A DNA stretch of 64,000 nucleotides from an uncultured Planctomycetia bacterium. GTDB taxonomy: Bacteria > Omnitrophota > Gorgyraeia > Gorgyraeales > Gorgyraeaceae. The stretch is from positions 30,923-94,922 of the forward strand of contig CAZMID010000002.1 of assembly GCA_964566255.1 (NCBI GenBank), read 5' to 3'. Position numbers and translations under genes: made by a program. Below the pieces are notes generated by a model. It searched no databases. It was not told where the DNA came from and worked only from the letters and a program-made list of their open reading frames with translations. Shown piece by piece: positions 1 through 64,000 of this stretch. Positions within the stretch are counted from its first letter, which is position 1, and the number at the start of each line of letters is the position of its first letter.

Positions 1-1
1 T

Positions 2-727
2 ACAAGATTAATCGAACGAAATACCACAGTTCCTACAAAAAAGAGTCAGATCTTTTCAACAGCAGCTGATAATCAAACTGCAGTTACTGTAAGGGTTCTG
101 CAGGGTGAGCGTCAGATGGCGAATGATAATACTGAATTAGGCAGATTTGATTTAGTAGGTATTCCTCCAGCACCTAGAGGCATACCTCAGATAGAGGTTA
201 CCTTTGATATTGATAGAGACGGTATCGTACATGTAGGTGCAAAAGATATGGGCACTGGAAAGGAGCAAACCATAAAGATCACTGCTCCTAAAAAATTATC
301 AAAGGAAGAGATAGACAAGATGGTTAAGGAAGCAGAAAAATTCTCCGAAGAGGATAAAAAGAAGAAAGAAGAAGTAGAAGTAAAAAATCAGGCAGAGACA
401 TTAGTGTATTCTGTTGAAAAATCCTTAAAGGACTTTGGAGATAAAGTTAGTCAGGATGAGAAACTTAACATCGAAAGAAAACTTAATGATCTGAAAGAGT
501 TACTTAAGGGTAATGATACAGAAAAGATAAAAAAAGGCATGGAAGAACTTTCCAAAGCTGCCCATAAATTAGCTGAAGAGGTATATAAGGCTGCTCAAAC
601 AAAGACTCAACAGCAAGGACAAGCTAGTACAGGACCACAAGGTCCACAACCTGGTGCGGGTGAGTCTAAAGAACCAAAGGAAAAGCCAGGAGACGATGTA
701 ATAGACGCTGAATTTAAAGAAAAATAA
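2..727 (+). CDS. dnaK: Molecular chaperone DnaK, C-terminal part; the 5' end lies upstream of the window
   Basis: The reading frame is open from the first base (…[82 protein letters not shown]…). This is the canonical Hsp70 substrate-binding and lid region. It is followed by an EEVD-like acidic, Lys-rich tail and sits immediately upstream of dnaJ. Confidence 0.92.
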
Positions 728-729
728 TA

Positions 730-1881
730 ATGTCAACCAAAAGAGATTATTACGAAATCCTGGGTATCAAAAAAGGCTCAAGCGTTGATGAAATAAAAAA
801 GGCCTATAGGAGCCTTGCACTTAAATATCATCCTGATAGAGTCTCTGGGGATAAAAAAGCATCTGAAGAAAAATTCAAAGAGATCTCAGAAGCATATGCT
901 GTCTTATCTGATCCTCAAAAAAAGAGTCAGTATGATCAGTTTGGACATGCTGGTATAGATTCGCGCTATAGCTATGAAGATATTTTTAAAGGTGCAGACT
1001 TTAGTAGCATCTTTGAGGATTTAGGAGTTGGCGGCGGAGGGATATTTGGAGATATCTTTGAAGGTATATTTGGCGGAGGGTTTTCTTCAGGTAGAAGGAA
1101 TTCTCTTCGAGGAAGGGATTTACAATATGAATTTGAAATCTCTTTTGAAGAAGCAGCCTTTGGTGTTAAAAAGACTGTAACTATCCCTCGTCACGAAATC
1201 TGCGACACATGTAAGGGAGATGGTGCAAGACCTGGGACAAAAAAGACTACTTGCTCTACATGTAATGGCAAAGGTCGTATCATGCAGTCAGCAGGATTTT
1301 TCAGCATTCAGCAAACATGCCCTAAATGTAGAGGCGAAGGCACTATTATAAAAAATCCTTGTGTAAAATGCGTTGGTACAGGCAAAATTAAAGTTACAAA
1401 AAAGATTGAGGTAAGTATTCCTGCAGGAGTAGATACTGGATCTCGTCTTCGTATGCAGCAAGAAGGAGAAGCAGGTACAAAAGGAGGTCCAAGAGGAGAT
1501 CTTTATATTTATGTACACGTAAAAGATCATGATATCTTTGAAAGACATGGTTATGATATAGTATGTGATGTGCCTATTAGCTTTCCTGTGGCTACTTTAG
1601 GTGGAGAAGTAGAAATCCCAACCTTAAACGGCAAAGTTACAATGAAGATTCCTGAAGGGACACAGACTGGAAAGATCTTTAGGCTTCAAGGTAAAGGCAT
1701 AAAAAGATTAAGAGGTTATGGTATTGGGGACGAGCTTGTAAGAGTGGTCGTGGAGACCCCGACGCGGCTTAATTCACAACAGAAACGTATCTTAAAAGAG
1801 TTTATGAAGTCTTGTGACGATAAAGTAAGTCCTTTAGCTAAATCATTTACAGAGAAAGCAAAAAAGATATTTAAGAGGTAA
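730..1881 (+). CDS. dnaJ: Co-chaperone DnaJ (J domain, G/F-rich linker, four CxxCxGxG zinc-finger repeats)
   Basis: N-terminal J domain with HPD (YHPDR). Gly/Phe-rich linker. Four repeats: [32 protein letters not shown]. Lies 2 nt after the dnaK stop. Confidence 0.95.
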
Positions 1882-1886
1882 TAGAT

Positions 1887-2159
1887 ATGCCGACTTACGA
1901 ATATGAATGCCAAAAATGTAAAAAGGTATTTGATGTATTTCAGAAGATGACTGATAAGCATCTTTCTATATGCCCTGATAAAGAATGCAAAGGTAATGTA
2001 AAAAGACTGATAAGTAAAGGTGCAGGATTTATTTTTAAAGGAAATGGTTTTTACGCTACTGACTATAGGAGCGATAATTATAAAAAAAGAGAAAAAGAAG
2101 ATAAATCTACACCGTGTCAGGGTTGTGATAAAAAAGAAGACTGTAAACTTGACAAATAA
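1887..2159 (+). CDS. FmdB-family putative regulatory zinc-ribbon protein
   Basis: The N-terminus MPTYEYECQKCKKVFDV…SICPDKEC is the FmdB/zinc-ribbon signature (CxxC…CxxC). The protein is small and Lys-rich. Confidence 0.6.
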   Translation: MPTYEYECQKCKKVFDVFQKMTDKHLSICPDKECKGNVKRLISKGAGFIFKGNGFYATDYRSDNYKKREKEDKSTPCQGCDKKEDCKLDK

Positions 2160-2175
2160 TTTTTTGAAGTACTGG

Positions 2176-2514
2176 ATGCCTTTATATGTATATGCAGGGC
2201 TTATATTTTATCTATCTAGTTTATCAAAGCCATTGCCAGAAGTAGGTATTCCTTTTTTTGATAAGTTTACTCATATTTTGGAATATGGTTTTTTTGGATT
2301 TTTAGCATCGCGGGCGTTTAAAAATTCTCCCAAGAAGAGATTCTTTGAGAATTTTAGAATACTTGCGATTTTAGTTTCGATAATATATGGGATCTCAGAC
2401 GAGTTTCATCAGGGATTTATTTCAGGGCGAGAATCCAGCGTGTTTGATATGTTAGCCGATGGGATCGGCGGAATATTGGGGGCATTTATTTATGGCAGAT
2501 ATCATTCCATTTAA
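2176..2514 (+). CDS. VanZ-like family membrane protein
   Basis: Hydrophobic segments plus the conserved VanZ-like DEFHQ motif (…SDEFHQGFISGRESSVFDMLADGIGGILG). I moved the start to the ATG at 2176 so that it does not overlap the upstream FmdB-like gene. Confidence 0.5.
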   Translation: MPLYVYAGLIFYLSSLSKPLPEVGIPFFDKFTHILEYGFFGFLASRAFKNSPKKRFFENFRILAILVSIIYGISDEFHQGFISGRESSVFDMLADGIGGILGAFIYGRYHSI

Positions 2515-3712
2515 AGGCACACTTTATAATTCTCAAGAAATCAAAGACCTATCAAAAGTAACCGCACCTCCTTACGATGTAATTTCTCCATCTCAGCAAA
2601 ATGAGCTGTATAACACCAATCCTTATAACATAATACGTATTTTATTAGGCAAAGATTCTTCTAGTGATAATGAAAAAGAAAATAAATATACCCGTGCTGC
2701 AAGTTCTTTAAAAGACTGGCAGGAAAAAGGTATTTTAGAAAAAGATAAAGAAGAATCTATCTATATCTATTCACAAGAATTTACTGTTGAAGGTCAGGTA
2801 AGGAAAAGACTTGGTTTTATGGCACTTTTAAAATTAGAGGATTTTTACAAAGAGAAATCCACTATTTATCCTCACGAAAATACACTCACTGCCCCAAAAG
2901 AAGACAGAACTTGCCTTATAAATTCAATCAAGGCAAATCTAGGCCCTATATTTGCGCTTTTTGCAGATGAAGATAAATCTGTTGATGCTATATTAATAGA
3001 AGAGTCAAAGAAATCCCCTTTAATAGACATAGTAGATTACCAAGGTATCAGGAATAAGTTTTGGAGAGTGTCTAGTAAAGATAAAATAGAATGTATCGTC
3101 AATATGATGAAGAAAGAAAAGCTTTTTATTGCAGATGGTCATCACAGATATGAAGTAGGCCTTGCATTTAGTAAGACTCAAAAAGATCCTAAATATGGAT
3201 ATATACTTACGTATTTTACAGACCTTTATGCTGATGGAATAGTTATATTTCCTGTACATAGACTTATTAGAGGAGTAAATAAAGATATATTAGATAATTT
3301 AGAGAAGGATTTACTAAAAGATTTTACTGCAAGAGAGATAACTTCCAAGGAAGATGTTAAGAAGTTTCTTTCTGGTGCAAATACCTCAGAAAAAAGGTTT
3401 GTTATTTATAAAAAAGATAATAAATTTATAGGATTAGGTTTAAAAGATAGCGATTCTTTAGATGTAACTTTACTTCATGATTTAATAATAAAACCTCTGG
3501 AAGAAAAAAGTAAGATTTCAATAGATTTTACCAAGGATATGGATTATGCTATTAAAGAAGTAGATAATGGTAAATTTTCATTATCTATTATATTAAATCC
3601 TACAAAGGTCACTCAGGTTCGAGATGTGGCATTTTCAAAAAAGAGGATGCCACAAAAATCAACATATTTTTATCCAAAGGTTTTAACAGGCCTTGTAATG
3701 AATGTTTTTTAG
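2492..3712 (+). CDS. DUF1015 domain protein
   Basis: The start MADIIPFKGTLYN, the PPYDVISP motif and …IADGHHRYE are characteristic of DUF1015. The start is chosen at the internal Met that matches the family N-terminus. Confidence 0.55.
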   Translation: MADIIPFKGTLYNSQEIKDLSKVTAPPYDVISPSQQNELYNTNPYNIIRILLGKDSSSDNEKENKYTRAASSLKDWQEKGILEKDKEESIYIYSQEFTVEGQVRKRLGFMALLKLEDFYKEKSTIYPHENTLTAPKEDRTCLINSIKANLGPIFALFADEDKSVDAILIEESKKSPLIDIVDYQGIRNKFWRVSSKDKIECIVNMMKKEKLFIADGHHRYEVGLAFSKTQKDPKYGYILTYFTDLYADGIVIFPVHRLIRGVNKDILDNLEKDLLKDFTAREITSKEDVKKFLSGANTSEKRFVIYKKDNKFIGLGLKDSDSLDVTLLHDLIIKPLEEKSKISIDFTKDMDYAIKEVDNGKFSLSIILNPTKVTQVRDVAFSKKRMPQKSTYFYPKVLTGLVMNVF

Positions 3713-3720
3713 ATAACCTT

Positions 3721-4563
3721 ATGGCTATATTCGGTAAACCAAAATATACAGCGGTAAAGGTATCAAAGCGCAAGGGTGTTCCTGACGGTAGTTGGCTTAA
3801 ATGCGAGGGATGCTCTGAGATGATTTACAAAAAGACCTTGGATGAGAATCTCAAGGTATGTCCTAAATGTAACTATCATTTTGTGCTTGGTGCTTATGAA
3901 CGCATATCTATGTTTTTAGATGAGGGTAGTTTTGAAGAATTTGAAAAGGGTATGAAACCAAAGGATATATTAAAGTTTAAAGGTGTTAAAAGTTATACAG
4001 AGAAGATAGAAAAAGATACCTTGATTACCGGCATGGAAGAAGCAGCTGTTATTGGAAAAGGCAGCGTTAATGACAAAGAGGTTGCATTTGCAATAACTGA
4101 TTCGCGTTTTATAATGGGTACTATGGGTTATGTAGTAGGGGAAAAGATCGCAATTATTACAGAATTTGCTACTAAGAAAAAACTCCCTCTTATTATTATC
4201 TCAGGTTCTGGGGGAGGCGCAAGGATGTATGAAGGGATGATCTCTCTTATGCAGATGGCAAAGACCTCCGCAGCCCTTGCAAAACACAATGAAAAGAGAG
4301 GACTATATATTTCAATACTTACAAATCCTACAATGGCAGGGGTATTGGCAAGTTTTGCATCTTTAGGGGATGTAATTATTGCTGAGCCAAAAGCACTCAT
4401 TGGTTTTACTGGCCCCAGGGTCATAGAACAGACAATACGGCAAAAACTACCTGAAGGATTTCAGCGTTCGGAATTCCTTCTGGAACATGGCCTTGTAGAT
4501 ATGGTAGTAGGTCGGAAGAATCTAAAAGATACTGTTTCTCAGATAATAGATTATTTGAGTTAG
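3721..4563 (+). CDS. accD: Acetyl-CoA carboxylase carboxyltransferase subunit beta
   Basis: N-terminal zinc ribbon CEGCSEMIYKK…CPKCNYHF. Carboxyltransferase core with GSGGGARMYEG and oxyanion-hole-region motifs. Confidence 0.88.
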   Translation: MAIFGKPKYTAVKVSKRKGVPDGSWLKCEGCSEMIYKKTLDENLKVCPKCNYHFVLGAYERISMFLDEGSFEEFEKGMKPKDILKFKGVKSYTEKIEKDTLITGMEEAAVIGKGSVNDKEVAFAITDSRFIMGTMGYVVGEKIAIITEFATKKKLPLIIISGSGGGARMYEGMISLMQMAKTSAALAKHNEKRGLYISILTNPTMAGVLASFASLGDVIIAEPKALIGFTGPRVIEQTIRQKLPEGFQRSEFLLEHGLVDMVVGRKNLKDTVSQIIDYLS

Positions 4564-4569
4564 AATCAG

Positions 4570-4598
4570 TTGACTTTGAAGGTAAAATTAGCTATAAT
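4570..4598 (+). promoter_or_regulatory. Near-consensus σ70-type promoter (TTGACT-N17-TATAAT) upstream of the ABC ATPase gene
   Basis: ttgact at 4570-4575, a 17-nt spacer, then tataat at 4593-4598. The element lies in the 80-nt gap after accD. An RBS-like aggaaagg precedes the ATG at 4644. Confidence 0.55.
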
Positions 4599-4643
4599 TC
4601 TCTGATACGCTTTTTGCATATATATAGATAGGAAAGGTAATAT

Positions 4644-5747
4644 ATGGCACAAGTAAGCCTTAGGAATGTGACAAAAATCTTCCCTGGTAATGTAGAGGCG
4701 GTTAAAGACGTAAGCCTTGGAATAGATAATAGAGAGTTTGTAGTATTAGTAGGCCCATCAGGATGCGGTAAGTCTAGTACCTTAAGGATGATAGCAGGAC
4801 TTGAGCAGGTTACAAAGGGAGAAGTCTGGATAAGCAATAAGATGGTTAATGATGTACCTGCTAAGGATAGAGACATTGCAATGGTATTTCAAAACTATGC
4901 TCTTTATCCACATATGACTGTTTATGAAAATATGTCATTTGCGTTGAGATTACGTAGATTTTCCAAATCTGAGATTGATTCCCGCGTTAAAGATGCAGCA
5001 GAACTTCTAGGCATAAAGAAACTCTTAAATAGGCGACCAAGAGAGCTTTCCGGGGGTCAGCGTCAGAGAGTAGCTGTTGGTAGAGCCATCGTAAGAAAAC
5101 CAAAGGTGTTTTTATTTGATGAACCATTGAGTAATTTGGATGCAAAGATGCGCGTCCAGATGAGGACAGAATTAAATAAGTTACACATTAGACTTCAATC
5201 TACCATGATTTATGTTACCCATGATCAGACAGAGGCAATGACAATGGGTAATCGTATTGTAGTAATGAAAGAAGGAATCATACAGCAGGTAGCAGATCCC
5301 ATCACACTTTACGATAAGCCTATAAATAAATTCGTAGCAGGTTTTATTGGATCCCCACCTATGAATTTTATAAATGGTAATATTCTCAAAAAAGACAATG
5401 ATTTTTTCTTTTCCATGAATGGTATCAAGGTAAAGATAGTAGAAGATATGTATGATAAAATTTCTCCATATAATGGTAAGGAAGTTGTTTTTGGTATAAG
5501 ACCCGAAGATATATATGACAAACTTTTTATATCAGAGGCTTCTGTAGATAATACTGTGAAGGCTGTTGTTGAAATAGTAGAACCTATGGGTGCAGAGGTA
5601 TTTTTATATATCAAGGCAGCAGGAAATTCTTTTATCGCAAGGGTCGGTGGCCACGATAAACCCGAAGTAGGCCAGGATATGGACCTTGTTCTTGATATGA
5701 GCAATGCCCACTTTTTTAATAAGGATACCGAAGAAACGATTGTTTAA
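4644..5747 (+). CDS. ABC transporter ATP-binding protein, MalK/UgpC/MsmK type (sugar importer ATPase with a C-terminal TOBE-like domain)
   Basis: Walker A GPSGCGKSS, signature LSGGQRQR, Walker B FLFDEPLSNLD, H-loop VTHDQ. The C-terminal roughly 130 aa are typical of MalK-type regulatory domains. No permease or binding protein is adjacent. Confidence 0.85.
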   Translation: MAQVSLRNVTKIFPGNVEAVKDVSLGIDNREFVVLVGPSGCGKSSTLRMIAGLEQVTKGEVWISNKMVNDVPAKDRDIAMVFQNYALYPHMTVYENMSFALRLRRFSKSEIDSRVKDAAELLGIKKLLNRRPRELSGGQRQRVAVGRAIVRKPKVFLFDEPLSNLDAKMRVQMRTELNKLHIRLQSTMIYVTHDQTEAMTMGNRIVVMKEGIIQQVADPITLYDKPINKFVAGFIGSPPMNFINGNILKKDNDFFFSMNGIKVKIVEDMYDKISPYNGKEVVFGIRPEDIYDKLFISEASVDNTVKAVVEIVEPMGAEVFLYIKAAGNSFIARVGGHDKPEVGQDMDLVLDMSNAHFFNKDTEETIV

Positions 5748-5783
5748 GCGATGACATCATCTACTTTATGTGGATGATTCTCC

Positions 5784-7178
5784 ATGCAAATAGAAAGCAC
5801 CAGCAAAGTAAAAATTGGGATGTTTTGCGGGGTCAGTTTTCTTTTAATCTCCTTTCTCACATTTAGGACTAACCTTCCAAAGATACCGACGATATTTCTT
5901 TATAATCTTATTATAATACTTAGTATGCAAAGCCTTGGTTTTTATAGAGGACTCTTTTTTTTAGGCGCTTCTATATTCTTTGCAATACTTATCTCTCTTG
6001 CAGCTAATTTTATTTATGCGTGGAATATACCGATGTTTCTTGTAGCATTTTTTATAGTGAACGATCGTTTAAAGAAAAGTGATTATTATGACCACATCAT
6101 TAAAAGGAGGATAGAAGAGCTTAGTGAAAATAGAAATCTCCTTACAAATGAATATGCAAGACACAAAAGAGATGGAAACTTTTTAGCAAAGAAAGAAACT
6201 AGGTATAAATCTTTACAGGATATTACTTCTATTTTGAGTTCCACTCTTTCGTTGGATAAAGTAACCGAATTGATTTTAGATAGTGCCCTTCAGGTAATTG
6301 GAAAGTCAGAAGGGTTGATTTTATTTTTAGTTGATACAGAGAAACAAGAGCTGAACCTGGCTACAACAAGGATGGAAAAGGATTTTAATAAAGTAAAGGC
6401 TAAAAAAGGCGATTTATTAGATGAGTGGGTTTTCAAACAACGACAAGGACTCCTTGTAGAAGATATAAAAAAGGATTTTAGGTTTAGCGGTGAGAAAATG
6501 AAAGAGTACCCAAGGCCTTTTCGTTCAGTTATATCATGTCCTTTAATGGAAGAACGAAAGGTTATAGGGATACTGAGGCTGGAGCATTCAAAACCTTATA
6601 ATTATACATCAGAAGACTTGAGGCTTTTGGATATTTTATGTGATTTAGGAGCTGCGAGTTTAGCAAATGCTAAATTCTATAAACAGACGCTTGAACTTGC
6701 GATTACAGATGGGCTTACAGGATTATATTTACGTAGATATTTTCTTGATAGGTTAAAAGAAGAGCTTACAAGGTCTTTACGGGATGATGTAGAAACTTCA
6801 CTCTTAATGATAGATATTGATAATTTCAAGAATTACAATGATACATATGGTCATACAGCAGGCGATCTAGTGCTCAAATATCTTTCAAAGGTTCTCCAAG
6901 GCTTTACAGAGACAGGTGTGGTTGCACGTTATGGCGGCGAGGAATTTGCAATACTTTTACCAGAGACTTCAAAAAGGGAAGCCAAAAAGATAGCAGATGA
7001 AATCAGAAAAGACATCAAAAAGGAACCAATAAAGCTCCGCAGGACAAAGACAAATGTTACGGTTTCCATAGGTGTAGCTACTTTTCCAGATGATGCAAAG
7101 GTCTATGATGAACTTATTTTAAGAGCAGATGAAAAATTATATAAAGCTAAAAGGGAAGGGAAGGATAAGGTAGTATAA
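5784..7178 (+). CDS. Membrane-anchored GAF-like/GGDEF diguanylate cyclase
   Basis: Several N-terminal hydrophobic helices, then a GAF-like region, then a GGDEF domain with an RYGGEEF active-site motif and the upstream DxLTGL. Confidence 0.78.
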   Translation: MQIESTSKVKIGMFCGVSFLLISFLTFRTNLPKIPTIFLYNLIIILSMQSLGFYRGLFFLGASIFFAILISLAANFIYAWNIPMFLVAFFIVNDRLKKSDYYDHIIKRRIEELSENRNLLTNEYARHKRDGNFLAKKETRYKSLQDITSILSSTLSLDKVTELILDSALQVIGKSEGLILFLVDTEKQELNLATTRMEKDFNKVKAKKGDLLDEWVFKQRQGLLVEDIKKDFRFSGEKMKEYPRPFRSVISCPLMEERKVIGILRLEHSKPYNYTSEDLRLLDILCDLGAASLANAKFYKQTLELAITDGLTGLYLRRYFLDRLKEELTRSLRDDVETSLLMIDIDNFKNYNDTYGHTAGDLVLKYLSKVLQGFTETGVVARYGGEEFAILLPETSKREAKKIADEIRKDIKKEPIKLRRTKTNVTVSIGVATFPDDAKVYDELILRADEKLYKAKREGKDKVV

Positions 7179-7191
7179 ACGGATTAATAAA

Positions 7192-8478
7192 ATGAGAGTT
7201 TTAATTTATTTTATAATTTCAATGGCAGTTTTATTTTTAAGCTATAGAGTCAGCTTAAAAAGATCTATTATTTTCTCTATATTAGTTAGTATCTTTATTT
7301 TAATAATCCAACCAAAGTTATTTTCTTATGGAACGATAGTATATCTACTTTTTATAAATGCTCTACCTATTACTGCAGAGATATTTAAAAAAGATTTTGA
7401 TGAATATAAACGTATTATGCGTACTAGATTTGAGGAAGGCAAGAAACGATATGAAGATTCACAGGTAGATGATAAGCGGCAGATAGAAGTAAATCTAGAA
7501 AAAGAAAAGGCATTACATCATGTTTTATCTTTATACGAGATCTCAAAAGACATGTCAAGCTGCCTTACACTTGAAGACATATTGAATATATTTTCAGTCA
7601 CGTTAAAAAAGTCTTTTAGATTTAAACATTCTCGTTTTATACAATTAAAAGAATCAGGTGATTCTATAGAAGCCATTTATCATATTGAAGTAGGTTGTAG
7701 GCTCGGGAAAGTGACTCCCGAAGAATTTGATGACGAGCTTACAAAGCTTATTCTTGAAAAGAAAAAGATAATTTCATTTTCACTTCAGGAAAGCCCAAAG
7801 TCTTTAAGAAAGTTGACCATGATAAAGGATTTTGAAACATTGGTGGCTATACCAGTTTTTGTTGAATCCAGGATAGCCGGTATTTTATATATTGAGGCTG
7901 TACCAAGGAAGTATTTTGAAAACTTTATAATCTTGACAAGTCAATTTGCAATACAGTTTCAGAAGGTAGTTTTATATAGAAAAGTGCAAGAAATGTCTAT
8001 TACGGATTCTCTAACAGAGGTTTCTACAAGAAGGCATTTTCTGGATAGATTTTCAGAGGAAATACGCCGATCCATGCGTCATAAGTCAAATCTTACACTT
8101 TTAATGTTAGATCTGGATCATTTTAAAGAGACTAACGATACATTTGGTCATCTTGTTGGGGATGCTGTCTTAAAGGAAGTGGCAGTTATTTTAAAATCAA
8201 ACCTTAGAGAAATAGATATTATTGGTAGATATGGCGGAGAGGAATTTGCAATAGTACTTGCTGGGACTGGAAAAGAAGAAGCCCATCAGGCTGCAGAACG
8301 TATCAGGGAAAGCATAGAAGCAACAGTTTTTAAGGCATATGATGAGGTTGTCTCTACCACCGTTAGCATAGGAGTGAGTGTGTTTCCTGATAAGGGAGTT
8401 GATGTAGAAAGCTTAATTGAAGCTAGTGACAGGGCCCTTTATAAAGCCAAGGAAACAGGACGTAATAAAGTTTGTTAA
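7192..8478 (+). CDS. Membrane-anchored GGDEF diguanylate cyclase (second, tandem copy)
   Basis: N-terminal TM helices, then DSLTEV…RYGGEEF. Same architecture as the upstream gene. Confidence 0.75.
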   Translation: MRVLIYFIISMAVLFLSYRVSLKRSIIFSILVSIFILIIQPKLFSYGTIVYLLFINALPITAEIFKKDFDEYKRIMRTRFEEGKKRYEDSQVDDKRQIEVNLEKEKALHHVLSLYEISKDMSSCLTLEDILNIFSVTLKKSFRFKHSRFIQLKESGDSIEAIYHIEVGCRLGKVTPEEFDDELTKLILEKKKIISFSLQESPKSLRKLTMIKDFETLVAIPVFVESRIAGILYIEAVPRKYFENFIILTSQFAIQFQKVVLYRKVQEMSITDSLTEVSTRRHFLDRFSEEIRRSMRHKSNLTLLMLDLDHFKETNDTFGHLVGDAVLKEVAVILKSNLREIDIIGRYGGEEFAIVLAGTGKEEAHQAAERIRESIEATVFKAYDEVVSTTVSIGVSVFPDKGVDVESLIEASDRALYKAKETGRNKVC

Positions 8479-8507
8479 TCCCACCTAATTATAATCAAAA
8501 AAACTAG

Positions 8508-8536
8508 TTGCATTGCCCCATTTATTGCGGTATTAT
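8508..8536 (+). promoter_or_regulatory. σ70-type promoter candidate (TTGCAT-N17-TATTAT) upstream of the ROK gene
   Basis: ttgcat at 8508-8513, a 17-nt spacer, then tattat at 8531-8536. It lies in the 73-nt gap before the ATG at 8552. Confidence 0.45.
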
Positions 8537-8551
8537 ATATAGCCTATATAT

Positions 8552-9460
8552 ATGTCTAATAAGCTTAGAGTAGGAATAGATATGGGAGCCACACGCATAA
8601 AGATGGCGCTTGTGGATAGTAAAGGAAGCCTTTCTTTTAGGCGCCAGATAAATACGCCTCTAGATGCAGAAAGGTCTTATCTTATAGATTCTATAATTAA
8701 TAATGTTAAGGAAATCATAGATGAATCTGGAGTTAAAAAGAAGGATATTCTTGGCGTTGGTATAGGTGTACCTGGACCTGTAGATTCAAAAAAGGGAGTT
8801 ATTTACTATTTTCCAAACATAAAAGGATGGGAAAATACTCCACTTAAAGCAATATTAGAGAGGAAGTTAGGCATAAAAGTAGCCTTGGATAATGATGTAA
8901 ATGCAATGACTCTTGGCGAATACAGGTTTGGTGCAGGAAAAGGCACTAAGAATTTAATCTGTCTTACGCTTGGTACAGGTGTTGGCGGAGGTCTTATTAT
9001 AAATGGAGATATTTATAGAGGATCTACTATGTGTGCAGGAGAGATAGGTCATGTGCCTATAAATGAAAAAGGCCCTAGGTGTAATTGTAGAGGCATTGCT
9101 TGTATAGAGAGCTATATAGGTAATAGATATACCCTAAGAAGAGCTAGAAAGATTTTTGGAAAAAGTATAACACTCGAACGCTTAAGTATGCTTGGAAAGA
9201 AGGGTAATAAAAAAGCACTAAATATATGGCAGGATGTTGGTAAAAAGTTAGCTATAGCTCTTACAGGAGCTATTAATTTATTGAATCCAGACATGGTTAT
9301 TATTGGTGGCGGAGTAAGTAATGCAGGGAACCTGATATTAGGCCCCTTAAAGAATGAAATCAAGCTTCGTGCAATGAGGGATCAGGCATTACATGTGAGG
9401 ATTACTCGGGCAAGACTTGGAGATAATGCTGGTATAATAGGTGCTTCACTTTTAATTTAG
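8552..9460 (+). CDS. ROK-family sugar kinase or transcriptional regulator (glucokinase-like)
   Basis: ROK N-terminal motif VGIDMGATRIKMALVD. It also has the ROK Zn-binding Cys cluster (CAGEIGH…CNCRGIAC) and the characteristic GxGxGG. Confidence 0.75.
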   Translation: MSNKLRVGIDMGATRIKMALVDSKGSLSFRRQINTPLDAERSYLIDSIINNVKEIIDESGVKKKDILGVGIGVPGPVDSKKGVIYYFPNIKGWENTPLKAILERKLGIKVALDNDVNAMTLGEYRFGAGKGTKNLICLTLGTGVGGGLIINGDIYRGSTMCAGEIGHVPINEKGPRCNCRGIACIESYIGNRYTLRRARKIFGKSITLERLSMLGKKGNKKALNIWQDVGKKLAIALTGAINLLNPDMVIIGGGVSNAGNLILGPLKNEIKLRAMRDQALHVRITRARLGDNAGIIGASLLI

Positions 9461-9461
9461 T

Positions 9462-11549
9462 ATGAAATATAGAATTTATATATTTTTTCTTTTTATCTTT
9501 TTATTGTGTAATATTTTATATGCACAGGAATCTGCAGGGCCAGTTGAGGTCAATGGAGACGAGGTAGAGTATTTTCCAAGAGAAAAAAAGATACTAGGCG
9601 TAGGTGATATATCTATTGAATATGAGGATGCTAAGCTTACTTGCGAAAGAATAGAAGTATTTACAGATACAAAAGATGCAGAAGCAGAAGGTAATGTGGT
9701 TTTAAAGACTCCCTCAGCTGAATTAGAAGGAGAAAAGATAAAATATAATTTTGAAACTAAAAAAGGAGAGATTTTTAAAGTAAGAGTAACGTCAGCTGAA
9801 TGGCATATAGGTGGAGAAAAGGCAAAACTTTTTTCAGATGGCTCTGTACAGGTAGAAGACGGATATATAACAAGTTGCAACAAGGATAGACCTCATTACA
9901 GGATAGGTTCAAAAAAAGTATTGATATATCCAGATAATAAAGTTGTGGCAAAAAATGTTGTGCTTAAGACAGGAGCCGTTCCTCTTATGTATTTACCAAG
10001 GTATGATTATTCTTTGGATACAGACTGGCCTACTATAAACATGATACCTGGTAAAAAAAAGAAATGGGGTGCGTTTGCGCTCACAAGTTATAGATTTGAT
10101 ATAGATAAAGATAAAAAACTGAATCTCAGGATAGATGAAAGACAGAAGTGGGGATTAGGAGAAGGACTTGATTATAAGTATTTCTCCAGTGATTTTGGAG
10201 AAGGGCTTTTAAAGACCTATTATACTCATCAGCGAGATAGAGACAGGAATGAGTCTTTTAAGTCAGAAGAAGAAAGATATAGACTGCAGTTGAGGCATCG
10301 TGTAGATCTAAGTGAAAGTACTTCTGCTCTTTTAGAATGTCATAAGCAAAGTGATGTAGATATGGTAAAGGATTTCTTTTATAGAGAAGAATATGATAGA
10401 GAGTCATCACCAGAAAGTTATCTATATCTATTAGATAGTCAGCCAGAATATTCCTTGAGTGCTTTGACACGCAAAAGAGTGAATCATTTTCAAACTATTA
10501 CAGAACGTTTACCCGAAGTGAGGTTTGATTTAAAAGAGCAGAAATTATCAAAACTTCCTTTTTATTTTAAGACGGATACTATGTTTTCCAATCTGAATAA
10601 TAAAGCACTAGACGCTTCTAGTGAAGATGATCATCTGATTAGATTTGATACGTATAATAAATTAACTAGCCCCATGAATCTTTTTGGTTTTTTGAGTGCT
10701 TCCCCCTTTGTTGGTATGAGGGATACATTTTATAGCAGAAATTTAAATAGCGATGAAAGTGAATTGAGATCTAATTTTTACTCAGGCATTGACCTTAGCG
10801 CAAAATTTTTCAAGACACACGATGTTCAAGGTAGCTTTTTAGGAGTAAACTTTAATAAATTACATCATATTATTACACCGACTGTAGAATATGAATATAT
10901 CCATGAGCCATCCACGACATTTGGTAAATTTTTCCAATTTGATGATATTGATAGCATTGAGAGAAAAAGTAGCTTTACCTTAGGCCTTGAGAATAGACTT
11001 AAGACAAAGAGGTTAGTCGACGGTAAGTTAACATCGTTTGATCTTGGATATTTTTTGTTAACAGGTGATTATCTTTATAAACCTGAAAATGGTAGTCAAC
11101 TTTCGAATATAGCGGGGGATTTGCAACTTACACCTTTTGAATGGCTTGAGATAAGCTCTGATACGCAGTATGATCCTGCTACAAGAGATTTTCAAAGTTG
11201 TAATGCAGAGTTGTATATAGACAAAGACTATTGGAGGTTGGGATTTGCTTCAAGATATTGGCAGGATACAGAACACGAGCTTACATCAGAATTATTCTAT
11301 AAGGTTAATGACGAATGGTCGTTCAGATTATTTGGAAGGTATGATTTAAAAGAGGTTGAAAGCGATGGTAATAAGATAATTAATCGATTCAGCGGAAAAG
11401 AAATATCTATTATGAAAGATTTACACTGTTGGATAGCTGAGGCGAGTTTGGATATAGATAGAGATGGTGGTACGACTTTCTGGTTGGCTCTAAGACTGAA
11501 GGCATCACCTAAAGTCCCGTTTGATTTTAAAGATTATTATGCATTTTAG
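9462..11549 (+). CDS. lptD: LptD/OstA-like outer-membrane LPS-assembly protein
   Basis: Signal peptide, then an OstA/LptA-like N-terminal β-jellyroll (VEVNGDEVEYFPREKKILGVGDISIEYEDAKLTCERIEV…GNVVLK), then a long β-barrel-type C-terminal region ending in …YYAF (C-terminal Phe). The assignment rests on motifs only. Confidence 0.55.
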   Translation: MKYRIYIFFLFIFLLCNILYAQESAGPVEVNGDEVEYFPREKKILGVGDISIEYEDAKLTCERIEVFTDTKDAEAEGNVVLKTPSAELEGEKIKYNFETKKGEIFKVRVTSAEWHIGGEKAKLFSDGSVQVEDGYITSCNKDRPHYRIGSKKVLIYPDNKVVAKNVVLKTGAVPLMYLPRYDYSLDTDWPTINMIPGKKKKWGAFALTSYRFDIDKDKKLNLRIDERQKWGLGEGLDYKYFSSDFGEGLLKTYYTHQRDRDRNESFKSEEERYRLQLRHRVDLSESTSALLECHKQSDVDMVKDFFYREEYDRESSPESYLYLLDSQPEYSLSALTRKRVNHFQTITERLPEVRFDLKEQKLSKLPFYFKTDTMFSNLNNKALDASSEDDHLIRFDTYNKLTSPMNLFGFLSASPFVGMRDTFYSRNLNSDESELRSNFYSGIDLSAKFFKTHDVQGSFLGVNFNKLHHIITPTVEYEYIHEPSTTFGKFFQFDDIDSIERKSSFTLGLENRLKTKRLVDGKLTSFDLGYFLLTGDYLYKPENGSQLSNIAGDLQLTPFEWLEISSDTQYDPATRDFQSCNAELYIDKDYWRLGFASRYWQDTEHELTSELFYKVNDEWSFRLFGRYDLKEVESDGNKIINRFSGKEISIMKDLHCWIAEASLDIDRDGGTTFWLALRLKASPKVPFDFKDYYAF

Positions 11550-11558
11550 GGAGATATC

Positions 11559-12848
11559 ATGAATGTTTGCATAATTGGCGCAGGTTATGTAGGTTTAGTT
11601 ACGGGAGCATGTTTTTCTGAGCTGGGGCATAAGGTTATCTGTGTTGATAATGACAAAAAAAAGATAGAGATGCTAAAGAAGCTGAAAGTCCCTTTTTATG
11701 AAAATGGCCTTGAAGATATGATAAAAAGAAATGTAAAAGAGAATAGGCTTTCTTTTTCATCCAGCATAAAGGAAGGCGTAAAGAAATCTCTTATTATTTT
11801 TATATGCGTTGGTACACCTCCCATGCCCAATGGAGAAGCAGATCTTTCTTCAGTAGAACATGTTGCAGGACAGGTCGCAAAAGATATGTCTAGTTATCGG
11901 CTTATAGTTGAAAAAAGCACTGTTCCGGTTGAAACAGGCAGATGGATAGAGCATACAGTAAAGCTGAATATTAAGAAAAAGGTAAAATTTGATGTAGCAT
12001 CTAATCCTGAATTTTTAAGGGAAGGTTCGGCAATAGAGGATTTTTTGCATGCTGATAGAATTGTAATAGGCGTTGAATCAAATAAAGCAAAAAAGATGCT
12101 TCTGGAATTATACAGAAATATTGATACAGAATTTGTAGTAACTGATATAAAAAGTGCAGAGCTCATAAAGCATGCTTCAAATTCGTTTCTTGCAACAAAG
12201 GTTTCTTTTATAAATTCAGTTGCTAATATATGTGAGCGGACAGGCGCAGATATTGCTAAAGTAGCACATGGATTAGGGCTTGATGGGAGGATAGGGAAGG
12301 ATTTTTTAAAGAGTGGCATAGGATATGGCGGATTTTGTTTTCCGAAAGATTTAGACGCCTTTATACATATATCTGGCAAGTTAGGTTATGACTTTTCGAT
12401 TCTAAAGGCGGTAAGAAAGGTGAATGAAGAACAAAAGGCCTTATTTGTAAGAAAGGTTGAGGAAGCATTATGGGTTATAAAGGGGAAAACTATAGGGATT
12501 TTAGGTCTGTCTTTTAAGCCAAATACTGACGATATGAGATTTGCACCCTCGATAGATATAATAAATTCTTTAAAGAAAGATGGTGCTAAAATAAAGGCAT
12601 ACGATCCTCAGGCAATGGAAAATGCAAAATCTATTTTAAAAGGAGTTACTTTTTGTAAAGGTGTATATGATACAGCTAAAAATAGTGATACCCTTCTTAT
12701 ATTAACAGAGTGGCATGAATTTGAGGTTATAGATCTTGGACGCATAAAGAAACTTCTTAATAAACCTTTGATTATAGATGGAAGAAATATCTTTGATCCA
12801 GAAAAGATGAAAAAGCTTGGATTCAAGTATATTTCTATAGGGAGATAG
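11559..12848 (+). CDS. ugd: UDP-glucose 6-dehydrogenase (nucleotide-sugar dehydrogenase family)
   Basis: N-terminal Rossmann motif MNVCIIGAGYVGLVTGACFSELGHKV. Catalytic Cys region GGFCFPKD. Length and domain order match the UDP-glucose/GDP-mannose dehydrogenase family. Confidence 0.82.
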   Translation: MNVCIIGAGYVGLVTGACFSELGHKVICVDNDKKKIEMLKKLKVPFYENGLEDMIKRNVKENRLSFSSSIKEGVKKSLIIFICVGTPPMPNGEADLSSVEHVAGQVAKDMSSYRLIVEKSTVPVETGRWIEHTVKLNIKKKVKFDVASNPEFLREGSAIEDFLHADRIVIGVESNKAKKMLLELYRNIDTEFVVTDIKSAELIKHASNSFLATKVSFINSVANICERTGADIAKVAHGLGLDGRIGKDFLKSGIGYGGFCFPKDLDAFIHISGKLGYDFSILKAVRKVNEEQKALFVRKVEEALWVIKGKTIGILGLSFKPNTDDMRFAPSIDIINSLKKDGAKIKAYDPQAMENAKSILKGVTFCKGVYDTAKNSDTLLILTEWHEFEVIDLGRIKKLLNKPLIIDGRNIFDPEKMKKLGFKYISIGR

Positions 12849-12852
12849 GAAT

Positions 12853-13314
12853 ATGATAAAACATGTTCAGGTAAAAAAACTAAAGCTGATTCCTGACGAT
12901 CGTGGAAGATTGATGGAGATTCTTCGTTCAGACGAAAAGATGTTTCAGAATTTTGGCCAGGTATATATGACAACTGCATATCCTGGTATAGTAAAGGCAT
13001 GGCATTATCATAAAAAACAAGATGATTTTTTTACCTGCATATCTGGAACTATGCAACTTGCACTTTATGATGCCCGAGAGGGTTCAACTACGCATAAAGA
13101 GGTAAATGGTTTTATTATTAATCTTGAGAATCCTATTTTAGTAAGGATTCCGAAAGGTGTATATCATGGTTTTAAGTGTGTCGGGAACAAGGAAGCAGTG
13201 GTAATAAATGTTCCTACATTAGCATATAATCACACTGAACCCGACGAGTATCGTGTAGATGCATTTACTAATGATATACCGTATGACTGGAAGAAGGAGT
13301 ATAAAACACAATGA
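12853..13314 (+). CDS. RmlC-like cupin (dTDP-4-dehydrorhamnose 3,5-epimerase family or related 3,4-ketoisomerase)
   Basis: DDRGRLMEI…WHYHKKQDD and the C-terminal YRVDAFTNDIPYDW align with the RmlC motifs DERGFF…HYQ and RGIKWDDPDLNISWP. The gene is overlapped by rmlA-like and rmlB genes. Confidence 0.55.
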   Translation: MIKHVQVKKLKLIPDDRGRLMEILRSDEKMFQNFGQVYMTTAYPGIVKAWHYHKKQDDFFTCISGTMQLALYDAREGSTTHKEVNGFIINLENPILVRIPKGVYHGFKCVGNKEAVVINVPTLAYNHTEPDEYRVDAFTNDIPYDWKKEYKTQ

Positions 13315-14036
13315 AAGGTATTATATTAGCAGGTGGATTAGGAAAAAGACTCGAACCTTTGACTAGGATAACAAATAAACATCTTTTACCTGTTTATAAT
13401 AAGCCAATGATATTTTATCCTATTCAGACTCTTGTAGATGCTGGCATAGAGGATATTCTTATTGTTACTGGTGGAAGTCATGCAGGTGGGTTTCTTCGAC
13501 TTTTAGGAAATGGCAGCGAGTTTGGCTTAAAACATATAAATTATACTTATCAAAAAGGAGAAGGCGGGATTGCAGAGGCTTTAGGCTTAGCAGAGCATTT
13601 TGCAGATAATGATAAAACAGTTGTTGTTCTTGGAGATAATATTATTGAAAAATCTATTAAAGAATATGTAGACGATTTTATAAAACAGCCAAAAGGTGCA
13701 AAGGTTTTACTTAAAGAAGTAGATGATCCTGAAAGATTTGGAGTAGCAGAGGTAGAGGGCGATAAGATTTTAAAAATAGTAGAAAAACCAAAGGTACCCA
13801 AGTCAAAATATGCTGTTACGGGGATTTATATGTATGATGGAAGAGTTTTTGACATAATAAAGACATTAAAGCCATCTGATAGAGGAGAGCTTGAAATTAC
13901 GGATGTAAATAATGATTATATATCTAAAAGAGAAATGAGCTTTTCTGTATTAGATGGTTGGTGGTCGGATTGTGGTACTCATGAATCATTATTAAATGCA
14001 AGTAATCTTGTTGAAGAAAAGGAGCATTCCAAATGA
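13311..14036 (+). CDS. Sugar-1-phosphate nucleotidyltransferase, RmlA-like short form (glucose-1-phosphate thymidylyltransferase-like)
   Basis: MKGIILAGGLGKRLEPLTRITNKHLLPVYNKPMIFYPIQTL closely matches the RmlA N-terminus (GGSGTRLYPIT…KQLLPIYDKPMIYYPL). Confidence 0.72.
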   Translation: MKGIILAGGLGKRLEPLTRITNKHLLPVYNKPMIFYPIQTLVDAGIEDILIVTGGSHAGGFLRLLGNGSEFGLKHINYTYQKGEGGIAEALGLAEHFADNDKTVVVLGDNIIEKSIKEYVDDFIKQPKGAKVLLKEVDDPERFGVAEVEGDKILKIVEKPKVPKSKYAVTGIYMYDGRVFDIIKTLKPSDRGELEITDVNNDYISKREMSFSVLDGWWSDCGTHESLLNASNLVEEKEHSK

Positions 14037-14986
14037 AGCTTCTTATTACAGGTGGTTGTGGTTTTATAGGCTCTAATTTTGCGCGGTATATTCTGGATAA
14101 ATATTCAAACTATAAAATCATAAACCTCGACAAGCTTACCTACTGTGGCTGTCTGGAGAATCTAAAAGATATCGAGAACAACGAACATTATACTTTTGTG
14201 AAGGGTGATATTTGTGACGGAAAACTCGTTAATACTCTTACAAAGGAATGCGATGTAATAATTAATTTTGCTGCAGAAAGTCATGTAGACAGATCTATCG
14301 AAAACGCAGCTTCTTTTATATCTACTAATGTTGAAGGTGTGCGCGTTCTTTTAGATGCAGCAAAGAAAAATAAAGTTAGAAGAATTATTCAGATAAGTAC
14401 AGACGAAGTATATGGAAGCACACAAAAGGGCTCTTTTAGAGAGGATAGCCTACTTCATCCAAATAGTCCGTATGCAGCTTCTAAGGCGGGAGGAGATCAT
14501 TTAGCATTGGCATATTATACTACTTTTAAAGCCCCTGTTATTATTACAAGAAGCAGTAATAATTTTGGGCCATATCAGTTTCCAGAAAAGGTTATACCTC
14601 TTTTTATTACAAATCTGTTGGAGAATAAAAGAATACCCCTTTACGGAGATGGTTTAAATGTTCGCGATTGGTTGTATGTAATGGATAATTGCAGTGCCAT
14701 AGATGTTGTTTTACATGAAGGTAAAATAGGAGAAATTTATAATATAGGTGGAAGTTATGAAATACCGAATATAGAACTTACACATATAATATTGAATCTC
14801 TTAGGTAAGGACGATAAAATGATAGAATATGTCCCTGATAGATTGGGTCACGATAGAAGATATTCTTTAGATTCTAAAAAGATAATGCAACTAGGTTGGA
14901 GCCCAAGTGAAAGTTTCGATAAAGCGATAGAGAAAACTATAGGATGGTATAAAAACAATAAATCATGGTGGAAAGGAATTAAATGA
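14033..14986 (+). CDS. rmlB: dTDP-glucose 4,6-dehydratase
   Basis: MKLLITGGCGFIGSNF…, a YxxxK catalytic motif (YAASK) and extended-SDR dehydratase features. It is adjacent to the rmlA-like and rmlC-like genes. Confidence 0.85.
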   Translation: MKLLITGGCGFIGSNFARYILDKYSNYKIINLDKLTYCGCLENLKDIENNEHYTFVKGDICDGKLVNTLTKECDVIINFAAESHVDRSIENAASFISTNVEGVRVLLDAAKKNKVRRIIQISTDEVYGSTQKGSFREDSLLHPNSPYAASKAGGDHLALAYYTTFKAPVIITRSSNNFGPYQFPEKVIPLFITNLLENKRIPLYGDGLNVRDWLYVMDNCSAIDVVLHEGKIGEIYNIGGSYEIPNIELTHIILNLLGKDDKMIEYVPDRLGHDRRYSLDSKKIMQLGWSPSESFDKAIEKTIGWYKNNKSWWKGIK

Positions 14987-16287
14987 TAAATCAGTTGAAA
15001 TCGAAAATAGAAAATAAAGAGTCTAAAATTGGCATAATAGGTCTTGGTTATGTAGGACTTCCTTTGGCAGTAGAATTTTCAAAGGTAGGTTTTAGCGTAA
15101 CAGGATTTGATATTAATAAAAATAGAATTTTTCAGATAAACGGAGGATCTTCATATATCCTTGATGTATTATCAAAGGATGTAAAAGATTTGGTGTCATC
15201 CAATAGATTAATAGCTACAAACGACAAAGACTTATTGAAAGGAATGGATATTATTGTAATATGCGTTCCCACACCTCTTCGTAAAACTAAAGAACCAGAT
15301 ATATCATTTATTCTTTCAGCAGCAGAAGATATTGTCGCTAACTTGAGAAAAGGACAGCTTGTAGTCCTCGAGAGTACAACCTATCCAGGTACGACAGATG
15401 AGGTAATACTTTCTAAGTTAGGAGCAGATAGCTTGAAGGTTGGAAAAGATTTTTTCCTGGCTTTTTCTCCTGAAAGAGTAGATCCAGGAAACCCAAAATA
15501 TAAAACAAAAGACATTCCAAAGGTAGTAGGAGGAGTTACTAGTAACTGTACTGAGCTTACTAAACTTTTATATTCTCAGATAATAGAAAAAGTAATTCCT
15601 GTTTCGAGTACTCGTTCTGCGGAAATGGTAAAACTTCTAGAGAATACTTTTAGAAGTGTAAATATAGGTCTTATAAATGAGATAGCCCTTATGTGCAATA
15701 AGATGAATCTTGATATATGGGAAATTATAGACGCTGCTAAGACAAAGCCGTTTGGTTTTATGCCGTTTTATCCTGGACCAGGGCTCGGTGGACATTGCCT
15801 TCCATCTGATCCTATTTATCTTTCCTGGAAAGCAAGGACGCATGGCTTTGAGGCGAGACTGGTAGAACTTGCGGCAGAGGTAAATTCATATATGCCTCAT
15901 TATGTAGTTGATAGAATAGTAGAAACTTTAAATGAACAAAAGAAGGCGCTTAAGGATTCAAAAATTCTTGCCATAGGGGTTACGTATAAAAAAGATATTA
16001 ACGATATGAGAGAATCTCCTGCGCTTACAATAATCAATTCGCTTATTGAAAAAGAAGCACATGTTCAATACCACGATCCCTTGGTATCAAGGTTTAAGGT
16101 AGATGGTTTAAAGTTAGATTCTGTAAAATTGACAAAAGAAAATATTTCATCAAGCGACTGTGTTGTAATTGTGACCGATCATTCAACTTTAGACTATAAA
16201 TTAATAGTGGAAAATGCGAATTTGATACTTGATACGCGCAATGTTTTAACTGCTTTTAAAGGCAATAAAAATATAATAACTTTATAA
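14983..16287 (+). CDS. UDP-N-acetyl-D-hexosamine 6-dehydrogenase (WbpA/TviB/WecC-type nucleotide-sugar dehydrogenase)
   Basis: N-terminal KIGIIGLGYVGLPLAVEF and catalytic GPGLGGHCLPSDP. It is 434 aa and paired with a C4-epimerase gene, as in TviB/TviC and WbpO/WbpP. Confidence 0.72.
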   Translation: MINQLKSKIENKESKIGIIGLGYVGLPLAVEFSKVGFSVTGFDINKNRIFQINGGSSYILDVLSKDVKDLVSSNRLIATNDKDLLKGMDIIVICVPTPLRKTKEPDISFILSAAEDIVANLRKGQLVVLESTTYPGTTDEVILSKLGADSLKVGKDFFLAFSPERVDPGNPKYKTKDIPKVVGGVTSNCTELTKLLYSQIIEKVIPVSSTRSAEMVKLLENTFRSVNIGLINEIALMCNKMNLDIWEIIDAAKTKPFGFMPFYPGPGLGGHCLPSDPIYLSWKARTHGFEARLVELAAEVNSYMPHYVVDRIVETLNEQKKALKDSKILAIGVTYKKDINDMRESPALTIINSLIEKEAHVQYHDPLVSRFKVDGLKLDSVKLTKENISSSDCVVIVTDHSTLDYKLIVENANLILDTRNVLTAFKGNKNIITL

Positions 16288-16300
16288 AGGAAGACATGTC

Positions 16301-17263
16301 ATGAAATTTTTAGTTACAGGCGGTGCAGGTTTTATAGGTTCGCATATAGTCGATGCCCTTGTAAGAAATGGTGACAAGGTAAAGGTTATCGACGATTTTA
16401 GTTCAGGCAGGCGTGAAAACTTAGAAAGTATAATACATAAAATAGAGCTTTTTAAGGGAGACATAAGAGATGTAGATTTAGTTTTTAAAATTATGCAGGA
16501 TGTAGATTATGTTTTACACCAGGCAGCATTGAGGAGTGTTCCTAAATCTCTTGTCAAACCAGAGCTTTATAATGATGTGAATATAAATGGGACATTAAAT
16601 ATTTTAAATTCGGCAAAAGATAATAAGGTAAAACGCGTAGTTTTTGCCTCTTCAAGTTCTGTTTATGGGAATGTAGACAAATTACCCGAAAAGGAAGATT
16701 TTTATCCACAGCCTATCTCTCCGTATGCGCTTACTAAATTAGCTGGTGAATATTATTGTAGGATTTTTAGCGAGATTTACCACCTTGAAACAGCAAGCCT
16801 TAGGTATTTTAATGTTTTTGGACCTAGACAAAACCTAGATAATGAGTATGCTGTTGTAATCCCTAAGTTTATAACGTGCATGCTTAAAGGCGAATCACCT
16901 CCGGTTCATGGAGATGGAAAGCAGACCCGTGATTTTACTTATGTAGAAAATATAGTTCAAGGTAATATAAAAGCTGCTTCCGCATCTAGCATAGAGAAAA
17001 GTGAAGTTTTTAATATTGCTTGTGGTAAGGCCTATAGCATTTTAGACATAGTTAAATATGTAAATAAAATTCTTAATAAAGAAATAAAACCTGAATTTAC
17101 TTCACAGCGCTTAGGAGATGTGAGATATACTTTGGCAGATATTGAAAAAGCAAGAAAGCTTATTAAGTTCGATCCTAAGATTAATTTTGAAGAGGGACTT
17201 GTGAGGACTGTAGAATATTTTAAAACTGAGATTGAAAAGACAATAACGGAGAAGACAAGATGA
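16301..17263 (+). CDS. NAD-dependent UDP-sugar 4-epimerase (TviC/WbpP-like)
   Basis: MKFLVTGGAGFIGSH… and a YALTK catalytic YxxxK. 320 aa. Immediately downstream of the UDP-HexNAc dehydrogenase. Confidence 0.72.
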   Translation: MKFLVTGGAGFIGSHIVDALVRNGDKVKVIDDFSSGRRENLESIIHKIELFKGDIRDVDLVFKIMQDVDYVLHQAALRSVPKSLVKPELYNDVNINGTLNILNSAKDNKVKRVVFASSSSVYGNVDKLPEKEDFYPQPISPYALTKLAGEYYCRIFSEIYHLETASLRYFNVFGPRQNLDNEYAVVIPKFITCMLKGESPPVHGDGKQTRDFTYVENIVQGNIKAASASSIEKSEVFNIACGKAYSILDIVKYVNKILNKEIKPEFTSQRLGDVRYTLADIEKARKLIKFDPKINFEEGLVRTVEYFKTEIEKTITEKTR

Positions 17264-18258
17264 AAAGAGCCTTAATAACAGGTATTACAGGTCAAGATGG
17301 AGCATATTTGTCGAAATTGCTATTAGAAAAAGGCTATGAAGTGCATGGAATTGTCAGGCGTGTGGCACTCGAAGACCCTGAACACCGGTTGTGGCGCATA
17401 AGACCTATTTTAAAAAGAATAGTTCTGCATGCCGGTTCTTTAGAAAGCTACGCTAGCTTATTTAATATTGTAGAAAAAGTAAAACCGGATGAATGCTATC
17501 ATCTTGCAGCGCAGAGTTTTGTGAGTTATTCTTTTGAAGATGAATTTTCTACTATCAATACTAATATTAATGGTACTCATTATATGCTGTCATCAGTAAA
17601 ACATAAGGCCCCAAAATGCAAGTTTTATTTTGCTGGTAGTTCAGAAATGTTCGGACTAGTTAGAGAAAGTCCACAGAATGAAAATACTCCGTTTTATCCT
17701 CGTTCCACTTATGGGATTTCCAAGGTGGCTGGTTTTGAGCTGACTCGTAATTATCGTGAGGCTTATAATATGTTTGCCTGCAGTGGAATACTTTTTAATC
17801 ACGAGTCTCCTATGAGAGGTTATGAATTTGTTTCCCGAAAGATAACCAGTGGAGTAGCCAAGATAAAAGCCGGTATTAGGAAAGAATTAAAGCTTGGAAA
17901 TCTTGAAGCAAGGAGGGACTGGGGATTTGCTGGGGATTACGTAGAAGCGATGCATGTTATGCTTCAGCAGGATGTCCCAGATGATTATGTTATTGCTACA
18001 GGTGAGACGCATACAGTTAAAGAATTCGTTGAAGCAGCTTTTAAACATGTTGGGCTTAATTGGAAGGATTATGTTATTATAGATAATAATCTATACAGGC
18101 CTTCCGAAGTGCATGAACTTAGAGGAGATTTTAGAAAGGCTAATGAGATACTAGGATGGCATCCAACAGTCAAATTCGAAAATTTAATTAAGATGATGAT
18201 AGAGGAAGATCTAAGGGCTCTAGATGTGCATTCTTCATCGAAAGAGATAGCGTCCTAA
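17260..18258 (+). CDS. gmd: GDP-mannose 4,6-dehydratase
   Basis: MKRALITGITGQDGAYLSKLLLEKGYEVHGIVRR is almost identical in pattern to the E. coli Gmd N-terminus. The remainder is full length. Confidence 0.9.
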   Translation: MKRALITGITGQDGAYLSKLLLEKGYEVHGIVRRVALEDPEHRLWRIRPILKRIVLHAGSLESYASLFNIVEKVKPDECYHLAAQSFVSYSFEDEFSTINTNINGTHYMLSSVKHKAPKCKFYFAGSSEMFGLVRESPQNENTPFYPRSTYGISKVAGFELTRNYREAYNMFACSGILFNHESPMRGYEFVSRKITSGVAKIKAGIRKELKLGNLEARRDWGFAGDYVEAMHVMLQQDVPDDYVIATGETHTVKEFVEAAFKHVGLNWKDYVIIDNNLYRPSEVHELRGDFRKANEILGWHPTVKFENLIKMMIEEDLRALDVHSSSKEIAS

Positions 18259-18291
18259 TTACCAAAAAGTATATATTTTTGATATTACTAA

Positions 18292-18390
18292 GATTTCCAA
18301 GGTGCTAATTGGAAGCCTATCTTAACTCCTGAGAATGGCCTTGAGAAGTTAATAGAGTTAGTAGAAGCTGACATTGAATATTCCATATAG
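18292..18390 (+). pseudogene. 33-codon remnant resembling the C-terminus of GDP-mannose 4,6-dehydratase/NAD-epimerases (no start codon)
   Basis: In-frame translation gives DFQGANWKPILTPENGLEKLIELVEADIEYSI*. This resembles the Gmd C-terminal consensus …GWKPEVSFEELVREMVEADLE…. It starts directly after a TAA and ends in TAG. It lies in the 258-nt gap downstream of the intact gmd. Confidence 0.3.
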
Positions 18391-18441
18391 CTGCTATATT
18401 CCTTCCTAGGTATTAATTTAATACTAGCATATAAAATTATA

Positions 18442-18470
18442 TTGACCTTTCCTTTTATTTCTTTTATAAT
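18442..18470 (+). promoter_or_regulatory. Consensus σ70-type promoter (TTGACC-N17-TATAAT) upstream of uxs
   Basis: ttgacc at 18442-18447, a 17-nt spacer, then tataat at 18465-18470. The region is AT-rich. GGAGG sits 5 nt before the GTG start at 18517. Confidence 0.5.
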
Positions 18471-18516
18471 TATAGAACGTCCCTACCTAATATATTGTAT
18501 ATAATATGGAGGATAT

Positions 18517-19452
18517 GTGGTCAAGAGAGCATTAATAACAGGCGGAGCAGGTTTTCTCGGTTCTCACCTTTGTGATCAGTTCATAAAAGAAGATTATAAG
18601 GTTATCTGTTTGGATAGCCTTATAACAGGTAACATGTCAAATATTCATCATCTTAATAAAAATCCAAAATTTCAATTTATAAAACACGATGTCTCAAACT
18701 ATATAAATATTGATGGAGACATAGATATTGTTTTACATTTTGCATCTCCTGCAAGCCCTATAGATTATCTAAATTATCCAATAGAAACTCTCAAGGTTGG
18801 TTCCTTGGGTACTCATAATGCGCTTGGCCTTGCGAAGAAAAAAAAGGCCAAGTTTTTACTTGCCTCCACCTCAGAAATCTATGGAGATCCAGAGGTACAT
18901 CCTCAGCCAGAGACATATTATGGGCATGTAAATTGTATTGGTCCACGTAGTGTTTATGATGAGGCAAAGCGCTTTGCAGAGGCAATAACCATGGCTTACC
19001 ATAAGGCCTGCGGCCTTAGTACATATATAGTACGTATATTTAATACATATGGCGCCCGGATGAGAAAAGAAGATGGTAGAGCCATACCTAATTTTATAGG
19101 TCAGGCATTAAAAAATGAACCTATAACAGTTTATGGTAAGGGGGCTCAAACCAGGAGTTTTTGCTATGTAACTGATCTTATAGAAGGAATTTATTTATTG
19201 AGCGAGTCTAATGTTCATGAACCTATAAATCTTGGCAATACAGATGAGATAAAAATCCTTGACCTAGCTAAGAAGATCATCGAGCTTACCAAGACTAAAA
19301 GCAAGATAATTTATAAGGGTCTTCCAAAAGATGATCCAAGATTAAGACAACCTGATATAACAAATGCGAGAAAACTTCTTAACTGGAAGCCAAAAGTTGA
19401 CCTAGGGCAAGGATTGAAAGAGACTATAACGTGGTTCGCCGAATTGGGATAA
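18517..19452 (+). CDS. uxs: UDP-glucuronate decarboxylase (UDP-xylose synthase)
   Basis: [42 protein letters not shown] matches the UXS signature ([17 protein letters not shown]…GHVNPIGPR…YDEGKR). The GTG start is taken from the ORF track. Confidence 0.82.
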
Positions 19453-20993
19453 TAATAGCATGTATTGTTTTTTTTACGCCACTAGTTCTACAGGCAAATC
19501 CCTCAGTGGATGTTCCTGCAAGGCACTGGAGTTACGATGCAATAGAGAAATTAGCTATATTGGGCCTTGCTGATATCGCGGATATAGGTGTGCGACCAGC
19601 CTCCCGTATAAAGATGGCGTATATAGTAAAAAGCGCCATTGAAAAAACACATGATTATAAAGTGGATTTTGAGTGGCATGAACAGGAGTACTTAGAGGAA
19701 ATTCTATATAATCTTATAGAAGAATTTAGGGAAGAGCTTGTTACGATAGGAGTTGATGTTGTTGCACTGAGGAATGGTAAGCCTAAAAGATACTTTTTCA
19801 GTGTTCCAGAATTGAATGTTGAAAAGACCTACGCCAAACTTGATAAAGACAGAGTGCTCTTTGAAAATAAAGATGGATGGAATTTAAGAGATGGCTTTAA
19901 TGTCCGTGTTAAACTAACGAATTGGGCAAAGATAGATGATGCTTTTGCTATATCGCTTACCCCGGGTATTAGATATTCATCAGAAGACATGGACATAGAT
20001 TTTGAAAATGCCCATATAAGATTTGCTCACCCAGGCTATAATATGGAACTCGCAGTAGGGCGGAGCGCAATGTGGTGGGGGCCAGGATTTAATGGGAGCT
20101 TACTTTTGACTGACAATGCCTTTCCGCTTGATACGGTGAGATTTAATAATATCTATCCTTTTAGATTGCCATGGACCCTCAGAAAACTTGGTAGGTTTAA
20201 TGCTCAAATTTTTATATCAAGGCTTGAAGAGAAGCGTAGTATTCCTCATGCATGGCTATGTGGCTGGAGAGTAGATTATGTGCCACAGGACTTTTTGAAG
20301 ATTGGTTTTAGTCATATGCTGATGTTTGGGGGTAAAGGTGTTAAAAGACTAGGTTTTTCTAATTTCTGGAGCTCAGCCTCTTTAGTATTTAGTGCGGCTG
20401 GAGGAGGGACTGAGACCGAAAATCATATAATATCAGGAGATGCACAGTTATTTATAAGACGCATAGATAGATACTTACCGATAGCTACAGGTGCAAAGCT
20501 TTATACAGAATGGGGTGCAGAGGATGAAGCTGGCAATGTTCCAAAGGACATAGCTTTTATAACAGGAATATATTTTACAGATGTATTTAAGGTTACAGGT
20601 TTTGATAGTAAAATAGAATTTGCAAAATTTGACGAGAACTGGTATACGCATTTTAGATATGGCTCAGGTTATACACGAAGAGGTAATCTAATAGGACACA
20701 GCGTTGGTGGGGATTCAGAGAGTATTGCAACAACATTGATATTCAGTTTTCCTAATAAGTATGAAACGGACATAGCTTTCGAACACCGTCGTCAAGGTCT
20801 TCACGAAGCCAATATTGAGACCATAAGCGAGTTTAAGATGGGATTTAGCGTAAAAGATCCCCTAAATATATACAATATAGAGAACATTGATATAGATGTA
20901 TTTTATGAGTTTGAAGATATTAAGAATTATAATAATACTACAGAGAAGGCAGAAAATCACATTTTCGGTATAGAGGCAACAAGAAAATTCTAA
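19431..20993 (+). CDS. Outer-membrane β-barrel protein, possibly Wzi-like capsule-assembly protein
   Basis: Signal-peptide-like N-terminus. An N-terminal helical segment is followed by alternating amphipathic β-strand pattern. C-terminal …ATRKF ends in Phe, an OMP signature. It sits between the nucleotide-sugar genes and the wza-like gene. Confidence 0.4.
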
Positions 20994-21003
20994 GGAGGAA
21001 GTC

Positions 21004-23904
21004 ATGTTAAAGAAAAACTTTAATATTCATTTGTTTTTATCAATTGTATTTCTGTTGACCACAGTTTTTCCACCATCTTTATTTTCTTACCAAGAAAGTC
21101 CTTATGGTACTGGTTATAGTTCAGATAGTGGCTGGGTAGATGAATCACTTGATTACAGGCCAGTGACTTACAAAAAGGTACGTTGTTCACGCTGCGGCAT
21201 GGAATTTTATTATGTTCCAGGGAAGGAATGTCCTCATTCTCATTGGATACATTATGAGATTCCCAGAGAGGATTTATCAGAAGATTCTACTTCGGATTTT
21301 GAGAAAGAGACCCAATATAACACGGAATTAGACAAAGATAAAAAGAAGGGGGCGTTGTCTAATTTACTCAGACAGAAAAAAGAGGGCGATGATAAAATCA
21401 CCAGAAAGATTAAGAGGCGTTTGCACAAGAGAGAAGGTGAAAACAGAGATTTTTCCATTTTTGAATCAGAGGACTCTAAGTCTAAGCAGGAGCGTCGTTA
21501 TGAACTTCGCCAGAAACTGACCTGTCCATACGATGGGCATGAGTTTTTTCCTGAAGGTGACTTAGTAGAAGATGTAAAATTGCTACAAAAGGATCCTCCT
21601 ATTGAACAACCATCTGCTATAGAATCAAGTTTTACAAGGTCTATTCCTTTTGGAGTTTCAAAAGAATTAAAACAGTTTGGATATGATTTATTTAAAATCT
21701 TTGGAGACAGCTCTAGGAAAGAGAAAGAGCAATCTATAGCTACAGGAGAAGCCGGGGGTGCCTTAACTACATTAGGTATATTAAAAGATGCACTTTCCCC
21801 TGGTAGAGGTTCTGAAGGTGTTAAAATTGGTTCTAATATAGCAGTTGTGGCTGTTGAACCTGATTATATTATTGGTCCAGGAGATACAATGGTTGTTAAT
21901 ATATGGGGGAGTGTTCAGCAGAATTTTCCTATAGAGGTTGATGGGGAAGGTAAGATTATGCTTCCAAAAGCAGGACCCCTTTATGTCTGGGGTTTAAGAT
22001 TCAAAGATGCCGAAACTAAAATTAGAGAACAACTTGATAAATATTTCGCAAATTTAGAAATAGGTGTTTCAATGGGTAAGTTGCGCAACGTCAAGGTTTA
22101 TATATTAGGAGAGGTTAAAAAACCAGGTTTCTATAGTATGAAGTCGCGCTCAACCATTTTTCAAGCCTTATATGCAGCAGGTGGACCTACCAAGATGGGT
22201 TCTTTAAGAAAGATTAAGCTTATACAGGCAGACGGGAGAGAACAAACAATAGATGCATATTCTTTTCTTTTGGGGGGGAGTAGGAAGGAGTATTTTCAAA
22301 TTCAGTCAGGCGATACCATATTTGTCCCTCCAGTAGGTGATGTGGTCGCTATTGCTGGAAATGTAAAACGACCTGCGATATATGAAACAAAGAGCAAAAT
22401 ACCTTTGAGTGACTTATTGAGTTTTGCAGGAGGTATGATGCCTACAGCAGATTTTCAACATATTCAGATAGAACGCGTTAGAAATAATGAAAGACGAGTA
22501 ATGCTAGATATAGAATTAGAGCCTTCAGAACTAGGAGGGTTTTCATTAGATGGTATCGATTTGCAGAATGGTGACATGGTGATTGTTTCACCTATAGTAA
22601 GGTTGAAACATGATTTTGTATCTATACTTGGGAATGTTGAACGGCCAGGTGATTATGCTTTAACAAAAGATATGAAAGTAGATGATCTTATAAAGATGGC
22701 AAAGGGATTTTTGCCTGGAACCTATTTATCTAGGGCAGAGATAAGTAGAGTTACCAAGGATAGGACACGCCAAACTATCCCGGTAAATTTAGATAAGCTG
22801 AGAACTGGAGTAAAAGAAGAAAATATACTCTTGAATGAATGGGATATTTTGTTTATATATTCTCATGCAGAAGTTAATCCACCTTCATTTGTGGAGATAG
22901 ATGGGGCAGTTAACAAACCAGGTAAATATGAACTTACGCCTGCCATGAAAGTTTCAGATCTTATTTTCAAAGCAGGAGGCGTTAGGCCAGGAGATGTTAT
23001 AGAAGAGGCAGAGTTGTTTCATATTATGCCAGGAGAATCACCCGTTATTAGAAAGATTGCAGTAAAGAGACTGTTCGATGCTAAGGTTTCTGTTGATAAA
23101 GATATCATACTTCGTGCAGGAGATACACTCTTTGTAAAATCAGAACCAAAGCTTACTGAGAGAAGGACAGTTGTTATTGAAGGTGAAGTAAAATATCCAG
23201 GAAAGTATTCTATTAAAGAAGGAGAAACAATCAGTTCTCTTATTGAGCGTGCTGGAGGATTTACAGAAGAAGCATTTTTAGAAGGATCTGTATTCACCCG
23301 AGAATCCATAAAGAAAGCTCAGGAAAAGATGAGACAGCGTTTTATTGTAAGGGAAACTAGGGCCCTTCTTGAAGAGCAGCAGTCGGTTTTACTGAGGAGA
23401 GGATCTGATGTAGATATAGCCCAGGTAGCTGAATCTGTAAAGATGAGAAGCGAGATGTTAGATTTTATCAGATCAGCTGAAATAGAGGGTCGTATGGTAA
23501 TACGACTTACAGATATCGCAGAATTAAGAGGATCTAACTGTGACATTTTGCTAGAAGATAAGGATGCTATTATTGTACCGCAAATACCCTCATCTGTTGC
23601 AGTAATAGGAAGTGTAAATAATCCAACATCTGTTCCCTTTGAAAAGAATAAGAGTATTGAATATTATATTCATAAGACAGGTGGCCTGACAAAGCATGCA
23701 GACAAAAGCGGCATATATGTTATGCGGGCCAATGGTGAGGCAGTTAGCAAGTTTATGATGTCTAAAAAAGTTGAACGAGGCGATACAGTAATTATTCCGC
23801 AGGAATTTAGATATTGGACACCACCAGGACAGCTTTTGCGTGATACTGTAGAAATTCTATCTCGCATTATCGTTGGTATTGGTATAATTGCTGCTTTAGA
23901 CTAG
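21004..23904 (+). CDS. Polysaccharide export protein, Wza/KpsD family, with multiple SLBB repeats and a long N-terminal extension
   Basis: Signal peptide. Poly_export-like core (GPGDTMVVNIWGSVQQNFPIEVDGEGKIMLPKAGPLYVWGL…). Several downstream soluble-ligand-binding β-grasp repeats (…GDTIFVP…, …GDMVIVSP…, …GDTLFVKS…, …GDTVIIPQ…). It is 966 aa. Confidence 0.7.
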   Translation: MLKKNFNIHLFLSIVFLLTTVFPPSLFSYQESPYGTGYSSDSGWVDESLDYRPVTYKKVRCSRCGMEFYYVPGKECPHSHWIHYEIPREDLSEDSTSDFEKETQYNTELDKDKKKGALSNLLRQKKEGDDKITRKIKRRLHKREGENRDFSIFESEDSKSKQERRYELRQKLTCPYDGHEFFPEGDLVEDVKLLQKDPPIEQPSAIESSFTRSIPFGVSKELKQFGYDLFKIFGDSSRKEKEQSIATGEAGGALTTLGILKDALSPGRGSEGVKIGSNIAVVAVEPDYIIGPGDTMVVNIWGSVQQNFPIEVDGEGKIMLPKAGPLYVWGLRFKDAETKIREQLDKYFANLEIGVSMGKLRNVKVYILGEVKKPGFYSMKSRSTIFQALYAAGGPTKMGSLRKIKLIQADGREQTIDAYSFLLGGSRKEYFQIQSGDTIFVPPVGDVVAIAGNVKRPAIYETKSKIPLSDLLSFAGGMMPTADFQHIQIERVRNNERRVMLDIELEPSELGGFSLDGIDLQNGDMVIVSPIVRLKHDFVSILGNVERPGDYALTKDMKVDDLIKMAKGFLPGTYLSRAEISRVTKDRTRQTIPVNLDKLRTGVKEENILLNEWDILFIYSHAEVNPPSFVEIDGAVNKPGKYELTPAMKVSDLIFKAGGVRPGDVIEEAELFHIMPGESPVIRKIAVKRLFDAKVSVDKDIILRAGDTLFVKSEPKLTERRTVVIEGEVKYPGKYSIKEGETISSLIERAGGFTEEAFLEGSVFTRESIKKAQEKMRQRFIVRETRALLEEQQSVLLRRGSDVDIAQVAESVKMRSEMLDFIRSAEIEGRMVIRLTDIAELRGSNCDILLEDKDAIIVPQIPSSVAVIGSVNNPTSVPFEKNKSIEYYIHKTGGLTKHADKSGIYVMRANGEAVSKFMMSKKVERGDTVIIPQEFRYWTPPGQLLRDTVEILSRIIVGIGIIAALD

Positions 23905-23920
23905 AACAAAGGAGAATCCC

Positions 23921-24526
23921 ATGAGTTACGAATTTAGCATTCTGTATTGCATTAATCTTTACAAAAAATACTGGAAACCTCTAGTATTGATAGTTATTCT
24001 TTCTGTCTTTTTAGCAGCCTTTTCCTCATTACGAAAACCACCAACATATGCTTCGACAATTAGGCTCCTAATGAAGACAGGTAATGAACCTGTAGCTTCT
24101 CGGTTAGATAATCTGTTGGGTATTTCAACGGCAAACTCCCTTGATATTATTACTGCTATAGTTACAAGTAGGCGCATGGCACAGGATATTAACGAAAGAT
24201 TTAAACTTGGAGAAAACCCAAAGCTTTGGTGGAGGGTTCATACATATAGAGTAATGGCTGGGATGGGGATAGAGATAAGAGGTCCTGATCCTCGCTTTGC
24301 ACAGAAAGTTGCAGAGTTTACCATAGAGAATATTGACAAAATAAATTCTGAATTAAAAATTACAACCGATGATCCAATGGTGAAAATATTGGATCCAGCT
24401 ACCTATGGAGTTCGACAATCGAGAGGCACCCTAAGAAAAATGATTGTTGCTGGAATGTTTTCATTTTTAGCCTTTACCTTGTGCCTCTTTTTCTTGGATT
24501 ACTTTAAAAAAATGAAGATATCATAA
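23921..24526 (+). CDS. Short Wzz/PCP-like chain-length-determinant-type membrane protein
   Basis: N-terminal LYKKYWKPLVLIVILSVFLAAFSSLRKPPTYASTIRLLMK matches the Wzz N-terminal motif. A second TM helix lies at the C-terminus. There is no kinase domain. Confidence 0.4.
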   Translation: MSYEFSILYCINLYKKYWKPLVLIVILSVFLAAFSSLRKPPTYASTIRLLMKTGNEPVASRLDNLLGISTANSLDIITAIVTSRRMAQDINERFKLGENPKLWWRVHTYRVMAGMGIEIRGPDPRFAQKVAEFTIENIDKINSELKITTDDPMVKILDPATYGVRQSRGTLRKMIVAGMFSFLAFTLCLFFLDYFKKMKIS

Positions 24527-24532
24527 AAAGAT

Positions 24533-25261
24533 ATGAAGGTAACCTTACTTGTACCAACTTTAAACGAGATAGAAGGCATGAAGAAGATAATGCCTAGAAT
24601 AAAGAATGACTGGGTCGATCAGATTATTATTGTTGATGGAAATTCTACTGATGGTACATTTGAATATGCCAAGGGAAATGGATATTTTGTTTTTAGGCAA
24701 AAGGAAAAGGGAATACGACATGCGTATATTGAAGCCTTGAAATATATAGAAGGAGATGTAGTAATTACCTTTAGCCCAGATGGAAACTCGATCCCTGAAC
24801 TTATCCTGCCGCTGGTGGAAAAGATGAAAGAGGGCTATGATATGGTGATAGCTTCTCGCTATGCCAAAGGCGCAAAGAGTTATGATGATGACAGGGTTAC
24901 TGCTTTTGGAAATTTCATGTTTACTTCACTTATAAATCTCTTTTACAGGGCAAACTATACAGATGCAATGGTAATGTTTCGTGCATGGAAAAAAGATATT
25001 TTTTATGCACTAGATTTAGATAAGGAACGTAGTTACTCTTTAGAAGAAAAAATTTTTCGTACTAAAATAGGTATTGAGCCACTGCTGTCTATCAGGGCTG
25101 CCAAAAGAGGATTAAAATGCGCAGACATCCCAGGGGATGAACCATCTCGAATAGGCGGAGAGAGAAAATTACAGGTTTTTAAATGGGGTAGTGCCTATCT
25201 TTTTGAAGTTTTTAGGGAGTTATTTTTTGGTCTTAAAAGAAACAAAGGAGTCAAGCGATGA
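24533..25261 (+). CDS. GT2 glycosyltransferase, Dpm1/ArnC-like polyprenyl-phosphate sugar synthase (paralog 1 of 3)
   Basis: TLNEIEGM…IIIVDGNSTDGT…SPDGNS…ASRY is a GT-A fold with a DxD-like DGN. It is about 55% identical by eye to the ORFs at 37899 and 58396. Confidence 0.75.
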   Translation: MKVTLLVPTLNEIEGMKKIMPRIKNDWVDQIIIVDGNSTDGTFEYAKGNGYFVFRQKEKGIRHAYIEALKYIEGDVVITFSPDGNSIPELILPLVEKMKEGYDMVIASRYAKGAKSYDDDRVTAFGNFMFTSLINLFYRANYTDAMVMFRAWKKDIFYALDLDKERSYSLEEKIFRTKIGIEPLLSIRAAKRGLKCADIPGDEPSRIGGERKLQVFKWGSAYLFEVFRELFFGLKRNKGVKR

Positions 25262-26190
25262 AAATATTAGTTACAGGGGCAGCGGGTTATATAGGATCAG
25301 TTTTAACACCAAAACTATTGCAAAAAGGTCATAAGGTTATTGCTGTAGATAATTTTATGTATGGCCAAACCTCTTTATTAGATTCTTGTCATTATGATAA
25401 TCTGACTATTGTCCGCGGAGATGCTCGCGATAAAAAGTTAGTCACGAAACATCTCAGAGAGGTCGATGCTATCTTTCCTTTAGCTTGCCTTACAGGTGCA
25501 CCACTTTGTTCTAAGGATCCCTTTAATGCTAAGGCTGTCAATTTTGATGCGGTTAAGATGATTTTAGATTTACGCAGCAGAGGTCAAATAATAATCTTCC
25601 CTACTACAAACAGTGGTTATGGTATCGGGCAGAAGGGAGTCCATTGTACAGAGAGAACACCCTTAAATCCCGTTTCTTTTTATGGAAAACTAAAGGTAGA
25701 CCTAGAAAAAATGATTCTGGATTCCAAGAGTTGCATCACCTTAAGACTTGCTACTGCTTTTGGCATTAGCCCACGCATGAGGCTTGATCTCCTTGTCAAT
25801 GATTTTATTTATCGAGCTGTTATGGACCGGTATCTCGTTCTTTTTCAGGCACATTTTAAGAGGAATTACATACATGTGCAGGATGTTGCAAGGGCGTTTA
25901 TACATTCTTTAGAAAATTTTGATAGTATGAAAAACGAACCATACAATGTAGGTTTGAGTGATGCCAATTTAAGTAAATGGGAGCTATGTGAAGAGATAAA
26001 AAAACACCTTCCAGAATTTTATTTCACTGAATCTCAAATAGGAGAAGATCCTGATAAAAGGGATTATGTCGTAAGCAATGAGAAGATTGAAAAGACACGC
26101 TTTAAACCTGATGTGTCTCTTCAAATAGGTATTAGAGAGTTAATAAAGGGATATCAAATTATAAGAAGGAATCAGTTTTCCAATATTTAG
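25258..26190 (+). CDS. NAD-dependent epimerase/dehydratase family protein
   Basis: N-terminal ILVTGAAGYIGSVL Rossmann motif and an extended SDR fold. Confidence 0.7.
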   Translation: MKILVTGAAGYIGSVLTPKLLQKGHKVIAVDNFMYGQTSLLDSCHYDNLTIVRGDARDKKLVTKHLREVDAIFPLACLTGAPLCSKDPFNAKAVNFDAVKMILDLRSRGQIIIFPTTNSGYGIGQKGVHCTERTPLNPVSFYGKLKVDLEKMILDSKSCITLRLATAFGISPRMRLDLLVNDFIYRAVMDRYLVLFQAHFKRNYIHVQDVARAFIHSLENFDSMKNEPYNVGLSDANLSKWELCEEIKKHLPEFYFTESQIGEDPDKRDYVVSNEKIEKTRFKPDVSLQIGIRELIKGYQIIRRNQFSNI

Positions 26191-26195
26191 GTTTT

Positions 26196-27953
26196 ATGGC
26201 AGGAGTAAAAGAATTTTATAAAAGGGATAAAAGCCTCTTAATCATTTTTATGATTATGGTAGCTTATTATATACAGCATCTAGTAAGCTTTCGCTTAGGT
26301 ATAAATTTTGAAGAGTGCCGTGATCCAAATGCCTACCTTTTGGCTATGGAAGGCCATTTACCGTATCGAGATTTCGCCTGGTTTTATGGACCTTTTTCTT
26401 TCTTTGTCTATCCATTTATTATGAAGATCTTTGGTGTAAATTTGCTTGTTTTGAGACTTAGCTATATAATACTCGCTTCTTTTACTATACCCCTTGCTTA
26501 TTTTTTGGCTAGAAGGATACTACCTTATTTTTGGGCAGGAGTGGCTAGTTTTTTATCGATCGTCTTTTTTGATACACCTTATTATGCATTTAATCATATT
26601 TTCACTGTACTAGGAGGATTGGCGTGTTTGTTGATGGTTTGTAGATTTATAGAAAGAAATGAACAGATTTCCAATCTTTTTTGGGCAGGCATTTTTGCTG
26701 GTGTAGTAGTATTGACAAAACCTTTATTGTCAGGGCTTGTCTTATTTATAGCTGTTTCTTTATATCTATTGCTTTTCAGAGAATTAGGAGAATTAAAGAA
26801 GAGATTTAAGAATTATATGATCTTTGCTATAAGCATGTTCTTTTTGATTTTGCTGTATCTTTTGTACCTCTATTTCCAGACTACGCTTAAAGGTTTAACC
26901 ATAGCTTATCCATTTTTAGGTAGGGATTCACTGGTAGCTATTGAGAATATGCATGGGAATACAAAATTTTGGCCTTTGTTTTTGATGTTGGTCGAAAGGC
27001 TCAAAGGCATAATTCCAATAGCCGAGATTGTGAGCATATCCTCATTTAACGAGCTCAAAGGGCTTATGGTTGATTTTTTTGATGACTTTATTTTTCTCTT
27101 GCCTTTTATGGCATCTGGCCTAATCTTTTTAGTTTACATTGTTTCTAAATCCAACAAGATTACCCCATGGCTTAAGGAGAAAGTTCTTCTGGATAAAAAG
27201 TTCTTATTAATGTTTATCATTTTCTCTATTTTTATTTCTCTGGAAGGTATAAAGGTAGGCCACAGGTATAACAGGGCATATACCATGCAGGTTCCTTTCA
27301 TTCTCACCGTCTACATACTCTATTTTATAAAAAGCATTTGTTCTCGCAGGCGTATACTTACGGCAATTTTCGTAACATTATTTTTGTTTTATCTTAGTTT
27401 TTTGCATTTTTTTCGTTATCCGTACTCAATGATTAGAAAATACACTGAGCCTTTGAATCTTGATCGCGCTAGAATATTTCTTACGCTTCCAGAGAAGGAA
27501 TTATATCAATCCCTGGTGAGTCATCTTTCGGCTAATTTCAAAAAAGAAGACAGGATGGCTGTTATAGGTTATTCAGGCTGTTATTCTCAATTTAGTTTCT
27601 TAACTAAACAAAGAAATGTTTTTGAAGATCATGAATTTATATTTGCAAAGCTTAAATCTTTACTAAATACTTCATATAAAAGAGAGGAAGTAAAACCACA
27701 ATTGGCTTCTTTCGAAGATAGGATAATATCTAGAATGGAGAGAGAAAAACCCAAGATCATTTTGATTATAGTCAAAGATTCCTTACAGGATCAAAGGTTG
27801 AAAGATTACAAATTTTTATCCTCAAGGATAAAATCTTATATAAAAAGGAACTATTTATTTGATAAGGTATTTGGGCCGGCAGATATTCATGGACTTGGAG
27901 GCAGGATAGGCTGGATTAACCTATACAAATTAAAAGGAGCGTCACGATCATGA
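26196..27953 (+). CDS. Polytopic membrane protein, GT-C-like (ArnT/PMT-type glycosyltransferase or polymerase candidate)
   Basis: At least 11 predicted hydrophobic helices. An acidic first loop (…EECRDPNAYLLAMEG…) resembles the GT-C DE loop. There is a C-terminal soluble region. Confidence 0.35.
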   Translation: MAGVKEFYKRDKSLLIIFMIMVAYYIQHLVSFRLGINFEECRDPNAYLLAMEGHLPYRDFAWFYGPFSFFVYPFIMKIFGVNLLVLRLSYIILASFTIPLAYFLARRILPYFWAGVASFLSIVFFDTPYYAFNHIFTVLGGLACLLMVCRFIERNEQISNLFWAGIFAGVVVLTKPLLSGLVLFIAVSLYLLLFRELGELKKRFKNYMIFAISMFFLILLYLLYLYFQTTLKGLTIAYPFLGRDSLVAIENMHGNTKFWPLFLMLVERLKGIIPIAEIVSISSFNELKGLMVDFFDDFIFLLPFMASGLIFLVYIVSKSNKITPWLKEKVLLDKKFLLMFIIFSIFISLEGIKVGHRYNRAYTMQVPFILTVYILYFIKSICSRRRILTAIFVTLFLFYLSFLHFFRYPYSMIRKYTEPLNLDRARIFLTLPEKELYQSLVSHLSANFKKEDRMAVIGYSGCYSQFSFLTKQRNVFEDHEFIFAKLKSLLNTSYKREEVKPQLASFEDRIISRMEREKPKIILIIVKDSLQDQRLKDYKFLSSRIKSYIKRNYLFDKVFGPADIHGLGGRIGWINLYKLKGASRS

Positions 27954-28954
27954 TTATAAACAGAACCCCATTTCGTATTTCTTTTTTTGGTGGAGGAACA
28001 GATTATCCGGTCTGGTATAGAGAAAATGGCGGGGCAGTATTGGCTACAACGATAAACAAATATTGTTACCTGAATTGTCGATATTTACCGCCTTTTTTTG
28101 AACATAGATCCCGGGTTACCTATTCCAAAATAGAACTTATTAAGGATAAAGATGAAATTGTACATCCTTCTGTCAGAGAGTGTCTGCGATTTATGGAGAT
28201 AGACAGAGGCATAGAGATTCATCACGATGGAGATCTTCCTGCAAGGACAGGTGTGGGTTCAAGTTCTGCTTTTACTGTTGGATTGCTCCATTCACTTTAT
28301 GCATTAAAGGGAAGCATGCCTACTAAAAGGCAGTTGGCACTTGACGCCATCCATATCGAGCAACAAAGAATAGAGGAAAATGTTGGATCTCAGGATCAGG
28401 TACAGGTTGCCTTCGGCGGTTTTAATTTGATAAAATTTGGAGGAAAAGATCATATTAACGTTATGCCAATGACAATAAGTCATCAGAGATTGGAGCTTTT
28501 TCAAGATCACCTGATGCTTTTCTTTACAGGATTTTCTCGGACAGCTTCAGAGATTGCTGCAGAACAGATCAAGGTAACGCCCTATAAGAAAAAAGAATTA
28601 GGTCAGATGCATGAGATGGTAGGTGTTGCCTTGGAGATTCTTAACAGTAATGCTGATTTATTGGATTTTGGGAAGCTTATGCATGAAAATTGGCAGATTA
28701 AACGTAGTCTTTCCAATAAGATATCTACTTCTATAATTGACGAGATGTATTCTGCTGCTATTGAGGCTGGTGCTTTAGGTGGAAAGTTATTAGGCGCTGG
28801 CGGTGGTGGTTTTATGCTGATTTTTGCTAAGCCAGAGATCCAACCAAAAATAAAGGAAAAATTGAAAAAACTTTTATATGTACCTTTTAGATTTGAAGAT
28901 TCAGGAAGTCAGATTATATTTTATAGCCCGGATAATTCTTTTATAAGGGTATGA
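27950..28954 (+). CDS. GHMP-family sugar kinase, HddA-like (D-glycero-D-manno-heptose 7-phosphate kinase)
   Basis: MIINRTPFRISFFGGGTDYPVWYRENGGAVLATTINKY matches the HddA N-terminus. The GHMP motif PARTGVGSSSAF and C-terminal GAGGGGF are present. Confidence 0.68.
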   Translation: MIINRTPFRISFFGGGTDYPVWYRENGGAVLATTINKYCYLNCRYLPPFFEHRSRVTYSKIELIKDKDEIVHPSVRECLRFMEIDRGIEIHHDGDLPARTGVGSSSAFTVGLLHSLYALKGSMPTKRQLALDAIHIEQQRIEENVGSQDQVQVAFGGFNLIKFGGKDHINVMPMTISHQRLELFQDHLMLFFTGFSRTASEIAAEQIKVTPYKKKELGQMHEMVGVALEILNSNADLLDFGKLMHENWQIKRSLSNKISTSIIDEMYSAAIEAGALGGKLLGAGGGGFMLIFAKPEIQPKIKEKLKKLLYVPFRFEDSGSQIIFYSPDNSFIRV

Positions 28955-29679
28955 AGAGTAACATTGAGGTAAAAGATGTGGATGTAGTTATACTTTGCGG
29001 AGGTAAAGGAGAACGCTTAAAGTCTGTTATTAATGATTGCCCAAAGCCTATGGCTGATATTAATGGCAGTCCTTTTTTGGATATTCTTATTGATTATGTG
29101 GCAAGTTTTGGATTTAGACGTTTTATATTATGTACAGGTTTTATGGGCGGGACGATCAAACGATATTATCAAAAGAGAAAGGATCCTTTAGAGGTATTGT
29201 TTTCAGAAGAGAAAGAGGCTTTAGGTACGGCTGGAGCAATAAAAAATGCAGAAACCATTATAAGAAGCAATCCTTTCCTGGTGCTTAACGGTGATTCATT
29301 TTGTCGGATTGATTTAAAGGAATTTATTGATTTTTATTTTGCTAAAAAAGCAATGTTTTCTGTAGTTCTGGTTAAAGGTGCAAAAGGATCTCGTAAACAG
29401 TGTGGTGTAGTTAAGATAGGAGCATTGCAGCAGGTTATTAGATTTGACGAGAAGGTGGAGATAGTTGGTAGTAGTTTTTTTAATGCCGGAATTTATCTTT
29501 TTGAAAGAAGTATTTTTTCCATGATCCCAAGCAATAAAAATTTCTCTTTTGAATATGATTTGTTTCCTAAAATTATTGATAGACCTTTTTATGGATTCGT
29601 CAGTGAAGAAGAGATGGTAGACATTGGGACTCCTCAAAGATATATGAAAGCAAAGAAATATTTTGAAGGAATAAGATGA
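28951..29679 (+). CDS. Sugar-phosphate nucleotidyltransferase, HddC-like (heptose 1-phosphate guanylyltransferase candidate)
   Basis: VVILCGGKGERLKSV…PKPMADINGSPFL is an NTP-transferase motif. It is translationally coupled to the HddA-like kinase. Confidence 0.62.
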   Translation: MKSNIEVKDVDVVILCGGKGERLKSVINDCPKPMADINGSPFLDILIDYVASFGFRRFILCTGFMGGTIKRYYQKRKDPLEVLFSEEKEALGTAGAIKNAETIIRSNPFLVLNGDSFCRIDLKEFIDFYFAKKAMFSVVLVKGAKGSRKQCGVVKIGALQQVIRFDEKVEIVGSSFFNAGIYLFERSIFSMIPSNKNFSFEYDLFPKIIDRPFYGFVSEEEMVDIGTPQRYMKAKKYFEGIR

Positions 29680-30803
29680 AGACATCAAATAAACTTTTAA
29701 GGTGGGTTAGGACTATTAACTATCCGTCTTATGTAATATTTTTTGTAACAGCGAAATGTAATGCTAACTGCAAGATGTGTTTCTATAAAGACAACATGGC
29801 CAAAGCTTATCAAAAAGAGGAGGAACTGTCTGTAGAAGAATATGAAAAGATTAGTAAACGCATAAAACTAATAAATATATTAGGTATTTCTGGCGGTGAA
29901 CCATTTTTGAGAAAAGATCTGGCTGATATTGTGAAAGTTATTTATAAAAATTGCTCTCCTTTAGTGGTGGATCTTCCTACAAACGGATATTACGTGAAAG
30001 ATATTTTAAGGCAATCTGAGGAAATAGCCAAGTATTGTAAGGATATGGTTGTAGATGTGCAGCTTTCTATGGATGGGCCAGAAGAAATACACAATGAAAT
30101 ACGAGGCCTTAAGGATGGATTCAGCAGAGTAAGAGAGACTTATAAGGGTTTGATTGCATTGAGAAAAAAATATAACAATTTAAAAGTGAAGGCCTGTGTC
30201 GTATATTCTCATTACAATCAGGACTCTATTGAAGAGTTATTTGATATCCTCGGTAGGGATTTTAAGGATTTGGATAGAGTTGTATTTTCTGTAGTACATG
30301 GAAGCGTGAGTAATACTGAGGCATTTTCTTTTGATTGGAATAGATATTTTAAGATTTGCGATAGAATCCGGCATGGTTCAACTGTTAAAAGTATTGGAGA
30401 TTTTCATTCTATTTTTACCATTGCTTTAAGAATGGTTAAAAATGATTTCTTGAAAGAAGTATTAAGGACGAAGGACATGTATAGAAAGTGTGGCACAGGA
30501 AAAAGGGTGATTGTCGTTAATGAAACAGGAGCGGTTTTTCCTTGTGAGCCGCTTTGGCATTCGATAGGAGAATTAAGAAATAATAATTATGATATGGGGC
30601 AGATTTTGAATTCAAAGGAGATAAAGAATTTTTATAGAAAGATTGTTAAAGAAAAATGTAACTGTCATTGGGGACTGCCGTTATCAAACACACTGATTTA
30701 TAAACCAAGATATTATCCAAAGATATTGTTTGAGATGTTTAGGGTTATCAAAAGAAGCTTTGCGAAAGAGACAATACCTTATCAGAGTAAATTATGTCAA
30801 TAA
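29676..30803 (+). CDS. Radical SAM enzyme with C-terminal Cys-rich (SPASM/twitch-like) extension
   Basis: Has the CNANCKMC (Cx3Cx2C) cluster motif and the GGEPFLRKD SAM-binding motif. The C-terminus carries extra cysteines (…CGTGKRVIVVNETGAVFPCEPL…CNCHWG). Confidence 0.72.
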   Translation: MKTSNKLLRWVRTINYPSYVIFFVTAKCNANCKMCFYKDNMAKAYQKEEELSVEEYEKISKRIKLINILGISGGEPFLRKDLADIVKVIYKNCSPLVVDLPTNGYYVKDILRQSEEIAKYCKDMVVDVQLSMDGPEEIHNEIRGLKDGFSRVRETYKGLIALRKKYNNLKVKACVVYSHYNQDSIEELFDILGRDFKDLDRVVFSVVHGSVSNTEAFSFDWNRYFKICDRIRHGSTVKSIGDFHSIFTIALRMVKNDFLKEVLRTKDMYRKCGTGKRVIVVNETGAVFPCEPLWHSIGELRNNNYDMGQILNSKEIKNFYRKIVKEKCNCHWGLPLSNTLIYKPRYYPKILFEMFRVIKRSFAKETIPYQSKLCQ

Positions 30804-31651
30804 AATTAGATTTACATATTCATTCTAAATCGCGGGGAAGAGTTTTTATAAATGCTGAGCAATTGAGAGGGTCTTTGAAACGGAATAAACTGGACGGCGT
30901 AGCAATAACTAATTTTTTTGATATTTCCCATGCACTCTGGCTCAAAGAAAAGGTTAAAGAATATATTATTATAGTCGGCCAGGAGATATGGACAAAGGAT
31001 GGCCATATAGTGGCATTGGGCATCAAGAAGAGGATTGCTGATTTTCAAACTATCCAGGAAACCACCAACTGTATACATGAACAGGGTGGGATCGCTGTAG
31101 CTGTTCACCCCTTTTTATCTTTGGGAATAGGTAAGAAGGCAATGTTATTTCCTTCCATTGATGCAGTGGAGGTCTATAACGGGGTTATGGGAAATTTTGT
31201 TATTCCTAATTATTTAGCAGAAAGAATGGCTAAAAAAATGGGAATATCACAACTTGCTTCTACAGATACGACTGATCCAAAATTGATTGGCCGCAGTTAT
31301 ACTGAAATTATGACCAAAGATCCCAAATTGATACTGAAGAGTATTTGTTCAGGGGATGTTAGATTGTTTAAAAGGGCATTGCCATTTCCATTTATATTTG
31401 TTTTTAAGGGTATTTTTAAGTTCCAAGATGTAGAACCGTGTTCAACTCATGGTGTCCCTTGTTTTGTATGTGCAAAATCAATGACTGTAAGGTTGTTTAA
31501 AGAGAAATTCAAATGTTTCGATTGCGGCAAAATAGTATTTTCGCATATAGCCTGTTCTAACGGCCATTATATTTGTGTTCCGTGTATGATAAAAAGAGGC
31601 ACTGACATAAAAGACACTTATAGTATTGAGGAAAATATCCATGCGGCATAA
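30794..31651 (+). CDS. PHP-domain metal-dependent phosphoesterase with Cys-rich C-terminal tail
   Basis: N-terminal LDLHIHSKSRG is the PHP HxH motif. Later conserved His and Asp residues are present. The last roughly 70 aa have seven Cys (CSTHGVPCFVCAKS…CFDCGK…CSNGHYICVPC), suggesting a zinc ribbon. Confidence 0.6.
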   Translation: MSIKLDLHIHSKSRGRVFINAEQLRGSLKRNKLDGVAITNFFDISHALWLKEKVKEYIIIVGQEIWTKDGHIVALGIKKRIADFQTIQETTNCIHEQGGIAVAVHPFLSLGIGKKAMLFPSIDAVEVYNGVMGNFVIPNYLAERMAKKMGISQLASTDTTDPKLIGRSYTEIMTKDPKLILKSICSGDVRLFKRALPFPFIFVFKGIFKFQDVEPCSTHGVPCFVCAKSMTVRLFKEKFKCFDCGKIVFSHIACSNGHYICVPCMIKRGTDIKDTYSIEENIHAA

Positions 31652-32747
31652 AGTTAGTATAGGTAGATATCAGGATTTTGAGAAGATTTTGACTGATATC
31701 GGAGGAATAGAGAGGTTTGTAAAAAAGGGCGATAGGGTTTTTATAAAACCTAATATCTGTGTTCCCAAATCTTATGAGACCGGGACTACAACGAATCCAT
31801 ATTTGATTGAAAGATTAATAAGGTTGCTTAAAGATATAACTGGAAATATCCAGATAGGGGATGGTCCTATCCCTGCGTTCGGAAGATTATTTTCTGTGAA
31901 CCACCCTTTGATTTATGATATTGCAAAAAAATATGATATTGATGTAATCGATCTTAATTATGCAGATAAAAAAATAGTAGGATCTTTTGCTATCTCAGCA
32001 CCGCTTTTAGAGGCAGATGTTATAATAAATATGCCTGTCTTGAAGACACATGTGAGGGCAGGGATTTCGTGTTCTCTTAAAAATATGATGGGTGCTGTAC
32101 CTCTTCGCTTGAAACACGAGATGCATAAACATGGCCTTGATAATAGAATAGTCGAGCTTGCTAAGACCATAAGGCCACATCTAAATATCGTTGATGCTGT
32201 TATATGCCAAGAAGGGGATGGTCCTACTAATGGAACACCAAAGAAATTGGGTTTGGTTATTGCAGGTGATAATCAGGTTGCAGTGGATGGTTTGTGTTGT
32301 AAAATTATGGGAATAAATCCCCAAGGCATTCTACATCTCAAATGGGCAGAGAAGGAAAAGATAGGCCTTATTCGTAATTCAGAATATATTGGGTTTAAGT
32401 CTGAATTTATCTCCAAGTTTAAAATGCCCTCTATGTACAGGAATAGACTTATGCGACTTGCTATGCAAATAGCAGAAGGACCTATTATAAAATTATTTGA
32501 AAAAAATAATGGAATTTTGATAAATAAAGAAAAATGCATTAAATGCGGATTATGCGTAAAGGCCTGTCCTGTTAGTGCCATTAGCATGAACGCAGGAGAT
32601 TATCCTATTATAGATGATAAAAAGTGTATTTTATGTCTATGTTGCCATGAGGCGTGTTTAAATAATGCTATAGCGATTAAGAAAAAAGGAATTTCAGGAT
32701 CTGGGATAATAAAAGAAACACATAAAAAGGAGAAGGTTTATGCTTAA
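31641..32747 (+). CDS. DUF362 domain protein with C-terminal 2x[4Fe-4S] ferredoxin domain
   Basis: The DUF362-type N-terminus (…KGDRVFIKPNI…) is followed by CIKCGLCVKACP and CILCLCCHEACLNNA ferredoxin motifs. The start is placed at the Met preceded by GAGGAAAAT. The ORF track offers an upstream Met at 31626. Confidence 0.62.
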   Translation: MRHKVSIGRYQDFEKILTDIGGIERFVKKGDRVFIKPNICVPKSYETGTTTNPYLIERLIRLLKDITGNIQIGDGPIPAFGRLFSVNHPLIYDIAKKYDIDVIDLNYADKKIVGSFAISAPLLEADVIINMPVLKTHVRAGISCSLKNMMGAVPLRLKHEMHKHGLDNRIVELAKTIRPHLNIVDAVICQEGDGPTNGTPKKLGLVIAGDNQVAVDGLCCKIMGINPQGILHLKWAEKEKIGLIRNSEYIGFKSEFISKFKMPSMYRNRLMRLAMQIAEGPIIKLFEKNNGILINKEKCIKCGLCVKACPVSAISMNAGDYPIIDDKKCILCLCCHEACLNNAIAIKKKGISGSGIIKETHKKEKVYA

Positions 32748-33786
32748 AAAGTTTTTAAATAATATTTTAGAATCAATTAGAAAGATGCGATTATATGCTC
32801 GAGTCGGGCTTACGAGCATGACTCCTTTAAAGGCATACGTGATGTTGCGTTATTGGATCTTAACCAACATTTTTAAAAAGGAGATTCCCTGGGTTATAGA
32901 GCTTTCAGTTACTTATAGGTGTCAGTGTAGGTGCGAACACTGTTCAGTATCAAATTATATTTCTGAAGCCGGTGAAAAAAAAGAGCTGACGAAAGATCAA
33001 ATAGAAGATGTTTTACAGCAGGCTGTTAAGATGGGAATACCCAAGGTAGATTATTTTGGAGGCGAGCCTTTATTACGAAAGGATATTGTTGATTTAGTTA
33101 AAATTGGCGCTAGGAAAGGTCTGTATATGTCAATAACTACCAATGGTTGGCTTTTAACACAAGACATGGCAAAAAAATTAAAGAAGGCAGGGATAAGCTG
33201 TATGAATATCAGCATAGATTCTACGTCTAAAGAAGAACATGACAGGCTTAGGGTGTTACCCGGACTTTATAAAAGGGCAGTGGATGCCATTAGATATTGC
33301 CATAAAGAGCGGATTTCTTGTGTTGTTTCTACATATGTAACTCGTGATAGGATAGTAAATTTTGGTGTAGGTGAATTAGATAATAGTGATTTGACTAAAA
33401 TTCTTTCCTTGTCAAGGGAGCTCAAGGCTTCTGGAGTAAGGGTATTATTTCCTATAATTTCAGGTGAATGGGTAAGTGAAGACAAAAAGGAATTTACTCA
33501 GGAAGAAGTAAGGCGTGTTATTGATGGTATTGACAGTTCTTTTGCTTTTATTGAAGGGGCATATTCAGTAAAGAATGGAAGGAAGATTTGTCAATCTTTA
33601 CAGGGAAAGATGTTTAATATCTCACCTTATGGTGAAGTACAACTTTGCATTGCCTTTACTGATGTTTTTGGGAATGTTAAGGATGCCTCTCTGAAGGATT
33701 TATTAAAGGGGATGTATACTCACCCCACATATATTAGAAACAAAGATTCATATTGTTGTAGTACTACTGGTTTAAAGAGATGTTAA
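32740..33786 (+). CDS. Radical SAM enzyme (twitch/SPASM-like C-terminus)
   Basis: Has the CQCRCEHC cluster motif (Cx3Cx2C counted from the first Cys) and DYFGGEPLLRKD. The C-terminus carries Cys (…CQSLQGKMFNISPYGEVQLCIAF…CCS). Confidence 0.72.
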   Translation: MLKKFLNNILESIRKMRLYARVGLTSMTPLKAYVMLRYWILTNIFKKEIPWVIELSVTYRCQCRCEHCSVSNYISEAGEKKELTKDQIEDVLQQAVKMGIPKVDYFGGEPLLRKDIVDLVKIGARKGLYMSITTNGWLLTQDMAKKLKKAGISCMNISIDSTSKEEHDRLRVLPGLYKRAVDAIRYCHKERISCVVSTYVTRDRIVNFGVGELDNSDLTKILSLSRELKASGVRVLFPIISGEWVSEDKKEFTQEEVRRVIDGIDSSFAFIEGAYSVKNGRKICQSLQGKMFNISPYGEVQLCIAFTDVFGNVKDASLKDLLKGMYTHPTYIRNKDSYCCSTTGLKRC

Positions 33787-33804
33787 AAGGTATAGGATAA
33801 AGTA

Positions 33805-35328
33805 ATGAACATTACGTTGATTCGTCCTCCAGCATATAGTACAGGATTGATGGGCGCTCAATTGGTGCCTTTTCTTGGAATTGCCTATATTGGTGCTGTT
33901 GCAAAAAAAGCAGGGCATAATGTTGATATTATAGATATGTGTGGAGAGGATATTGCTCGCACAGAGATTATACAGGATAGATATGTAGCTTATGGCATGT
34001 CTTTTGCTTCACTTGATAAACGGCTTAAGACTTCAGAGGTAATCGGTTTTACCTGTATGTTTTCCCAGGACTGGGTATTTCATAAGGCATTGATTGAATA
34101 TGTGCATAGGCTTTCTCCTGATAGTGTCTTCATTGCAGGAGGAGAACATATATCAGCTTTACCAGAGTATTGTTTAGACGATTGTCCCGAGTTAGATATC
34201 TGTGTAGTCGGTGAAGGAGAGGATGTATTTACACATCTTATCAGTACGCTTGAAGAAAAAGGTAGACTTTCTAATGTCCCAAGTCTTGTTTATCGTGACT
34301 GCAAAAATGGTGTTTATCACAGTACAAAAAGGTCTAATCGGATTAAAGATATAGATAGGATTCCTTTACCCATATGGGATCTTACCCCGATGGAAAATTA
34401 TCTCTCAAGGGAGTTAAATTATCATATACAGCGCGGTCGCACTATCCCAATGGTTGCAACTAGAGGATGCCCTTATAACTGTACTTTTTGTTCCAGTTTT
34501 AATATGTGGGGCAGACTTTGGATTCCGCGTAATCCTCGACTGGTCGTAGATGAAATGGAGTATTATATTGATAAGTATAAGGCAGACAATTTTGTTTTTT
34601 CAGAACTCACTACTATAGTAAGGAGAAAAGAGATTGTAGATTTGTGTAATGAAATTATAAATCGTAGAATTAATGTTACATGGCAACTTCCAACCTTGAG
34701 GACAGAGGATGTAGATTACGATATATTGAAACTTATGTATCAGGCAGGTTGTAGAGATTTAGATTTTGCTATAGAGTCAGGATCAAGGAAAGTGTTACTT
34801 AGTGTAAATAAGAGTAATAATCCGAATAAGATATTTTCTTTAGCTGGAGATGCAGTAGACCTGGGAATGAATCTGAGCACTAATATAGTTGTGGGCTTGC
34901 CACAAGAAAGATTTAGAGATTTTTTTAAAACTTATTGGCTGGTTGTAAAACTGGCAATTAGGGGCTCACAGGAATTAAACGTGTTTCCGTTTGTCCCTTA
35001 TCCAGGCTCAGAATTGTTTAAAGATTTTCTTAGAGATAAAAGGATTTCATTAAATGATGATTATTTTTTGAATCTCTTTGGTTATGGAAATTTGAGCAAG
35101 GCAATATCGTGGTCAGAACATTTTGGGCCAAGGACATTAAACTTCATGAGGCTTTTTTTATTGGTTAATTTTTATGGATTGATGTTGATTGCGCATCCGC
35201 GGCGCATTCTACAACTCATTAGTAATACTGTACGTGGCAGAGCCACTACAAAATTAGAAAATGTACTAAAGAAGGTATTTAAAAATGTCAATGTCTATGT
35301 TTCCAGTAGAGCAGGAAATACAGAATAA
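33805..35328 (+). CDS. B12-binding-domain radical SAM enzyme
   Basis: N-terminal Rossmann-like cobalamin-binding-domain pattern, then TRGCPYNCTFCSS (Cx3Cx2C). Confidence 0.75.
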   Translation: MNITLIRPPAYSTGLMGAQLVPFLGIAYIGAVAKKAGHNVDIIDMCGEDIARTEIIQDRYVAYGMSFASLDKRLKTSEVIGFTCMFSQDWVFHKALIEYVHRLSPDSVFIAGGEHISALPEYCLDDCPELDICVVGEGEDVFTHLISTLEEKGRLSNVPSLVYRDCKNGVYHSTKRSNRIKDIDRIPLPIWDLTPMENYLSRELNYHIQRGRTIPMVATRGCPYNCTFCSSFNMWGRLWIPRNPRLVVDEMEYYIDKYKADNFVFSELTTIVRRKEIVDLCNEIINRRINVTWQLPTLRTEDVDYDILKLMYQAGCRDLDFAIESGSRKVLLSVNKSNNPNKIFSLAGDAVDLGMNLSTNIVVGLPQERFRDFFKTYWLVVKLAIRGSQELNVFPFVPYPGSELFKDFLRDKRISLNDDYFLNLFGYGNLSKAISWSEHFGPRTLNFMRLFLLVNFYGLMLIAHPRRILQLISNTVRGRATTKLENVLKKVFKNVNVYVSSRAGNTE

Positions 35329-36145
35329 AATATTTAAATTAAGGAAAAAGGCGAATTGGATTAGAAGCCAAGTTTTAGAGATGATTGCCTTAGCCGGTAA
35401 AGGACATATTGGGGGAGCCTTTTCTTGTGCAGACATTCTGACCACTCTTTATTATGGCGGAGTGCTTCGTTTTGACATTTCTGATAAGGCCTGTGATAAA
35501 AGGGATAGATTTATTTTAAGCAAAGGACATTCAGGTACAACTTTATATGCAATACTGGCAGATCTTGGTTATTTCCCTCTTTCTGAATTACGTAATTATC
35601 AGAAGGAAGGGAGTATGCTGGGAGGGCATCCTGATAGGAAGATACCAGGCATAGAGGCTGATACAGGTTCTCTTGGACATGGCCTTGGTATTGGCGCAGG
35701 ATTAGCTTTAAGTGCGAAGATGAACAAAAAAGATTTCAAGACAGTTGTTTTGCTTGGTGATGGTGAGTGTTGCGAAGGTTCAGTCTGGGAAGCAGCTATG
35801 TTTTCAAGTCACCATAAGCTAAATAATCTTATTGGAATCGTGGACAAGAATGGGCTTTGTGTTACGGATTTTATTAAGGACTGCGTTGATATGGATCCAT
35901 TAAGCGAAAAATGGAAGGCCTTTGGTTGGGATGTAGCTATTATTAATGGTCATTCTTTTGAAGAGCTTCTATCAGTTTTTAAGGATTTGCATTCCCGTAA
36001 ATCAGATAGACCACTAATGATAATAGCAGAGACTGTGAAAGGTAAAGGTGTTTCTTTCATGGAGGGGAAGTGTAAGTGGCACCACAGTGTGCCAAAGGGC
36101 GAAGAACTTGAAACTGCAAGAAGAGAACTTAACGTGAATCTATAA
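35285..36145 (+). CDS. Transketolase, N-terminal (thiamine-diphosphate-binding) subunit
   Basis: GHIGGAFSCADILTTLYYG, the GDG…EG TPP motif (LGDGECCEGSVWEA), and the 286-aa length of split-transketolase A subunits. Confidence 0.85.
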   Translation: MSMSMFPVEQEIQNKIFKLRKKANWIRSQVLEMIALAGKGHIGGAFSCADILTTLYYGGVLRFDISDKACDKRDRFILSKGHSGTTLYAILADLGYFPLSELRNYQKEGSMLGGHPDRKIPGIEADTGSLGHGLGIGAGLALSAKMNKKDFKTVVLLGDGECCEGSVWEAAMFSSHHKLNNLIGIVDKNGLCVTDFIKDCVDMDPLSEKWKAFGWDVAIINGHSFEELLSVFKDLHSRKSDRPLMIIAETVKGKGVSFMEGKCKWHHSVPKGEELETARRELNVNL

Positions 36146-36156
36146 GGGGATTTGAA

Positions 36157-37098
36157 TTGAAGATTTCAACCGTTGATATGAGAGATGCTTTTTTTGATGA
36201 ATTGTATAAGATTGCCAAGGATGATCCACAAGTCGTTTTTCTTACTGCTGATATGGGAGCCCATAGCCTAGTCAGATTCAAAAAGGATCTTAAAAATCAA
36301 TATATTAATGTTGGGGTGGCTGAGCAAAATATGGTCAGCATATCTGCGGGTTTATCTTTGGGAGGTAAGAAAGTTTTTATATATACTATTATTCCATTTG
36401 CAACTTTGCGTTGTTATGAGCAGATCAAGATTGACCTCTGTTGCATGAATTTGCCAGTAACTATTATAGGGGCTGGTCCAGGATTTTGTTATGGAAGCGA
36501 TGGTCCTACTCATCATGCTACGCAGGATATTGCTGTTATGAGGACATTACCTGAGATGAGTATATTAAATCCGTCGGATTCCCTGATGTCTCAAGCGAGT
36601 GCAAGGATTGCATATACAAATTCATCCCCGACTTATGTGAGGATTGACAAAGGGATGCTTCCCTTGATTTATGATGAGATAAAAACTGATTTTTCAGAAG
36701 GCATTACTGAAGTCAGGCGTGGCAACGATCTAGCTATCATTTCTACTGGAATCATGGTGTGTAAGGCCTTGGAGGTAGCTGAGAGTTTACTTACTCATTC
36801 TATATCAGCCAGTGTAATTGATATATATAAAATTAAACCTTTGAATAAGAAGTTACTTTTAGAGTTTATTGATAAATCAAATCGCATTGTGACTCTGGAA
36901 GAAAATATTATTACAGGTGGAATAGGCAGCGCGGTAGGTGAAGTCTTAAATGATAATAGTAAAAAGATTCCTTTGAAACGTATAGCAATCTCTGATGAGC
37001 ACTGTTTTAAATCTGGCAGCAGGGAAGATTTGCAGGCATTTTATAATTTGGATAGAGATGGTATTACGGACACTATTTTAGAGTGGATAAGGAGGTAA
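36157..37098 (+). CDS. Transketolase, C-terminal (pyrimidine-binding and C-terminal domain) subunit
   Basis: VGVAEQNMVSISAGLSLGGK… is typical of split-transketolase B subunits. It is adjacent to the A subunit. Confidence 0.85.
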   Translation: MKISTVDMRDAFFDELYKIAKDDPQVVFLTADMGAHSLVRFKKDLKNQYINVGVAEQNMVSISAGLSLGGKKVFIYTIIPFATLRCYEQIKIDLCCMNLPVTIIGAGPGFCYGSDGPTHHATQDIAVMRTLPEMSILNPSDSLMSQASARIAYTNSSPTYVRIDKGMLPLIYDEIKTDFSEGITEVRRGNDLAIISTGIMVCKALEVAESLLTHSISASVIDIYKIKPLNKKLLLEFIDKSNRIVTLEENIITGGIGSAVGEVLNDNSKKIPLKRIAISDEHCFKSGSREDLQAFYNLDRDGITDTILEWIRR

Positions 37099-37099
37099 C

Positions 37100-37885
37100 A
37101 TGGAATTCAATATTAGAGATAAATATGCCCTCGTTACAGGAGGCACCCACGGTATTGGTCGTAGTATAGCATTGGCATTAGCGGATGAAGGATGTAATGT
37201 TGCTGTTTGTTCGCGCAATATTGAACGAGTAGAAAAAACTACAGAAGAGCTAAAAGCAAAGGGAGTAAACTGTCTTGGAATACAGGCAGATGTTATGATA
37301 GAAAGCGACATTAAAAAGGTTATGAATAAGGTTATAGATACATGGGGAACAATTCATATCTTAATAAATAATGTTGGTGGTGGTGGTAGATGGGGTAAGG
37401 AGAATGTAGAGGAGACTGAGGAGAGGGTATGGATGGAGGTGTATAATAAAAATGCGATTGCAACAATGCGCTTTACAAATCTTGCTATTCCCTATATGCG
37501 CAAACAAAGATGGGGTAGGGTGATAACTATAACTTCGATATTTGGAAGAGAGGGAGGCTCAAGACCCTGGTTTAGCATGGCAAAGACAGCTCAAAGCAGT
37601 CTTATGAAGGCCCTTGCTATGAAACCTTATTTAACTAGCGATGGTATTACATTCAATAGTGTTGCCCCTGGCGCCATAATGATACCTGATACTGGATGGG
37701 AAAAGGCGCTCAAGGAAAAACCTGATGATGTACAGGAATTTGTTAAGAGAGAGCTTCCATTAGGTCGTTTTGGCACCTCTGAAGAAATAGCCAGCCTTGT
37801 AGTTTTTATATGTTCTGAGAAAGCGTCATTACTTAACGGTGCCTCTATACCTGTAGATGGGGGTCAAAGTAGGAGTATCCTTTGA
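37100..37885 (+). CDS. SDR-family oxidoreductase (classical short-chain dehydrogenase/reductase)
   Basis: TGGTHGIGRSIA Rossmann motif and NNVG. The region is compatible with the catalytic Ser-Tyr-Lys triad. Confidence 0.78.
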   Translation: MEFNIRDKYALVTGGTHGIGRSIALALADEGCNVAVCSRNIERVEKTTEELKAKGVNCLGIQADVMIESDIKKVMNKVIDTWGTIHILINNVGGGGRWGKENVEETEERVWMEVYNKNAIATMRFTNLAIPYMRKQRWGRVITITSIFGREGGSRPWFSMAKTAQSSLMKALAMKPYLTSDGITFNSVAPGAIMIPDTGWEKALKEKPDDVQEFVKRELPLGRFGTSEEIASLVVFICSEKASLLNGASIPVDGGQSRSIL

Positions 37886-37898
37886 AAGGTAGATTCTA

Positions 37899-38570
37899 AT
37901 GAAGATATCTCTTGTTATTTTTACACTGAATGAAATAGATGGAATGAGGGTTATCATGCCGCGTATTAAAAAAGAGTGGTATGACCAATTGATTATTGTT
38001 GACGGTGGGTCGACAGATGGTACTGTTGAGTATGCAAAGGAACACGGTTACTTTATATTTGTACAAAACAGGAAAGGGGCCGGTGCAGCATTTAGAGAGG
38101 CAGTAGAAAAGGCAACAGGAGACATAGTTATTATATTGAGCCCTGATGGAAATTCTGTTCCTGAGAGGATACCTGATTTAATTGAAAAGATGAAGGAAGG
38201 ATATGATATAGTAATTGCTTCAAGATATACTAAAGGCGCAAAAAGCTATGATGATGATTTGGTAACTGCTTTTGGAAACTGGATGTTTACAAAGCTGATA
38301 AACTTGCTTTTTCGTTCCAAGATTACAGATTCATTGGTTATGTATCGAGCCTTTAGAAGGAGTGTAGTGGACGAACTCAAGATAAATACAGAAACCGTAT
38401 CGTGGGGTTCACAACTTCTGACAAGGGCAATTAGAAAAGGATTTAGAATTGGAGAAATTCCTGGCGATGAACCTCCTCGTATAGGTGGTGTAAGGAAGAT
38501 GCACCCACTGAAAAATGGAATATCCGAATTTTTGATGATTATTAGAGAATTTCTTACACGGAGGCAGTAA
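37899..38570 (+). CDS. GT2 glycosyltransferase, Dpm1/ArnC-like (paralog 2 of 3)
   Basis: FTLNEIDGMRVIMPRIKKEWYDQLIIVDGGSTDGT…SPDGNS…ASRYTKGAKSYDDD is near-collinear with the ORFs at 24533 and 58396. Confidence 0.75.
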   Translation: MKISLVIFTLNEIDGMRVIMPRIKKEWYDQLIIVDGGSTDGTVEYAKEHGYFIFVQNRKGAGAAFREAVEKATGDIVIILSPDGNSVPERIPDLIEKMKEGYDIVIASRYTKGAKSYDDDLVTAFGNWMFTKLINLLFRSKITDSLVMYRAFRRSVVDELKINTETVSWGSQLLTRAIRKGFRIGEIPGDEPPRIGGVRKMHPLKNGISEFLMIIREFLTRRQ

Positions 38571-39541
38571 TGTCATTTTTTAAAGATAAAAAGATCCTTG
38601 TTACAGGTGCAACAGGTTTTGTGGGCAGGAATCTGATTGACAAATTGTTGCAGTTAGATTCGACAATAAGGGCCACTATCCATAGGAGAGATCCTCTTAT
38701 TAATGATAATAGACTTGAGTATATAAAGGTAGATTTGACTAGGATGGAAGATTGCCAGAAGGTTGTTAAGGGGATGGACTATGTGTTTCATTGTGCTGGG
38801 AGTACTTCCGGGGCCTTTACTATTGAGAAGACCCCACTTGTACATGTGACACCAAATATAGTAATGAATTCACAGCTCTTGGAGGCTGCTTATTTTGCAA
38901 GGGTTAAAAAGTTTTCATGGATCGGTAGTTCCACAGGCTATCCTCCTTCAGGCAATAGACTAGTTAAGGAAGAAGAGATGATGGAGGGGGAGCCTTATGA
39001 TAAATATTTCTATGTAGGTTGGATGAAGAGATATACTGAAGTCCTTTGTCGTACATATTCGGAAAGATTAAAGAATCCCATGACGACAGTTGTATTGCGA
39101 CCTACGAATATTTACGGTGAATATGATGATTTTGAGTTTGAGACCTCCCATGTCTTTGCAGCCTTAATCAGGAGGATAGTAGAAAGGTGTAACCCTATTG
39201 AAGTATGGGGGACAGGAGAAGATGTAAGAGATTTAATTTATATCGGGGACTTTATTGAGGCCCTGCTTTTGGCGATGAAAAAAATCGATTCCTATAATCC
39301 TATAAATATTGGTTCAGGCAAAGGTTATAGCATTAAGGAGCTTCTTAGGATGATGTTAGAGATAGACGGTTACAGGGATGCCAAGGTCGTTTTTGATTCT
39401 TCTAAGCCAACAACGATTCCTGTGAGATTGATAGACACTACTAAAGCCAAGGCTCTATTAGGGTTTAGGGCAAAGACCGGGCTAGAAGAAGGAATTAAAA
39501 ATACTTTCAAATGGTATAGGGAAAACAGATTAAGGAAGTAG
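38570..39541 (+). CDS. NAD-dependent epimerase/dehydratase family protein
   Basis: ILVTGATGFVGRNL Rossmann motif. Extended SDR, 323 aa. Confidence 0.7.
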   Translation: MSFFKDKKILVTGATGFVGRNLIDKLLQLDSTIRATIHRRDPLINDNRLEYIKVDLTRMEDCQKVVKGMDYVFHCAGSTSGAFTIEKTPLVHVTPNIVMNSQLLEAAYFARVKKFSWIGSSTGYPPSGNRLVKEEEMMEGEPYDKYFYVGWMKRYTEVLCRTYSERLKNPMTTVVLRPTNIYGEYDDFEFETSHVFAALIRRIVERCNPIEVWGTGEDVRDLIYIGDFIEALLLAMKKIDSYNPINIGSGKGYSIKELLRMMLEIDGYRDAKVVFDSSKPTTIPVRLIDTTKAKALLGFRAKTGLEEGIKNTFKWYRENRLRK

Positions 39542-39542
39542 A

Positions 39543-41099
39543 ATGAAATATAGCTTAGCCACTAATAAAGATGTAGATGTGATATTGATTTACCCAAAGA
39601 CTGGTATTGATTTAGGTGCAACAGTTGCGCCGCCACACGCCCTTTTGACTATAGCAGCCCCATTGCATAAGAAAGGGTATAAAGTAAAGATAATTGACCA
39701 GAGGACAGATGTTGCATGGGATAGGCAATTGATAGAGTTTTTAGAGAAGAATCCTATCTGTGTCGGGATTTCCTGCATGACTGGTACTCAGATCTACTTT
39801 GCTCTTGAGGCTGCAAAGGTAGTAAGGAAGTTTACAAATGGAAAGGTTCCTATTGTTTGGGGAGGACCGCATCCTTCTATACTTTCCGAACAAACCTTGC
39901 AGAATGAATATGTTGATGCTGTATGCGTTGGTGAGGGGGATATAACTTTTAGAGAATTGGTGGAGGCATTTGCTTCAAAGAGGTCCTTGAGTGATATTAG
40001 AGGAATTGCTTTTAAAGATGGTAATAAGACAGTTATTACACCTTCACGGCCGTTACTTGACGTAGAAGAGCTTTTGCCTGTTCCTTGGGAACTTGTTGAT
40101 GTTGAAAAGTATATTCATAGGGATTTTTATATTAAAGGAGTTAGGCGTAGTTTAGATGTGGGTCAGACTTCTCGCGGTTGCCCTTTTCAATGCGGATTTT
40201 GCTGTAGTGCTTCTTTGAGGCAGAGAAAATGGAGGGCCATGTCAGTTGAAAAGTCTTTAGAGGTAATTATTAAACCGGTAAAGAGATTTAATCTTGAGAG
40301 TATATGGATAAGAGATGATGAGTTCTATATTGATCGAAATAGAGCTTATAAAATATGTGAAGGGATAATAAAATCTGGTTTAAAAATAAGATGGTATACA
40401 TCAGGTACACGTGTAGATGTTTTTAATAGATCAAAAGATGAAGAGATTCTTATGTTGAAGAGAAGTGGAGCCGATACTCTGAAATTCGGTGCTGAATCTG
40501 GCTCAAATAGGATTTTAGAATTAATGAAAAAGGGTATACGGTGGGAGGATACGATAGAGGCTAATTTAAGGGCAAAAAGGTTTGGGATAATTCCAGTTTT
40601 TGCTTTGATGGTCGGTTTTCCAACAGAGACATTTGAAGAGATAAATAAGACTATTGATATTTTCGTAAGGCTCAAGAAAGATAATCCTAAGGCCCAATTT
40701 GAGGTTATTTCTCCTTATACTGCATTTGCAGGAACGCCATTATATGAAGTGGCTTTGAAGATGGGGTTAAGGCCACCACAGACTTTAGAAGGGTGGATAG
40801 GATGGCTTTGCGATGAGTATGATATAGAAGGAAGAAAGATTCCCTGGTTTAGTTATTCTGAGAGAAAGAAAATAGGAAACGTTGCTTATATGAGCATACT
40901 TGCCAACAGTATTCAGAATGCCATAAGTGGGGTCCAGAACAATTTTATGCGAGTTATTTTAAAAACAATCTTTGGTCCAGTTAGCAGTTTTGAGAGGTTT
41001 AGATTGAAGAGAAAATGGTATGGTTTTGCCCCTGAACTGGATCTTGCCAGATTTTTACGTAAGAGGCTTTTTTATCGTAGCTATAAAAGTATAACATAA
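39543..41099 (+). CDS. B12-binding-domain radical SAM enzyme
   Basis: N-terminal B12-binding-like domain (…VWGGPHPS…), then TSRGCPFQCGFCCS. Confidence 0.75.
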   Translation: MKYSLATNKDVDVILIYPKTGIDLGATVAPPHALLTIAAPLHKKGYKVKIIDQRTDVAWDRQLIEFLEKNPICVGISCMTGTQIYFALEAAKVVRKFTNGKVPIVWGGPHPSILSEQTLQNEYVDAVCVGEGDITFRELVEAFASKRSLSDIRGIAFKDGNKTVITPSRPLLDVEELLPVPWELVDVEKYIHRDFYIKGVRRSLDVGQTSRGCPFQCGFCCSASLRQRKWRAMSVEKSLEVIIKPVKRFNLESIWIRDDEFYIDRNRAYKICEGIIKSGLKIRWYTSGTRVDVFNRSKDEEILMLKRSGADTLKFGAESGSNRILELMKKGIRWEDTIEANLRAKRFGIIPVFALMVGFPTETFEEINKTIDIFVRLKKDNPKAQFEVISPYTAFAGTPLYEVALKMGLRPPQTLEGWIGWLCDEYDIEGRKIPWFSYSERKKIGNVAYMSILANSIQNAISGVQNNFMRVILKTIFGPVSSFERFRLKRKWYGFAPELDLARFLRKRLFYRSYKSIT

Positions 41100-41114
41100 A
41101 AGGAGTGTCTTCTC

Positions 41115-42566
41115 ATGAAAGATAAAATGATATTGGCAACTGTAAATTCCAAGAAAGAGGTTTATGCTGGCACAGCTAATGAATTTTCAGCTATTGCACC
41201 GAATGTCCAGATGGGACTATTGGGTGCATACATAAAGTCAAAGGATATAGATGTTGAGATAATCGATTCAGAGGTAGAAGGAGTATTGATTAACGGGTTA
41301 CTCGACGTAGTAGAGAGAGAAAAGCCATTGCTTTTAGGTATTGTTTGTACAGGTGCTAATCCATCATCTTCAACAATGATTATGGCAGGGATAGTTGATT
41401 TTTTTCAAGAGTTCAATAAAAGATCTCCTGGGGTAAAGACTTTTATCTGGGGGCCTCACCCTACGGTATTACCTGAAAGGACCTTAAGAGAAACAGATGC
41501 AGATTTTGTTATTAGGGGGGAGGGATATCAGACGATAGTAGAATTATTCAATACACTACGTACCGACCCTAGCAATGTGGACAAAATAGCAGGCCTTTCT
41601 TATTTACGTAATGCTAGATATACCGAGAACAAAGATGTACCATTAATAAAAGATCTAGATATATTACCTATGATCGATTGGGATGCAATGCATCCATCTA
41701 AATATAGAGCCCATAATTGGCATTGCTTTGGAGATGTGAATAACAGGACCCCATATGCGATCGTCTGGACAAGTTTTGGATGTCCATACAAATGCAACTT
41801 TTGCTGTATTAATAATTTATTTGGGAAAAGGACACAGCGTTTTAGAAGCATTGATAGTGTGATTCGCGAAATAAGCATATTAGTAGAAAAACATAACATA
41901 AGACACTTAAAAATATTAGATGAGCTTTTTGTTACCCACCCTAAGAGGATAGAAGAATTCTGCGATAAACTCGAAGAGAAAAATTATGATTTGCATATGT
42001 GGTCTTTTGCAAGGGCGGATACTATAAATAGACATTTGCTTAAAAGGCTAAAGAAGGTAGGGATGGACTGGATATCTTATGGTTTTGAATCTACTAATCC
42101 CAAGATACTAAAAGATATAAGCAAAGGATACAGCTGTAATTTTGATGAGGTAATAAAGATGACGCAGGATGAAGGTATCTATATATGTGCTGATGTTATG
42201 TTTGGCATGTGGGAAGATGATATGGATACGCTGAAATCAACTTACGATTTTTTAGTAAAGCATAATTTTGAATGGGTAAATATGTATCCTGTATTTGCCT
42301 ATCCTGGCACAGAGCTGTATGAAAGGATTGAGGAACCAAAGTCTTGGAAGGTCTATGCGCTTTATGGTTATGAATGTATACCAGCAGGCACAAAATATCT
42401 TAGCCCTAAAGAAGTGCTTAAATTTCGTGATGAGGCATTTGTCAAATATCATAATAGAGAAGAGTATCTTAAGATGATGGAAAATAAATTTGGTTCAGAA
42501 ACCAAAGAACATATAGTCAGAATGTTAAAGATATCACTTAGAAGAAGATTGCTAGAAGAAAAATAA
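41115..42566 (+). CDS. B12-binding-domain radical SAM enzyme (paralog of the ORFs at 55563 and 56914)
   Basis: …IWGPHPT…, KYRAHNWHCFG and TSFGCPYKCNFCCI. It shares a long collinear motif block with the two downstream paralogs. Confidence 0.75.
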   Translation: MKDKMILATVNSKKEVYAGTANEFSAIAPNVQMGLLGAYIKSKDIDVEIIDSEVEGVLINGLLDVVEREKPLLLGIVCTGANPSSSTMIMAGIVDFFQEFNKRSPGVKTFIWGPHPTVLPERTLRETDADFVIRGEGYQTIVELFNTLRTDPSNVDKIAGLSYLRNARYTENKDVPLIKDLDILPMIDWDAMHPSKYRAHNWHCFGDVNNRTPYAIVWTSFGCPYKCNFCCINNLFGKRTQRFRSIDSVIREISILVEKHNIRHLKILDELFVTHPKRIEEFCDKLEEKNYDLHMWSFARADTINRHLLKRLKKVGMDWISYGFESTNPKILKDISKGYSCNFDEVIKMTQDEGIYICADVMFGMWEDDMDTLKSTYDFLVKHNFEWVNMYPVFAYPGTELYERIEEPKSWKVYALYGYECIPAGTKYLSPKEVLKFRDEAFVKYHNREEYLKMMENKFGSETKEHIVRMLKISLRRRLLEEK

Positions 42567-42570
42567 AACT

Positions 42571-43506
42571 ATGAAGAAAAAATCAAAAATATTCATTACG
42601 GGACATAATAGTATGCTGGGTTCTGCTCTATTCAATCGGTTAAAAGAAGGAGGATTCAGTAACTTAGTCGCGAAGGATTCATCAGAACTTAATCTTACGA
42701 ATCAGAGGGCCGTTGATTCATTTTTCAAAAAAGAAAAGCCCGAATATTGCTTTTTAGCTCCAATAAAAGAAGGCGGGATACTTTTAAATATGATGCATCC
42801 TGCTGAATTAGTTTATCAGAACATTGCCACACTAAGTAATGTTGTTCATTCTGCATGGGAGGCAGGGGTTAAGAAGCTTTTATTTTTTGCCAGCTCCTGT
42901 GTTTATTCTAAGGACTGCCCTCAACCTATGAAGGAAGAATATTTATTGACAGGTCCATTAGAGCCGACCAATGAGGCGTATGCAATTGCTAAGATTGCAG
43001 GGATTAAAATGTGCCAGGCATACAATGCTCAATTTGGTACACGGTTTCTTTCTGTGATACCTGCTACTGTTTTTGGACCAGAAGATAATTTCGATTTTAA
43101 GACTTCTCATGTGATATCTGCATTGATTAGGAAATTTCACGAGGGCAAGATAAAAAATGAGCCTGTTGTTAATATCTGGGGGACAGGGAAACCTCGCAGG
43201 GAATTTATATATGTGGACGATTTGGTAGATGCAAGTCTGTTCTTTATGCAGGAAGATAATCCTGTAGAACTTATTAATATGGGTAGTGGTATGGATGTAT
43301 CTATACAAGAGCTGGCTGAGTTGATAAAAGGACTTACTGGTTTTAAAGGTAAGATAGAATTTGATACTACTAAACCCGATGGTGTCTTAAGAAAGTTGCT
43401 TGATAGTCATCGTTTAAATTCTTTAGGTTGGAGACCGAAGGTCGGACTTCAAAAAGGATTGAAGAATACTTATCAGTGGTATACAAATAAAAAGGTTAAA
43501 AGGTAA
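42571..43506 (+). CDS. fcl: GDP-L-fucose synthase (GDP-4-keto-6-deoxy-D-mannose 3,5-epimerase/4-reductase)
   Basis: [40 protein letters not shown] and [11 protein letters not shown] match E. coli Fcl motifs ([38 protein letters not shown]). Confidence 0.85.
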   Translation: [311 protein letters not shown]

Positions 43507-43516
43507 AATTCTAAAA

Positions 43517-44530
43517 ATGGTGAAAAAAAATAACCCAATTCAGTTTGATTCAAGTGTGAGCGATATCCAGGCTAAGGTATTGATTGAGCTTTACAGGATA
43601 ATGCTGAGAATAAGAAGACTCCAGCTTAAAATAGAAGATGAATACCCGAAGGACGAGATGAAAACTCCTGTACATCTCTGTTTGGGACAAGAGGCAATAC
43701 CTGCAGGTATTTGTATTAATTTGAATAAAGAAGATTATGTTTTTAGTAACTACCGAGGCCATGGTCATTATCTTGCTAAGGGTGGTGATTTAAAGGCGCT
43801 TATTTCAGAGTTATATTGCAGGGAAACTGGTTGTTCTCATGGGCGTGGCGGTTCAATGCATTTGATAGATACCTCTGTAGGATTATTAGGTTCTTCTTCT
43901 ATTGTGGCTGGCGGTATACCTATTGCTACAGGATGTGGTCTTGCATCTTTATTGCAGAAAGATAATCGTATAGCAGTTGTATTCTTTGGAGATGGGGCAG
44001 TAGATGAAGGCGTATTATATGAGAGTATCAATTTTGCAGTGCTTAAGAAGCTCCCTGTCATATATGCCTGTGAAAATAATTTTTATGCAGTGTGTTCCCC
44101 ACAAAGACATAGGCAGCCCCTTGATAATATATATAGACGTTTTGAAGGATGCGGTATAAATAGTTATAAGGTTGATGGCAACAATGTTATTGATGTCTAT
44201 CGCATAGCAAATAAAGTCATTAGTGATGCCCGTAACAAAAAAGGCCCTTCATTGATAGAGTTTAGGACATATCGTTGGAGGGGGCATTCTGGAGGCGAAT
44301 CCGATATAGATTTAGGCTATAGATCTCAGGAAGAATTAGATGAATGGATGAAAAAGTGCCCTGTTAAAAATTTTGAGAGTTTCTTACTTAATAATCATTT
44401 AATTACGAATGAGGAGATTAAATCTATAGAGGGTGTTTTTGATAAGGAGATAGATGAGGCTTTTTTGTTTGCTAAAAATAGTCCTTTGGCAGATGAAAAA
44501 GATTTATTGAAATATCTTTATAGTACTTAA
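43517..44530 (+). CDS. Thiamine-diphosphate-dependent dehydrogenase E1 component, alpha subunit
   Basis: …VHLCLGQEA…, TPP-binding GDGA…NN (FFGDGAVDEGVLYESINFA…ACENNFYA), 337 aa. Confidence 0.8.
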   Translation: MVKKNNPIQFDSSVSDIQAKVLIELYRIMLRIRRLQLKIEDEYPKDEMKTPVHLCLGQEAIPAGICINLNKEDYVFSNYRGHGHYLAKGGDLKALISELYCRETGCSHGRGGSMHLIDTSVGLLGSSSIVAGGIPIATGCGLASLLQKDNRIAVVFFGDGAVDEGVLYESINFAVLKKLPVIYACENNFYAVCSPQRHRQPLDNIYRRFEGCGINSYKVDGNNVIDVYRIANKVISDARNKKGPSLIEFRTYRWRGHSGGESDIDLGYRSQEELDEWMKKCPVKNFESFLLNNHLITNEEIKSIEGVFDKEIDEAFLFAKNSPLADEKDLLKYLYST

Positions 44531-44549
44531 TAAGGATTGGAGTGAGGTT

Positions 44550-45605
44550 ATGAAAATCAGCTTTGATTGGGACAAGAAGAGTATAGAAAAAGAAGAACGG
44601 GGATTTGAACACAAATTAGGGGAGAAAGAAAGAAAGATTTCTTATGGCAATGCTTTATACGAAACATTTGATCAGTTGCTTTCGACGGACAAGCGTGTTT
44701 TTGTTATGGGGCAGGGAGTGGATGATCCTTTTGGCATGTTTGGTGCGACACTGGATCTCCATAAGAAATATGGATCGGATAGGGTATTTGATACTCCATT
44801 ATCCGAGGAGGGTTTAACAGGGATAGCAGTAGGTGCAGCCCTTGCAGGTATGCGACCAGTTTATATGCATAACCGTCCCGACTTTCTTTTGCTTGCAATG
44901 AATCAAATTGTTAATCATGCATCAAAATGGAGTTATATGTTTGGAGGTAAAATAAATGTGCCAATTGTTATATGGGCCTGCATAGGTCGTGGCTGGGGTT
45001 CAGGTGCTCAACATTCTCAGGCCTTACAGGGTTTGTTTATGCATATTCCTGGCATAAAACTTGTTATGCCGAGCACCCCTTATGACGCCAAAGGCCTATT
45101 AACTTCAAGTGTTCTTGATAATAATCCTGTGGTAATTTTGGAACATCGCTGGCTATTTAAGCATACAGGACATGTCCCTGAAAAGTTATATACCATACCT
45201 TTTGGTAAGGGCATAATTAGAAAAAAAGGAGATAAAGTTACTATTGTTGGTGCCTCTTATATGGTTATAGAAGCAGTAAGGGCAGCAGAGGAGCTTCAGG
45301 AAAAAGGTATTGATGTAGAGGTTATAGACCTTCGGACATTAAAACCTTTAGATGAAGAGATAATTTTAAATTCAGTCAAAAAAACTGGCAGATTACTTAT
45401 CGTGGATATGGGCTGGAAGACAAGCGGCATAAGTGCGGAAATTGCAGCAATGCTGTCAGAAAAAGGATTTCAATATCTAAAGAAACCAATTAAGCGGGTT
45501 ACTTGTCCAGATATACCAACGCCCGCGGGTTATACATTAGAGAAAAAGTTTTATCCTGGGCCTGCTGAAATAGTAGAGGCTGTAATGGAGTTAATGAAGC
45601 GATGA
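44550..45605 (+). CDS. 2-oxoacid dehydrogenase E1 component, beta subunit (transketolase-like pyrimidine-binding and C-terminal domains)
   Basis: …GQGVDDPFGMFGATLDLHKKYG…RVFDTPLSEEG… is typical of E1β. 351 aa. Adjacent to E1α. Confidence 0.8.
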   Translation: MKISFDWDKKSIEKEERGFEHKLGEKERKISYGNALYETFDQLLSTDKRVFVMGQGVDDPFGMFGATLDLHKKYGSDRVFDTPLSEEGLTGIAVGAALAGMRPVYMHNRPDFLLLAMNQIVNHASKWSYMFGGKINVPIVIWACIGRGWGSGAQHSQALQGLFMHIPGIKLVMPSTPYDAKGLLTSSVLDNNPVVILEHRWLFKHTGHVPEKLYTIPFGKGIIRKKGDKVTIVGASYMVIEAVRAAEELQEKGIDVEVIDLRTLKPLDEEIILNSVKKTGRLLIVDMGWKTSGISAEIAAMLSEKGFQYLKKPIKRVTCPDIPTPAGYTLEKKFYPGPAEIVEAVMELMKR

Positions 45606-46828
45606 ACGAGAGGCAAGATAAAATGACTAAGAAATTAAAAGTTCCTTTTGGGGCACTTACTATAACTGATACTTCCAAGAGACTTATTAAAGAAATACTT
45701 GATTCTAATAGGGTTTCAAGTGGCAAGTATGTAAGGGAATTAGAGAAGCGTTTTGCTGAGTTGACAGGAACCAAAGAGGCAGTTGCAGTTAGTTCTGGAA
45801 CAGATGCTGATGCCTTGGCCTTGGCAGTGCTTTATGATGTTGGCGCAAAAAGAGGTGATGAGGTTATTGTGCCAGCCTTGTCTTTTGTGGCAACTGGAAA
45901 TGCAGTCTTACAGGCAGGTTTTAAGCCTGTTTTTGTAGATATTGAGAAAGAAACGTTGAATATAGATCCGTCGAAGATCGAAAATGTCGTAACAAAAAAG
46001 ACAAAGGCCATAATACCGGTTCATCTTATGGGCAAACCTGCTGATATGGACGCGATAAATGGGATAGCAAAACAGCATAATCTATATGTCATTGAAGATG
46101 CTGCTGAGGCCCATGGGACAGTTTATAAAGGCAGGAATGTTGGGACCTTAGGTGATATGGCTGCATATAGTCTGTACGTAGCTCATATGATATCAACCAT
46201 TGAAGGTGGAATAGTTACAACCAATAATTCAGAATTTACAGAGATTTTGAGATCTCTGAGGTCGCATGGCAGGGCATGTAAATGCAAAGAATGTGTTTTA
46301 AACGTTGGCTTCGGTGTTTGCAATAAGAGATTTACCAAAGGTATGGATGTAAGGTTTATATTTGAACGCATAGGTTTTTCAACTAAGATGAACGAATTAG
46401 AAGCAGCCATTGGATTGGGAAGCATAGAGATCTATTCGCAAATTTTGAAGAAAAGACGCGAAAATCTTTTATACCTTATGGATAAATTTAGCGAATTCGA
46501 AGAGTACCTTTATACTGTTAAAGAAGGGCCTGATGAAGAAATCGGCCCCCACGCCTTTCCTATAATACTTAGAGAGGATGTCAAGTTTAACCGTGATAAA
46601 CTCAGCCGTTTTTTGGAAGAACACTGGATTGATTCACGCAGCCTTTTCTTATCAATGCCTACTCAATGTCCTGGTTTTAAGTATCTAGGACATCGCTTAG
46701 GTGAATTTCCTAATGCTGAGTATATGGGTGAAATGGGGCTACATATAGGTATCCATCAAGATGTGGGCAAAGAGGAAATGGATTATGTCATTAGCGTTAT
46801 AAGAGATTTTTGTAGAAACATCGGTTGA
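45602..46828 (+). CDS. DegT/DnrJ/EryC1/StrS-family PLP-dependent sugar aminotransferase (with a Cys-rich insertion)
   Basis: …SGKYVRELEKRFAELTG…, AYSLYVAHMISTIEGG and LRSHG match the fold. A roughly 12-aa insertion carries four Cys (RACKCKECVLNVGFGVC) before the conserved …GFSTKMNELEAA segment. Confidence 0.8.
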   Translation: MNERQDKMTKKLKVPFGALTITDTSKRLIKEILDSNRVSSGKYVRELEKRFAELTGTKEAVAVSSGTDADALALAVLYDVGAKRGDEVIVPALSFVATGNAVLQAGFKPVFVDIEKETLNIDPSKIENVVTKKTKAIIPVHLMGKPADMDAINGIAKQHNLYVIEDAAEAHGTVYKGRNVGTLGDMAAYSLYVAHMISTIEGGIVTTNNSEFTEILRSLRSHGRACKCKECVLNVGFGVCNKRFTKGMDVRFIFERIGFSTKMNELEAAIGLGSIEIYSQILKKRRENLLYLMDKFSEFEEYLYTVKEGPDEEIGPHAFPIILREDVKFNRDKLSRFLEEHWIDSRSLFLSMPTQCPGFKYLGHRLGEFPNAEYMGEMGLHIGIHQDVGKEEMDYVISVIRDFCRNIG

Positions 46829-48300
46829 ATGGTATAAAAAGAAGCCTGTTGGGAGAAAAAATGCACGAGATATTAAATGATGTCAACCTGTTGAAAAAAT
46901 ATGATGTATACGCGTATGACTATACAGACTATCCTCACAAGAGTTATTGGAGTGAGGATTTAGGCGATAAGGATTATCGCAATACATTGAAGAGTATCTT
47001 TTTGGACAAAAACCATGCGCCGGCATTATTTTACATCCACGTCCCTTTTTGTAAAAAACTTTGTTACTATTGTATTTGCCATAAGGAGATAGCGCCTAGC
47101 TATGACAAGGTGTTGAAGTATTTTGAGAATTATCTTTATGTCGAGATTGATATGCTTCGGCGTTTATTCGAAGAAAATTCGCTAAGGCCGAATTTCAAGG
47201 AGATATATATTGGAGGTGGGACGCCTACATTATTAGAAGAAAAAGAGTTTGATAGATTAATGGCTTTAGTAGGTTCTTTTTGTGATATTAAGAATATGAA
47301 TAGGTTTTGCATAGAGATTGATCCGCGCGTATGTTCTGTTGAAAGATTAAAGTATTATGCTAAGAAGGGTGTGACTACGATCTCCATTGGGGTTCAGGAT
47401 TTAGATATTAATGTACAGAGGGCTATCAATAGGACTCAATCGCCTGAGATGATTGAAAAATTACTTTCCCCAGAAATACGCAAGACATTCAGTAGTATAA
47501 ATTTTGATTTACTCATAGGACTACCTAATCAAACGAGAACTTCTATCAGAAAAACAATGGAAAAAGTTATATCTATGGCCCCGGATCGTATTTCCATGAC
47601 ATACTTTCATTATGCACCAAAATTCTATCCACACATGAAGAAGCTGAAAGAAAGAGGTCTTTTACCAGATTCCGTAGAAAAAAAGCATATTTTTGCAGAA
47701 GGTCTTGATGCTATTACTAAGAATGGCTATGTTCGAACAGGATTTGAACATTTTGCTAAGCCTGGTGACGTTGTGGCTGAAGCAGTCAGGATGAATAAGG
47801 CCAATTATACATCCTTAGGGGCAGTGAGCGGAGACTGTTGTAGTGTTGTGGCTGTAGGGCGTTCAGGCCATGGTATGCTCGGTGACAGTTATCTATTTCA
47901 GAATCACTATGAACAAGAGCAGTATGGAATAGCTTTATCACGGGGTAAATTTCCTATATATCGGGGGCACAAAATGAGTGCAGATGATGTATTGAGGCGG
48001 GATATTATTAAAGGATTGCGCACATATTTCGTCATTAATATCCCTGAGGTTGAAAATCGGATTAATACTCATTTCAGTGAGTATTTTAGTGCAGAACTTG
48101 ACGTTCTGAATGAGTTTATAAAGGATGGCCTTGCGGTATTGACAAGAGAAGAGCTAAAGATTACAGAGAGGGGTAAGCATTTTTCAGGACTTATTGCTAG
48201 TATTTTTGATAAATATCAAAAATCTCCTAGATGTAACAAAGAGGTTGCTTCTGAAGCAATGTCGCATCAGTCAGGAGAACAAGTTAGTGGAGGTTGTTAG
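46825..48300 (+). CDS. HemN-like radical SAM enzyme (oxygen-independent coproporphyrinogen oxidase family or class C radical SAM methyltransferase-like)
   Basis: YIHVPFCKKLCYYC has the HemN-type Cx3CxYC pattern (CKKLCYYC). It is followed by a GGGTP-like SAM motif (IYIGGGTPTLL) and a HemN_C-like C-terminal region. Confidence 0.72.
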   Translation: MNGIKRSLLGEKMHEILNDVNLLKKYDVYAYDYTDYPHKSYWSEDLGDKDYRNTLKSIFLDKNHAPALFYIHVPFCKKLCYYCICHKEIAPSYDKVLKYFENYLYVEIDMLRRLFEENSLRPNFKEIYIGGGTPTLLEEKEFDRLMALVGSFCDIKNMNRFCIEIDPRVCSVERLKYYAKKGVTTISIGVQDLDINVQRAINRTQSPEMIEKLLSPEIRKTFSSINFDLLIGLPNQTRTSIRKTMEKVISMAPDRISMTYFHYAPKFYPHMKKLKERGLLPDSVEKKHIFAEGLDAITKNGYVRTGFEHFAKPGDVVAEAVRMNKANYTSLGAVSGDCCSVVAVGRSGHGMLGDSYLFQNHYEQEQYGIALSRGKFPIYRGHKMSADDVLRRDIIKGLRTYFVINIPEVENRINTHFSEYFSAELDVLNEFIKDGLAVLTREELKITERGKHFSGLIASIFDKYQKSPRCNKEVASEAMSHQSGEQVSGGC

Positions 48301-48303
48301 TTA

Positions 48304-50139
48304 ATGGCAGATTCTGAGAAGATTTTCAAGGAATTGAAAGAAAAATTATTTCCTAAAGGCTGTAAGAGGATACTTTTTGTTGTTCCTCCAGAGTCTCCTG
48401 AAGCCCAGTTTGATATAGATCTTGTGCTTCGAAAACGTTACCCGTGTTTTCCTCCTTATGGCTCTGGTATGCTTAGTCGACAGTTGAAGGATCGTGGTTA
48501 TGAGACAAATATCATTGATTTGAATTTTCTTATGCTTCAGGCAGTTCATAAGGATTCAGCAAACTTTAATTATCAGATTTGGCAGCAACAGTTAACCCAG
48601 GAGATTAATAGGTTTCGTCCAGACTTTATTGGTCTAAGTGTGATGTTTTCGTTTGCTCATGACTCAATGATTAAGGTATGTAAATATATCAAAAAAAGAC
48701 ATTCGGGAATTCCTATAATAGTTGGTGGAATTTACGTCTCTAACGATATCGAGCGTATCCTACGAGAATGTCAGGAAATTGATTTTGGAATGTCTTTTGA
48801 GGCAGATGTTAGCTTCCCCGATCTTATTGATGCCATTAATGAGAAGCTCCCAGTTGACAAAATTGCTCAATTGAGTGTTCTTCGTAACGGTGAATGTATT
48901 ACATGGAAGAATCGTACAGTACCCGATATCAACAGTCTAAATGTACAGCCGGACTATTTAGATCTGCCTATAGGTGAATATTCAAGATACGGAGCTCTTG
49001 GCAACTATAATTTTCTACTAGATGATAAGAAGGCCACTTCAGTGCAAGGTAATCGGGGGTGTCATGCTCGGTGCAGTTTTTGCTCTGCAAAAGAGTATCA
49101 TGGGGGTGGTGTAAGAAGTCGCAATGTTACTGCGGTTGTAGATGAGATTCAGTTTTTATATGAAACTTATGGGATTAGTCATTTCACATGGCTTGATGAT
49201 GATTTGCTCTTTAATGAGAAACGTGTCATAACGTTATTCACTGAGATTATAAAGCGCAATATTAAAATTACCTGGGATGCATCAAATGGGCTTATTGCCT
49301 CAGCCATTACACCTGAGATTATGACACTGGCTTATGAGTCTGGATGCATTGGGGTACATCTTGGGATTGAGTCAGGGAATGAGCAGATTCTTAGGTCTAT
49401 TCGTAAACCCAGCGGGAGGAGACATTTCTATCGCGCCAAAGAACAACTAGATAGGTACCCGCAGATCTTTGTAAAAGGGTATCTCATTATTGGTTTTCCA
49501 AATGAGACATTAGGTCAGATAATGGATACAGTTAAAATGGCATGTGAACTGGAGTTTCATTGGTATCCTTTACAATTCCTTTCTTTGTTACCCCGCACTG
49601 ATATTACAATGAACGCTGTTAAGCAGGGTTTGATTGGGAAAGATGATGTTTCATCTCAGTATCATGGTGAGACAGCTGGTTCAAAGAGTGCTAGTGGCGG
49701 CTCCCTGCGGCAGAGAGAGATTGAAGAAAAACTAGAGGCAAAAGAGTTTAAAAATATATTTGAAGAAAAAAGTATGGACTATGTACCTACGCTAGAGGAG
49801 TTGCGTGATATATGGTTTGTAGCTGATTATAAGATTAATTATGAAAAATTGTTGCACGTGAATGATCCAATCAAACTTAGCAACATTAGAAAGATGCTTA
49901 TGGAGATCGCGGATAAATATACATTTGAAAACAGTCTGGGTAATTTGTTCATGGCAGTTTTAGAACAAAAACTTGGTCAAAAAGAAGAAGGCATGCGCAG
50001 ACTCCTTCTCGCAGAACAATATCTCAGTGAATCTAAGTATTGGCAGAAAAGATATGAAGTATTAGGAATATATAACGTTGTTGATGCAGTAAAGAGAGGT
50101 TGTTTTTTAGCAAAATATGATAAAAGTTGCATTCGTTGA
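48304..50139 (+). CDS. B12-binding-domain radical SAM enzyme with about 150-aa C-terminal helical extension
   Basis: …PIIVGGIYVS…, then GNRGCHARCSFCSA. The C-terminal region is helical and TPR-like (…LGQKEEGMRRLLLAEQYLSESKYWQKRYEVLGIY…). Confidence 0.72.
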   Translation: MADSEKIFKELKEKLFPKGCKRILFVVPPESPEAQFDIDLVLRKRYPCFPPYGSGMLSRQLKDRGYETNIIDLNFLMLQAVHKDSANFNYQIWQQQLTQEINRFRPDFIGLSVMFSFAHDSMIKVCKYIKKRHSGIPIIVGGIYVSNDIERILRECQEIDFGMSFEADVSFPDLIDAINEKLPVDKIAQLSVLRNGECITWKNRTVPDINSLNVQPDYLDLPIGEYSRYGALGNYNFLLDDKKATSVQGNRGCHARCSFCSAKEYHGGGVRSRNVTAVVDEIQFLYETYGISHFTWLDDDLLFNEKRVITLFTEIIKRNIKITWDASNGLIASAITPEIMTLAYESGCIGVHLGIESGNEQILRSIRKPSGRRHFYRAKEQLDRYPQIFVKGYLIIGFPNETLGQIMDTVKMACELEFHWYPLQFLSLLPRTDITMNAVKQGLIGKDDVSSQYHGETAGSKSASGGSLRQREIEEKLEAKEFKNIFEEKSMDYVPTLEELRDIWFVADYKINYEKLLHVNDPIKLSNIRKMLMEIADKYTFENSLGNLFMAVLEQKLGQKEEGMRRLLLAEQYLSESKYWQKRYEVLGIYNVVDAVKRGCFLAKYDKSCIR

Positions 50140-51553
50140 TCTAATTAAAGAACTTCATGACCGGCATGGCATTTATTCACTGTCAAGTGCCATGAAGCAA
50201 CATGGTGTTGAGGTTTATTTTGTCGGGGAAAGAACTTATAAAAGGGCACTACGCAGAGTAAAAGAAATCAGACCAGATTTTTTACTCTATTCTTCTTTTT
50301 CCTCAACTATGTCAGTTTATACTGAGTTTGACAAAATGTCCAAAGAGTTTGTTAAGGCAAGATCCCTAATAGGAGGGCCTGGGCCGACATTTGATTGGAA
50401 GAGCATAGAGAATTCTTCTATTGATAGTGCATGTGTTGGTGAAGGAGAATTTGCATTAGTGGATTTTATTAAGAGTAACTTTCATACTACAAAAAATATA
50501 TTTAGAAGAGAAGAGCTTGCACCTTCTGGATTTTATCCTCTTGTAGAGTTGGATAGATTACCTTTTCCTGACAGGGATGTGGTTTATAGAGAAGATTCTA
50601 TACTTAGAAATCAACCATCTAAACAGTTTCTTTCTGGTAGAGGATGTCCTTATCAGTGTACATATTGTTTTAATCATAAGTTTAGAGATATTTTTAAAGG
50701 TCTTGGTCCATCTGTAAGAAAGAAGAGTCTTGGATATTTATTTGATGAGATACGCTATGTAAAGAAAAGATATCCGCTTTCAAGTATTGTATTTAACGAT
50801 GATACTTTCATTTTAGATAGAAAGTGGTTTGTAGAGTTTTGCGAGCGGTTTCCAAAAGAAATTGGTCTGACGTACACTTGTAATATAAGGCCTAATTTGA
50901 TTGACGAAGAAGTAGTCAGGTTATTAAAAGACAGTAATTGCACAGGTGTAAACTGGAGCATAGAGTCAGGAGATGATTACTTAAGAAATGAGGTACTTAA
51001 AAGAAATATAACTATTGAGCAGATATTGAATACATCGGAACTTTTAAGAAAGTATAAGATTTCGTATAGAATTGGAAATATTATTGGTTTGCCTGGAGAA
51101 AATTTTGAACAAATGCTTAAAACATTAAAGTTAAATATAAAGGCCAGACCTTCTATGGCATTTAGTGGCATTTTTGTCCCTTTTCCTGGTTTGGCTTTAA
51201 CAGAATATGCGATTTCCCACGGTTATTATAAGCCAGACACAAAGCGAGGTTTACCAGATGGCCGTACAAGATGCCTCATGAATGTAAGTCAAAATGAGAA
51301 TCTAAAGATTCAAAAACTATTCTGTTTATTTCCATTATTTGTGAAATATCCAGTTTTATTTGATAGAGATGCCTTGCGGAAAACGTTGTTTTCTATACCT
51401 TTATGTATATTAAAAATATTATTTACGTTTTATTATGGCTTTCACATGATGAAACTTCATATTCCAAAGGTATCTTTCTTCCAGAAATGTCAAATAGCCA
51501 TGAGATTTATTATAAATTTATATATATCGAATAAAAGGTATAGAAGGAAATAA
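50117..51553 (+). CDS. B12-binding-domain radical SAM enzyme
   Basis: N-terminal B12-binding-like fold (…LIGGPGPTF…VGEGE…), then SGRGCPYQCTYCFN. Confidence 0.72.
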   Translation: MIKVAFVDLIKELHDRHGIYSLSSAMKQHGVEVYFVGERTYKRALRRVKEIRPDFLLYSSFSSTMSVYTEFDKMSKEFVKARSLIGGPGPTFDWKSIENSSIDSACVGEGEFALVDFIKSNFHTTKNIFRREELAPSGFYPLVELDRLPFPDRDVVYREDSILRNQPSKQFLSGRGCPYQCTYCFNHKFRDIFKGLGPSVRKKSLGYLFDEIRYVKKRYPLSSIVFNDDTFILDRKWFVEFCERFPKEIGLTYTCNIRPNLIDEEVVRLLKDSNCTGVNWSIESGDDYLRNEVLKRNITIEQILNTSELLRKYKISYRIGNIIGLPGENFEQMLKTLKLNIKARPSMAFSGIFVPFPGLALTEYAISHGYYKPDTKRGLPDGRTRCLMNVSQNENLKIQKLFCLFPLFVKYPVLFDRDALRKTLFSIPLCILKILFTFYYGFHMMKLHIPKVSFFQKCQIAMRFIINLYISNKRYRRK

Positions 51554-51567
51554 AAAAGGGGATTATC

Positions 51568-52752
51568 ATGAAAAGACTATCGAAGATTACAGATGGATTG
51601 ATTGGCCAACCTATGTTTAAACTTCTTGTAAAAGTAAAGGAGATGGAAGAAAGAGGCGCTAGGATCTTTCATTTTGAAATAGGGGATTCGGATTTTAGGG
51701 CGCATCAACATATTGTAGAAGCAACCAAAAAGGCGCTCGATAATGATAAAACTCATTATGTTTCATCAATAGGTATATCAGAATTAAGAGAGGCTATTTG
51801 CGATTCTACAGAAGAGACATTGGGTTTTAGACCAGATCTAGACCAGGTGGTTGTTATGCCGGCCAATGGTATTATTGATTTTGTAATGCGCTGTGTTGCT
51901 GAACCAGGTGACGAGGTTCTGTATCCTGACCCAGGGTTTTCTACATATCTAGCTGTAACTAATTATACAGGCATTAAAAAGGTCGGGATCCCTGTAAGGG
52001 AAGAAAATAGATTCCACATGGAACCAGAAGAAATAAGAAGACGGATAACTGATAAAACGCGACTTCTAATTATTAACTCTCCACAAAACCCAACAGGTGC
52101 TGTGATGAGCAAAAAAGATGTAGAAGAAATCGCCTTAATAGCCCAAGAGAATGATATCTATATTTTGAGTGATGAGATATATTCAAAGGTTATTTATGGG
52201 AAGACACATTATTCACCCAGTTTTCTAGATAGATGTTTAGACAGGACTATTATTTTAAATGGGTTTGCAAAAAATTATTCAATGCCTGGATGGAGATTAG
52301 GTTATGCGATAGGTCCAAAAGAGGTTATCAAAAAGATGGGCATCCTTTTTCAGACAATTTATTCTTGCACACCTCCTTTTATTCAATATGGAGGGATTGC
52401 AGCACTAAGAGGAGATCAGAGAGCTATCGGAGAAAGGATACAGAAATATAAAGCACTAAGAGATCTAATTGTTAAGGGGTTAAATGAGATTCCTGGGGTA
52501 TCTTGCATGGTTCCAGAGGGTGCTTGTTATGTTTTTCCGAATATAAAAGGGACTGGGATGGACAGTGTTCAGTTTGCTGATTTTGTACTGGAGAAGGCAG
52601 GAGTAGCCCTTTTACCTGGAACGTGTTTTGGTGAGTATGGTGAGGGACATGTAAGACTTTGTTACACGAGACATCCAGAAGTTATTAAAGAGGCATGCGA
52701 AAAAATGAAAAAGGCATTCATGGAGAAGAAAAATGAAGTCTGTATTCATTAA
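51568..52752 (+). CDS. Class I/II PLP-dependent aminotransferase (aspartate aminotransferase-like fold type I)
   Basis: Length and motifs (…IINSPQNPTGAV…, …NGFAKNYSMPGWRLGYAIG…) match the pattern with the conserved PLP-binding Lys. The C-terminal HVRL is present. Confidence 0.8.
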   Translation: MKRLSKITDGLIGQPMFKLLVKVKEMEERGARIFHFEIGDSDFRAHQHIVEATKKALDNDKTHYVSSIGISELREAICDSTEETLGFRPDLDQVVVMPANGIIDFVMRCVAEPGDEVLYPDPGFSTYLAVTNYTGIKKVGIPVREENRFHMEPEEIRRRITDKTRLLIINSPQNPTGAVMSKKDVEEIALIAQENDIYILSDEIYSKVIYGKTHYSPSFLDRCLDRTIILNGFAKNYSMPGWRLGYAIGPKEVIKKMGILFQTIYSCTPPFIQYGGIAALRGDQRAIGERIQKYKALRDLIVKGLNEIPGVSCMVPEGACYVFPNIKGTGMDSVQFADFVLEKAGVALLPGTCFGEYGEGHVRLCYTRHPEVIKEACEKMKKAFMEKKNEVCIH

Positions 52753-53887
52753 TGATATTACATTGAGAGATGGGGAACAGGCTGCAGGAGTTAATTTTTT
52801 CCCTGAGGAAAAATTAAAGATTGCCGAAAGCTTGGTTAAATTGGGCGTCCCTATAATTGAAGCTGGGTTTCCAATAGCTTCAGACCAGGACGCTAAAGGC
52901 GTGGAGCTGGTTGCTAAAGAATTCGGAAAAGATATTATCATTAGCGCTATGTGTAGAGCTGTATTTAAAGATATAGAAGTAGCGAGTAAATCATTAGGAG
53001 ATGCCCCTAAAAGAAGGATACAGGTTGTTATGGGTACCTCCGACATACATTTAAAGCATAAGTTTAACATATCAAGAGAAAAGGCCTTAGATATCTCAGT
53101 AGAGTCGGTTAGATATGCTTGTAAGTTTTCTAACGATATAGAGTTTGCGGCCGAAGATTCTACAAGAAGCGATCTAAGCTATCTTATAGAGGTGTGCAAG
53201 GCTTGTGTTGCAGCAGGTGCAAAGACAATAGAACTTCCTGATACTGTTGGATATGCTACACCAGAAGAATATTTCAATATGGTAGCTTCAGTTGTAAAAT
53301 CCCTTCCTTCAGAAGTGATTGTTTCTACGCACTGTCATAATGATCTTGGTATGGCAACAGCAAATACACTCGCAGGCATTCAGGCAGGTGCCAAGCAGGC
53401 AGAAGTTACCATAAATGGAATTGGAGAAAGAGTTGGGAATGCATCTTCAGAAGAGGTCATTATGGCTTTAAGGGCGAGGAGAGATTTTTATAAGATCGAT
53501 GTAGACTATGTCAATGCCAAAGAGATTATGAAGTTGAGTAAGTTGATTGAGGAACTTTCCCAGATAAAGATCGCTCATAATAAGGCTGTTGTTGGAAAAG
53601 GGGCATTTTTACATGAATCAGGCATACATCAAGATGGGCTTATAAAGTCACCTCAGACGTATCAACTTTTAAACCCAGGAGACATTGGTCTAGAGGGGTA
53701 TGAGTTAGTTATAGGAAAACTCTCAGGGAAGAATGCCTTAAAAGAGAGGATGAATATTATTGGGATTGGGTTAGGCGATAAAGATATGGCAGATTTTTCT
53801 AGGTTTTTTAAAGATCATGTTGCAAAAAAGAAATTTATTACAGATGATGATATATCAAATCTATACAAGAGATGGAAAAACAGCTAG
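52733..53887 (+). CDS. HMGL-like DRE-TIM metallolyase (2-isopropylmalate/homocitrate/citramalate synthase family) lacking a LeuA regulatory domain
   Basis: INDITLRDGEQAAGVNF… matches the (L)RDGEQ motif, and …HCHNDLGMATANTLAGIQAGA… matches HxH. It is 384 aa, catalytic TIM barrel plus a short subdomain. Confidence 0.75.
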   Translation: MKSVFINDITLRDGEQAAGVNFFPEEKLKIAESLVKLGVPIIEAGFPIASDQDAKGVELVAKEFGKDIIISAMCRAVFKDIEVASKSLGDAPKRRIQVVMGTSDIHLKHKFNISREKALDISVESVRYACKFSNDIEFAAEDSTRSDLSYLIEVCKACVAAGAKTIELPDTVGYATPEEYFNMVASVVKSLPSEVIVSTHCHNDLGMATANTLAGIQAGAKQAEVTINGIGERVGNASSEEVIMALRARRDFYKIDVDYVNAKEIMKLSKLIEELSQIKIAHNKAVVGKGAFLHESGIHQDGLIKSPQTYQLLNPGDIGLEGYELVIGKLSGKNALKERMNIIGIGLGDKDMADFSRFFKDHVAKKKFITDDDISNLYKRWKNS

Positions 53888-54693
53888 TAGAAATATTTAA
53901 AAAAATGTGTTTGATCCGCTATTTTGAGCTCCAGGTTATTGAGCCCAGAAAGAATGGTCTTACGCCTGGCCCTGTTTATTTGTCAGTAGGACAGGAGGCT
54001 ATTTCTAGCGCAATTTCAATGCTTACAAAAGGATATTCAGTTTTTGCACAGCATCGCTGTCACTCAGTGTATTTAGCATATGGTGGAGATCCTGGACGTC
54101 TTGTAGACGAGTTGTTTGGTCGAAGTTCAGGGTGTTGTGGGGGTAAGGGTGGCTCACCGTGCATACAAGATTTAAATATTCCTATGTATGGGCATCATGG
54201 GTTAATAGGAGAGAATATACCTTTGGCGACTGGTTATGCATTGGCTACGGGAAAACCTACAGTTGCCTATTTTGGCGATGCAGCATCTGAAGAAGATTAT
54301 GCATTGACTTCATTTGGTTTTGCTACAACTCATAAATTACCTATTTTATATGTTTGCGAAGATAACGATTTATCCATTTTAACTCCTATTAAGGACAGAA
54401 GAGATTGGAATGTTCATGATGTGACCACAGCTATGGGATTAAAGACCGAAGTGATTGTAGATGATCCTAAAGTAATCCTGGATACTGTTGGGGGGCTGAT
54501 TGAAAAGCTTCCTGCATTTGTCAATATTCAGACCACCAGGCACCTTTGGCATGAAGGGGGAGGGATCGATGGTCCTCCTGTGAGAGATAGAATAGCTGAG
54601 ATGAGAAAAATAATACCCGATGCATCAAAAATAGAAGATGAAATAAAAACATATGTTGAGGAACTATGGCAAAGACAGTCGCAGAAACTATAA
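53872..54693 (+). CDS. Thiamine-diphosphate-dependent E1 alpha-like subunit (short form)
   Basis: …CLIRYFELQV…PVYLSVGQEAI… matches the E1α N-terminal motif. TPP-binding is YFGDAASEEDYALTSFGFA…CEDND. It is 273 aa. Confidence 0.68.
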   Translation: MEKQLVEIFKKMCLIRYFELQVIEPRKNGLTPGPVYLSVGQEAISSAISMLTKGYSVFAQHRCHSVYLAYGGDPGRLVDELFGRSSGCCGGKGGSPCIQDLNIPMYGHHGLIGENIPLATGYALATGKPTVAYFGDAASEEDYALTSFGFATTHKLPILYVCEDNDLSILTPIKDRRDWNVHDVTTAMGLKTEVIVDDPKVILDTVGGLIEKLPAFVNIQTTRHLWHEGGGIDGPPVRDRIAEMRKIIPDASKIEDEIKTYVEELWQRQSQKL

Positions 54694-55553
54694 AAGAAGT
54701 TACTCGCAGGCATTTAGAGGAAAACAAAGGTTTATTGTTCGGGCAGTCCATAACAGCTGTTGGATGGGTAAATAATACAGTGCCTGACTGTAGAAATATT
54801 GTTGAATTTCCTATGTCTGATGTGTCCAATATGGGGATAGCTTGTGGTGCAGCAATTAGTGGGCGGCGACCTATTATTGTTATTCGTTTTCAGGATTTTA
54901 TGTGGCTCAATAGCAGTACCTTGGTAAATTATGCTGCCAAGTCCAAGGATATTATGGGCATACCGACGCCAATATTTGTAAGGGCTTTGGCCTTGGATAA
55001 TGCAGGCTGTGTCCATTCAGGTGTCCTCCACGGTATATTTATGCATATGCCGGGTTTCAGGGTTTGTTCTCCTATGACACCAAAAGAATATGAGGAAGCC
55101 TGGGATGATTTTATGGCTCATGACGATCCAATGATTGTTAGCGAACATAGAAAGAGTTTCAATAATACTGAGGAGTTTGCAAATACAAACAATAAAGCAG
55201 ATGTAACATTGATTTCGATATCATCGGCACGTTTTAATGTGATTAAGGCTGCATCTATACTTGAGAAAGAAGGAATTAGATGTAATCTTGCTCATGTTAT
55301 GTGGCTTAAACCTTTCAAAAAGGATCATATCTTGGAGGCGTTGAACAATAGCAAAAGAGGTTTGGTAATAGATGCTGGTTTTGAAATATGCGGGGCTTCT
55401 CAATCTATAGCTTATGAACTTATGTTGGAGACTGGTAAGCCTGTGAAGGCTTTAGGATTAGAAGATCGTTCAGTAGGTGTGGGTCTTGAATCCCGAAACC
55501 CAACACCATCTGCTGAAAGAATAGTTGCAGGAGTCAAAGATTTTTTACAATAG
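54666..55553 (+). CDS. E1 beta-like / transketolase pyrimidine-binding subunit (short form)
   Basis: Its position after the E1α-like gene, the fold-compatible pattern (…GIACGAAISGRRPII…) and 295 aa support the call. The assignment is weaker than for the pair at 43517 and 44550. Confidence 0.6.
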   Translation: MAKTVAETIKEVTRRHLEENKGLLFGQSITAVGWVNNTVPDCRNIVEFPMSDVSNMGIACGAAISGRRPIIVIRFQDFMWLNSSTLVNYAAKSKDIMGIPTPIFVRALALDNAGCVHSGVLHGIFMHMPGFRVCSPMTPKEYEEAWDDFMAHDDPMIVSEHRKSFNNTEEFANTNNKADVTLISISSARFNVIKAASILEKEGIRCNLAHVMWLKPFKKDHILEALNNSKRGLVIDAGFEICGASQSIAYELMLETGKPVKALGLEDRSVGVGLESRNPTPSAERIVAGVKDFLQ

Positions 55554-55562
55554 AGGTAACTC

Positions 55563-56930
55563 GTGTTAGATATTTTATTAGTAAATCCTAGTAATCGACT
55601 TTCTCAATTTGGTGGGGTTTCCAAATATGCTACTATCGCTCAGCCATTAGGAATAACTATGCTTGCTGCTTACATAAGAAAGCATAGCTTTTCTGTTGAG
55701 ATCCTTGATGCAGAGGTTTTAGATCTTATCCCTGAGAGGGTTATAGACGAGATCGTGCGCCGCAACCCAAGATTTGTAGGTATCACTGCTTTTACGACAA
55801 AGATGACAGCAGCTAATAGAATATTTACTCTTTTAAAAGAAAAGGCACCTTATATAAAAACTATTATTGGAGGACATCATCCCTCTGCAATACCTGAAGA
55901 GACATTAAAAGAGTCAAATGTCGATTTTGTTGTTAAAGGTGAAGGGTACAAATCTATAGTAGATATACTTAGTGGGAGGAAAGACCCAATTCAAACAGCA
56001 GAACTGATGAAGGATATAAATGAACTTCCTCTTCCTGCGTGGGATTTGTTGCCTATGGATAAATATAGAGCTCATCACTGGCATACATGGGGTATTGGTC
56101 AGGCGAATTCATGTGCCTTGATCTATACATCTCTCGGATGCCCTTTTCAATGTAAATTCTGCAGTGTTTCTGTAGTCTATGGCAAGAGGATTTATAGAAA
56201 AAAGAGCCCTGAGCGCGTAATCCAGGATTTTGACGTGCTTTATAATAAGTATCACATTAAGCATATTGAGATTATAGACGATACATTTACCTTGGATAGG
56301 ACTCATGTAGAAAAGATATGTGACCTTTTGATTGAACGGAAGTACAATTTTAATATGTGGGCATTTTCAAGGACAGACACCACAGATCCTTATCTTATGG
56401 AGAAGATGAAAAAGGCAGGTATTAATTGGGTTTTTATGGGGATAGAAGCTGGTAATAGTAAAGTTTTGGATTCTGTGCTCAAAAAACAAAATTTGGAACA
56501 GATCCGTAATGCTATTGATATTGCGCATAAAGCTGGAATGAATGTCGGCACAAATTACATATTTGGCCTTCCTGATGACAGCTTTGAGACTATGCAGGAT
56601 ACACTTGATTTAGCATTGGAGCTTAATACAGAATGGAGTAATTTTTTTATAGCCATGCCTTATCCAGGGACAGAGATGTATGGTAAATCCAGAGCTGAAG
56701 ATTTACCTCAAGAATGGGAACAATATGGCTTCTTTGCACCGAATGCAAGGACATTACCTACGAGATATGTAAGTGGTGAGGATGTGGTGAGATTTAGAGA
56801 TAAGGCATTCCAGACTTTTTTTTCAAATCGGAATTATCAGGATATGATAGAAAAAAAGTTTGGCATGAAAAAATATATACAAGATATGCTGAAAAAGAAA
56901 ATCGGAAGGGATTATGAAACAAAGAGATAA
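55563..56930 (+). CDS. B12-binding-domain radical SAM enzyme (paralog of the ORFs at 41115 and 56914)
   Basis: GTG start. …IIGGHHPS…, KYRAHHWHTWG, TSLGCPFQCKFCSV. Confidence 0.74.
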   Translation: MLDILLVNPSNRLSQFGGVSKYATIAQPLGITMLAAYIRKHSFSVEILDAEVLDLIPERVIDEIVRRNPRFVGITAFTTKMTAANRIFTLLKEKAPYIKTIIGGHHPSAIPEETLKESNVDFVVKGEGYKSIVDILSGRKDPIQTAELMKDINELPLPAWDLLPMDKYRAHHWHTWGIGQANSCALIYTSLGCPFQCKFCSVSVVYGKRIYRKKSPERVIQDFDVLYNKYHIKHIEIIDDTFTLDRTHVEKICDLLIERKYNFNMWAFSRTDTTDPYLMEKMKKAGINWVFMGIEAGNSKVLDSVLKKQNLEQIRNAIDIAHKAGMNVGTNYIFGLPDDSFETMQDTLDLALELNTEWSNFFIAMPYPGTEMYGKSRAEDLPQEWEQYGFFAPNARTLPTRYVSGEDVVRFRDKAFQTFFSNRNYQDMIEKKFGMKKYIQDMLKKKIGRDYETKR

Positions 56931-58362
56931 TTTACTGATATTAAAGCCAGGCGCACAAGAGGAACTCTATCAAAAATTGAGTGAATCTTTATCAGGACTT
57001 GAGCCATCGTTATGGTCAGCATTGCTTGCTGCGTTCATAAGGGAGAAAGGCTTCAAGGTTAATATAGTAGATGCCGAAGTAGAATATGAAAGGTTGATAC
57101 CTGTTGTAACAGCCGAAATGCCAAAATTGGTTGCTATTGTAGCCTCTGGAACAAATCCTTCAGCATCTACAATGAATATGGTAGGCGTAAGAAATTTAGT
57201 CCAGGATATAAAAAGAGTGAATAAGGATTTACCTATTATATTAATAGGTCTTCATCCATCAGCATTACCCAGGCAGACTTTATTAGAAGAACCTGTGGAC
57301 ATGGTATGTGAGGGAGAGGGATTTTATACGTTATTGGATTTACTTTCAGATGTTGATTATAAAGATATTAAGGGTTTATGGTATAGAAAAGGAAAAGAGA
57401 TTCTTTCTAATCCTAGAGCTGAATTGGTTGACCCCAATGAACTACCTATGCCGGCATGGGAACTGATGTCTATGCATAAATATAGAGCTCATAATTGGCA
57501 TTGTTTTGGTCATACAGACGAAAGAAGTCCTTACGGAGTTATCTATACAAGCCTGGGTTGTCCTTTCAATTGTTCGTTCTGTTGCATAAATGCTATTTTT
57601 GGAGTACACAAAATACGATATAGAAACCCTAAGAAGGTCGTAGAGGAAATAGATTATCTTGTGAAGAACTATAATATTAAAAATTTTAAGATTATTGATG
57701 AAATGTTTGATTTAAATGATAACCATGTGATTGAGCTTTGCGATCTTCTTATAGAGAGGGACTATGGTTTAAACATATGGGCTTATACTAGAGTCGATAC
57801 AATGAATGAGAAGAAATTGAAAAGAATGAAACAGGCTGGGATAAATTGGCTGGGCATAGGTTTTGAGTCTGGTAATAGAGGAATTCGAGATACCGCTACT
57901 AAGGGTAGATTTGATAATGAGAAAATGAGACAGGCTGTAAAGATGATAAGAGATGCAGATATATATCTGGGTGGGAATTTTATCTTTGGCCTTCCCGGTG
58001 ATTCCCTTGAAACCATGCAGCAGACCTTAGATTTAGCAAAGGAATTTAATTGTGAATATGCAAATTTCTATGTTGCTATGGCTTATCCCGGATCCAAACT
58101 TTATGAAGAAGCCGTGGCTAAAAATCTTCCTTTGCCTGATTCATGGCTTGGTTATTCACAGTTTAGTTACGAGACACAACCTTTACCGACAGAATCTCTA
58201 TCTCCTTCTGAAATCCTGCGTTTCAGGGATAAGGCCTTTAATGAATTCTATAGCAGCAAATCCTATCAGGATATGATTTTGAAGAAATTTGGAGAAGAGA
58301 CACTTCAGCATGTAAAAGATATGCTTAAACATAGATTAAAAAGGCAATTATTGAGTGATTAG
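56914..58362 (+). CDS. B12-binding-domain radical SAM enzyme (paralog of the ORFs at 41115 and 55563)
   Basis: …LIGLHPS…, KYRAHNWHCFG, TSLGCPFNCSFCCI. It overlaps the upstream paralog by 17 nt. Confidence 0.75.
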   Translation: MKQRDNLLILKPGAQEELYQKLSESLSGLEPSLWSALLAAFIREKGFKVNIVDAEVEYERLIPVVTAEMPKLVAIVASGTNPSASTMNMVGVRNLVQDIKRVNKDLPIILIGLHPSALPRQTLLEEPVDMVCEGEGFYTLLDLLSDVDYKDIKGLWYRKGKEILSNPRAELVDPNELPMPAWELMSMHKYRAHNWHCFGHTDERSPYGVIYTSLGCPFNCSFCCINAIFGVHKIRYRNPKKVVEEIDYLVKNYNIKNFKIIDEMFDLNDNHVIELCDLLIERDYGLNIWAYTRVDTMNEKKLKRMKQAGINWLGIGFESGNRGIRDTATKGRFDNEKMRQAVKMIRDADIYLGGNFIFGLPGDSLETMQQTLDLAKEFNCEYANFYVAMAYPGSKLYEEAVAKNLPLPDSWLGYSQFSYETQPLPTESLSPSEILRFRDKAFNEFYSSKSYQDMILKKFGEETLQHVKDMLKHRLKRQLLSD

Positions 58363-58395
58363 AATATATAAATCAATTAAAAAGAAAGGTAGAAT

Positions 58396-59100
58396 ATGAA
58401 AGTAGCATTGTTGATCTTAACGCTTAACGAAATCGAGGCAGTAACTCAAGTTATGCCTAGAGTCAAGAGGGAATGGGTTGATGAAATTATTTTTGTGGAT
58501 GGGAATTCTACTGATGGGACGATAGACTATATAAAGGAGCACAATTACGGTTTATTGTTAGAAAAAAAACCTGGGGCACGAGAGGCCATGGTAGAAGCCA
58601 TCAATAATATGGAGAGTGACGTAGTCATTACTTTTAGTCCAGATGGTAATTGTATTCCCGAAGTTATTCCTAAATTGATTAAAAAGATGCAAGAAGGTTA
58701 TGATATGGTTATTGCCTCGCGCTACGCAGAGGGAGCAAAGAGTTACGATGATACGCGTATAACTGCTTTTGGGAATTGGATGTTCACAACGCTAATAAAT
58801 ATTTTATATGGAGCTAAATATAGCGATACTATGGGTGTTTATCGCATATTTAAAAAGAATCTTATAAAAGATTTAGATTTAGACAAGGATATTACATATA
58901 CAACCCCTGAAAAATTATTCAGGACAAAACTGGGATGGGATCCTATATTGTCTGTTCGGGCAGCTAAAAGAAAATTAAAGGTTTCCTATGTTCCTGCTGA
59001 TGAACCTTTGAGGATTGGTGGCAAACCGAAACTGCAGGTATTAAAATGGGGAGCTGGATATTTATTTCAAGTTATAAGAGAAAGATTTTTGTGGCGTTAG
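58396..59100 (+). CDS. GT2 glycosyltransferase, Dpm1/ArnC-like (paralog 3 of 3)
   Basis: LTLNEIEAVTQVMPRVKREWVDEIIFVDGNSTDGT…SPDGNC…ASRYAEGAKSYDD is collinear with the ORFs at 24533 and 37899, through to the C-terminal …RIGG…KLQV.KWG motif. Confidence 0.75.
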   Translation: MKVALLILTLNEIEAVTQVMPRVKREWVDEIIFVDGNSTDGTIDYIKEHNYGLLLEKKPGAREAMVEAINNMESDVVITFSPDGNCIPEVIPKLIKKMQEGYDMVIASRYAEGAKSYDDTRITAFGNWMFTTLINILYGAKYSDTMGVYRIFKKNLIKDLDLDKDITYTTPEKLFRTKLGWDPILSVRAAKRKLKVSYVPADEPLRIGGKPKLQVLKWGAGYLFQVIRERFLWR

Positions 59101-59135
59101 GGTTGACATATATAGGCATGAGGAGGCAATAAGAG

Positions 59136-61454
59136 ATGTTTTTTAGTTCGACCAAAGATTTGGAGAAAAAAATAGTAAACCTTTTTTACTTTTGTGTATA
59201 TTTCTTCATATCTTTGGTATTTTTAGCCATTCTTTATCGACCAATAACAAGAAGTTTATTTAGCCAAGACCTGTGGTGGTTTAATCCTTCTATAGCTCAA
59301 TTTACCGAAGGCCTGTCCTTTGGTAAACTCCTGTTTTTTCTTTTTGACGTTAGACCTTTATGGTATGGATATGCATTGCTTAAGGTATACGATTTTCTTA
59401 TGTTAACGTTGTTTGGTCCTCAAGTTAAATATTTTGTTTTCTTTTCACTAATAATTCACGCTACTTCTTCATATTTACTTTTTTGCGTTTCCAGAAAAAT
59501 TGGCCAGGGTTTTCGAGTAAGTGTTCTTTCCGCATTGATGTATTTGACAGCTTTTAGCCATTTTCACGCCTACATATGGCCGATGGCCTTCCAACATCTT
59601 GTGGTTATTTTTTCCACTTTATTGGTCTTTAATTTTTATTTAAAGACAGATCAGCTTATTGATAGAGGAGCTTCTTTTCGAGCGTATTGGTGGCTAACTC
59701 TGGGGACAGGTTTTTTACTTTCCTTTTGCCGAGCAAATATCTTATTGCTGCCCATAGTTATATTGGTACATATCTTATTCTGTTCAAGGGATGACAAAGA
59801 TAGGTTTAAAAAATATAGCATATGGTTACCTCTTTTTGTAATCTATTTGGGTTATCCTCTAGTTACCTTGACCTATACAGGCGACCCTAAGCTTAGTATG
59901 TTTTTTGAGAAGATAGATATTTCGGCGAAATATTCTGTTCTATTTATATCAGGGATATTTTTACTGTTTTTATTTAGGGGTATATTACAATTTTGGCAGA
60001 ACTATAAAATTAGCAGGGTATCAAAGCGGGTTTTGATAGCAATAGCGCTTATTTCTGTTTTTTTGTTGGTATCAGGTGTAAGAGATATAGGTCTTTTGAC
60101 ATCTATGAAGAATTTACTGTTGCCATATAATCTTATGGTGCCGTTTGTTGGCTTCCTAATGTCTTTTCTTCATCCGATTCAAAACGCCCTATTAATTAAT
60201 TCATCTTCTGTGTATCATTTTATTCCGCCGCAGGTGGATGTATTTAGTTTTATTTTGAGTTTGTTATTAGTTGCCATATTCATAAAGATCTGTGTAGATA
60301 AAAATAGGGGGCTTGTTATATTTTTAGCCTGGTATCTTGTCAGTTTTCTATATTTAAATTTGAGGACTCCTATTGCGTCACGGCATTTTATATATATCTC
60401 TCCGGTTGTTTGCATAATCTTTTGCTCTGTTTTGATATATATATATGATTTCTTTGTTGAAAAAACTAGAATAAAGGCAATACATAAGGAGTTCCTGCTC
60501 TTATTGATATTTGTTGCTCTTTTTATTCCAAATATGCTGGCAATAAGGTTTGAGATCTTTAGGGGTAGAATTGCGAATAACTTTTTAATATATGATTATG
60601 TAAGAATGGTAAATATTATCAAGGAGGATTTAACAAAAAGCACTGATATTAAGACCTTAAATCCAGAAAGGCTCTATATCAATAATGTGAAACCAATGCC
60701 TTATGAATTGTGGTATAAGGATGTATGGTCTGATGTTGATCATCCACCTGATCCTTTGAAATATGATAATTTTCGTTATGTTTTAGCTCAAATCTTTGGT
60801 AGTAATTCTATGCTAGGTACCAATATCAACCAGATTCCAGTTAAGGGTGAGGATTATATGCTTTATTTCGCAGACAAAGAAAGGATAAATAATACTAAAG
60901 GTCAGAATATAGAGCCATTTTTTTACTTTTTTCAAGAGGCAGTAAAAAATATGGAGCTTAAGCATTACAAGGTAGCAGATGATTTATTTAAAAGGGCTGT
61001 ACGACAAAGACCTTTTTTACTAAATTATATTCTCTCAAAATATAGACTAGAAGATTTAAAATGGATTACTAATGATCGTCAGATGCGTTCATGGGTTAAC
61101 AAGATAGCCTTAGGTTATCATAGAGGAGGAGAGACCCCTCGAAAGATTACCTATATCAGCACTATTATGAATAAGGAGCTCGACAGTTATATTGAATGCC
61201 TATTTTATCTTTCTTACTTGAGGTACCTATCTAGCGAGACTAAGGCGAGCAAGTATTGGCTTTATCAAATAGGCTTTATCGAAAGGGATTATGAAAAGAT
61301 ATACCATCATTTAAGTCAGGTACATACAATTAAATCCGATAAAGAGATATTATCTTTTTTAAAAAGTTTTGATAGTTCTTCGTTATATAAAGCACGGGAC
61401 TGTCTTACTTATTATGAGTTGGAGAGGTTCCTTTTTAAAATGATGCTTAATTAG
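59136..61454 (+). CDS. Large polytopic membrane protein with about 300-aa C-terminal soluble helical domain (GT-C-like transferase or polymerase candidate)
   Basis: At least 12 hydrophobic helices over about 450 aa. The C-terminal Lys- and Tyr-rich helical domain is TPR-like. There are no recognisable catalytic motifs beyond the topology. Confidence 0.35.
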   Translation: MFFSSTKDLEKKIVNLFYFCVYFFISLVFLAILYRPITRSLFSQDLWWFNPSIAQFTEGLSFGKLLFFLFDVRPLWYGYALLKVYDFLMLTLFGPQVKYFVFFSLIIHATSSYLLFCVSRKIGQGFRVSVLSALMYLTAFSHFHAYIWPMAFQHLVVIFSTLLVFNFYLKTDQLIDRGASFRAYWWLTLGTGFLLSFCRANILLLPIVILVHILFCSRDDKDRFKKYSIWLPLFVIYLGYPLVTLTYTGDPKLSMFFEKIDISAKYSVLFISGIFLLFLFRGILQFWQNYKISRVSKRVLIAIALISVFLLVSGVRDIGLLTSMKNLLLPYNLMVPFVGFLMSFLHPIQNALLINSSSVYHFIPPQVDVFSFILSLLLVAIFIKICVDKNRGLVIFLAWYLVSFLYLNLRTPIASRHFIYISPVVCIIFCSVLIYIYDFFVEKTRIKAIHKEFLLLLIFVALFIPNMLAIRFEIFRGRIANNFLIYDYVRMVNIIKEDLTKSTDIKTLNPERLYINNVKPMPYELWYKDVWSDVDHPPDPLKYDNFRYVLAQIFGSNSMLGTNINQIPVKGEDYMLYFADKERINNTKGQNIEPFFYFFQEAVKNMELKHYKVADDLFKRAVRQRPFLLNYILSKYRLEDLKWITNDRQMRSWVNKIALGYHRGGETPRKITYISTIMNKELDSYIECLFYLSYLRYLSSETKASKYWLYQIGFIERDYEKIYHHLSQVHTIKSDKEILSFLKSFDSSSLYKARDCLTYYELERFLFKMMLN

Positions 61455-61481
61455 GAATAAGATTAGAATATAAAGGAGGGT

Positions 61482-63008
61482 ATGTTGAAAACTTCTTCAA
61501 AGATTTTTTATACTTATTTTTGCGTAATTTTTATTGTGACTTTTTTATCCTATTACCCTTCGTTATTCTTATTTTTTGCAGGACTTGATATAGCCAAGTA
61601 TTTTCTAGAAACGCAGAAGAGCAATCTTCGTGAATTAATGACAAACTATCTTTCTTGGAGCGTAGTAGCTGAATATTCCAGAGGAGATACATACTCATTT
61701 AGACCCCTAGGTATTATGCTTTTGGGTTTAGAGAGGTATTTTTTTGGTGCTCGATATATTTTATGGCAAATACTTCATATTATAATGCATCTAGGTGTTG
61801 TGTTGTGCTTGTATAGGCTTTTACTTAGGATTCAGCGGCATATATTTGCATGGCTTTTATGTTTTCTTTTTTCTGTTTATGCTATCTTTGCGCGCGTTAT
61901 AACATGGGCAAACTTTGGTAACTATTTTCTTTTTCTGACACTTGTTTTAACAGCACTTTATCACTTATATAAGTATACCTTTGAAAGAGAGAAGGCAAGG
62001 TATAGTTTATTTTGGGTATCTTTGAGTATGTTATTAGGCTGCTTTCTTTATGAGACAGGAGTTGTTTATTGTCTGTTGTTTGTTACATATCTGGCAATAT
62101 TAAGTTTTCAAGAGAAATCGTCGCGTAAAAAGAGAGACTATGCTTACTTGATTATTTTAATACCTGCATCTGTGTTTTTATTAGCATATTCTCTTAATCT
62201 CTACCTTGGAAGAAGCTGGTTGATGGCATTTGAAGCAAAGAGGATCCTTAGTTTTCAGAATGTTTTGGAAACAATAACTACAATACCAAAGATATTTTTG
62301 TTGTGGGTCGGAAGGGGATTTTTTCTTGATTATACAGGAGGTAGGTTTACTTCTTCTGTATTTACTTTGTTAATAAGATATGGGATGTTGATTTTCTCTA
62401 TCCTTTATATATCTGTAGCACTGGGTGCCTCAAGAAGCTCTTTGAAGAAGAATTGGTTATTTATGACTTTAGTTTTTAGTATGATGATAGTTCATGTGGC
62501 TGTTAATTGTTTTGCTCGCATGGGGACGCACGGCATAGATTATATGTTAGCCACAAAGCATACTAATTATATGTTTTGGGCATTTCTTATTACTTTTGTA
62601 TATTCAGCAGTAGATTTTGAAAAGCTGAAGACCTACAGTAGAAAGATATATTATGTCGGTACAATAGGATTATTTATGTTTATATTGTTTAATGTAGTCG
62701 CAACATATGGTATCAATAGAATTATTGCAGCTGAGCAGAAACCTGTACGACTGTATACAGATCAGCTTTATAGGTTTATAGAAGAGCATCGTAGAGAGGA
62801 GGATTTTTCTTTTGCTGTAGCTTCATCTATCCCGTGGACTTACACTCTTACACAGGGATACATTGACCCCAAAGGAGAAATGGTTAAAGGAGTAGATAGA
62901 GAATTTCCTGTCCATGAGATCTATTTCGGGGAATATTATAGTAAAAAGAGGCCCAAATATGTATTAAGGTATGACCTTGAAAAAAATGAAATCAAAGTGA
63001 GAAAATGA
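61482..63008 (+). CDS. Polytopic membrane protein (ArnT/PMT-like GT-C candidate)
   Basis: About 11-13 hydrophobic helices. A short periplasmic-type C-terminal domain. AAGGAGG RBS 6 nt upstream of the ATG. Confidence 0.35.
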   Translation: MLKTSSKIFYTYFCVIFIVTFLSYYPSLFLFFAGLDIAKYFLETQKSNLRELMTNYLSWSVVAEYSRGDTYSFRPLGIMLLGLERYFFGARYILWQILHIIMHLGVVLCLYRLLLRIQRHIFAWLLCFLFSVYAIFARVITWANFGNYFLFLTLVLTALYHLYKYTFEREKARYSLFWVSLSMLLGCFLYETGVVYCLLFVTYLAILSFQEKSSRKKRDYAYLIILIPASVFLLAYSLNLYLGRSWLMAFEAKRILSFQNVLETITTIPKIFLLWVGRGFFLDYTGGRFTSSVFTLLIRYGMLIFSILYISVALGASRSSLKKNWLFMTLVFSMMIVHVAVNCFARMGTHGIDYMLATKHTNYMFWAFLITFVYSAVDFEKLKTYSRKIYYVGTIGLFMFILFNVVATYGINRIIAAEQKPVRLYTDQLYRFIEEHRREEDFSFAVASSIPWTYTLTQGYIDPKGEMVKGVDREFPVHEIYFGEYYSKKRPKYVLRYDLEKNEIKVRK

Positions 63009-63040
63009 AAACTTGAGGAAAATTTACAGAAAGGAGAGTC

Positions 63041-64000
63041 ATGAAGTTTACAATCGGATTTGAAAAGAGGGATTTAAAGAAGCTGCATGAATATTGGGAT
63101 GATATAATCGCTACACAAAAATGGTCTGAAGGTAAATATACAAAGATGTTTGAGGAAAAATGGAGTGAATACAACCAATTAGATGCTGTTAGTTTTTCAA
63201 GCTGGGGAGGGGCAGCATTGGCCTGTTTGGAATTTTTTGAAGTGAAAGGAAAGGTTGTTCTGTGTCCTTCAAATACCTTTATGGCTACTCCTTTGAGTAT
63301 TGTAAAGGCCGGAGGGAAGGTTGAATTTGTCGATTGCAATAAGGACGATTTATGCTTATCCTTAGAAGACCTGAAGATCAAAATCGAAAAGTATAAACCT
63401 GTTGCTTTGTGGGTTGTACATATAGGAGGACATATTGCTTTCCAGATAAAAGAGATATCAAAACTTTGTAAGGAGAAAGGGATTATTCTTTTGGAGGATT
63501 GCGCTCACGCGCATGGGGCTTCGTGGAATAAAGAAAAACCCGGCGTTTGGGGTGATGCCGGCATTTATTCTTTCTATGCCACCAAGACTATATCAACAGG
63601 TGAAGGAGGGATGCTTGTTACACGAAATAAAGATTTAATCGAGTTCTCAAAGAAATATAGAAATTATGGGAAGTTTGAACACAAGGTGGAAGGACTTAAT
63701 TACCGCATAAGTGAATTTGCGGCAGCTATAGGTTATGCTCAAGTAGATAGATTGGATGATATAGTTGGCTGGAAAAACGAATATGCAGAGAAGTATCTAG
63801 ATTCAATCTTTAAAAACCGGATTAAATTTCCTGATGGAATGAGATCAGGTTATTATAAATATATAGTTTTTGATCCTATTGAGAAGTCGACAGGGAAGGT
63901 ATATGACCAACCTTGTCATAAAATAATGGGTAAAAATGGTAATTTACCAAATACTGAATGGATAGCGCAAAATCATTGGTGTGCGCCATTATATTACAAA
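63041..64000 (+). CDS. DegT/DnrJ/EryC1/StrS-family aminotransferase, 3' end beyond the window
   Basis: This is not in the ORF track because no stop codon occurs before the window end. It starts at the ATG at 63041 with AAGGAGAG 5 nt upstream. Translation gives MKFTIGFEKRDLKKLHEYWDDIIATQKWSEGKYTKMFEEKW…LEDCAHAHGASW…YSFYATKTISTGEGGMLVT, which is the canonical DegT fold including the PLP Lys region. Confidence 0.75.
   Translation, partial: MKFTIGFEKRDLKKLHEYWDDIIATQKWSEGKYTKMFEEKWSEYNQLDAVSFSSWGGAALACLEFFEVKGKVVLCPSNTFMATPLSIVKAGGKVEFVDCNKDDLCLSLEDLKIKIEKYKPVALWVVHIGGHIAFQIKEISKLCKEKGIILLEDCAHAHGASWNKEKPGVWGDAGIYSFYATKTISTGEGGMLVTRNKDLIEFSKKYRNYGKFEHKVEGLNYRISEFAAAIGYAQVDRLDDIVGWKNEYAEKYLDSIFKNRIKFPDGMRSGYYKYIVFDPIEKSTGKVYDQPCHKIMGKNGNLPNTEWIAQNHWCAPLYYK

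Follow-up and report, generated by a model that had tools for sequence, protein, structure and literature searches.

A mosaic surface-glycan locus with three Dpm1-like synthases and three GT-C-like membrane proteins in a Candidatus Omnitrophota genome

In the genome of an uncultivated Candidatus Omnitrophota bacterium, a locus with more than 60 kb of surface-glycan genes, all on a single strand and including the region described here, probably specifies three extracytoplasmic glycosylation branches of the GtrB/ArnC-to-GT-C type that run in parallel. The window, i.e., the whole stretch of 64,000 nucleotides that was analyzed, holds variants of this known glycosylation scheme tied to sugar tailoring that is rich in radical-SAM and ThDP enzymes. 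Comparison with related loci indicates that the locus is a mosaic put together from cassettes that already existed and did not arise by triplication in situ. The six ORFs under study, three GT2 genes and three membrane protein genes, all lie on the + strand where the earlier note had placed them.

The three GT2 proteins are GT2-1 (24533..25261, +, 242 aa), GT2-2 (37899..38570, +, 223 aa) and GT2-3 (58396..59100, +, 234 aa), and their scores of 63.8, 83.1 and 66.2 bits, respectively, all pass the cut-off of 23.3 bits of Pfam Glycos_transf_2 (PF00535). Pairwise alignment bears out the claim that they are collinear over their full length, with identities of 61% between GT2-1 and GT2-3, 53% between GT2-1 and GT2-2 and 47% between GT2-2 and GT2-3 and with blastp E-values of 1e-79 to 1e-107. 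The motifs quoted for them, TLNEI, MPR(I/V)K, VDGxSTDGT, SPDGN, ASRYxxGAKSYDD and RIGG, are all present. GT2-2 is the most divergent paralog and misses a 12-residue segment present in GT2-1 and GT2-3. GT2-1 differs little from the consensus of its large and highly conserved family, for which more than 6,000 matches were found in Omnitrophota and other phyla (60–78% identity), the orthologs of GT2-2 form a separate subfamily (64–80% identity), and GT2-3 has a single close ortholog among the relatives compared, in locus L077 (66% identity).

The assignment of the GT2 proteins as Dpm1/ArnC/GtrB-like agrees with their best PDB and NCBIfam matches. The top five NCBIfam families, AglJ, Dol-P-hexose transferase, PgfS, ArnC and PpgS, are all polyprenyl-phosphate sugar synthases, and so is every significant PDB profile match down to an E-value of 3e-10, the best ones being Pyrococcus furiosus DPMS (5mlz, 4.5e-19), ArnC (3.6e-12) and GtrB (7e-11). 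Because the NCBIfam scores are far under the equivalog cut-offs (92–116 bits versus 325 for AglJ), none of the three proteins can be assigned to a characterized orthologous group. The S-P-D-G-N motif, which does not vary among the three paralogs and reaches at least 90% conservation across 123 members of the family, aligns opposite D-A-D-L-Q of DPMS, so that only the second Asp of the canonical DxD is kept. A Kyte-Doolittle scan finds no hydrophobic segment in any of the three proteins, a hydrophobic-moment scan detects no clear amphipathic anchor, and the C-terminal transmembrane (TM) anchor of the GtrB/ArnC/PfDPMS kind is absent from all three. TM-less short synthases that feed GT-C enzymes do exist, as exemplified by human DPM1 and PpgS, and the C-terminal IPGDEPxRIGGxRK stretch resembles the P...R..G.SK motif of the Dpm1 family. 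The GT2 proteins are predicted to transfer a sugar from an NDP-sugar to an acceptor that would be polyprenyl phosphate, a prediction indirectly supported by the GT-C and DedA neighbors described below.

The three membrane proteins are GTC1 (26196..27953, +, 585 aa), MEM2 (59136..61454, +, 772 aa) and MEM3 (61482..63008, +, 508 aa), with about 13, 10 and 8 hydrophobic segments, respectively, by a crude Kyte-Doolittle count. In line with the placement described earlier, GTC1 lies two genes past GT2-1, and MEM2 and MEM3 directly follow GT2-3; no GT-C gene adjoins GT2-2 within the window. GTC1 is a PMT_2-type GT-C glycosyltransferase (Pfam PMT_2, 31.0 bits; cut-off, 26.1 bits) and has an ortholog of 60% identity at the same position in L012. 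MEM2, which belongs to a rare family, has a GT-C fold followed by a C-terminal TPR-like domain at about residues 590–771, and its family aligns with a PMT_2-type family (76.5%, E-value of 2.2e-5). MEM3 is a probable GT-C protein of a large family with more than 3,000 cluster representatives and no Pfam model. The AF2 models are helical bundles, that of MEM3 being of low confidence. The three proteins have no detectable paralogy by blastp, and their kinship appears at the profile level only, where hhalign ties the GTC1 family to the MEM2 and MEM3 families. Pfam, structural matches and hhalign concur with the earlier note that these proteins are GT-C-like and are not Wzy, WaaL or Wzx. Candidates for the conserved acidic residue that GT-C enzymes carry in their first extracytoplasmic loop are E40, E41 and D44 after TM1 of GTC1, D45, which is invariant in the MEM2 family, and D69 in the MEM3 family, which is nearly invariant or invariant together with R74 and P75.

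These proteins might instead be protein O-glycosyltransferases of the PMT/TMTC type that attach exotic sugars to periplasmic or surface proteins and not to a polysaccharide. The best structural matches include Pmt4, Pmt1 and Pmt2, GTC1 matches PMT_2, and MEM2 bears a TPR-like domain, just as the eukaryotic TMTC O-mannosyltransferases consist of a PMT_2-type core and TPR repeats. However, ArnT-like transferases for lipid A and glycans fall under PMT_2 as well, the surroundings are nucleotide-sugar genes and Wzi/Wza genes, and no candidate gene for an acceptor protein was found, making protein O-glycosylation improbable.

The association of the GT2 genes with GT-C genes extends to other genomes. 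Of 70 GT2 relatives, 29 have as an immediate neighbor on the same strand a protein with five or more TM segments and a length of 380 aa or more; such proteins account for 9% of the ORFs in the same loci. Pfam assigns these large TM neighbors to DUF6798 (12), PMT_2 (7), YfhO (3) and PMT (2), and loci of the GT2-2 type also contain PMT_2 proteins. Distant relatives of MEM3 do not always adjoin a GT2 gene. In seven loci, the gene immediately upstream of the GT2 gene encodes a DedA/VTT protein; the DedA family includes C55-P flippases (PMC12893004). The enriched GT-C neighbors and recurrent DedA neighbors argue against the GT2 proteins being ordinary Leloir transferases that act on a soluble or Und-PP-linked cytoplasmic acceptor and lie near membrane proteins by coincidence. 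Such a role would suit the missing TM anchor, the non-canonical DxD and the weak, lower-ranked NCBIfam matches to the GpgS, MftF-like and PglI families, but it is hard to reconcile with top-ranked family and PDB matches that are all polyprenyl-phosphate sugar synthases. Furthermore, the donor of a GT-C enzyme has to be linked to a lipid phosphate, and no other enzyme that makes such donors is present. Ordinary Leloir activity is therefore very unlikely.

The GT2 and GT-C genes belong to the same gene string as the outer-membrane export genes at 19431..24526 (+), which are separated by gaps of 16 bp or less. These encode a Wzi-like protein (19431, +; Pfam Wzi, 197.6 bits), a 966 aa Wza/OPX-like protein with SLBB repeats (21004, +; Pfam Poly_export plus SLBB) and a protein of 201 aa with TM segments at both ends (23921, +). 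Pfam and NCBIfam profile searches returned no family match for the last, and no homolog of it was found upstream of GT2 genes in related loci. From 18517 onward, intergenic gaps are 35 bp or less, and this tight packing leaves no transcriptional module borders visible.

Of the Wzx/Wzy-dependent group 1-like capsule set, which comprises an initiating PGT, Wzx, Wzy, Wzc, Wza and Wzi, only Wzi and the Wza-like protein are present in the window. No Pfam match to Bac_transf or Glycos_transf_4 (phosphoglycosyltransferase, PGT), Polysacc_synt (Wzx), Wzy_C or GtrA was obtained among + strand ORFs of at least 100 aa at 116–63008, a search that left out two small ORFs at 1887 and 2020, both outside the locus. 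The earlier statement that PGT, Wzx and Wzy are missing accordingly holds within the window. Pfam likewise yields no Wzz match among the window ORFs, and the window contains no dedicated flippase gene (GtrA, SMR or MATE), no DedA gene, no small multi-TM ORF and no genes for assembly of an acceptor glycan. Precomputed Pfam annotations of the next 10 kb list no PGT, Wzx, Wzy_C, GtrA or other flippase.

Such a gene inventory raises the question of whether the three GT-C proteins polymerize a periplasmic glycan straight from three polyprenyl-phosphate monosaccharide donors, in the manner of the Emb/Aft enzymes that build mycobacterial arabinan, with export through a Wza-like channel. About 50 kb of glycan genes and the annotated next 10 kb contain no Leloir glycosyltransferase, PGT, Wzx, Wzy or ABC transporter, Wzi and the 966 aa Wza-like protein are encoded in the same gene string, and the structural matches of the membrane proteins include AftA, AftB and AftD. 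However, the window is a fragment of a contig, so that backbone genes may sit elsewhere in the genome, and no primer or initiating enzyme is evident. Moreover, a member of the GT2 family and a DUF6798 membrane protein form a lone pair amid housekeeping genes in about 20 loci of Omnitrophota, which fits decoration better. GT-C polymerization is thus unlikely. Its full form, in which three heavily C-methylated or C-branched sugars, linked to polyprenyl phosphate by the three TM-less synthases, are polymerized in the periplasm by three GT-C enzymes of unclassified families and exported through Wza without any Leloir chain-builder, is a long shot. If true, such Leloir-free assembly would carry the principle of arabinan synthesis into an ultra-small, didermic candidate phylum and make MEM3 the founding member of a large and new GT-C family, and lipid-linked rather than nucleotide-linked sugars might be the substrates of the radical-SAM enzymes.

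Decoration of an acceptor through lipid-linked monosaccharides is the preferred scheme, and three such branches, as proposed in the earlier note, are reasonable given three GT2 and three GT-C proteins. The observations comprise the paralogy of the GT2 proteins and the family to which they are closest, the membrane proteins' GT-C fold or homology, the genomic coupling of GT2 with GT-C genes and the cassette structure, whereas polyprenyl phosphate as the acceptor of the GT2 step, the order of tailoring, the pairing of each GT2 with a GT-C, the identity of the sugars and the final acceptor are inferred. An unusual nucleotide sugar would be made in the cytoplasm by a GHMP kinase and a nucleotidyltransferase, SDR dehydratases, epimerases and reductases and a DegT/RfbH-type PLP enzyme, with a two-carbon branch probably added by the E1- or transketolase-like ThDP enzymes and C-methylation probably carried out by the B12-dependent radical-SAM enzymes. 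A peripheral, TM-less Dpm1-like GT2 would then transfer the sugar to polyprenyl phosphate, and a transporter encoded outside this locus would flip the lipid-linked monosaccharide. Finally, on the periplasmic side of the membrane, GTC1, MEM2 or MEM3 would transfer the sugar to an acceptor that is synthesized elsewhere; because the Wzi and Wza genes adjoin, this acceptor is most likely an LPS glycan or a polysaccharide. A cytoplasmic SDR epimerase that acts on the lipid-linked sugar as an auxiliary to three-component periplasmic glycosylation has a precedent (PMC11127046).

The radical-SAM, epimerase and aminotransferase genes reported between the GT2 copies are indeed identified there by Pfam. 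The radical-SAM genes of this interval comprise seven of the B12-binding, two of the SPASM and one of the HemN-like type. They are accompanied by SDR epimerase/dehydratase genes and by genes for two aminotransferases, one DegT and one class I, and for three two-subunit ThDP enzymes (two E1-like pairs and one transketolase-like). Comparison with 160 related loci defines two conserved cassettes, one per GT2 subtype, and presence counts were taken from 75 GT2-1-type and 10 GT2-2-type loci. The relatives of the two types have mutually exclusive accompanying gene sets, and the window interleaves both, with cassette I at 24.5–29.7 kb and 42.6–46.8 kb and cassette II in between.

The first piece of cassette I starts with GT2-1, which is overlapped by 4 bp by SDRa, a GalE-like NAD-dependent epimerase/dehydratase (25258..26190, +; Pfam Epimerase, 101.8 bits) with orthologs of at least 45% identity in 22 of 75 GT2-1-type and 0 of 10 GT2-2-type loci. 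It ends with an HddA-like or fucokinase-like GHMP sugar kinase and an HddC/ManC-like sugar-1-phosphate nucleotidyltransferase (27950..29679, +), the predicted entry into an NDP-sugar; orthologs of 27950 are found in 23 of 75 GT2-1-type loci. The second piece (42571..46828, +) encodes SDRc (42571), the alpha and beta subunits of a PDH-E1-like ThDP enzyme (43517/44550) and a DegT/RfbH-like PLP/PMP enzyme (45602). Its genes have orthologs of 47–80% identity that adjoin GT2-1-type genes (L009, L010, L012, L057, L120, L131, L133 and L153), and they are present in none of the 10 GT2-2-type loci. Cassette I of other genomes also includes a B12 radical-SAM gene whose nearest relative in the window is 56914.

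Cassette II (29676–42566, +) is nested inside the split cassette I and carries GT2-2 mid-way. Its upstream half (29676..37885) encodes two SPASM radical-SAM proteins (29676 and 32740), a PHP/CehA-like hydrolase (30794), a DUF362+4Fe-4S protein (31626), a B12 radical-SAM protein (33805), a split transketolase-like ThDP enzyme (35285/36157) and an SDR (37100). These genes occur in 4–8 of 10 GT2-2-type loci, and their orthologs (50–79% identity) are collinear beside GT2-2 orthologs in L091, L093, L094, L096, L099, L101, L102 and L106. Among the 75 GT2-1-type loci, 32740, 33805 and 37100 are absent, and 29676, 35285 and 36157 are rare (1, 6 and 1, respectively). The downstream half (38570..42566), with the GDP-fucose-synthase-like SDRb (38570) and two B12 radical-SAM genes (39543 and 41115), is collinear with GT2-2 orthologs in L091, L093, L094, L101 and L102.

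A HemN-like radical-SAM gene (46825) and two B12 radical-SAM genes (48304 and 50117), all at 46825..51553 (+), fall outside the assigned cassettes; relatives of 46825 and 48304 (48% and 42% identity) co-occur in L157 and L160. Next comes cassette III (51568–59100 plus a GT-C gene), the sugar-tailoring part of which (51568..58362, +) comprises a class I aminotransferase (51568), a LeuA/homocitrate-synthase-like catalytic domain (52733), a second E1-like alpha/beta pair (53872/54666) and two B12 radical-SAM genes (55563 and 56914). L077 keeps this gene order at 66–80% identity and ends with the GT2-3 ortholog and a large TM protein.

Two earlier proposals do not survive this comparison. The GT2 genes are not module borders, because the cassette borders lie elsewhere and GT2-2 sits in the middle of cassette II. 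Nor did the GT2 genes duplicate and diverge in place, because the closest orthologs of GT2-1, GT2-2 and GT2-3 elsewhere (78%, 80% and 66% identity, respectively) are all more similar to them than their paralogs in the window. The nested cassettes rather show that the locus diversifies by insertion of whole synthase-plus-tailoring units.

These results extend the GtrB/ArnC-to-GT-C logic to the phylum Omnitrophota, known almost exclusively through metagenomes. They also point to the family of GT2-1 as a very large and highly conserved, uncharacterized subfamily of TM-less Dpm1-like synthases and flag the MEM3-type family as probable GT-C glycosyltransferases. The two conserved cassettes, which combine ThDP, B12 radical-SAM and sugar-nucleotide genes, are targets for the discovery of new branched or C-methylated sugars and their enzymes.

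The same scheme, in which a polyprenyl-phosphate monosaccharide is made by a synthase at the cytoplasmic face and its sugar is transferred outside the cytoplasm by a GT-C enzyme, operates in GtrA/GtrB/GtrC of Shigella and Salmonella, in CsbB/GtcA/YfhO of Firmicutes and in the pentofuranose system of Citrobacter youngae O1/O2 (PMC11127046). As in the window, the synthase gene of C. youngae O2 has an SDR gene (ORF13) coupled to it, and YfhO-type and PMT_2-type GT-C enzymes adjoin relatives of the window GT2 proteins, too. However, the window has no flippase gene, its synthases have no TM helix whereas GtrB and ArnC have one or two, its GT-C proteins come from unclassified families, and three branches are combined in one gene string. 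Gtr-type systems use a common UDP-sugar, in contrast to the very large radical-SAM and ThDP tailoring cassettes of the window. Compared with ArnC/ArnT, the Und-P-L-Ara4FN synthase and lipid A transferase, the window lacks the ArnA formyltransferase, ArnD and ArnE/F, and its TM-less GT2 proteins score 32–47 bits against the ArnC equivalog cut-off of 529. The best sequence matches over the catalytic domain are DPMS (5mlz)/DPM1, archaeal AglJ and mycobacterial PpgS. In the window proteins, however, the first Asp of DxD is replaced (S-P-D-G-N), the donor sugar is probably not GDP-mannose, and no DPM3-like anchor was identified, the 201 aa protein at 23921 not being conserved beside relatives. As in the AviB1/AviB2, Pau11/Pau12 and YerE pathways, two-subunit PDH-E1-like ThDP enzymes are paired with sugar dehydratase, aminotransferase and reductase genes, and the proposed role of the E1-like AviB1/AviB2 is to attach an acetyl branch, derived from pyruvate, at C-4 (PMC4753412). 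Such a context is consistent with the addition of a two-carbon branch to a keto-sugar. The window differs from these pathways in being a Gram-negative-type surface-glycan locus with three ThDP pairs and seven B12 radical-SAM enzymes. Overall, the system is of a known kind but takes the form of an unusually elaborate mosaic.

The three Dpm1-like GT2 proteins, encoded on the + strand from 24533 (GT2-1), 37899 (GT2-2) and 58396 (GT2-3), are true paralogs with full-length identities of 61%, 53% and 47%, as the earlier note had proposed. All three pass the Pfam GT2 model, and none has a hydrophobic segment; a hydrophobic-moment scan of these proteins for an amphipathic membrane-anchor helix gave nothing informative. 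The motifs previously read from the sequence are present, and most of them are at least 90% conserved among 123 family members. The assignment as Dpm1/ArnC/GtrB-like enzymes also stands, because the best NCBIfam and PDB profile matches are polyprenyl-phosphate sugar synthases. The five best NCBIfam models for each paralog (AglJ, haloarchaeal dolichyl-phosphate hexose transferase, PgfS, ArnC and PpgS) are all synthases of this type, with scores of 24-116 bits, far under the equivalog cut-offs. A profile of the three paralogs matches P. furiosus DPMS (4.5e-19), ArnC and GtrB in the PDB, and subsequent matches are much weaker. The DxD site reads S-P-D-G-N and is aligned to D-A-D-L-Q in DPMS. The C-terminal IPGDEPxRIGGxRK resembles the motif of the Dpm1 family. 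Members of this GT2 family are numerous and strongly conserved (6,341 matches, the best 120 at 68-78% identity), and they occur in Omnitrophota, Elusimicrobia, Planctomycetales-labelled MAGs, delta- and gammaproteobacterial MAGs and others.

The genomic neighborhood of the family was analyzed by calling ORFs in 80 genome loci and comparing them with the window proteins. Of 70 GT2 relatives, 29 directly adjoin a same-strand gene whose product has >=380 aa and >=5 TM segments; products of this kind account for 9% of the ORFs called there. The adjoining proteins fall into the Pfam families DUF6798 (12), PMT_2 (7), YfhO (3), PMT (2) and others, and GT2-2-type loci contain PMT_2 proteins, too. Immediately 5' of the GT2-1-type gene, seven loci (L060, L063, L065, L146, L148, L154 and L168), mostly on proteobacterial-labelled contigs, encode a DedA/VTT protein of 264-279 aa with 4-6 predicted TM segments, and the L060 copy (9210-10001) carries a VTT/DedA domain (PF09335, 1.9e-24). 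C55-P flippases occur among DedA proteins (PMC12893004). The upstream protein may flip or recycle the carrier lipid in the GT2 system; the window contains no such gene. Together, the GT-C and DedA neighbors support the view that GT-C enzymes receive a polyprenyl-phosphate-linked donor from the GT2 family. In L023 (10001-12656) and about 20 similar Omnitrophota loci (L020, L024, L037, L053 and others), the sole partner of the GT2 relative is a multi-TM DUF6798 protein of about 630 aa, and housekeeping genes for GpsA, homoserine dehydrogenase, a PALP enzyme, a CoaB-like protein, iPGM and CstA come next. The arrangement points to these two genes as a conserved core unit of glycosylation.

The window encodes three large membrane proteins, GTC1 (26196, 585 aa), MEM2 (59136, 772 aa) and MEM3 (61482, 508 aa), with about 13, 10 and 8 hydrophobic segments, respectively. 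They show no mutual similarity by blastp, and hhalign with shallow alignments detected no relation among them; deeper alignments were needed to show it. GTC1 scores above the PMT_2 cut-off (31.0 vs 26.1 bits). The MEM3 family, which has no Pfam model, comprises 3,148 cluster representatives at E <=1e-3, and the structure model of MEM3 itself is poor (pLDDT 58). An alignment of 65 MEM3-family sequences matches that of GTC1 and its PMT_2-type relatives with 94.6% probability (E 6.8e-8) and the MEM2 family at 48%; between the MEM2 family and the PMT_2-type alignment the value is 76.5%. All these matches span the same N-terminal core. PDB searches with single sequences and with MEM2, MEM3 and GTC1/PMT_2-type family profiles yielded nothing useful. 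An identity as Wzy, WaaL or Wzx is rejected because none of these, nor SEDS, appears among the structural matches of the membrane proteins, and therefore the GT-C-like nature proposed for them is retained. GTC1 and MEM2 are firmly assigned as GT-C and MEM3 with moderate confidence. Distant MEM3 relatives occur in mixed contexts, one among sugar and B12 radical-SAM genes and two adjoining PIG-L and Glu_cyclase_2 genes where no GT2 is visible, and this context lends no independent support. In L077, the GT2-3 ortholog is followed by a gene (10727-13720) for a protein of 998 aa and about 17 TM segments, which shares 25% identity with MEM3 across 506 residues and could be a GT-C that is fused or extended.

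The window derives from a metagenomic contig; a protein identical to GT2-1 is encoded on JGI 3300009374 Ga0118720_1000442 and related ENA scaffolds, and its nearest annotated relatives are carried by Candidatus Omnitrophota MAGs. All credible genes lie on the + strand, with a GC content of about 36% and a strongly positive GC skew. Housekeeping genes occupy the first 11 kb and encode DnaK/DnaJ, an AccD-like protein, an ABC ATPase, two GGDEF proteins, a ROK kinase and an LptD-like protein; the two tandem GGDEF diguanylate cyclases, one with GAF, and the LptD-like outer-membrane protein (5784-8478 and 9462-11549) lie just 5' of the glycan locus. The latter starts at 11559, and its opening stretch encodes UDP-sugar dehydrogenases, several SDRs and a set of RmlA/RmlB/cupin-like proteins. 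Beyond a gap of 258 bp (18258-18517), the genes form an unbroken string with gaps of at most 35 bp that runs to the window end and, as seen in L007, continues for at least 10 kb with DegT, SDR, methyltransferase, GNAT and more radical-SAM genes. Within this string, a Wza-like OPX protein (21004-23904) has an unusual length of 966 aa and six SLBB/SLBB_2 repeats. Between its gene and GT2-1 lies a 201 aa protein (23921-24526) with one TM segment at each end and no Pfam or NCBIfam match, whose topology is tentatively reminiscent of a short Wzz/PCP-like protein. The idea that it is a DPM3-like anchor or flippase was dropped because none of 78 related GT2 genes has a homolog of it upstream.

Three GT2-centred units exist in the locus, as the earlier note had suggested, but the GT2 genes do not form their borders. 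The gene order of cassette II (29676-42566), with GT2-2 in its middle, recurs in L091, L093, L094, L096, L101, L102 and L106. Cassette I is contiguous in L009, L010, L012, L057, L120, L131, L133 and L153, and a MEM2-like GT-C adjoins it in L009 and L120; in the window it is split into 24533-29679 and 42571-46828, with cassette II between the two pieces. Cassette III, made up of 51568-59100 and a GT-C, is defined from a single locus, L077, where its counterparts are 66-80% identical. Co-occurrence was counted in loci of at least 8 kb. Among 10 GT2-2-type loci, orthologs of 33805, 36157 and 37100 are each present in 8, of 32740 in 7, of 35285 in 6 and of 38570 and 39543 in 5 each, and those of 25258, 42571, 43517, 44550, 45602 and 56914 in none. 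Among 75 GT2-1-type loci, orthologs are found for 27950 (23), 25258 (22), 56914 (19), 42571 (15), 45602 (14), 43517 (12) and 44550 (11), and in none for 32740, 33805, 37100 and 38570. The nearest window relative of the B12 gene of cassette I is 56914.

A metagenome scan with GT2-2 recovered its own, equally short orthologs at 64-80% identity, and the best orthologs elsewhere reach 78% for GT2-1 and 66% for GT2-3. In-situ triplication is rejected because all three GT2s are closer to orthologs in other genomes than to their paralogs within the window. Thus, ortholog identities, cassette co-occurrence and gene orders indicate that the locus was put together by joining pre-existing cassettes and not by local duplication. 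Gene adjacency does not reveal which GT2 pairs with which GT-C.

The genes between the GT2 copies belong to the radical-SAM, epimerase (SDR) and aminotransferase families named in the earlier note. They comprise seven B12-binding, two SPASM and one HemN-like radical-SAM genes, SDRs, one DegT aminotransferase (closest match, RfbH) and one class I aminotransferase. ThDP enzymes are represented by one split transketolase-like pair and by two alpha/beta pairs of the PDH-E1-like kind. Further genes encode a LeuA-like catalytic domain, an HddA-like or fucokinase-like GHMP kinase and an HddC/ManC-like nucleotidyltransferase. The HemN-type gene (46825-48300) lies amid sugar-tailoring genes and exceeds the NCBIfam hemN equivalog cut-off (332.8 vs 324.95); instead of a coproporphyrinogen oxidase, it may encode a HemN-like methyltransferase. 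In cassette II, the two SPASM radical-SAM genes flank 30794-32747, which encodes a metallohydrolase of the PHP/CehA-like type and a DUF362 protein that carries a 4Fe-4S dicluster domain, and an ortholog of 30794 was seen in one related locus only (L106). The LeuA/homocitrate-synthase-like domain (52733-53887, 384 aa) is without a regulatory domain and adjoins the class I aminotransferase and an E1-like pair. L077 and L150 retain this triplet, a hint that the sugar bears a substituent derived from a keto acid. As noted earlier, no initiating phosphoglycosyltransferase, Wzx or Wzy was detected among all + strand ORFs of at least 100 aa at 116-63008 other than two small ones at 1887 and 2020, both outside the locus; nor was Wzc, GtrA or a further glycosyltransferase family. 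The window has no small multi-TM ORF.

Past the family assignments, we infer all of the following steps. Each cassette would make a tailored NDP-sugar. By analogy with AviB1/AviB2 and Pau11/Pau12 (PMC4753412), the E1-like and transketolase-like ThDP enzymes may attach two-carbon branches, and C-methyl groups may come from the B12 radical-SAM enzymes. The sugar would be loaded onto polyprenyl phosphate by the Dpm1-like GT2, and a GT2-coupled SDR might act before or after loading, with ORF13 of C. youngae O2 as a precedent for a synthase-coupled SDR (PMC11127046). The donor would then cross the membrane via a flippase not among the detected window genes, and a GT-C would pass the sugar on to its acceptor, which is probably a glycan whose export runs via the neighboring Wza/Wzi proteins.

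The overall scheme is already known. What is new is the lack of both flippase and chain-assembly genes, a TM-less synthase subfamily that has a variant DxD motif, the unclassified GT-C families, the nested cassette architecture, the presence of three branches in a single gene string, and ten radical-SAM genes in 29 kb.

Follow-up and report, generated by a model that had tools for sequence, protein, structure and literature searches.

A PHP-zinc ribbon protein encoded beside probable GDP-heptose genes belongs to a conserved radical SAM cassette in an Omnitrophota surface-glycan locus

Does a PHP-family protein encoded just downstream of putative GDP-heptose genes supply the heptose phosphatase that has no gene nearby? 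The question is raised by a stretch of 64,000 nucleotides (the window) of contig CAZMID010000002.1, where a surface-glycan locus of >50 kb, with all genes on the forward (+) strand, contains both hddA and the PHP gene and further includes genes for Wza-like, Wzi and LptD proteins. All ORFs named in the original prediction are present at the coordinates given, including the PHP-like ORF at 30794–31651 (285 aa) and a split transketolase at 35285–36145 and 36157–37098. The predicted translational coupling of the kinase and nucleotidyltransferase genes is plausible, as the ATG of the latter lies in an ATGA overlap with the stop codon of the former. Successive genes overlap by 4–26 nt all the way from GT-C (26196) to DUF362 (31626), and hddA, hddC, the radical SAM gene rSAM-A and the PHP gene form a single chain. 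The radical SAM/SPASM gene at 29676–30803, between the nucleotidyltransferase and PHP genes, had previously gone unmentioned. On balance, it is probable that two separable modules meet here (module 1, 24533–29679; module 2, 29676–42566) and that the PHP protein is part of module 2 and not a dedicated GmhB substitute.

The PHP-Zn ribbon protein (N-terminus MSIKLDLHIHS...) consists of a variant PHP barrel (residues 1 to ~205) and a C-terminal Cys/His-rich domain (~216–270). Its sequence scores below the Pfam and NCBIfam cut-offs (PHP_C 16.7 bits; CehA/McbA metallohydrolase 47 vs 80). However, its AlphaFold model (pLDDT 90.4) matched PHP structures in Foldseek at E = 1e-9. The closest folds were TM0559, PsfC and RNase AM, and not a CpsB-type phosphatase, the fold that had been named beforehand as counting against a GmhB role. 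A canonical consensus of nine metal ligands is known for PHP proteins (PMC3666897). The protein retains six of these (H8, H10, E64, H71, H105 and D158), and positions 3, 4 and 9 are lost. From the YcdX structure, we take the lost positions to form one third-metal site. The family includes ~90 clusters of full-length homologues with 44–74% identity, and invariance of the six ligands and many pocket residues across phyla favours catalysis over scaffolding. The tail contains eight Cys within residues 216–264. C223, C226, C241, C244, C254, C261 and C264, together with H258, are invariant in 26 homologues, and the tail constitutes a C4 + C3H double zinc-ribbon-like domain with no match to a Pfam family.

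The PHP gene co-varies with the radical SAM gene and a cassette of ~11 genes, and not with hddA/hddC. The same gene order recurs in 15 loci representing at least five phyla (Omnitrophota, Elusimicrobia, Firestonebacteria, Planctomycetales, Brocadiaceae and one Vicingus MAG), namely rSAM-A, PHP-Zn ribbon, an optional DUF362-ferredoxin, rSAM-B, B12-rSAM, split transketolase, FabG-like SDR, GT2b, Fcl-like SDR and B12-rSAMs. The PHP gene lies downstream of a twitch/SPASM radical SAM gene in all 15. In 14, rSAM-A orthologues (55–73% identity) are directly 5' of it, with −16 to +21 nt between the rSAM-A stop and the PHP start. In contrast, only two of the 15 loci (L002 and L010) have hddA and/or hddC within 10 kb, at the opposite end of the cassette and in the same operon as the PHP gene; neither is within 10 kb in 12 of 14 distinct loci. 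Against a full separation, 3/16 loci, with the window included, have hddA no more than 10 kb from the cassette, which is far above random placement. No cassette locus (0/15) has gmhA or gmhB. This conserved, uncharacterised cassette, a putative radical SAM sugar-tailoring system, is separate from the heptose genes.

The cassette begins with rSAM-A (29676–30803; Pfam Radical_SAM, Fer4_12 and SPASM, the last at 21.6 bits), which has a CxxxCxxC motif and a short Cys-poor SPASM/twitch-like C-terminus and matches named families (≤64 bits) and solved structures only weakly. After the PHP gene, the window has a fusion of DUF362 with a 2x[4Fe-4S] ferredoxin (31626–32747; Pfam DUF362, 157 bits, and Fer4). 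An orthologue (67% identity) is found in the Firestonebacteria locus L006 and a homologue (27%) between rSAM-A and PHP in L015, and the gene is missing from the other cassette loci; it is an optional insert and probably an electron donor. rSAM-B (32740–33786), a radical SAM/SPASM enzyme by Pfam with BlsE (cytosylglucuronate decarboxylase) and MoaA as the nearest solved structures, has orthologues (48–63%) in all 15 loci. B12-1 (33805–35328; Pfam B12-binding and Radical_SAM) is nearest to AprD4 and has cassette orthologues of 54–69% identity.

The split transketolase, assigned by Pfam and NCBIfam, comprises TK-N (35285–36145) and TK-C (36157–37098; TTG start), and the closest match of TK-C is the split transketolase of C. 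hydrogenoformans (6yaj, 178 bits). It is present in every cassette locus whose contig extends far enough, even where no hddA lies within 10 kb. As a point against placing the PHP protein outside the heptose pathway, any pathway starting from transketolase-type sugar phosphates logically requires a phosphatase. Downstream are the FabG-like short-chain reductase SDR261 (37100–37885; Pfam adh_short_C2), with orthologues (59–78%) after the transketolase in cassette loci, and GT2b (37899–38570), a second AglJ/Dol-P-hexose transferase-like GT2 that scores below cut-off for AglJ (116 bits), ArnC (47) and PpgS (48) and is the best-conserved gene of the cassette (66–74%). The GDP-L-fucose-synthase-like SDR Epi323 (38570–39541; NCBIfam Fcl, 166 bits vs a cut-off of 500) has orthologues (59–66%) in most cassette loci. 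Two B12-binding radical SAM enzymes identified by Pfam, B12-2 and B12-3 (39543–42566), end the cassette, and their orthologues (62–72%) follow Epi323 in L007, L009, L012, L014 and L017–L019.

PHP-family enzymes are for the most part phosphoesterases. The PHP gene is translationally coupled to rSAM-A, and its product would work as a two-metal hydrolase, with a phosphoesterase or another esterase the likeliest type. It would act on the substrate or product of rSAM-A, to which the zinc domain may dock it. The setting would be the anaerobic modification of a sugar linked to GDP or polyprenyl phosphate, with oxidation or deoxygenation, C2 extension or branching, and C-methylation as candidate steps. 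The chemical roles proposed for module 2, and the polyprenyl-phosphate-heptose step considered below, are suggested by family resemblance below curated cut-offs. No nucleotidyltransferase is encoded in the cassette, which may therefore rely on enzymes of the HddC type.

It is unlikely, though worth some weight, that the PHP protein does something other than hydrolysis, either supporting rSAM-A as a structural or redox partner through a rubredoxin-like iron tail, or catalysing a reaction such as isomerisation, decarboxylation or elimination as a two-metal enzyme. PsfC, the activity of which is non-hydrolytic, ties for best structural match (E = 1e-9, TM 0.55–0.63), and loss of ligand positions 3, 4 and 9 and the tight coupling with rSAM-A are consistent with such a role. 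In addition, the CxxC(G/A)K...CxDCGK knuckles of the tail resemble those of rubredoxin or zinc ribbons, and the tail weakly matches the metal-binding selenoprotein MbdU (27 bits). However, the cross-phylum invariance of the metal ligands and pocket speaks for catalysis and against an accessory, some loci already have a dedicated DUF362-ferredoxin, and PsfC chemistry is oxygen-dependent, whereas the radical SAM-rich context here is presumably anaerobic.

The HddA-type kinase gene of module 1 (27950–28954) encodes 334 aa with GHMP_kinases_N and GHMP_kinases_C domains (Pfam) and the N-terminus MIINRTPFRISFFGGGTDYP. Its closest solved relatives are PDB 3k85, a putative heptose kinase of B. thetaiotaomicron (121 bits), WcbL (115) and C. 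jejuni HddA (105); the NCBIfam HddA score is 133.5, the cut-off being 600. The adjoining gene (28951–29679; 242 aa; Pfam NTP_transferase, 111 bits) would encode an HddC-type sugar-1-phosphate guanylyltransferase. Its best PDB match is HddC of Y. pseudotuberculosis (5xhw/6jq8, 123 bits), and its NCBIfam HddC score of 137 (vs a cut-off of 300) ties with that for mycobacterial ManC. Kinase orthologues 56–64% identical to that of the window adjoin gmhA (L096, L101 and L104), gmhA and gmhB (L097 and L105) or, in L090, a GmhB-GmhA fusion located between the transferase and kinase genes, all confirmed by NCBIfam. The window kinase is identical at 101/101 positions that are invariant in the gmhA-linked kinases, and comparison with these orthologues gave no sign of a specificity switch. 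Hence, on homology and the genomic context of orthologues, the pair very probably makes GDP-heptose, which upholds its original assignment to an HddA/HddC-type branch.

The reported absence of GmhA (SIS) and GmhB (HAD) from the window was borne out by both a Pfam scan and tblastn. The Pfam scan of 49 window ORFs revealed neither SIS nor HAD domains, and the precomputed Pfam listing of the contig gives no such family for five housekeeping ORFs (DnaK fragment, DnaJ, AccD-like, ABC ATPase and LptD). With approximate E. coli GmhA and GmhB probes, tblastn gave only chance-level matches, the best (E = 0.007) falling in the ORF at 23921, which has no Pfam family. Together with 10 kb of flanking sequence on each side, the window (~84 kb in total) yielded neither gene. 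In C. jejuni, gmhB lies apart from the capsule locus (PMC10680097). Most simply, the GmhA isomerase and GmhB 7-phosphatase would be supplied from elsewhere in the genome.

Module 1 has three further genes. GT2a (24533–25261; Pfam Glycos_transf_2) is a small soluble GT2 resembling polyprenyl/dolichyl-phosphate glycosyl synthases (AglJ/Dol-P-hexose transferase-like). It has no TM segments, its best NCBIfam matches (AglJ, 97 bits, and Dol-P-hexose transferase) are below cut-off, and it is 53–61% identical to GT2b and GT2c. Epi310 (25258–26190), an extended SDR resembling GalE and 4,6-dehydratases (Pfam Epimerase; NCBIfam GalE, 97 bits, below cut-off), is the most constant neighbour of the kinase, with orthologues (50–79%) in most kinase loci, among them L090, L096, L101 and L105, which are gmhA-linked. 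The third encodes a GT-C type membrane glycosyltransferase (26196–27953; Pfam PMT_2, 31 bits; ~11 TM segments by a crude hydropathy count). The kinases most closely related to that of the window (72–78% identity) are from L085, which has the same order GT2a-Epi310-GT-C-HddA-HddC, L086 (Epi310, two GT-C genes, HddA, HddC) and L087 (GT2a-Epi310-HddA-HddC). GT2a orthologues (72–76%) lie upstream of hddA in L085 and L087, and GT-C orthologues (47–60%) immediately 5' of hddA in L085 and L086. HddC would convert heptose 1-phosphate to GDP-heptose, which the Epi310 SDR would probably modify and the AglJ/Ppm1-like GT2a probably load onto polyprenyl phosphate for the 11-TM GT-C, as the conserved five-gene order suggests.

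The kinases of the window and L085–L087 could instead have abandoned heptose 7-phosphate to act as anomeric kinases on a free sugar, in fucokinase/galactokinase-like salvage, making both GmhA and GmhB unneeded. That gmhA and gmhB are near none of these four loci and that the HddA equivalog cut-off is missed so widely are consistent with this, and WcbL crystals have mannose bound in the sugar pocket (PMC4691232). Nonetheless, it appears distinctly unlikely: all polar and charged residues invariant in the gmhA-linked orthologues are kept, with only eight conservative hydrophobic differences; identity of this clade to the gmhA-linked kinases (54–65%) equals that within the gmhA-linked group (50–62%); and Epi310 and the transferase accompany the kinase in both groups alike.

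With the pair retained as a GDP-heptose branch, the original proposal that the PHP-Zn ribbon protein is the missing GmhB can be weighed. As a non-orthologous replacement, it would act as the 7-phosphatase for heptose 1,7-bisphosphate, formed from transketolase-derived sedoheptulose 7-phosphate, or else for a GDP-linked or lipid-linked heptose 7-phosphate. The retained two-metal site in a PHP fold, the overlapping-gene chain shared with hddA/hddC in the window and the operons of L002 and L010, and the lack of gmhA and gmhB in ~84 kb would fit this proposal. A precedent for lipid-stage dephosphorylation is mycobacterial decaprenyl-phospho-ribose 5-phosphate. However, most cassette loci have no hddA/hddC nearby, as described above, and the closest hddA loci, L085–L087, lack gmhA, gmhB and PHP alike. 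Neither PHP nor rSAM-A was found in any of seven kinase loci with ~10 kb on each side. Furthermore, the PHP gene is tied to rSAM-A, which the GDP-heptose pathway does not use, the PHP protein lacks three of the canonical metal ligands, and a GmhA substitute would still be absent. Its membership of a separate radical SAM cassette thus makes the PHP protein most improbable as the missing heptose phosphatase.

That the protein acts on nucleic acids, as RNase AM/TrpH or Endonuclease Q do, and is encoded in a glycan operon by chance, is hardly credible: Foldseek does match RNase AM (1.3e-9) and EndoQ (2.3e-6, 333 aligned columns), and EndoQ likewise joins PHP to a zinc finger, but the position of the PHP gene is fixed in a biosynthetic cassette in 15/15 loci across phyla, ligands retained by TrpH-like relatives are lost, and the cassette has no further nucleic-acid genes.

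Among known systems, the characterised HddA and HddC enzymes belong to the same subfamilies as the window pair but share only ~30% identity with it, below the NCBIfam equivalog cut-offs. Conservation extends to the motifs aligned to PDB 3k85 that hold Arg and Asp residues like those regarded as catalytic in WcbL (R13 and D163). Whereas known GDP-heptose loci use Leloir heptosyltransferases, the window pair accompanies a polyprenyl-phosphate-type GT2 and a GT-C, and while gmhB can lie outside the locus in known systems, the locus here has neither gmhA nor gmhB. GmhB, a HAD-IIIA heptose 1,7-bisphosphate 7-phosphatase with a HAD Rossmannoid fold, is unrelated to the PHP barrel, and genuine copies adjoin orthologous kinases elsewhere, whereas hddA and the PHP gene do not co-vary.

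The best structural matches of the PHP protein, TM0559 (2anu) and TrpH/RNase AM (7ug9, 9etk; E ~1e-9), have the HxH, E, H, H and D ligands in common with it. However, they keep all nine ligands (SDG, TDH, SDxH) where the window family has G15, N40-F41 and D158-T-T, and the 80-residue Cys/His tail is an addition of this family. PsfC (7rty), from fosfomycin biosynthesis in Pseudomonas, is a biosynthetic PHP enzyme not acting on nucleic acids and matches the fold equally well at 13% identity, but the window has no PEP mutase or other phosphonate gene by Pfam scan.

The three small GT2 paralogues of the window best match AglJ, Dol-P-hexose transferase, ArnC and PpgS, all below curated cut-offs. 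Each lies near polytopic membrane proteins (8–11 TM segments), as in the Ppm1/PMT and ArnC/ArnT pairs; a heptose or higher-sugar cargo, as suggested here, would be unusual for such pairs. No cassette radical SAM enzyme reaches an NCBIfam named-family cut-off. Of the sugar-tailoring radical SAM enzymes BlsE, AprD4/AprD3 and BtrN, BlsE is nearest to rSAM-B and AprD4 to B12-1 among solved structures, though weakly (35–55 bits), and the pairings of radical SAM enzyme with SDR and of TPP enzyme with SDR, known from radical SAM sugar-tailoring and thiamine-dependent sugar-branching systems, recur in the cassette.

The window has a G+C content of ~35%, and all annotated genes of at least 150 aa lie on the + strand. 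GC skew is positive in each 2-kb bin from 1 to 64000 (cumulative value +7.0), and the uniform skew together with the all-plus-strand genes is consistent with one long co-directional leading-strand block. The open reading frames on which the original prediction was built are real. They encode a GHMP kinase of 334 aa (27950-28954, + strand), an NTP_transferase of 242 aa (28951-29679, +) whose ATG overlaps the stop codon of the kinase gene, a PHP-type protein of 285 aa with the N-terminus MSIKLDLHIHS (30794-31651, +), and a split transketolase (35285-37098, +). A gene for a 375-aa radical SAM/SPASM protein, designated rSAM-A (29676-30803, +), lies between the transferase and PHP genes and had been passed over. 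The PHP gene is directly followed by a DUF362-ferredoxin gene (31626-32747, +).

Both the N and C domains of GHMP kinases were found in the kinase using Pfam. Its best solved relatives are a putative heptose kinase of Bacteroides thetaiotaomicron (PDB 3k85; 121 bits), followed by Burkholderia pseudomallei WcbL and Campylobacter jejuni HddA. The PFRISF and GSQDQ motifs of the kinase align to 3k85, and R9 and D149 are invariant. An Arg and an Asp of this type, R13 and D163, have been called catalytic in WcbL, the complexes of which contain AMP-PNP and mannose only, so that the 7-phosphate pocket is not defined by a complex with heptose 7-phosphate (PMC4691232). The motifs containing R9 and D149 would correspond to those of R13 and D163, respectively. 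The transferase is an NTP_transferase by Pfam, and its best solved relative is HddC of Yersinia pseudotuberculosis (123 bits). The kinase scored 133.5 bits against the NCBIfam HddA equivalog NF049969, which has a cut-off of 600 and is still its top-scoring family; such a high cut-off suggests that the model was built narrowly. The transferase scored 137 bits against the NCBIfam HddC model (cut-off 300), where it ties with ManC. As both equivalog cut-offs were missed, sequence alone leaves HddA/HddC membership open, and genomic context settles it better than the scores do.

The kinase belongs to a very large subfamily, represented by over 120 clusters at ≥69% identity. In the window, hddC adjoins the kinase gene, and gmhA and gmhB are absent. 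Kinase orthologues that are 56–64% identical to that of the window are linked to gmhA and/or gmhB, confirmed with NCBIfam, in six metagenome loci. GmhA adjoins the kinase in three (L096, L101 and L104), both GmhA and GmhB lie beside it in two (L097 and L105), and in L090 a 405-aa GmhB-GmhA fusion (positions 5217-6434 of that locus; GmhB at residues 5-178 and GmhA at 201-390) is encoded between HddC-like and HddA-like genes. Kinases of the window clade, namely those of the window and of the three loci with its closest relatives (L085-L087), share 54–65% identity with the gmhA-linked kinases, which are 50–62% identical among themselves. The positions invariant in the gmhA-linked kinases are identical in the window clade in 101 of 101 cases, and the window-clade kinases show only eight deviations from the gmhA-linked set, all of them conservative hydrophobic swaps. 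This degree of residue conservation speaks against a switch of the window-clade kinase to a free sugar, which is considered improbable. Given the linkage of the orthologues to gmhA/gmhB and the conservation of kinase residues, the HddA/HddC assignment is therefore accepted, and the kinase is predicted to phosphorylate heptose 7-phosphate at O1. The GDP-heptose branch, as first proposed for these genes, thus has the support of solved relatives, linked orthologues and shared invariant positions.

That the window lacks GmhA and GmhB had also been claimed, and this was borne out over ~84 kb. Pfam scans covered 49 of the 54 large open reading frames and the truncated last one of the window, and in the Pfam annotation precomputed for this contig no SIS or HAD family is given for the five remaining housekeeping frames (DnaK fragment, DnaJ, AccD-like, ABC ATPase and LptD). 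A tblastn search of the window with Escherichia coli GmhA and GmhB probes gave chance-level matches only, and neither gene was found in the 10 kb downstream (L106) or the 10 kb upstream (L107).

In L085, from a complete Omnitrophota genome (CP070837), genes for a GT2 glycosyltransferase, an SDR, a PMT_2 GT-C transferase, the kinase and the nucleotidyltransferase occur in the order seen at 24533-29679 of the window, with 48–79% identity, and L086 and L087 include variant forms of this arrangement. None of gmhA, gmhB, the PHP gene and the rSAM-A gene was found within 10 kb in L085, L086 or L087. Hence, the absence of gmhA and gmhB from the locus is a property of the clade that is independent of the PHP gene. 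A gmhB gene located apart from the heptose locus is known from C. jejuni (PMC10680097). Most likely, the missing gmhA and gmhB are simply encoded elsewhere in the genome, and the original puzzle then largely dissolves.

The best matches of the GT2 protein in the heptose module are AglJ, dolichyl-phosphate hexose transferase, ArnC and PpgS, and the GT-C protein has ~11 TM segments. From gene order only, we infer a route in which GDP-heptose, probably modified by the SDR, would be put on polyprenyl phosphate and then used by the GT-C transferase. Three small GT2 paralogues of the AglJ/Dol-P-hexose synthase type are found in the window (in the regions 24533-27953, 37899-38570 and 58396-63008), sharing 47–61% identity with one another. 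Two of the three adjoin polytopic membrane proteins, one lying beside the 11-TM PMT_2 protein and another beside a pair with 10 TM (772 aa) and 8 TM (508 aa) segments, which matched no Pfam or NCBIfam family. The arrangement suggests three parallel lipid-carrier glycosylation modules.

The PHP protein belongs to a family of ~90 full-length homologue clusters that are 44–74% identical, Cys-rich tail included. Fifteen loci with full-length orthologues were compared, from Omnitrophota, Elusimicrobia, Firestonebacteria, Planctomycetales, Brocadiaceae and a Vicingus MAG. The gene order is constant. An SDR or epimerase gene, rSAM-A, PHP, an optional gene (B12-rSAM, rSAM or DUF362), rSAM-B and a B12-rSAM gene are followed by the two transketolase genes (TK-N and TK-C), a FabG-like SDR, GT2b, an Fcl-like SDR and one or more B12-rSAM genes. 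The sequence OY759724.1 carries the cassette. The distance from the rSAM-A stop to the PHP start is -16 to +21 nt in 14 of the 15 loci, and the two genes are separated by a DUF362 gene in the other. Orthologues of hddA and/or hddC were found within 10 kb in just two loci, both from Elusimicrobia, where they occupy the distal 3' end of the cassette, and gmhA and gmhB were found in none of the 15. The fixed order, the coupling to rSAM-A and the rarity of hddA/hddC indicate that the PHP gene is a component of a radical SAM cassette, which in the window (29676-42566) happens to abut the heptose module.

In rSAM-A, Pfam detected Radical_SAM (52 bits) and SPASM (21.6 bits, just at the cut-off), and a C28-x3-C32-x2-C35 motif with further C-terminal Cys residues places the protein among SPASM/twitch radical SAM enzymes; it reaches no NCBIfam equivalog cut-off. 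The nearest relatives of rSAM-B are BlsE and MoaA, that of B12-1 (the first B12-binding radical SAM protein) is AprD4, and that of TK-C is the split transketolase of Carboxydothermus hydrogenoformans. Epi323 is Fcl-like and GT2b AglJ-like. Among the transketolase residues that presumably bind phosphate, the Arg of the C. hydrogenoformans enzyme is kept, the His position seems to be Gly and a second Arg is Lys, an ambiguous pattern. The DUF362 gene, the product of which also has a 2x[4Fe-4S] part, is an optional insert of the cassette. It is placed after the PHP gene in the window and in locus L006 of Firestonebacteria (5506-6594; 67% identity), and between rSAM-A and PHP in L015 of a Brocadiaceae MAG (6690-7832; 27%). 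Its product may be a dedicated reductant of the radical SAM enzymes. A role of the SPASM enzymes as RiPP or peptide maturases was rejected, since the gaps between cassette genes do not exceed 20 nt, too little to accommodate a precursor peptide, and only sugar enzymes are encoded nearby.

A confident AlphaFold model of the PHP protein built from 26 homologues (pLDDT 90.4, pTM 0.87) shows a seven-stranded PHP barrel, with Foldseek probability 1.00 to 2anu, 7ug9, 7rty and Pol III PHP domains. The closest matches are TM0559 (2anu), PsfC (7rty) and RNase AM (7ug9) at ~1e-9, followed by EndoQ and Pol III PHP domains; histidinol phosphatase matched only at 1.4e-2. Metal-binding PHP domains have nine ligands for three metals, with the consensus H, H, D/H, H, E, H, C/H, D/N, H (PMC3666897). 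Six of the nine are kept in the PHP protein, at positions 1, 2, 5, 6, 7 and 8 (H8, H10, E64, H71, H105 and D158). Positions 3, 4 and 9 are G15, F41 (in an invariant N40-F41) and T160, where the nearest PHP-only relatives retain SDG, TDH and SDxH. As in YcdX, positions 3, 4 and 9 would form the third metal site, and on this assignment the family would be a two-metal variant. The invariant residues of the tail, C223, C226, C241, C244, C254, H258, C261 and C264, fit a putative C4 site and a C3H site, and in the model the tail forms beta-hairpins and then a helix. When the isolated tails of four family members were scanned against Pfam, only noise below threshold, of a zinc-ribbon or RING-like kind, was obtained. 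In more distant members (P0242-P0248) the tail is present together with loss of ligand position 4.

The PHP protein thus has a PHP fold with retained two-metal ligands, is coupled to rSAM-A and belongs to a sugar-type cassette. Its specific identification as a hydrolase or phosphoesterase is tentative, at somewhat less than an even chance. A non-hydrolytic or accessory role is kept plausible by the similarity to PsfC and by the lost metal ligands, and is considered unlikely. The original prediction that the protein replaces GmhB finds some favour in the operon contiguity of PHP and heptose genes in three loci. The modelled barrel with no HAD match, and hence no HAD fold with a DxDxT nucleophile as in GmhB, would allow functional analogy only. 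Moreover, the gene is tied to the rSAM-A cassette, and the three loci of the closest kinases lack gmhA and gmhB without having a PHP gene; a GmhB surrogate is therefore very unlikely. A nuclease is scarcely credible. An EndoQ or DNA-polymerase-associated PHP protein was rejected, as the protein stands alone at 285 aa, its similarity to Pol III and EndoQ (E = 2e-6 or worse) is lower than that to TM0559, PsfC and RNase AM, and the context is biosynthetic. The CpsB-type reading named beforehand as a possible refutation did not emerge, as no CpsB/YwqE chain is among the 50 PDB matches listed; such a tyrosine phosphatase is also rejected because no tyrosine kinase domain was found in the window and the PHP gene lies in the radical SAM cassette in all 15 loci.

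The picture of two modules as a whole, with a PHP protein that is not a GmhB substitute, is considered probable. The cassette would serve anaerobic tailoring of a GDP-linked or polyprenyl-phosphate-linked sugar, in which radical SAM enzymes may oxidise or deoxygenate the sugar, thiamine-dependent enzymes may add C2 units, SDRs would reduce and B12-rSAM enzymes would C-methylate. The PHP protein would perform a metal-dependent hydrolytic step on a substrate or product of rSAM-A, to which its zinc domain possibly docks.

Radical SAM genes are dense at 29676-58362, with ten in ~29 kb, of which seven encode B12-binding domains (33805, 39543, 41115, 48304, 50117, 55563 and 56914), two are SPASM-type and one is HemN-like (46825-48300). 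At least four more occur in the 10 kb downstream. Two-subunit thiamine-diphosphate enzymes are encoded three times, as the split transketolase (35285-37098) and as E1 alpha/beta-like pairs (43517-45605 and 53872-55553). Transketolase-like or E1-like pairs also adjoin hddA orthologues in L085, L088-L090, L094, L104 and L105, a hint that GDP-heptose derivatives may be branched or extended by C2 units.

Further genes of the glycan locus include those for a class I/II aminotransferase and then an HMGL-like/homocitrate-synthase-like protein (272 bits) at 51568-53887. Phosphonate biosynthesis, brought to mind by the latter, by a B12 P-methyltransferase-like match and by the PsfC-like fold, was rejected, as no PEP mutase domain was found in the window; a phosphonate pathway for the genes at 51568-53887 is thus unlikely. 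At 966 aa, the Wza-like exporter (21004-23904) is unusually long; it contains many SLBB repeats, and its N-terminal ~280 aa carry Cys/His motifs (CSRCGMEF...CPHSH and CPYDGHEF) with no Pfam match. A nucleotide-sugar block of conventional type (11559-19452, +) is located upstream of the export genes and encodes two UDP-Glc/ManNAc dehydrogenase-like proteins, an RmlA-like transferase, a cupin epimerase, a 4,6-dehydratase, Gmd (397 bits) and a UXS-like SDR, so that precursors of the GDP-6-deoxyhexose and dTDP/UDP-sugar types are also made by the locus.

Taken jointly, and on a reading that is possible though rather doubtful, the family would be an undescribed two-metal PHP subfamily with obligate radical SAM partners. 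It has lost ligand positions 3, 4 and 9 and may have a C4 + C3H double zinc-ribbon-like tail. It would act in a widespread, uncharacterised anaerobic route, with split transketolase and several B12-rSAM enzymes, to branched or C-methylated higher sugars, made here from GDP-heptose and passed via polyprenyl-phosphate carriers to GT-C transferases. Such a route may span Omnitrophota, Elusimicrobia, Firestonebacteria, Planctomycetota and others. Characterisation of the cassette could explain the oxygen-independent synthesis of branched or methylated higher sugars by anaerobes, and could add a new function to the PHP fold and possibly uncover a heptose donor linked to a lipid. The cassette offers concrete gene sets for heterologous expression.

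A literature search found no usable description of the radical SAM/PHP cassette, and neither the PHP-Zn ribbon family nor the cassette corresponds to a named family in NCBIfam or Pfam. The heptose genes are ordinary, the HddA/HddC pair being further members of a known pathway. The remaining interest lies in a strongly conserved cassette of ~13 kb in several poorly studied anaerobic phyla, which couples a variant PHP metalloenzyme with a radical SAM enzyme, a split transketolase and multiple B12-radical SAM enzymes, and adjoins polyprenyl-phosphate glycosyl synthases and GT-C transferases.

Follow-up and report, generated by a model that had tools for sequence, protein, structure and literature searches.

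A 64,000-nucleotide stretch of DNA (the window) raises the question of why ten genes for radical SAM enzymes, seven of them with B12-binding-type domains, are packed into positions 29676-58362 of an apparent glycan locus. An earlier note had read them as makers of a glycan rich in C-methylated or otherwise radical-tailored sugars, produced under anaerobic conditions. Features are collected in Table 1, and genes are named by their first position.

Radical SAM gene set and integrity of the locus

All ten candidate ORFs lie on the plus strand at the tabulated coordinates, carry the CxxxCxxC motif (ORF and motif check) and exceed the Pfam gathering threshold for Radical_SAM (51.8-91.8 bits against 29.5; E 1e-13 to 7e-26), so the count and the motifs quoted in the earlier note stand. 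An N-terminal B12-binding-type domain was claimed for seven of them, and a PF02310 match is above threshold in each (33805, 39543, 41115, 48304, 50117, 55563 and 56914; 38.5-91.5 bits against 32.1 in Pfam), which marks them as putative cobalamin binders. A cobalamin riboswitch was looked for and none is present. The remaining three comprise two enzymes with a twitch-like auxiliary-cluster domain and one of the HemN type. The former two, 29676 and 32740, barely touch the SPASM threshold (21.6 and 22.0, respectively, against 21.5); because each has only four C-terminal cysteines and lacks CX2CX5CX3C, they are twitch-like and not full SPASM enzymes, and of the proposed SPASM/twitch type only the twitch part is retained.

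Radical SAM genes make up 10 of the 25 genes (40%) and 49.8% of the bases between 29676 and 58362 and none of the 29 genes in the rest of the window (Fisher p = 1.4e-4), and the enrichment is local to this interval. Three further radical SAM genes are located within 9 kb beyond the window, at window-equivalent positions 68050, 70811 and 72333, giving a total of 13, and the density given originally was therefore understated. In NCBIfam no B12-domain or twitch ORF attains any curated family cutoff, the B12 radical SAM families scoring 45-170 bits against cutoffs of 250-775. Membership of BchE, HpnJ, HpnR, MiaB and other curated B12 radical SAM families is ruled out by these low scores. For the same reason, every pathway step given below is drawn at family level.

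Contigs from four assemblies, two from ENA and two from JGI, cover 23805-45328, 43706-51705 and 54682-64000 of the window and differ from it at 0-1 positions. The sole junction without an independent contig, at about 54350-54682, falls inside an E1alpha/E1beta pair whose adjacency is conserved in unrelated genomes. Since four assemblies agree on the sequence to within one mismatch, it is not chimeric, and the assembly artefact that had been considered as an objection can be set aside.

Table 1. Features of the window and their supporting evidence
Feature	Coordinates	Strand	Evidence
Nucleotide-sugar supply block	11559..19452	+	Pfam, NCBIfam
Wzi-like outer-membrane protein	19431-20993	+	Pfam Wzi 197.6 bits
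Wza-like exporter	21004-23904	+	Pfam Poly_export 64.6 + six SLBB, 201.6 bits
201-aa protein	23921..24526	+	two hydrophobic segments; no family match, weak Wzz hint
Short soluble GT2 a	24533..25261	+	242 aa; polyprenyl-phosphate glycosyltransferase type; Pfam
SDR epimerase/dehydratase, cassette member	25258..26190	+	Pfam, NCBIfam
Polytopic GT-C-type glycosyltransferase	26196..27953	+	585 aa; Pfam PMT_2 31.0 vs 26.1
GHMP sugar kinase, closest HddA (heptose-7-phosphate kinase)	27950..28954	+	HddA 133.5 bits, under cutoff
Sugar-1-phosphate nucleotidyltransferase	28951..29679	+	closest HddC and mannose-1-phosphate guanylyltransferase; Pfam, NCBIfam
Radical SAM enzyme 1	29676..30803	+	CNANCKMC; twitch-like C-terminal domain
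PHP/CehA-like metallohydrolase	30794..31651	+	CehA_McbA domain 47.3 bits vs 80; Pfam PHP_C under threshold
DUF362 fused to 2x[4Fe-4S] ferredoxin domain	31626..32747	+	Pfam DUF362 157 bits + Fer4; NCBIfam
Radical SAM enzyme 2	32740..33786	+	CQCRCEHC; twitch-like
Radical SAM enzyme 3, B12-domain	33805..35328	+	CPYNCTFC
Split transketolase/DXS-like TPP enzyme	35285..37098	+	Pfam, NCBIfam, GDG...N motif
Classical SDR ketoreductase	37100..37885	+	Pfam, NCBIfam
Short soluble GT2 b	37899..38570	+	223 aa; Pfam
Fcl-like SDR (epimerase/reductase)	38570..39541	+	NCBIfam Fcl 166 bits; Pfam
Radical SAM enzyme 4, B12-domain	39543..41099	+	CPFQCGFC
Radical SAM enzyme 5, B12-domain	41115..42566	+	CPYKCNFC; subfamily of 55563 and 56914
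GDP-L-fucose-synthase-like SDR, 3,5-epimerase/4-reductase type	42571..43506	+	Fcl 415 vs 500; cassette member
PDH-type E1alpha (43517-44530) and E1beta (44550-45605), TPP-dependent pair	43517..45605	+	GDG...NN motif; Pfam, NCBIfam
DegT-family PMP-dependent sugar 3-dehydratase (E1/ColD type)	45602..46828	+	His195 replaces Schiff-base Lys
Radical SAM enzyme 6, HemN-like	46825..48300	+	CKKLCYYCIC; N-terminal motif DYTDYPHK
Radical SAM enzyme 7, B12-domain	48304..50139	+	CHARCSFC; 611 aa
Radical SAM enzyme 8, B12-domain	50117..51553	+	CPYQCTYC
Class I/II (aspartate-type) aminotransferase	51568..52752	+	Pfam, NCBIfam
Isopropylmalate/homocitrate-synthase-like (IPMS-like) catalytic domain	52733..53887	+	HMGL-like 272 bits + HCS_D2; NCBIfam 474 vs 532
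Second, shorter E1alpha/E1beta-like TPP pair	53872-54693, 54666-55553	+	GDA...ND motif; Pfam, NCBIfam
Radical SAM enzyme 9, B12-domain	55563..56930	+	CPFQCKFC
Radical SAM enzyme 10, B12-domain	56914..58362	+	CPFNCSFC; conserved core enzyme of multi-phylum cassette
Short soluble GT2 c	58396..59100	+	234 aa; Pfam, NCBIfam
GT-C-fold membrane glycosyltransferase	59136..61454	+	772 aa; C-terminal TPR-like domain; no Pfam match
Polytopic membrane protein, no family	61482..63008	+	508 aa; no Pfam match; 8 hydrophobic segments
Next module start, DegT-family aminotransferase, Lys retained	63041..64000, runs to 64015	+	

Probable envelope glycan setting and the conserved cassette

The genes of the array are co-directional, with gaps of at most 35 nt from 18517 to 63008, and with moderate confidence we regard them as one envelope glycan island on a single strand that exceeds 60 kb, reaching from about 11.5 kb to past the window end. 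The supply block encodes a TuaD-like UDP-glucose 6-dehydrogenase, an RmlC-like cupin, an RmlA-like nucleotidyltransferase, the dTDP-glucose 4,6-dehydratase RmlB (NCBIfam 447 against a cutoff of 365), a second NDP-sugar dehydrogenase, an epimerase, a GDP-mannose 4,6-dehydratase (17260-18258; GMD 399.7 against 415) and a UXS/ArnA-like SDR. The island adjoins an LptD-like gene of a diderm bacterium, and the upstream order ROK-LptD-UGDH is syntenic with three Omnitrophota loci (L027, L063, L066). From homologue labels and synteny the host is most likely a member of Omnitrophota; the closest loci carry the labels Planctomycetota or Pirellulales. The module that starts at the end of the window continues past position 64015 with three SDRs, a second DegT, a B12 radical SAM enzyme, a methyltransferase and a GNAT; next come a further B12 radical SAM enzyme and one of the twitch/SPASM type.

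The claim that the radical SAM genes belong to a glycan locus is borne out by their position among co-directional nucleotide-sugar and glycan genes, but the proposed capsule or O-antigen architecture of the classical kind is not. No initiating phosphoglycosyltransferase, Wzx, Wzy, Wzc, GT1/GT4 or flippase was found within the window, and in contrast to a classical cluster the island has three polyprenyl-phosphate-type GT2s and GT-C-fold transferases instead. The short GT2s lack TM segments and best match Dol-P/Und-P glycosyltransferase families, GT2 a being 47-61% identical to the other two; the top NCBIfam matches are AglJ and dolichyl-phosphate hexose transferase for GT2 a, and AglJ, Dol-P hexose transferase, PpgS and ArnC for GT2 b, all under cutoff. 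Among the membrane proteins, 26196 has 13 hydrophobic segments and orthologues that adjoin the cassette described below in locus L004, only 7 homologues of 59136 were found, and 61482 has no profile match to 59136.

Orthologues of 56914 are surrounded by a cassette at 72 loci in at least eight phylum-level lineages, including Omnitrophota, Planctomycetota, Nitrospirota, Verrucomicrobiota, Acidobacteriota, Chloroflexota, Desulfobacterota, Methylomirabilia and others. It consists of a GHMP kinase, a nucleotidyltransferase, SDRs, a His-type 3-dehydratase, a TPP-dependent pair and a B12-domain radical SAM enzyme; among 38 full loci the TPP pair is present in 32, DegT in 29, the GHMP kinase in 28 and the SDR in 27, the orthologues of SDR 25258 being 50-74% identical and adjoining those of 56914. 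Orthologues of other radical SAM genes of the window also stand beside the cassette elsewhere, namely those of 39543 (64%, in L006), 48304 (52%), 50117 (57%, in L043) and 55563 (82%, in L008 and L010). The window locus is an extreme, expanded, multi-module version of this cassette. A literature search found no account of a locus like this one, in line with the earlier note, but it is not the only radical-SAM-rich sugar locus, smaller ones being present in Elusimicrobia, in a second Omnitrophota MAG and in Magnetospirillum sp. UT-4. The suggestion of anaerobic synthesis is weakened in its exclusive form, because the core cassette is also found in Nitrospira, Verrucomicrobia and Vicinamibacteria MAGs.

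Chemistry of the radical SAM and accessory enzymes

The step from B12 domain to C-methylation, taken in the earlier note, is not secure, because no ORF attains a curated B12-family cutoff and the predicted structure of 56914 (pLDDT 91.3) has its nearest match in AprD4 (TM 0.72-0.77), a sugar 1,2-diol dehydratase from apramycin biosynthesis that does not bind cobalamin. The subfamily of 41115, 55563 and 56914 has its top NCBIfam scores against HpnJ, BchE and ApyD, none of which is to our knowledge an established methyltransferase. Methyltransferase families (PhpK/Sden_1168) score best for 33805 and 48304 only, far under cutoff, the family being that of the Sden_1168 P-methyltransferase for 33805. 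Of the twitch enzymes, 32740 has the sugar decarboxylase BlsE as its best solved relative and 29676 matches a GDGT-forming enzyme in PDB, both matches being weak. A mixture of reactions is expected, not seven methylations: 33805 and 48304 may have a methylation-type role, the subfamily of 56914 would catalyse radical dehydration or rearrangement of the AprD4/HpnJ type, and the twitch enzymes might perform oxidation or decarboxylation of the BtrN/BlsE type. The DUF362-ferredoxin 31626 is likely the reductant, a candidate electron donor for these enzymes.

The supposed DegT aminotransferase beside the HemN-type gene, 45602, is a His-type 3-dehydratase: it has an E1-like Cys cluster, the PDB entries nearest to it are 3bcx/3bb8 (E1) and 2gms (ColD), and its histidine aligns with the H220 position and is kept in 50 of 60 related ORFs. 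The E1 pair at 43517..45605 has no E2 or E3, likewise the avilamycin pair AviB1/AviB2, which is proposed to add C-4 acetyl branches to sugars from pyruvate, as YerE does for yersiniose (PMC4753412). In L004, L008, L010 and L084 the second E1 pair adjoins the IPMS-like gene, and the aminotransferase 51568 is syntenic there too; L082 has the pair but no IPMS-like gene with it. The split transketolase, with an N subunit (35285-36145) and a pyrimidine-binding plus C-terminal subunit (36157-37098), stands in for the E1 pair in numerous related cassettes, and the TPP-binding motifs are intact. The regulatory domain is absent from the IPMS-like protein; this gene and the aminotransferase (51568-53887) are hard to fit into a nucleotide-sugar pathway and hint at chemistry on keto acids or amino acids. 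The metallohydrolase 30794 is tentatively a candidate sugar-phosphate phosphatase.

The HemN-type gene 46825 probably starts at 46861, an ATG behind GGGAG that was chosen by two gene callers. It possesses HemN_C. Its NCBIfam score lies slightly above the HemN equivalog cutoff (332.8 against 324.95), it aligns full-length with E. coli HemN and it keeps CxxxCxxCxC, all of which could mean that an ordinary coproporphyrinogen III dehydrogenase sits in the array by accident and that part of the density is coincidental. We consider this very unlikely. On one side the 3-dehydratase gene overlaps it, or ends 32 nt ahead of it if translation begins at 46861; on the other side 3 nt separate it from a B12 radical SAM gene. 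The window contains no other haem genes. Its homologues at 44-55% identity are located in sugar-tailoring loci in all six further contexts, that of Magnetospirillum sp. UT-4 included, which makes seven of seven with the window; a B12 radical SAM gene is adjacent in five of the six, and an orthologue of 48304 (40-43%) is the neighbour in L082 and L084 and one gene off in L083. Whereas E. coli HemN reads GPRYTSYPTA, GPRY occurs in none of the 120 best homologues of 46825, 103 of which have [YFW]PHK and the remaining full-length ones YPTK or YPNK. With its N-terminal motif DYTDYPHK, 46825 is a member of a distinct clade, full-length HemN-like and not related to the class C methyltransferases with which it had been linked.

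Alternative explanations and a proposed pathway

The radical-SAM-rich stretch might instead be a secondary-metabolite cluster inside or beside the glycan island, making a diffusible saccharide- or amino-acid-derived compound such as an aminoglycoside-like or branched-sugar antibiotic. Comparable E1alpha/beta pairs have been described in the gene clusters for avilamycin and paulomycin (PMC4753412). The origin of AprD4, to which the core enzyme is closest among solved structures, would also fit, as would keto-acid or amino-acid building blocks from the IPMS-like enzyme and the aminotransferase, the aldo-keto reductase, radical SAM-sulfotransferase fusion and TauD oxygenase that the Magnetospirillum locus has in addition, and the lack of classical repeat-unit glycosyltransferases in the window. 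We nevertheless regard this explanation as unlikely. The three GT2s and the GT-C-fold transferases, hallmarks of periplasmic envelope glycosylation, are interleaved with the radical SAM genes; the array is continuous with Wzi/Wza, and the same chromosomal site holds glycan genes in other Omnitrophota. Moreover, inspection of 24.5-63 kb turned up neither transporters, regulators or resistance genes nor an NRPS/PKS or a cyclitol synthase.

It is quite improbable that the B12-domain enzymes act on membrane lipids or the polyprenyl carrier, in the manner of HpnJ/HpnR, ladderane or GDGT enzymes, rather than on sugars. HpnJ (up to 169.8 bits) and a family of lipid biosynthesis B12-binding/radical SAM proteins (up to 107 bits) are among the best or near-best NCBIfam matches, and 29676 weakly resembles the GDGT-forming enzyme, but all scores are far under cutoffs, genes of lipid biosynthesis (squalene/hopene cyclases, fatty-acid or isoprenoid enzymes) are absent from the window and from 80-odd related loci, and it is sugar kinases, nucleotidyltransferases, SDRs and the sugar 3-dehydratase that are conserved as neighbours. 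Maturation of peptides or proteins (RiPP or post-translational) by enzymes merely clustered with glycan genes is hardly credible: the RiPP enzyme ApyD ranks high among the NCBIfam matches of 33805, 39543 and 55563 and the twitch/SPASM enzymes weakly match many peptide maturase families, but here too the scores are far under cutoffs, protease and ABC exporter are absent, the small intergenic gaps across the array leave no room for precursor-peptide genes, and the sugar-enzyme neighbours are conserved in many phyla.

The explanation that we prefer, and consider rather probable, is that the island tailors a cell-envelope glycan with unusual sugars through modules expanded from the cassette. Domain content, His substitution, GT-C fold, synteny and distribution are observed directly, and the following steps are read from family chemistry. 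The HddA-like kinase would phosphorylate a sugar phosphate at C1, the PHP-like hydrolase would possibly dephosphorylate it and the HddC/ManC-like nucleotidyltransferase would activate it, with GDP-mannose 4,6-dehydratase as a second potential entry point. SDR enzymes would then form a 4-keto-6-deoxy intermediate, from which 45602 would strip the C3 hydroxyl; two-carbon units may be supplied by the two E1alpha/beta pairs and the split transketolase, and stereochemistry would be set by Fcl-like and SDR reductases. The ten radical SAM enzymes would act on unactivated carbons of nucleotide sugars or side chains, 46825 presumably together with the 48304-type enzyme. Finally, the three short GT2s may load the finished sugars on polyprenyl phosphate, and after the flip the GT-C-fold enzymes 26196, 59136 and perhaps 61482 would transfer them to an acceptor in the cell envelope.

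Composition and continuity of the radical SAM array

Coding sequences in the window lie nearly all on the plus strand, at a G+C content of about 36% and with a steadily positive GC skew, and the census of radical SAM genes in the array stands as the earlier note had drawn it. The ten ORFs, named here by their start coordinates, are present where they had been placed, with the quoted CxxxCxxC motif opening the core domain in each, as expected, and Radical_SAM (PF04055) was above the Pfam gathering threshold in 10/10 of them (51.8-91.8 bits versus 29.5). The seven ORFs for which a B12-binding-type domain had been claimed (33805, 39543, 41115, 48304, 50117, 55563 and 56914) all carry PF02310 in their N-terminal third, at 38.5-91.5 bits with a threshold of 32.1. 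Of the 25 genes in the array, 10 are radical SAM genes, which take up 49.8% of its bases; the remaining 29 genes of the window include none (Fisher p = 1.4e-4). Genes are tightly packed, as gaps do not exceed 35 nt throughout 18517-63008 and overlaps are frequent. Recent tandem duplication as the cause of this density is ruled out by the low identity shared by the B12-type paralogues (only 22-39%) and by the scant DNA-level similarity in the array, which was seen only for the GT2 genes (68-73%) and in three matches of 33-116 nt among the B12 genes. Beyond the window, a contig from another assembly (L081), which overlaps it by 8.4 kb and is identical save one mismatch, continues into a further module, so that the array comprises at least 13 radical SAM genes within about 43 kb.

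The earlier note had itself raised the possibility of a chimeric assembly, which is rejected here. Contigs of four assemblies (ENA ERZ23499057 and ERZ23499079, JGI 3300009374 and 3300009405) cover the window at 0-1 mismatch over 23805-45328, 43706-51705 and 54682-64000, and the junction without an independent contig falls within an E1alpha/E1beta pair whose adjacency and flanking gene order are kept in unrelated genomes. The independent assemblies all break at about 43706, 51705 and 54350-54904, in or beside genes for TPP enzymes; no long DNA repeats were found in the window, and these shared break points may reflect strain-level variation in a hypervariable glycan island. No Rfam family, including the cobalamin riboswitch, was identified at gathering thresholds in positions 1-64000, no tRNAs were detected in the window, and a promoter and terminator scan of 44-64 kb gave counts no higher than those of shuffled sequence.

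The window starts with dnaK/dnaJ, housekeeping genes, two GGDEF proteins, a ROK kinase and an LptD-like protein, the last of which indicates that the host is a diderm, and all genes from the UDP-glucose dehydrogenases onward are glycan-related. Between the two twitch-like radical SAM genes lies a gene for a DUF362-ferredoxin fusion, which could plausibly be dedicated to supplying electrons to the radical SAM enzymes or to the E1-type dehydratase, which lacks an E3 partner.

Features of the window and of related loci, with their coordinates (window coordinates unless a locus or contig is named)
Feature	Position	Content
Two adjacent GGDEF diguanylate cyclase genes	5784-8478	Immediately before the ROK/LptD/glycan region; a GAF domain in one of the two; 40% identical across the aligned GGDEF region
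Early glycan genes	from 11559	UDP-glucose dehydrogenases, RmlA/B/C-like enzymes, GDP-mannose 4,6-dehydratase, further SDRs
Wzi and Wza-like exporter	ahead of the radical SAM array	Recognised by Pfam
201-aa membrane protein	23921-24526	2 hydrophobic segments; no family match
Radical SAM array	29676-58362	Plus strand
DUF362 fused to a two-cluster ferredoxin	31626-32747	
Activation genes	among the radical SAM genes	HddA-like GHMP kinase, HddC/ManC-like nucleotidyltransferase
SDR and hydrolase genes	among the radical SAM genes	Fcl and Fcl-like SDRs, classical SDR, weak PHP-like hydrolase
Keto-acid and amino-transfer genes	among the radical SAM genes	Class I/II aminotransferase, isopropylmalate-synthase (IPMS)-like catalytic domain
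TPP genes		One split transketolase and two stand-alone E1alpha/E1beta pairs; TPP motifs intact in all
DegT-family ORF 45602	45602-46828	
HemN-like ORF 46825	from 46825	Longest form, with a TTG start overlapping the upstream stop codon
Sub-module shared with Magnetospirillum sp. UT-4	51568-55553	IPMS-like protein, short E1alpha/beta, SDR, class I/II aminotransferase
772-aa membrane protein	59136-61454	
508-aa membrane protein	61482-63008	About 8 hydrophobic segments; no family match
Next module	L081 7431-17398 (window-equivalent 63041-73008)	Lys-type DegT, second DegT, three SDRs, SAM methyltransferase, GNAT acetyltransferase
Radical SAM genes of the next module	L081 7431-17398	522-aa B12 enzyme, 510-aa B12 enzyme, twitch/SPASM enzyme
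YerE-type TPP_enzyme_N/M/C protein, 596 aa	L004 8214-10004	Between two B12 radical SAM genes; Omnitrophota
PhyH-family gene directly after a HemN-like gene	L083 11413-12186	Fe(II)/2-oxoglutarate oxygenase
PhyH-family gene directly after a HemN-like gene	L087 9455-10372	Fe(II)/2-oxoglutarate oxygenase
Locus of Magnetospirillum sp. UT-4 (L084)	GCA_902729435.1, CACVCG010000046.1 56593-78005	Five radical SAM genes in 11 kb

Subfamilies of the radical SAM enzymes

The seven B12-type ORFs have the same two-domain architecture as the class B methyltransferases (GenK, GenD1, Fom3, PhpK and the solved TokK, TsrM, CysS and MgmA/QCMT), of which GenK, GenD1 and Fom3 have sugars or CMP-linked compounds as substrates. 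In contrast to these enzymes, all seven, putative cobalamin binders by domain content, remain below the cutoffs of the curated methyltransferase families (PhpK, Sden_1168, HpnR, TsrM, KedN5, QCMT and RiPP C-methyltransferase), the best scores being 153 for 33805 against Sden_1168 (cutoff 575) and 124 for 48304 against PhpK (cutoff 600), both families of P-methyltransferases. For the other five ORFs (39543, 41115, 50117, 55563 and 56914) the best NCBIfam matches were BchE, HpnJ and ApyD, none of them near cutoff. Membership of well-characterised families outside glycan synthesis had been named in the earlier note as the competing assignment, and no ORF belongs to these families, with top scores far below cutoffs for BchE (at most 160 versus 481), HpnJ (at most 170 versus 578), HpnR (at most 115 versus 650) and MiaB/RimO (at most 55 versus 251). 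No description of a class B radical SAM methyltransferase from a cell-surface glycan locus was found in the searchable literature.

For the conserved core enzyme 56914, the nearest known structure is AprD4, the radical SAM 1,2-diol dehydratase of apramycin biosynthesis, which acts on an aminoglycoside sugar and has AprD3 as its partner NAD(P)H reductase for the keto product. The 56914 model (pLDDT 91.3, from a 37-sequence alignment) is closest to AprD4 6fd2 (Foldseek E 8e-26, TM 0.72/0.77, about 495 columns), followed by the cobalamin enzymes MgmA, TsrM, CysS, OxsB and TokK. By sequence, AprD4 is likewise the best PDB match of 56914 and 33805, and the second for 48304 after 9ccb. The two proteins are similar in size and have in common an N-terminal B12-like Rossmann domain and nearby SDR reductases, the several SDRs that adjoin 56914-type genes being candidates for an AprD3-like partner. 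However, their identity is only 21-22%, HpnJ and BchE score higher by sequence profile, the AprD4 family NF033070 gave 44.5-91.0 bits across the seven B12-type ORFs (85.7 for 56914) with a cutoff of 500, and the substrate of 56914 is presumably a nucleotide sugar, whereas that of AprD4 is a pseudodisaccharide. AprD4 does not bind cobalamin despite its Rossmann-like domain, and the same applies to ArsL, which has a related domain (PMC12931638). As the 56914 model is closest to an enzyme that binds no cobalamin, and as no methyltransferase cutoff was reached, the argument of the earlier note from a B12 domain to C-methylation is unsafe at least for the core subfamily, where a radical reaction that deoxygenates or rearranges a sugar is no less likely.

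ORFs 29676 and 32740 are twitch-like and not full SPASM enzymes. Their SPASM Pfam matches are barely at threshold (21.6 and 22.0 versus 21.5), the seven-Cys SPASM motif including CX2CX5CX3C is absent from both, and only four C-terminal Cys are present (C272/C290/C328/C330 in 29676 and C284/C303/C339/C340 in 32740), consistent with a twitch-like assignment in which they would bind one predicted auxiliary cluster. Known families are matched weakly (at most 55 bits, no curated cutoff reached), and the best solved relative of 32740 is BlsE, a sugar decarboxylase. The likeness to BtrN and BlsE lies in the radical SAM core and in the four-Cys C-terminal domain of the ORFs with its CX18C spacing.

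The HemN-like ORF 46825 aligns at full length with HemN (PDB 1OLT, residues 16-467 to 6-446, E 4e-68), carries CxxxCxxCxC (CKKLCYYCIC) and a HemN_C domain, and passes the HemN equivalog TIGR00538 by 8 bits (332.8 versus 324.95), all of which would agree with a stray housekeeping, oxygen-independent coproporphyrinogen III dehydrogenase. Such a role is nevertheless unlikely for several reasons. The N-terminus reads AYDYTDYPHK where E. coli HemN has GPRYTSYPTA, a motif that we presume to carry functional weight, and among the 120 closest homologues [YFW]PHK occurs in 103, the other full-length ones having YPTK or YPNK, and GPRY in none. Every context fetched was one of sugar tailoring (7/7), with no haem or tetrapyrrole context among them: the window, L082 from a metagenome contig, L083 from an Omnitrophota MAG, L084 from Magnetospirillum sp. 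UT-4, L087 from a genome of 6.4 Mb, where a GmhA-like SIS protein and a GHMP kinase are encoded, L088 from an Elusimicrobia MAG, where 10 kb hold five radical SAM genes, and L085/L086, which is the window itself. The HemN-like gene usually lies beside B12 radical SAM genes. In the window its neighbour is 48304, and an orthologue of 48304 (597-612 aa, 40-43% identity) adjoins it in L082 and L084, while in L083 a PhyH gene separates it from a 622-aa 48304 orthologue. The relation to class C methyltransferases suggested in the earlier note is not borne out either, as 46825 is closer to HemN than to ChuW/HutW (135.6 versus a cutoff of 400) or NocN (9p2u, 63 bits versus 233 for HemN). The HemN equivalog model is an annotation trap, labelling a sugar-associated clade as 'coproporphyrinogen oxidase'. 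The true start of the gene is more likely ATG 46861 behind GGGAG, which is the choice of other gene callers and gives 479 aa.

In two of the related loci, a PhyH-family oxygenase gene directly follows the HemN-like gene (see table), and in another protein, P0190, a PhyH oxygenase and a HemN-like enzyme are fused in a single chain of 742 aa. By analogy with HemF and HemN, this could be an oxygen-dependent/oxygen-independent pairing for one step. The locus of Magnetospirillum sp. UT-4, an alphaproteobacterial strain, also encodes a 675-aa radical SAM-sulfotransferase fusion, a GT41 (OGT-like) glycosyltransferase, a TauD oxygenase and an aldo-keto reductase.

A probable sugar-remodelling cassette in several phyla

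The identity of the DegT-family ORF 45602 in the earlier reading needs correction. This ORF, annotatable as an aminotransferase, has as its best solved relatives the CDP-6-deoxy-4-hexulose 3-dehydrase E1 (E 1e-59) and then ColD, and His195, which replaces the catalytic Lys, aligns with E1 His220, the residue that is Lys in the H220K mutant entry 3bb8. The His is kept in 50 of the 60 DegT-like ORFs of related loci, including 16/16 of those with at least 45% identity. In addition, CKCKEC...C of 45602 aligns with the CYCAPGCDNTC region of E1, which contains the presumed Cys ligands of the iron-sulfur cluster. By its sequence, 45602 is a predicted PMP-dependent sugar 3-dehydratase of the E1/ColD type, and it is a relative, not an equivalog, of curated RfbH (277.9 versus a cutoff of 423); an E3 reductase is absent. 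Since the DegT protein is a 3-dehydratase with its His conserved in related loci, the logic of the cassette, i.e. the gene set around 56914 orthologues, is 3,6-dideoxyhexose formation followed by TPP-dependent two-carbon transfer, with the radical SAM enzymes as the new element.

The TPP-dependent two-carbon transfer for yersiniose in Gram-negative O-antigens is performed by YerE, and the E1alpha/beta-like proteins AviB1/AviB2 and Pau11/Pau12 have been proposed to add a pyruvate-derived C-4 acetyl branch in antibiotic sugars (PMC4753412). The Yersinia pathway to 3,6-dideoxyhexoses and yersiniose (DdhA-D, E1, YerE, YerF) has in common with the window a nucleotidyltransferase, a 4,6-dehydratase-type SDR, a ketoreductase, a His-type PMP 3-dehydratase with an E1-like Cys motif and a TPP-dependent two-carbon transfer. 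The differences are that the flavoprotein YerE is replaced in the window by E1alpha/beta or split-transketolase pairs, that activation looks GDP-type with a GHMP kinase, that an E3 reductase is missing, that between one and thirteen radical SAM enzymes come in addition, and that a Wzy-type O-unit gives way to transfer through polyprenyl-phosphate GT2s and GT-C enzymes. The avilamycin and paulomycin pairs resemble those of the window in being stand-alone PDH-type E1alpha/E1beta proteins without E2/E3, encoded beside deoxysugar genes; however, they belong to actinomycete antibiotic clusters, whereas the three predicted TPP pairs of the window lie in a Gram-negative-type envelope glycan island. 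An Omnitrophota locus (L004) encodes a YerE-type protein besides an E1alpha/beta pair, which strengthens the link to yersiniose-like C-branching.

For activation, the closest parallel is the GDP-heptose pathway (GmhA/HddA/GmhB/HddC), as the GHMP kinase of the window is closest to HddA and the nucleotidyltransferase that follows is closest to HddC, but their scores are far below equivalog cutoffs, and GmhA and GmhB are missing from the window, where just the PHP-like hydrolase is found. In L082, L083 and L087, the kinase/nucleotidyltransferase pair comes with HAD phosphatases or a SIS isomerase. The lincosamide GDP-octose activation (LmbP/LmbK/LmbO) is presumably similar as well.

Homologues of the 56914 protein number in the thousands, the nearest 120 being 54-78% identical and the named ones being mostly from Omnitrophota MAGs. 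A scan of one genome per species, with ORFs annotated against the window proteins, yielded 72 loci from MAGs labelled as Omnitrophota, Planctomycetota, Nitrospirota, Verrucomicrobiota, Acidobacteriota, Chloroflexota, Desulfobacterota, Methylomirabilia, Proteobacteria and others. In the 38 loci whose flanks were complete, to which the neighbour counts were restricted, a TPP pair (E1alpha/beta, short E1alpha/beta or split transketolase, which are interchangeable) accompanies the 56914 orthologue in 32, a DegT-family protein in 29, a GHMP kinase in 28, a 25258-type SDR in 27, an Fcl-like SDR in 22, a nucleotidyltransferase in 18 and a short GT2 in 12; these are lower bounds, the simple ORF caller being weak on high-GC loci such as that of Magnetospirillum, for which the annotation was redone from supplied gene coordinates. 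Orthologues of 39543 (64%), 48304 (52%), 50117 (57%) and 55563 (82%) also flank the cassette elsewhere. Over 21 kb, a related locus usually has one or two radical SAM genes, and the most seen was five, compared with eight in 21.9 kb of the window. The upstream order ROK-LptD-UGDH-UGDH-SDR is common to the window and several Omnitrophota loci, so that the island occupies a conserved chromosomal site with variable content, which fits the strain-variable polysaccharide cassettes already reported from Omnitrophota genomes.

Proposed transfer to the envelope and biosynthetic pathway

The window does not have the layout of a classical capsule or O-antigen locus, the kind named in the earlier note. 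Of the components by which group 1 (Wzy-dependent) loci are recognised, Wza and Wzi were identified with Pfam, yet no initiating phosphoglycosyltransferase, Wzx, Wzy, Wzc or repeat-unit GT1/GT4 was found within the window, though these may lie outside. The window instead encodes three short soluble GT2s (223-242 aa, mutually 47-61% identical), whose best NCBIfam matches are transferases that glycosylate dolichyl or undecaprenyl phosphate, namely AglJ, the Dol-P hexose transferase, PpgS and ArnC (92-116 bits versus cutoffs of 325-529), together with three polytopic membrane proteins, a GT-C-fold transferase being encoded alongside the short GT2s. This layout resembles several modules of the Arn (ArnC/ArnT), Gtr (GtrB/GtrC) and mycobacterial PpgS/Rv3779 kind, in which a polyprenyl-phosphate sugar synthase works with a GT-C transferase, and not a repeat-unit capsule or O-antigen locus. 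Unlike ArnC and GtrB, the short GT2s are without C-terminal TM helices, and in contrast to the Arn and Gtr systems three synthase/GT-C pairs stand in one array and none of the window ORFs could be recognised as a dedicated flippase (ArnE/F or GtrA). For one of the membrane proteins, 59136, a search of 5.8 billion clustered proteins gave only seven homologues (38-62% identity); this protein matches no Pfam family and has a TPR-like domain at its C-terminus. In profile comparison this 772-aa family was unrelated by sequence to the PMT_2 protein 26196 or to the 508-aa protein, and its assignment as a GT-C-fold membrane protein therefore comes from the predicted fold. The missing flippase, polymerase or ligase functions may be supplied by the 508-aa and 201-aa membrane proteins.

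The main rival to a surface glycan is a saccharide-type secondary-metabolite cluster, for which the AprD4-like and AviB-like enzymes and the keto-acid enzymes of the array could be cited; against this, GT2/GT-C pairs are interleaved with the array, the array is continuous with Wzi/Wza, and no transporters, regulators or scaffold synthases were seen between 24.5 and 63 kb. The profile matches that could place the radical SAM enzymes in lipid modification are all sub-threshold, and no neighbouring genes support it. Maturation of RiPPs was likewise prompted by sub-threshold matches and has no supporting neighbours; it was dropped, as the intergenic gaps of the array leave no room for precursor genes. 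A phosphonate pathway, suggested by the PhpK and Sden_1168 matches, was also dropped, as neither a PEP mutase nor a phosphonopyruvate decarboxylase domain was detected.

For an envelope glycan, domain content, the His substitution, the GT-C fold, synteny and distribution, which were observed directly, lead us to infer an eight-step pathway from activation to envelope transfer. Sugar phosphates would be converted to nucleotide sugars, probably GDP-linked, and 4,6-dehydrated, followed by 3-deoxygenation by the His-type PMP enzyme. The TPP pairs would then extend or branch the sugars, Fcl-like SDRs would reduce or epimerise them, and the radical SAM enzymes may remodel unactivated carbons, with the DUF362-ferredoxin as a plausible reductant. 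The short GT2s would load the products onto polyprenyl phosphate, from which GT-C enzymes would pass the sugars to an acceptor outside the membrane. That there are three GT2/GT-C sets and also three TPP pairs suggests that the island makes several sugars in parallel.

It is possible, and proposed here tentatively, that the window is the most extreme example seen of an unrecognised, phylum-spanning use of radical SAM enzymes for remodelling nucleotide-sugar skeletons destined for the envelope. On that reading, radical SAM enzymes would stand in for ordinary SAM methyltransferases, oxidoreductases and aldolases, and the 3-dehydratase, a TPP pair and the AprD4-like enzyme would make higher-carbon or C-branched polydeoxy sugars, the class to which caryophyllose, erwiniose and yersiniose belong; to our knowledge, the biosynthesis of caryophyllose and erwiniose is largely unknown. 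The HemN-like 'YPHK' clade together with the B12 enzyme of about 600 aa would carry out a new reaction on the side chain of a sugar, a candidate being oxidative decarboxylation, by analogy with the propionate-to-vinyl step of HemN.

All of the superfamilies present are already known, as is radical sugar tailoring in antibiotic pathways, where gentamicin, apramycin, butirosin and blasticidin provide examples. The outline of the earlier interpretation survives, with changes to the chemistry, the type of locus and the identities of the DegT and HemN genes, and its statement that it knew of no comparable locus agrees with our literature search, which found no description of this density (at least 13 radical SAM genes per array), no account in which envelope glycan loci regularly include radical SAM enzymes, and no description of the multi-phylum cassette or the sugar-associated HemN-like clade. 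Interest for enzymology and glycobiology is high, tempered by the reliance on uncultured genomes, and Magnetospirillum sp. UT-4, with its five-radical-SAM version of the sub-module, offers a tractable entry that makes part of the proposal testable. The array is a rich source of candidate enzymes for sugar C-H functionalisation. Together, the locus, the core cassette and the HemN-like clade point to many unassigned enzymes for deoxy, branched and alkylated envelope sugars, and they bear on how surfaces are built and varied in poorly known phyla such as Omnitrophota and Elusimicrobia.
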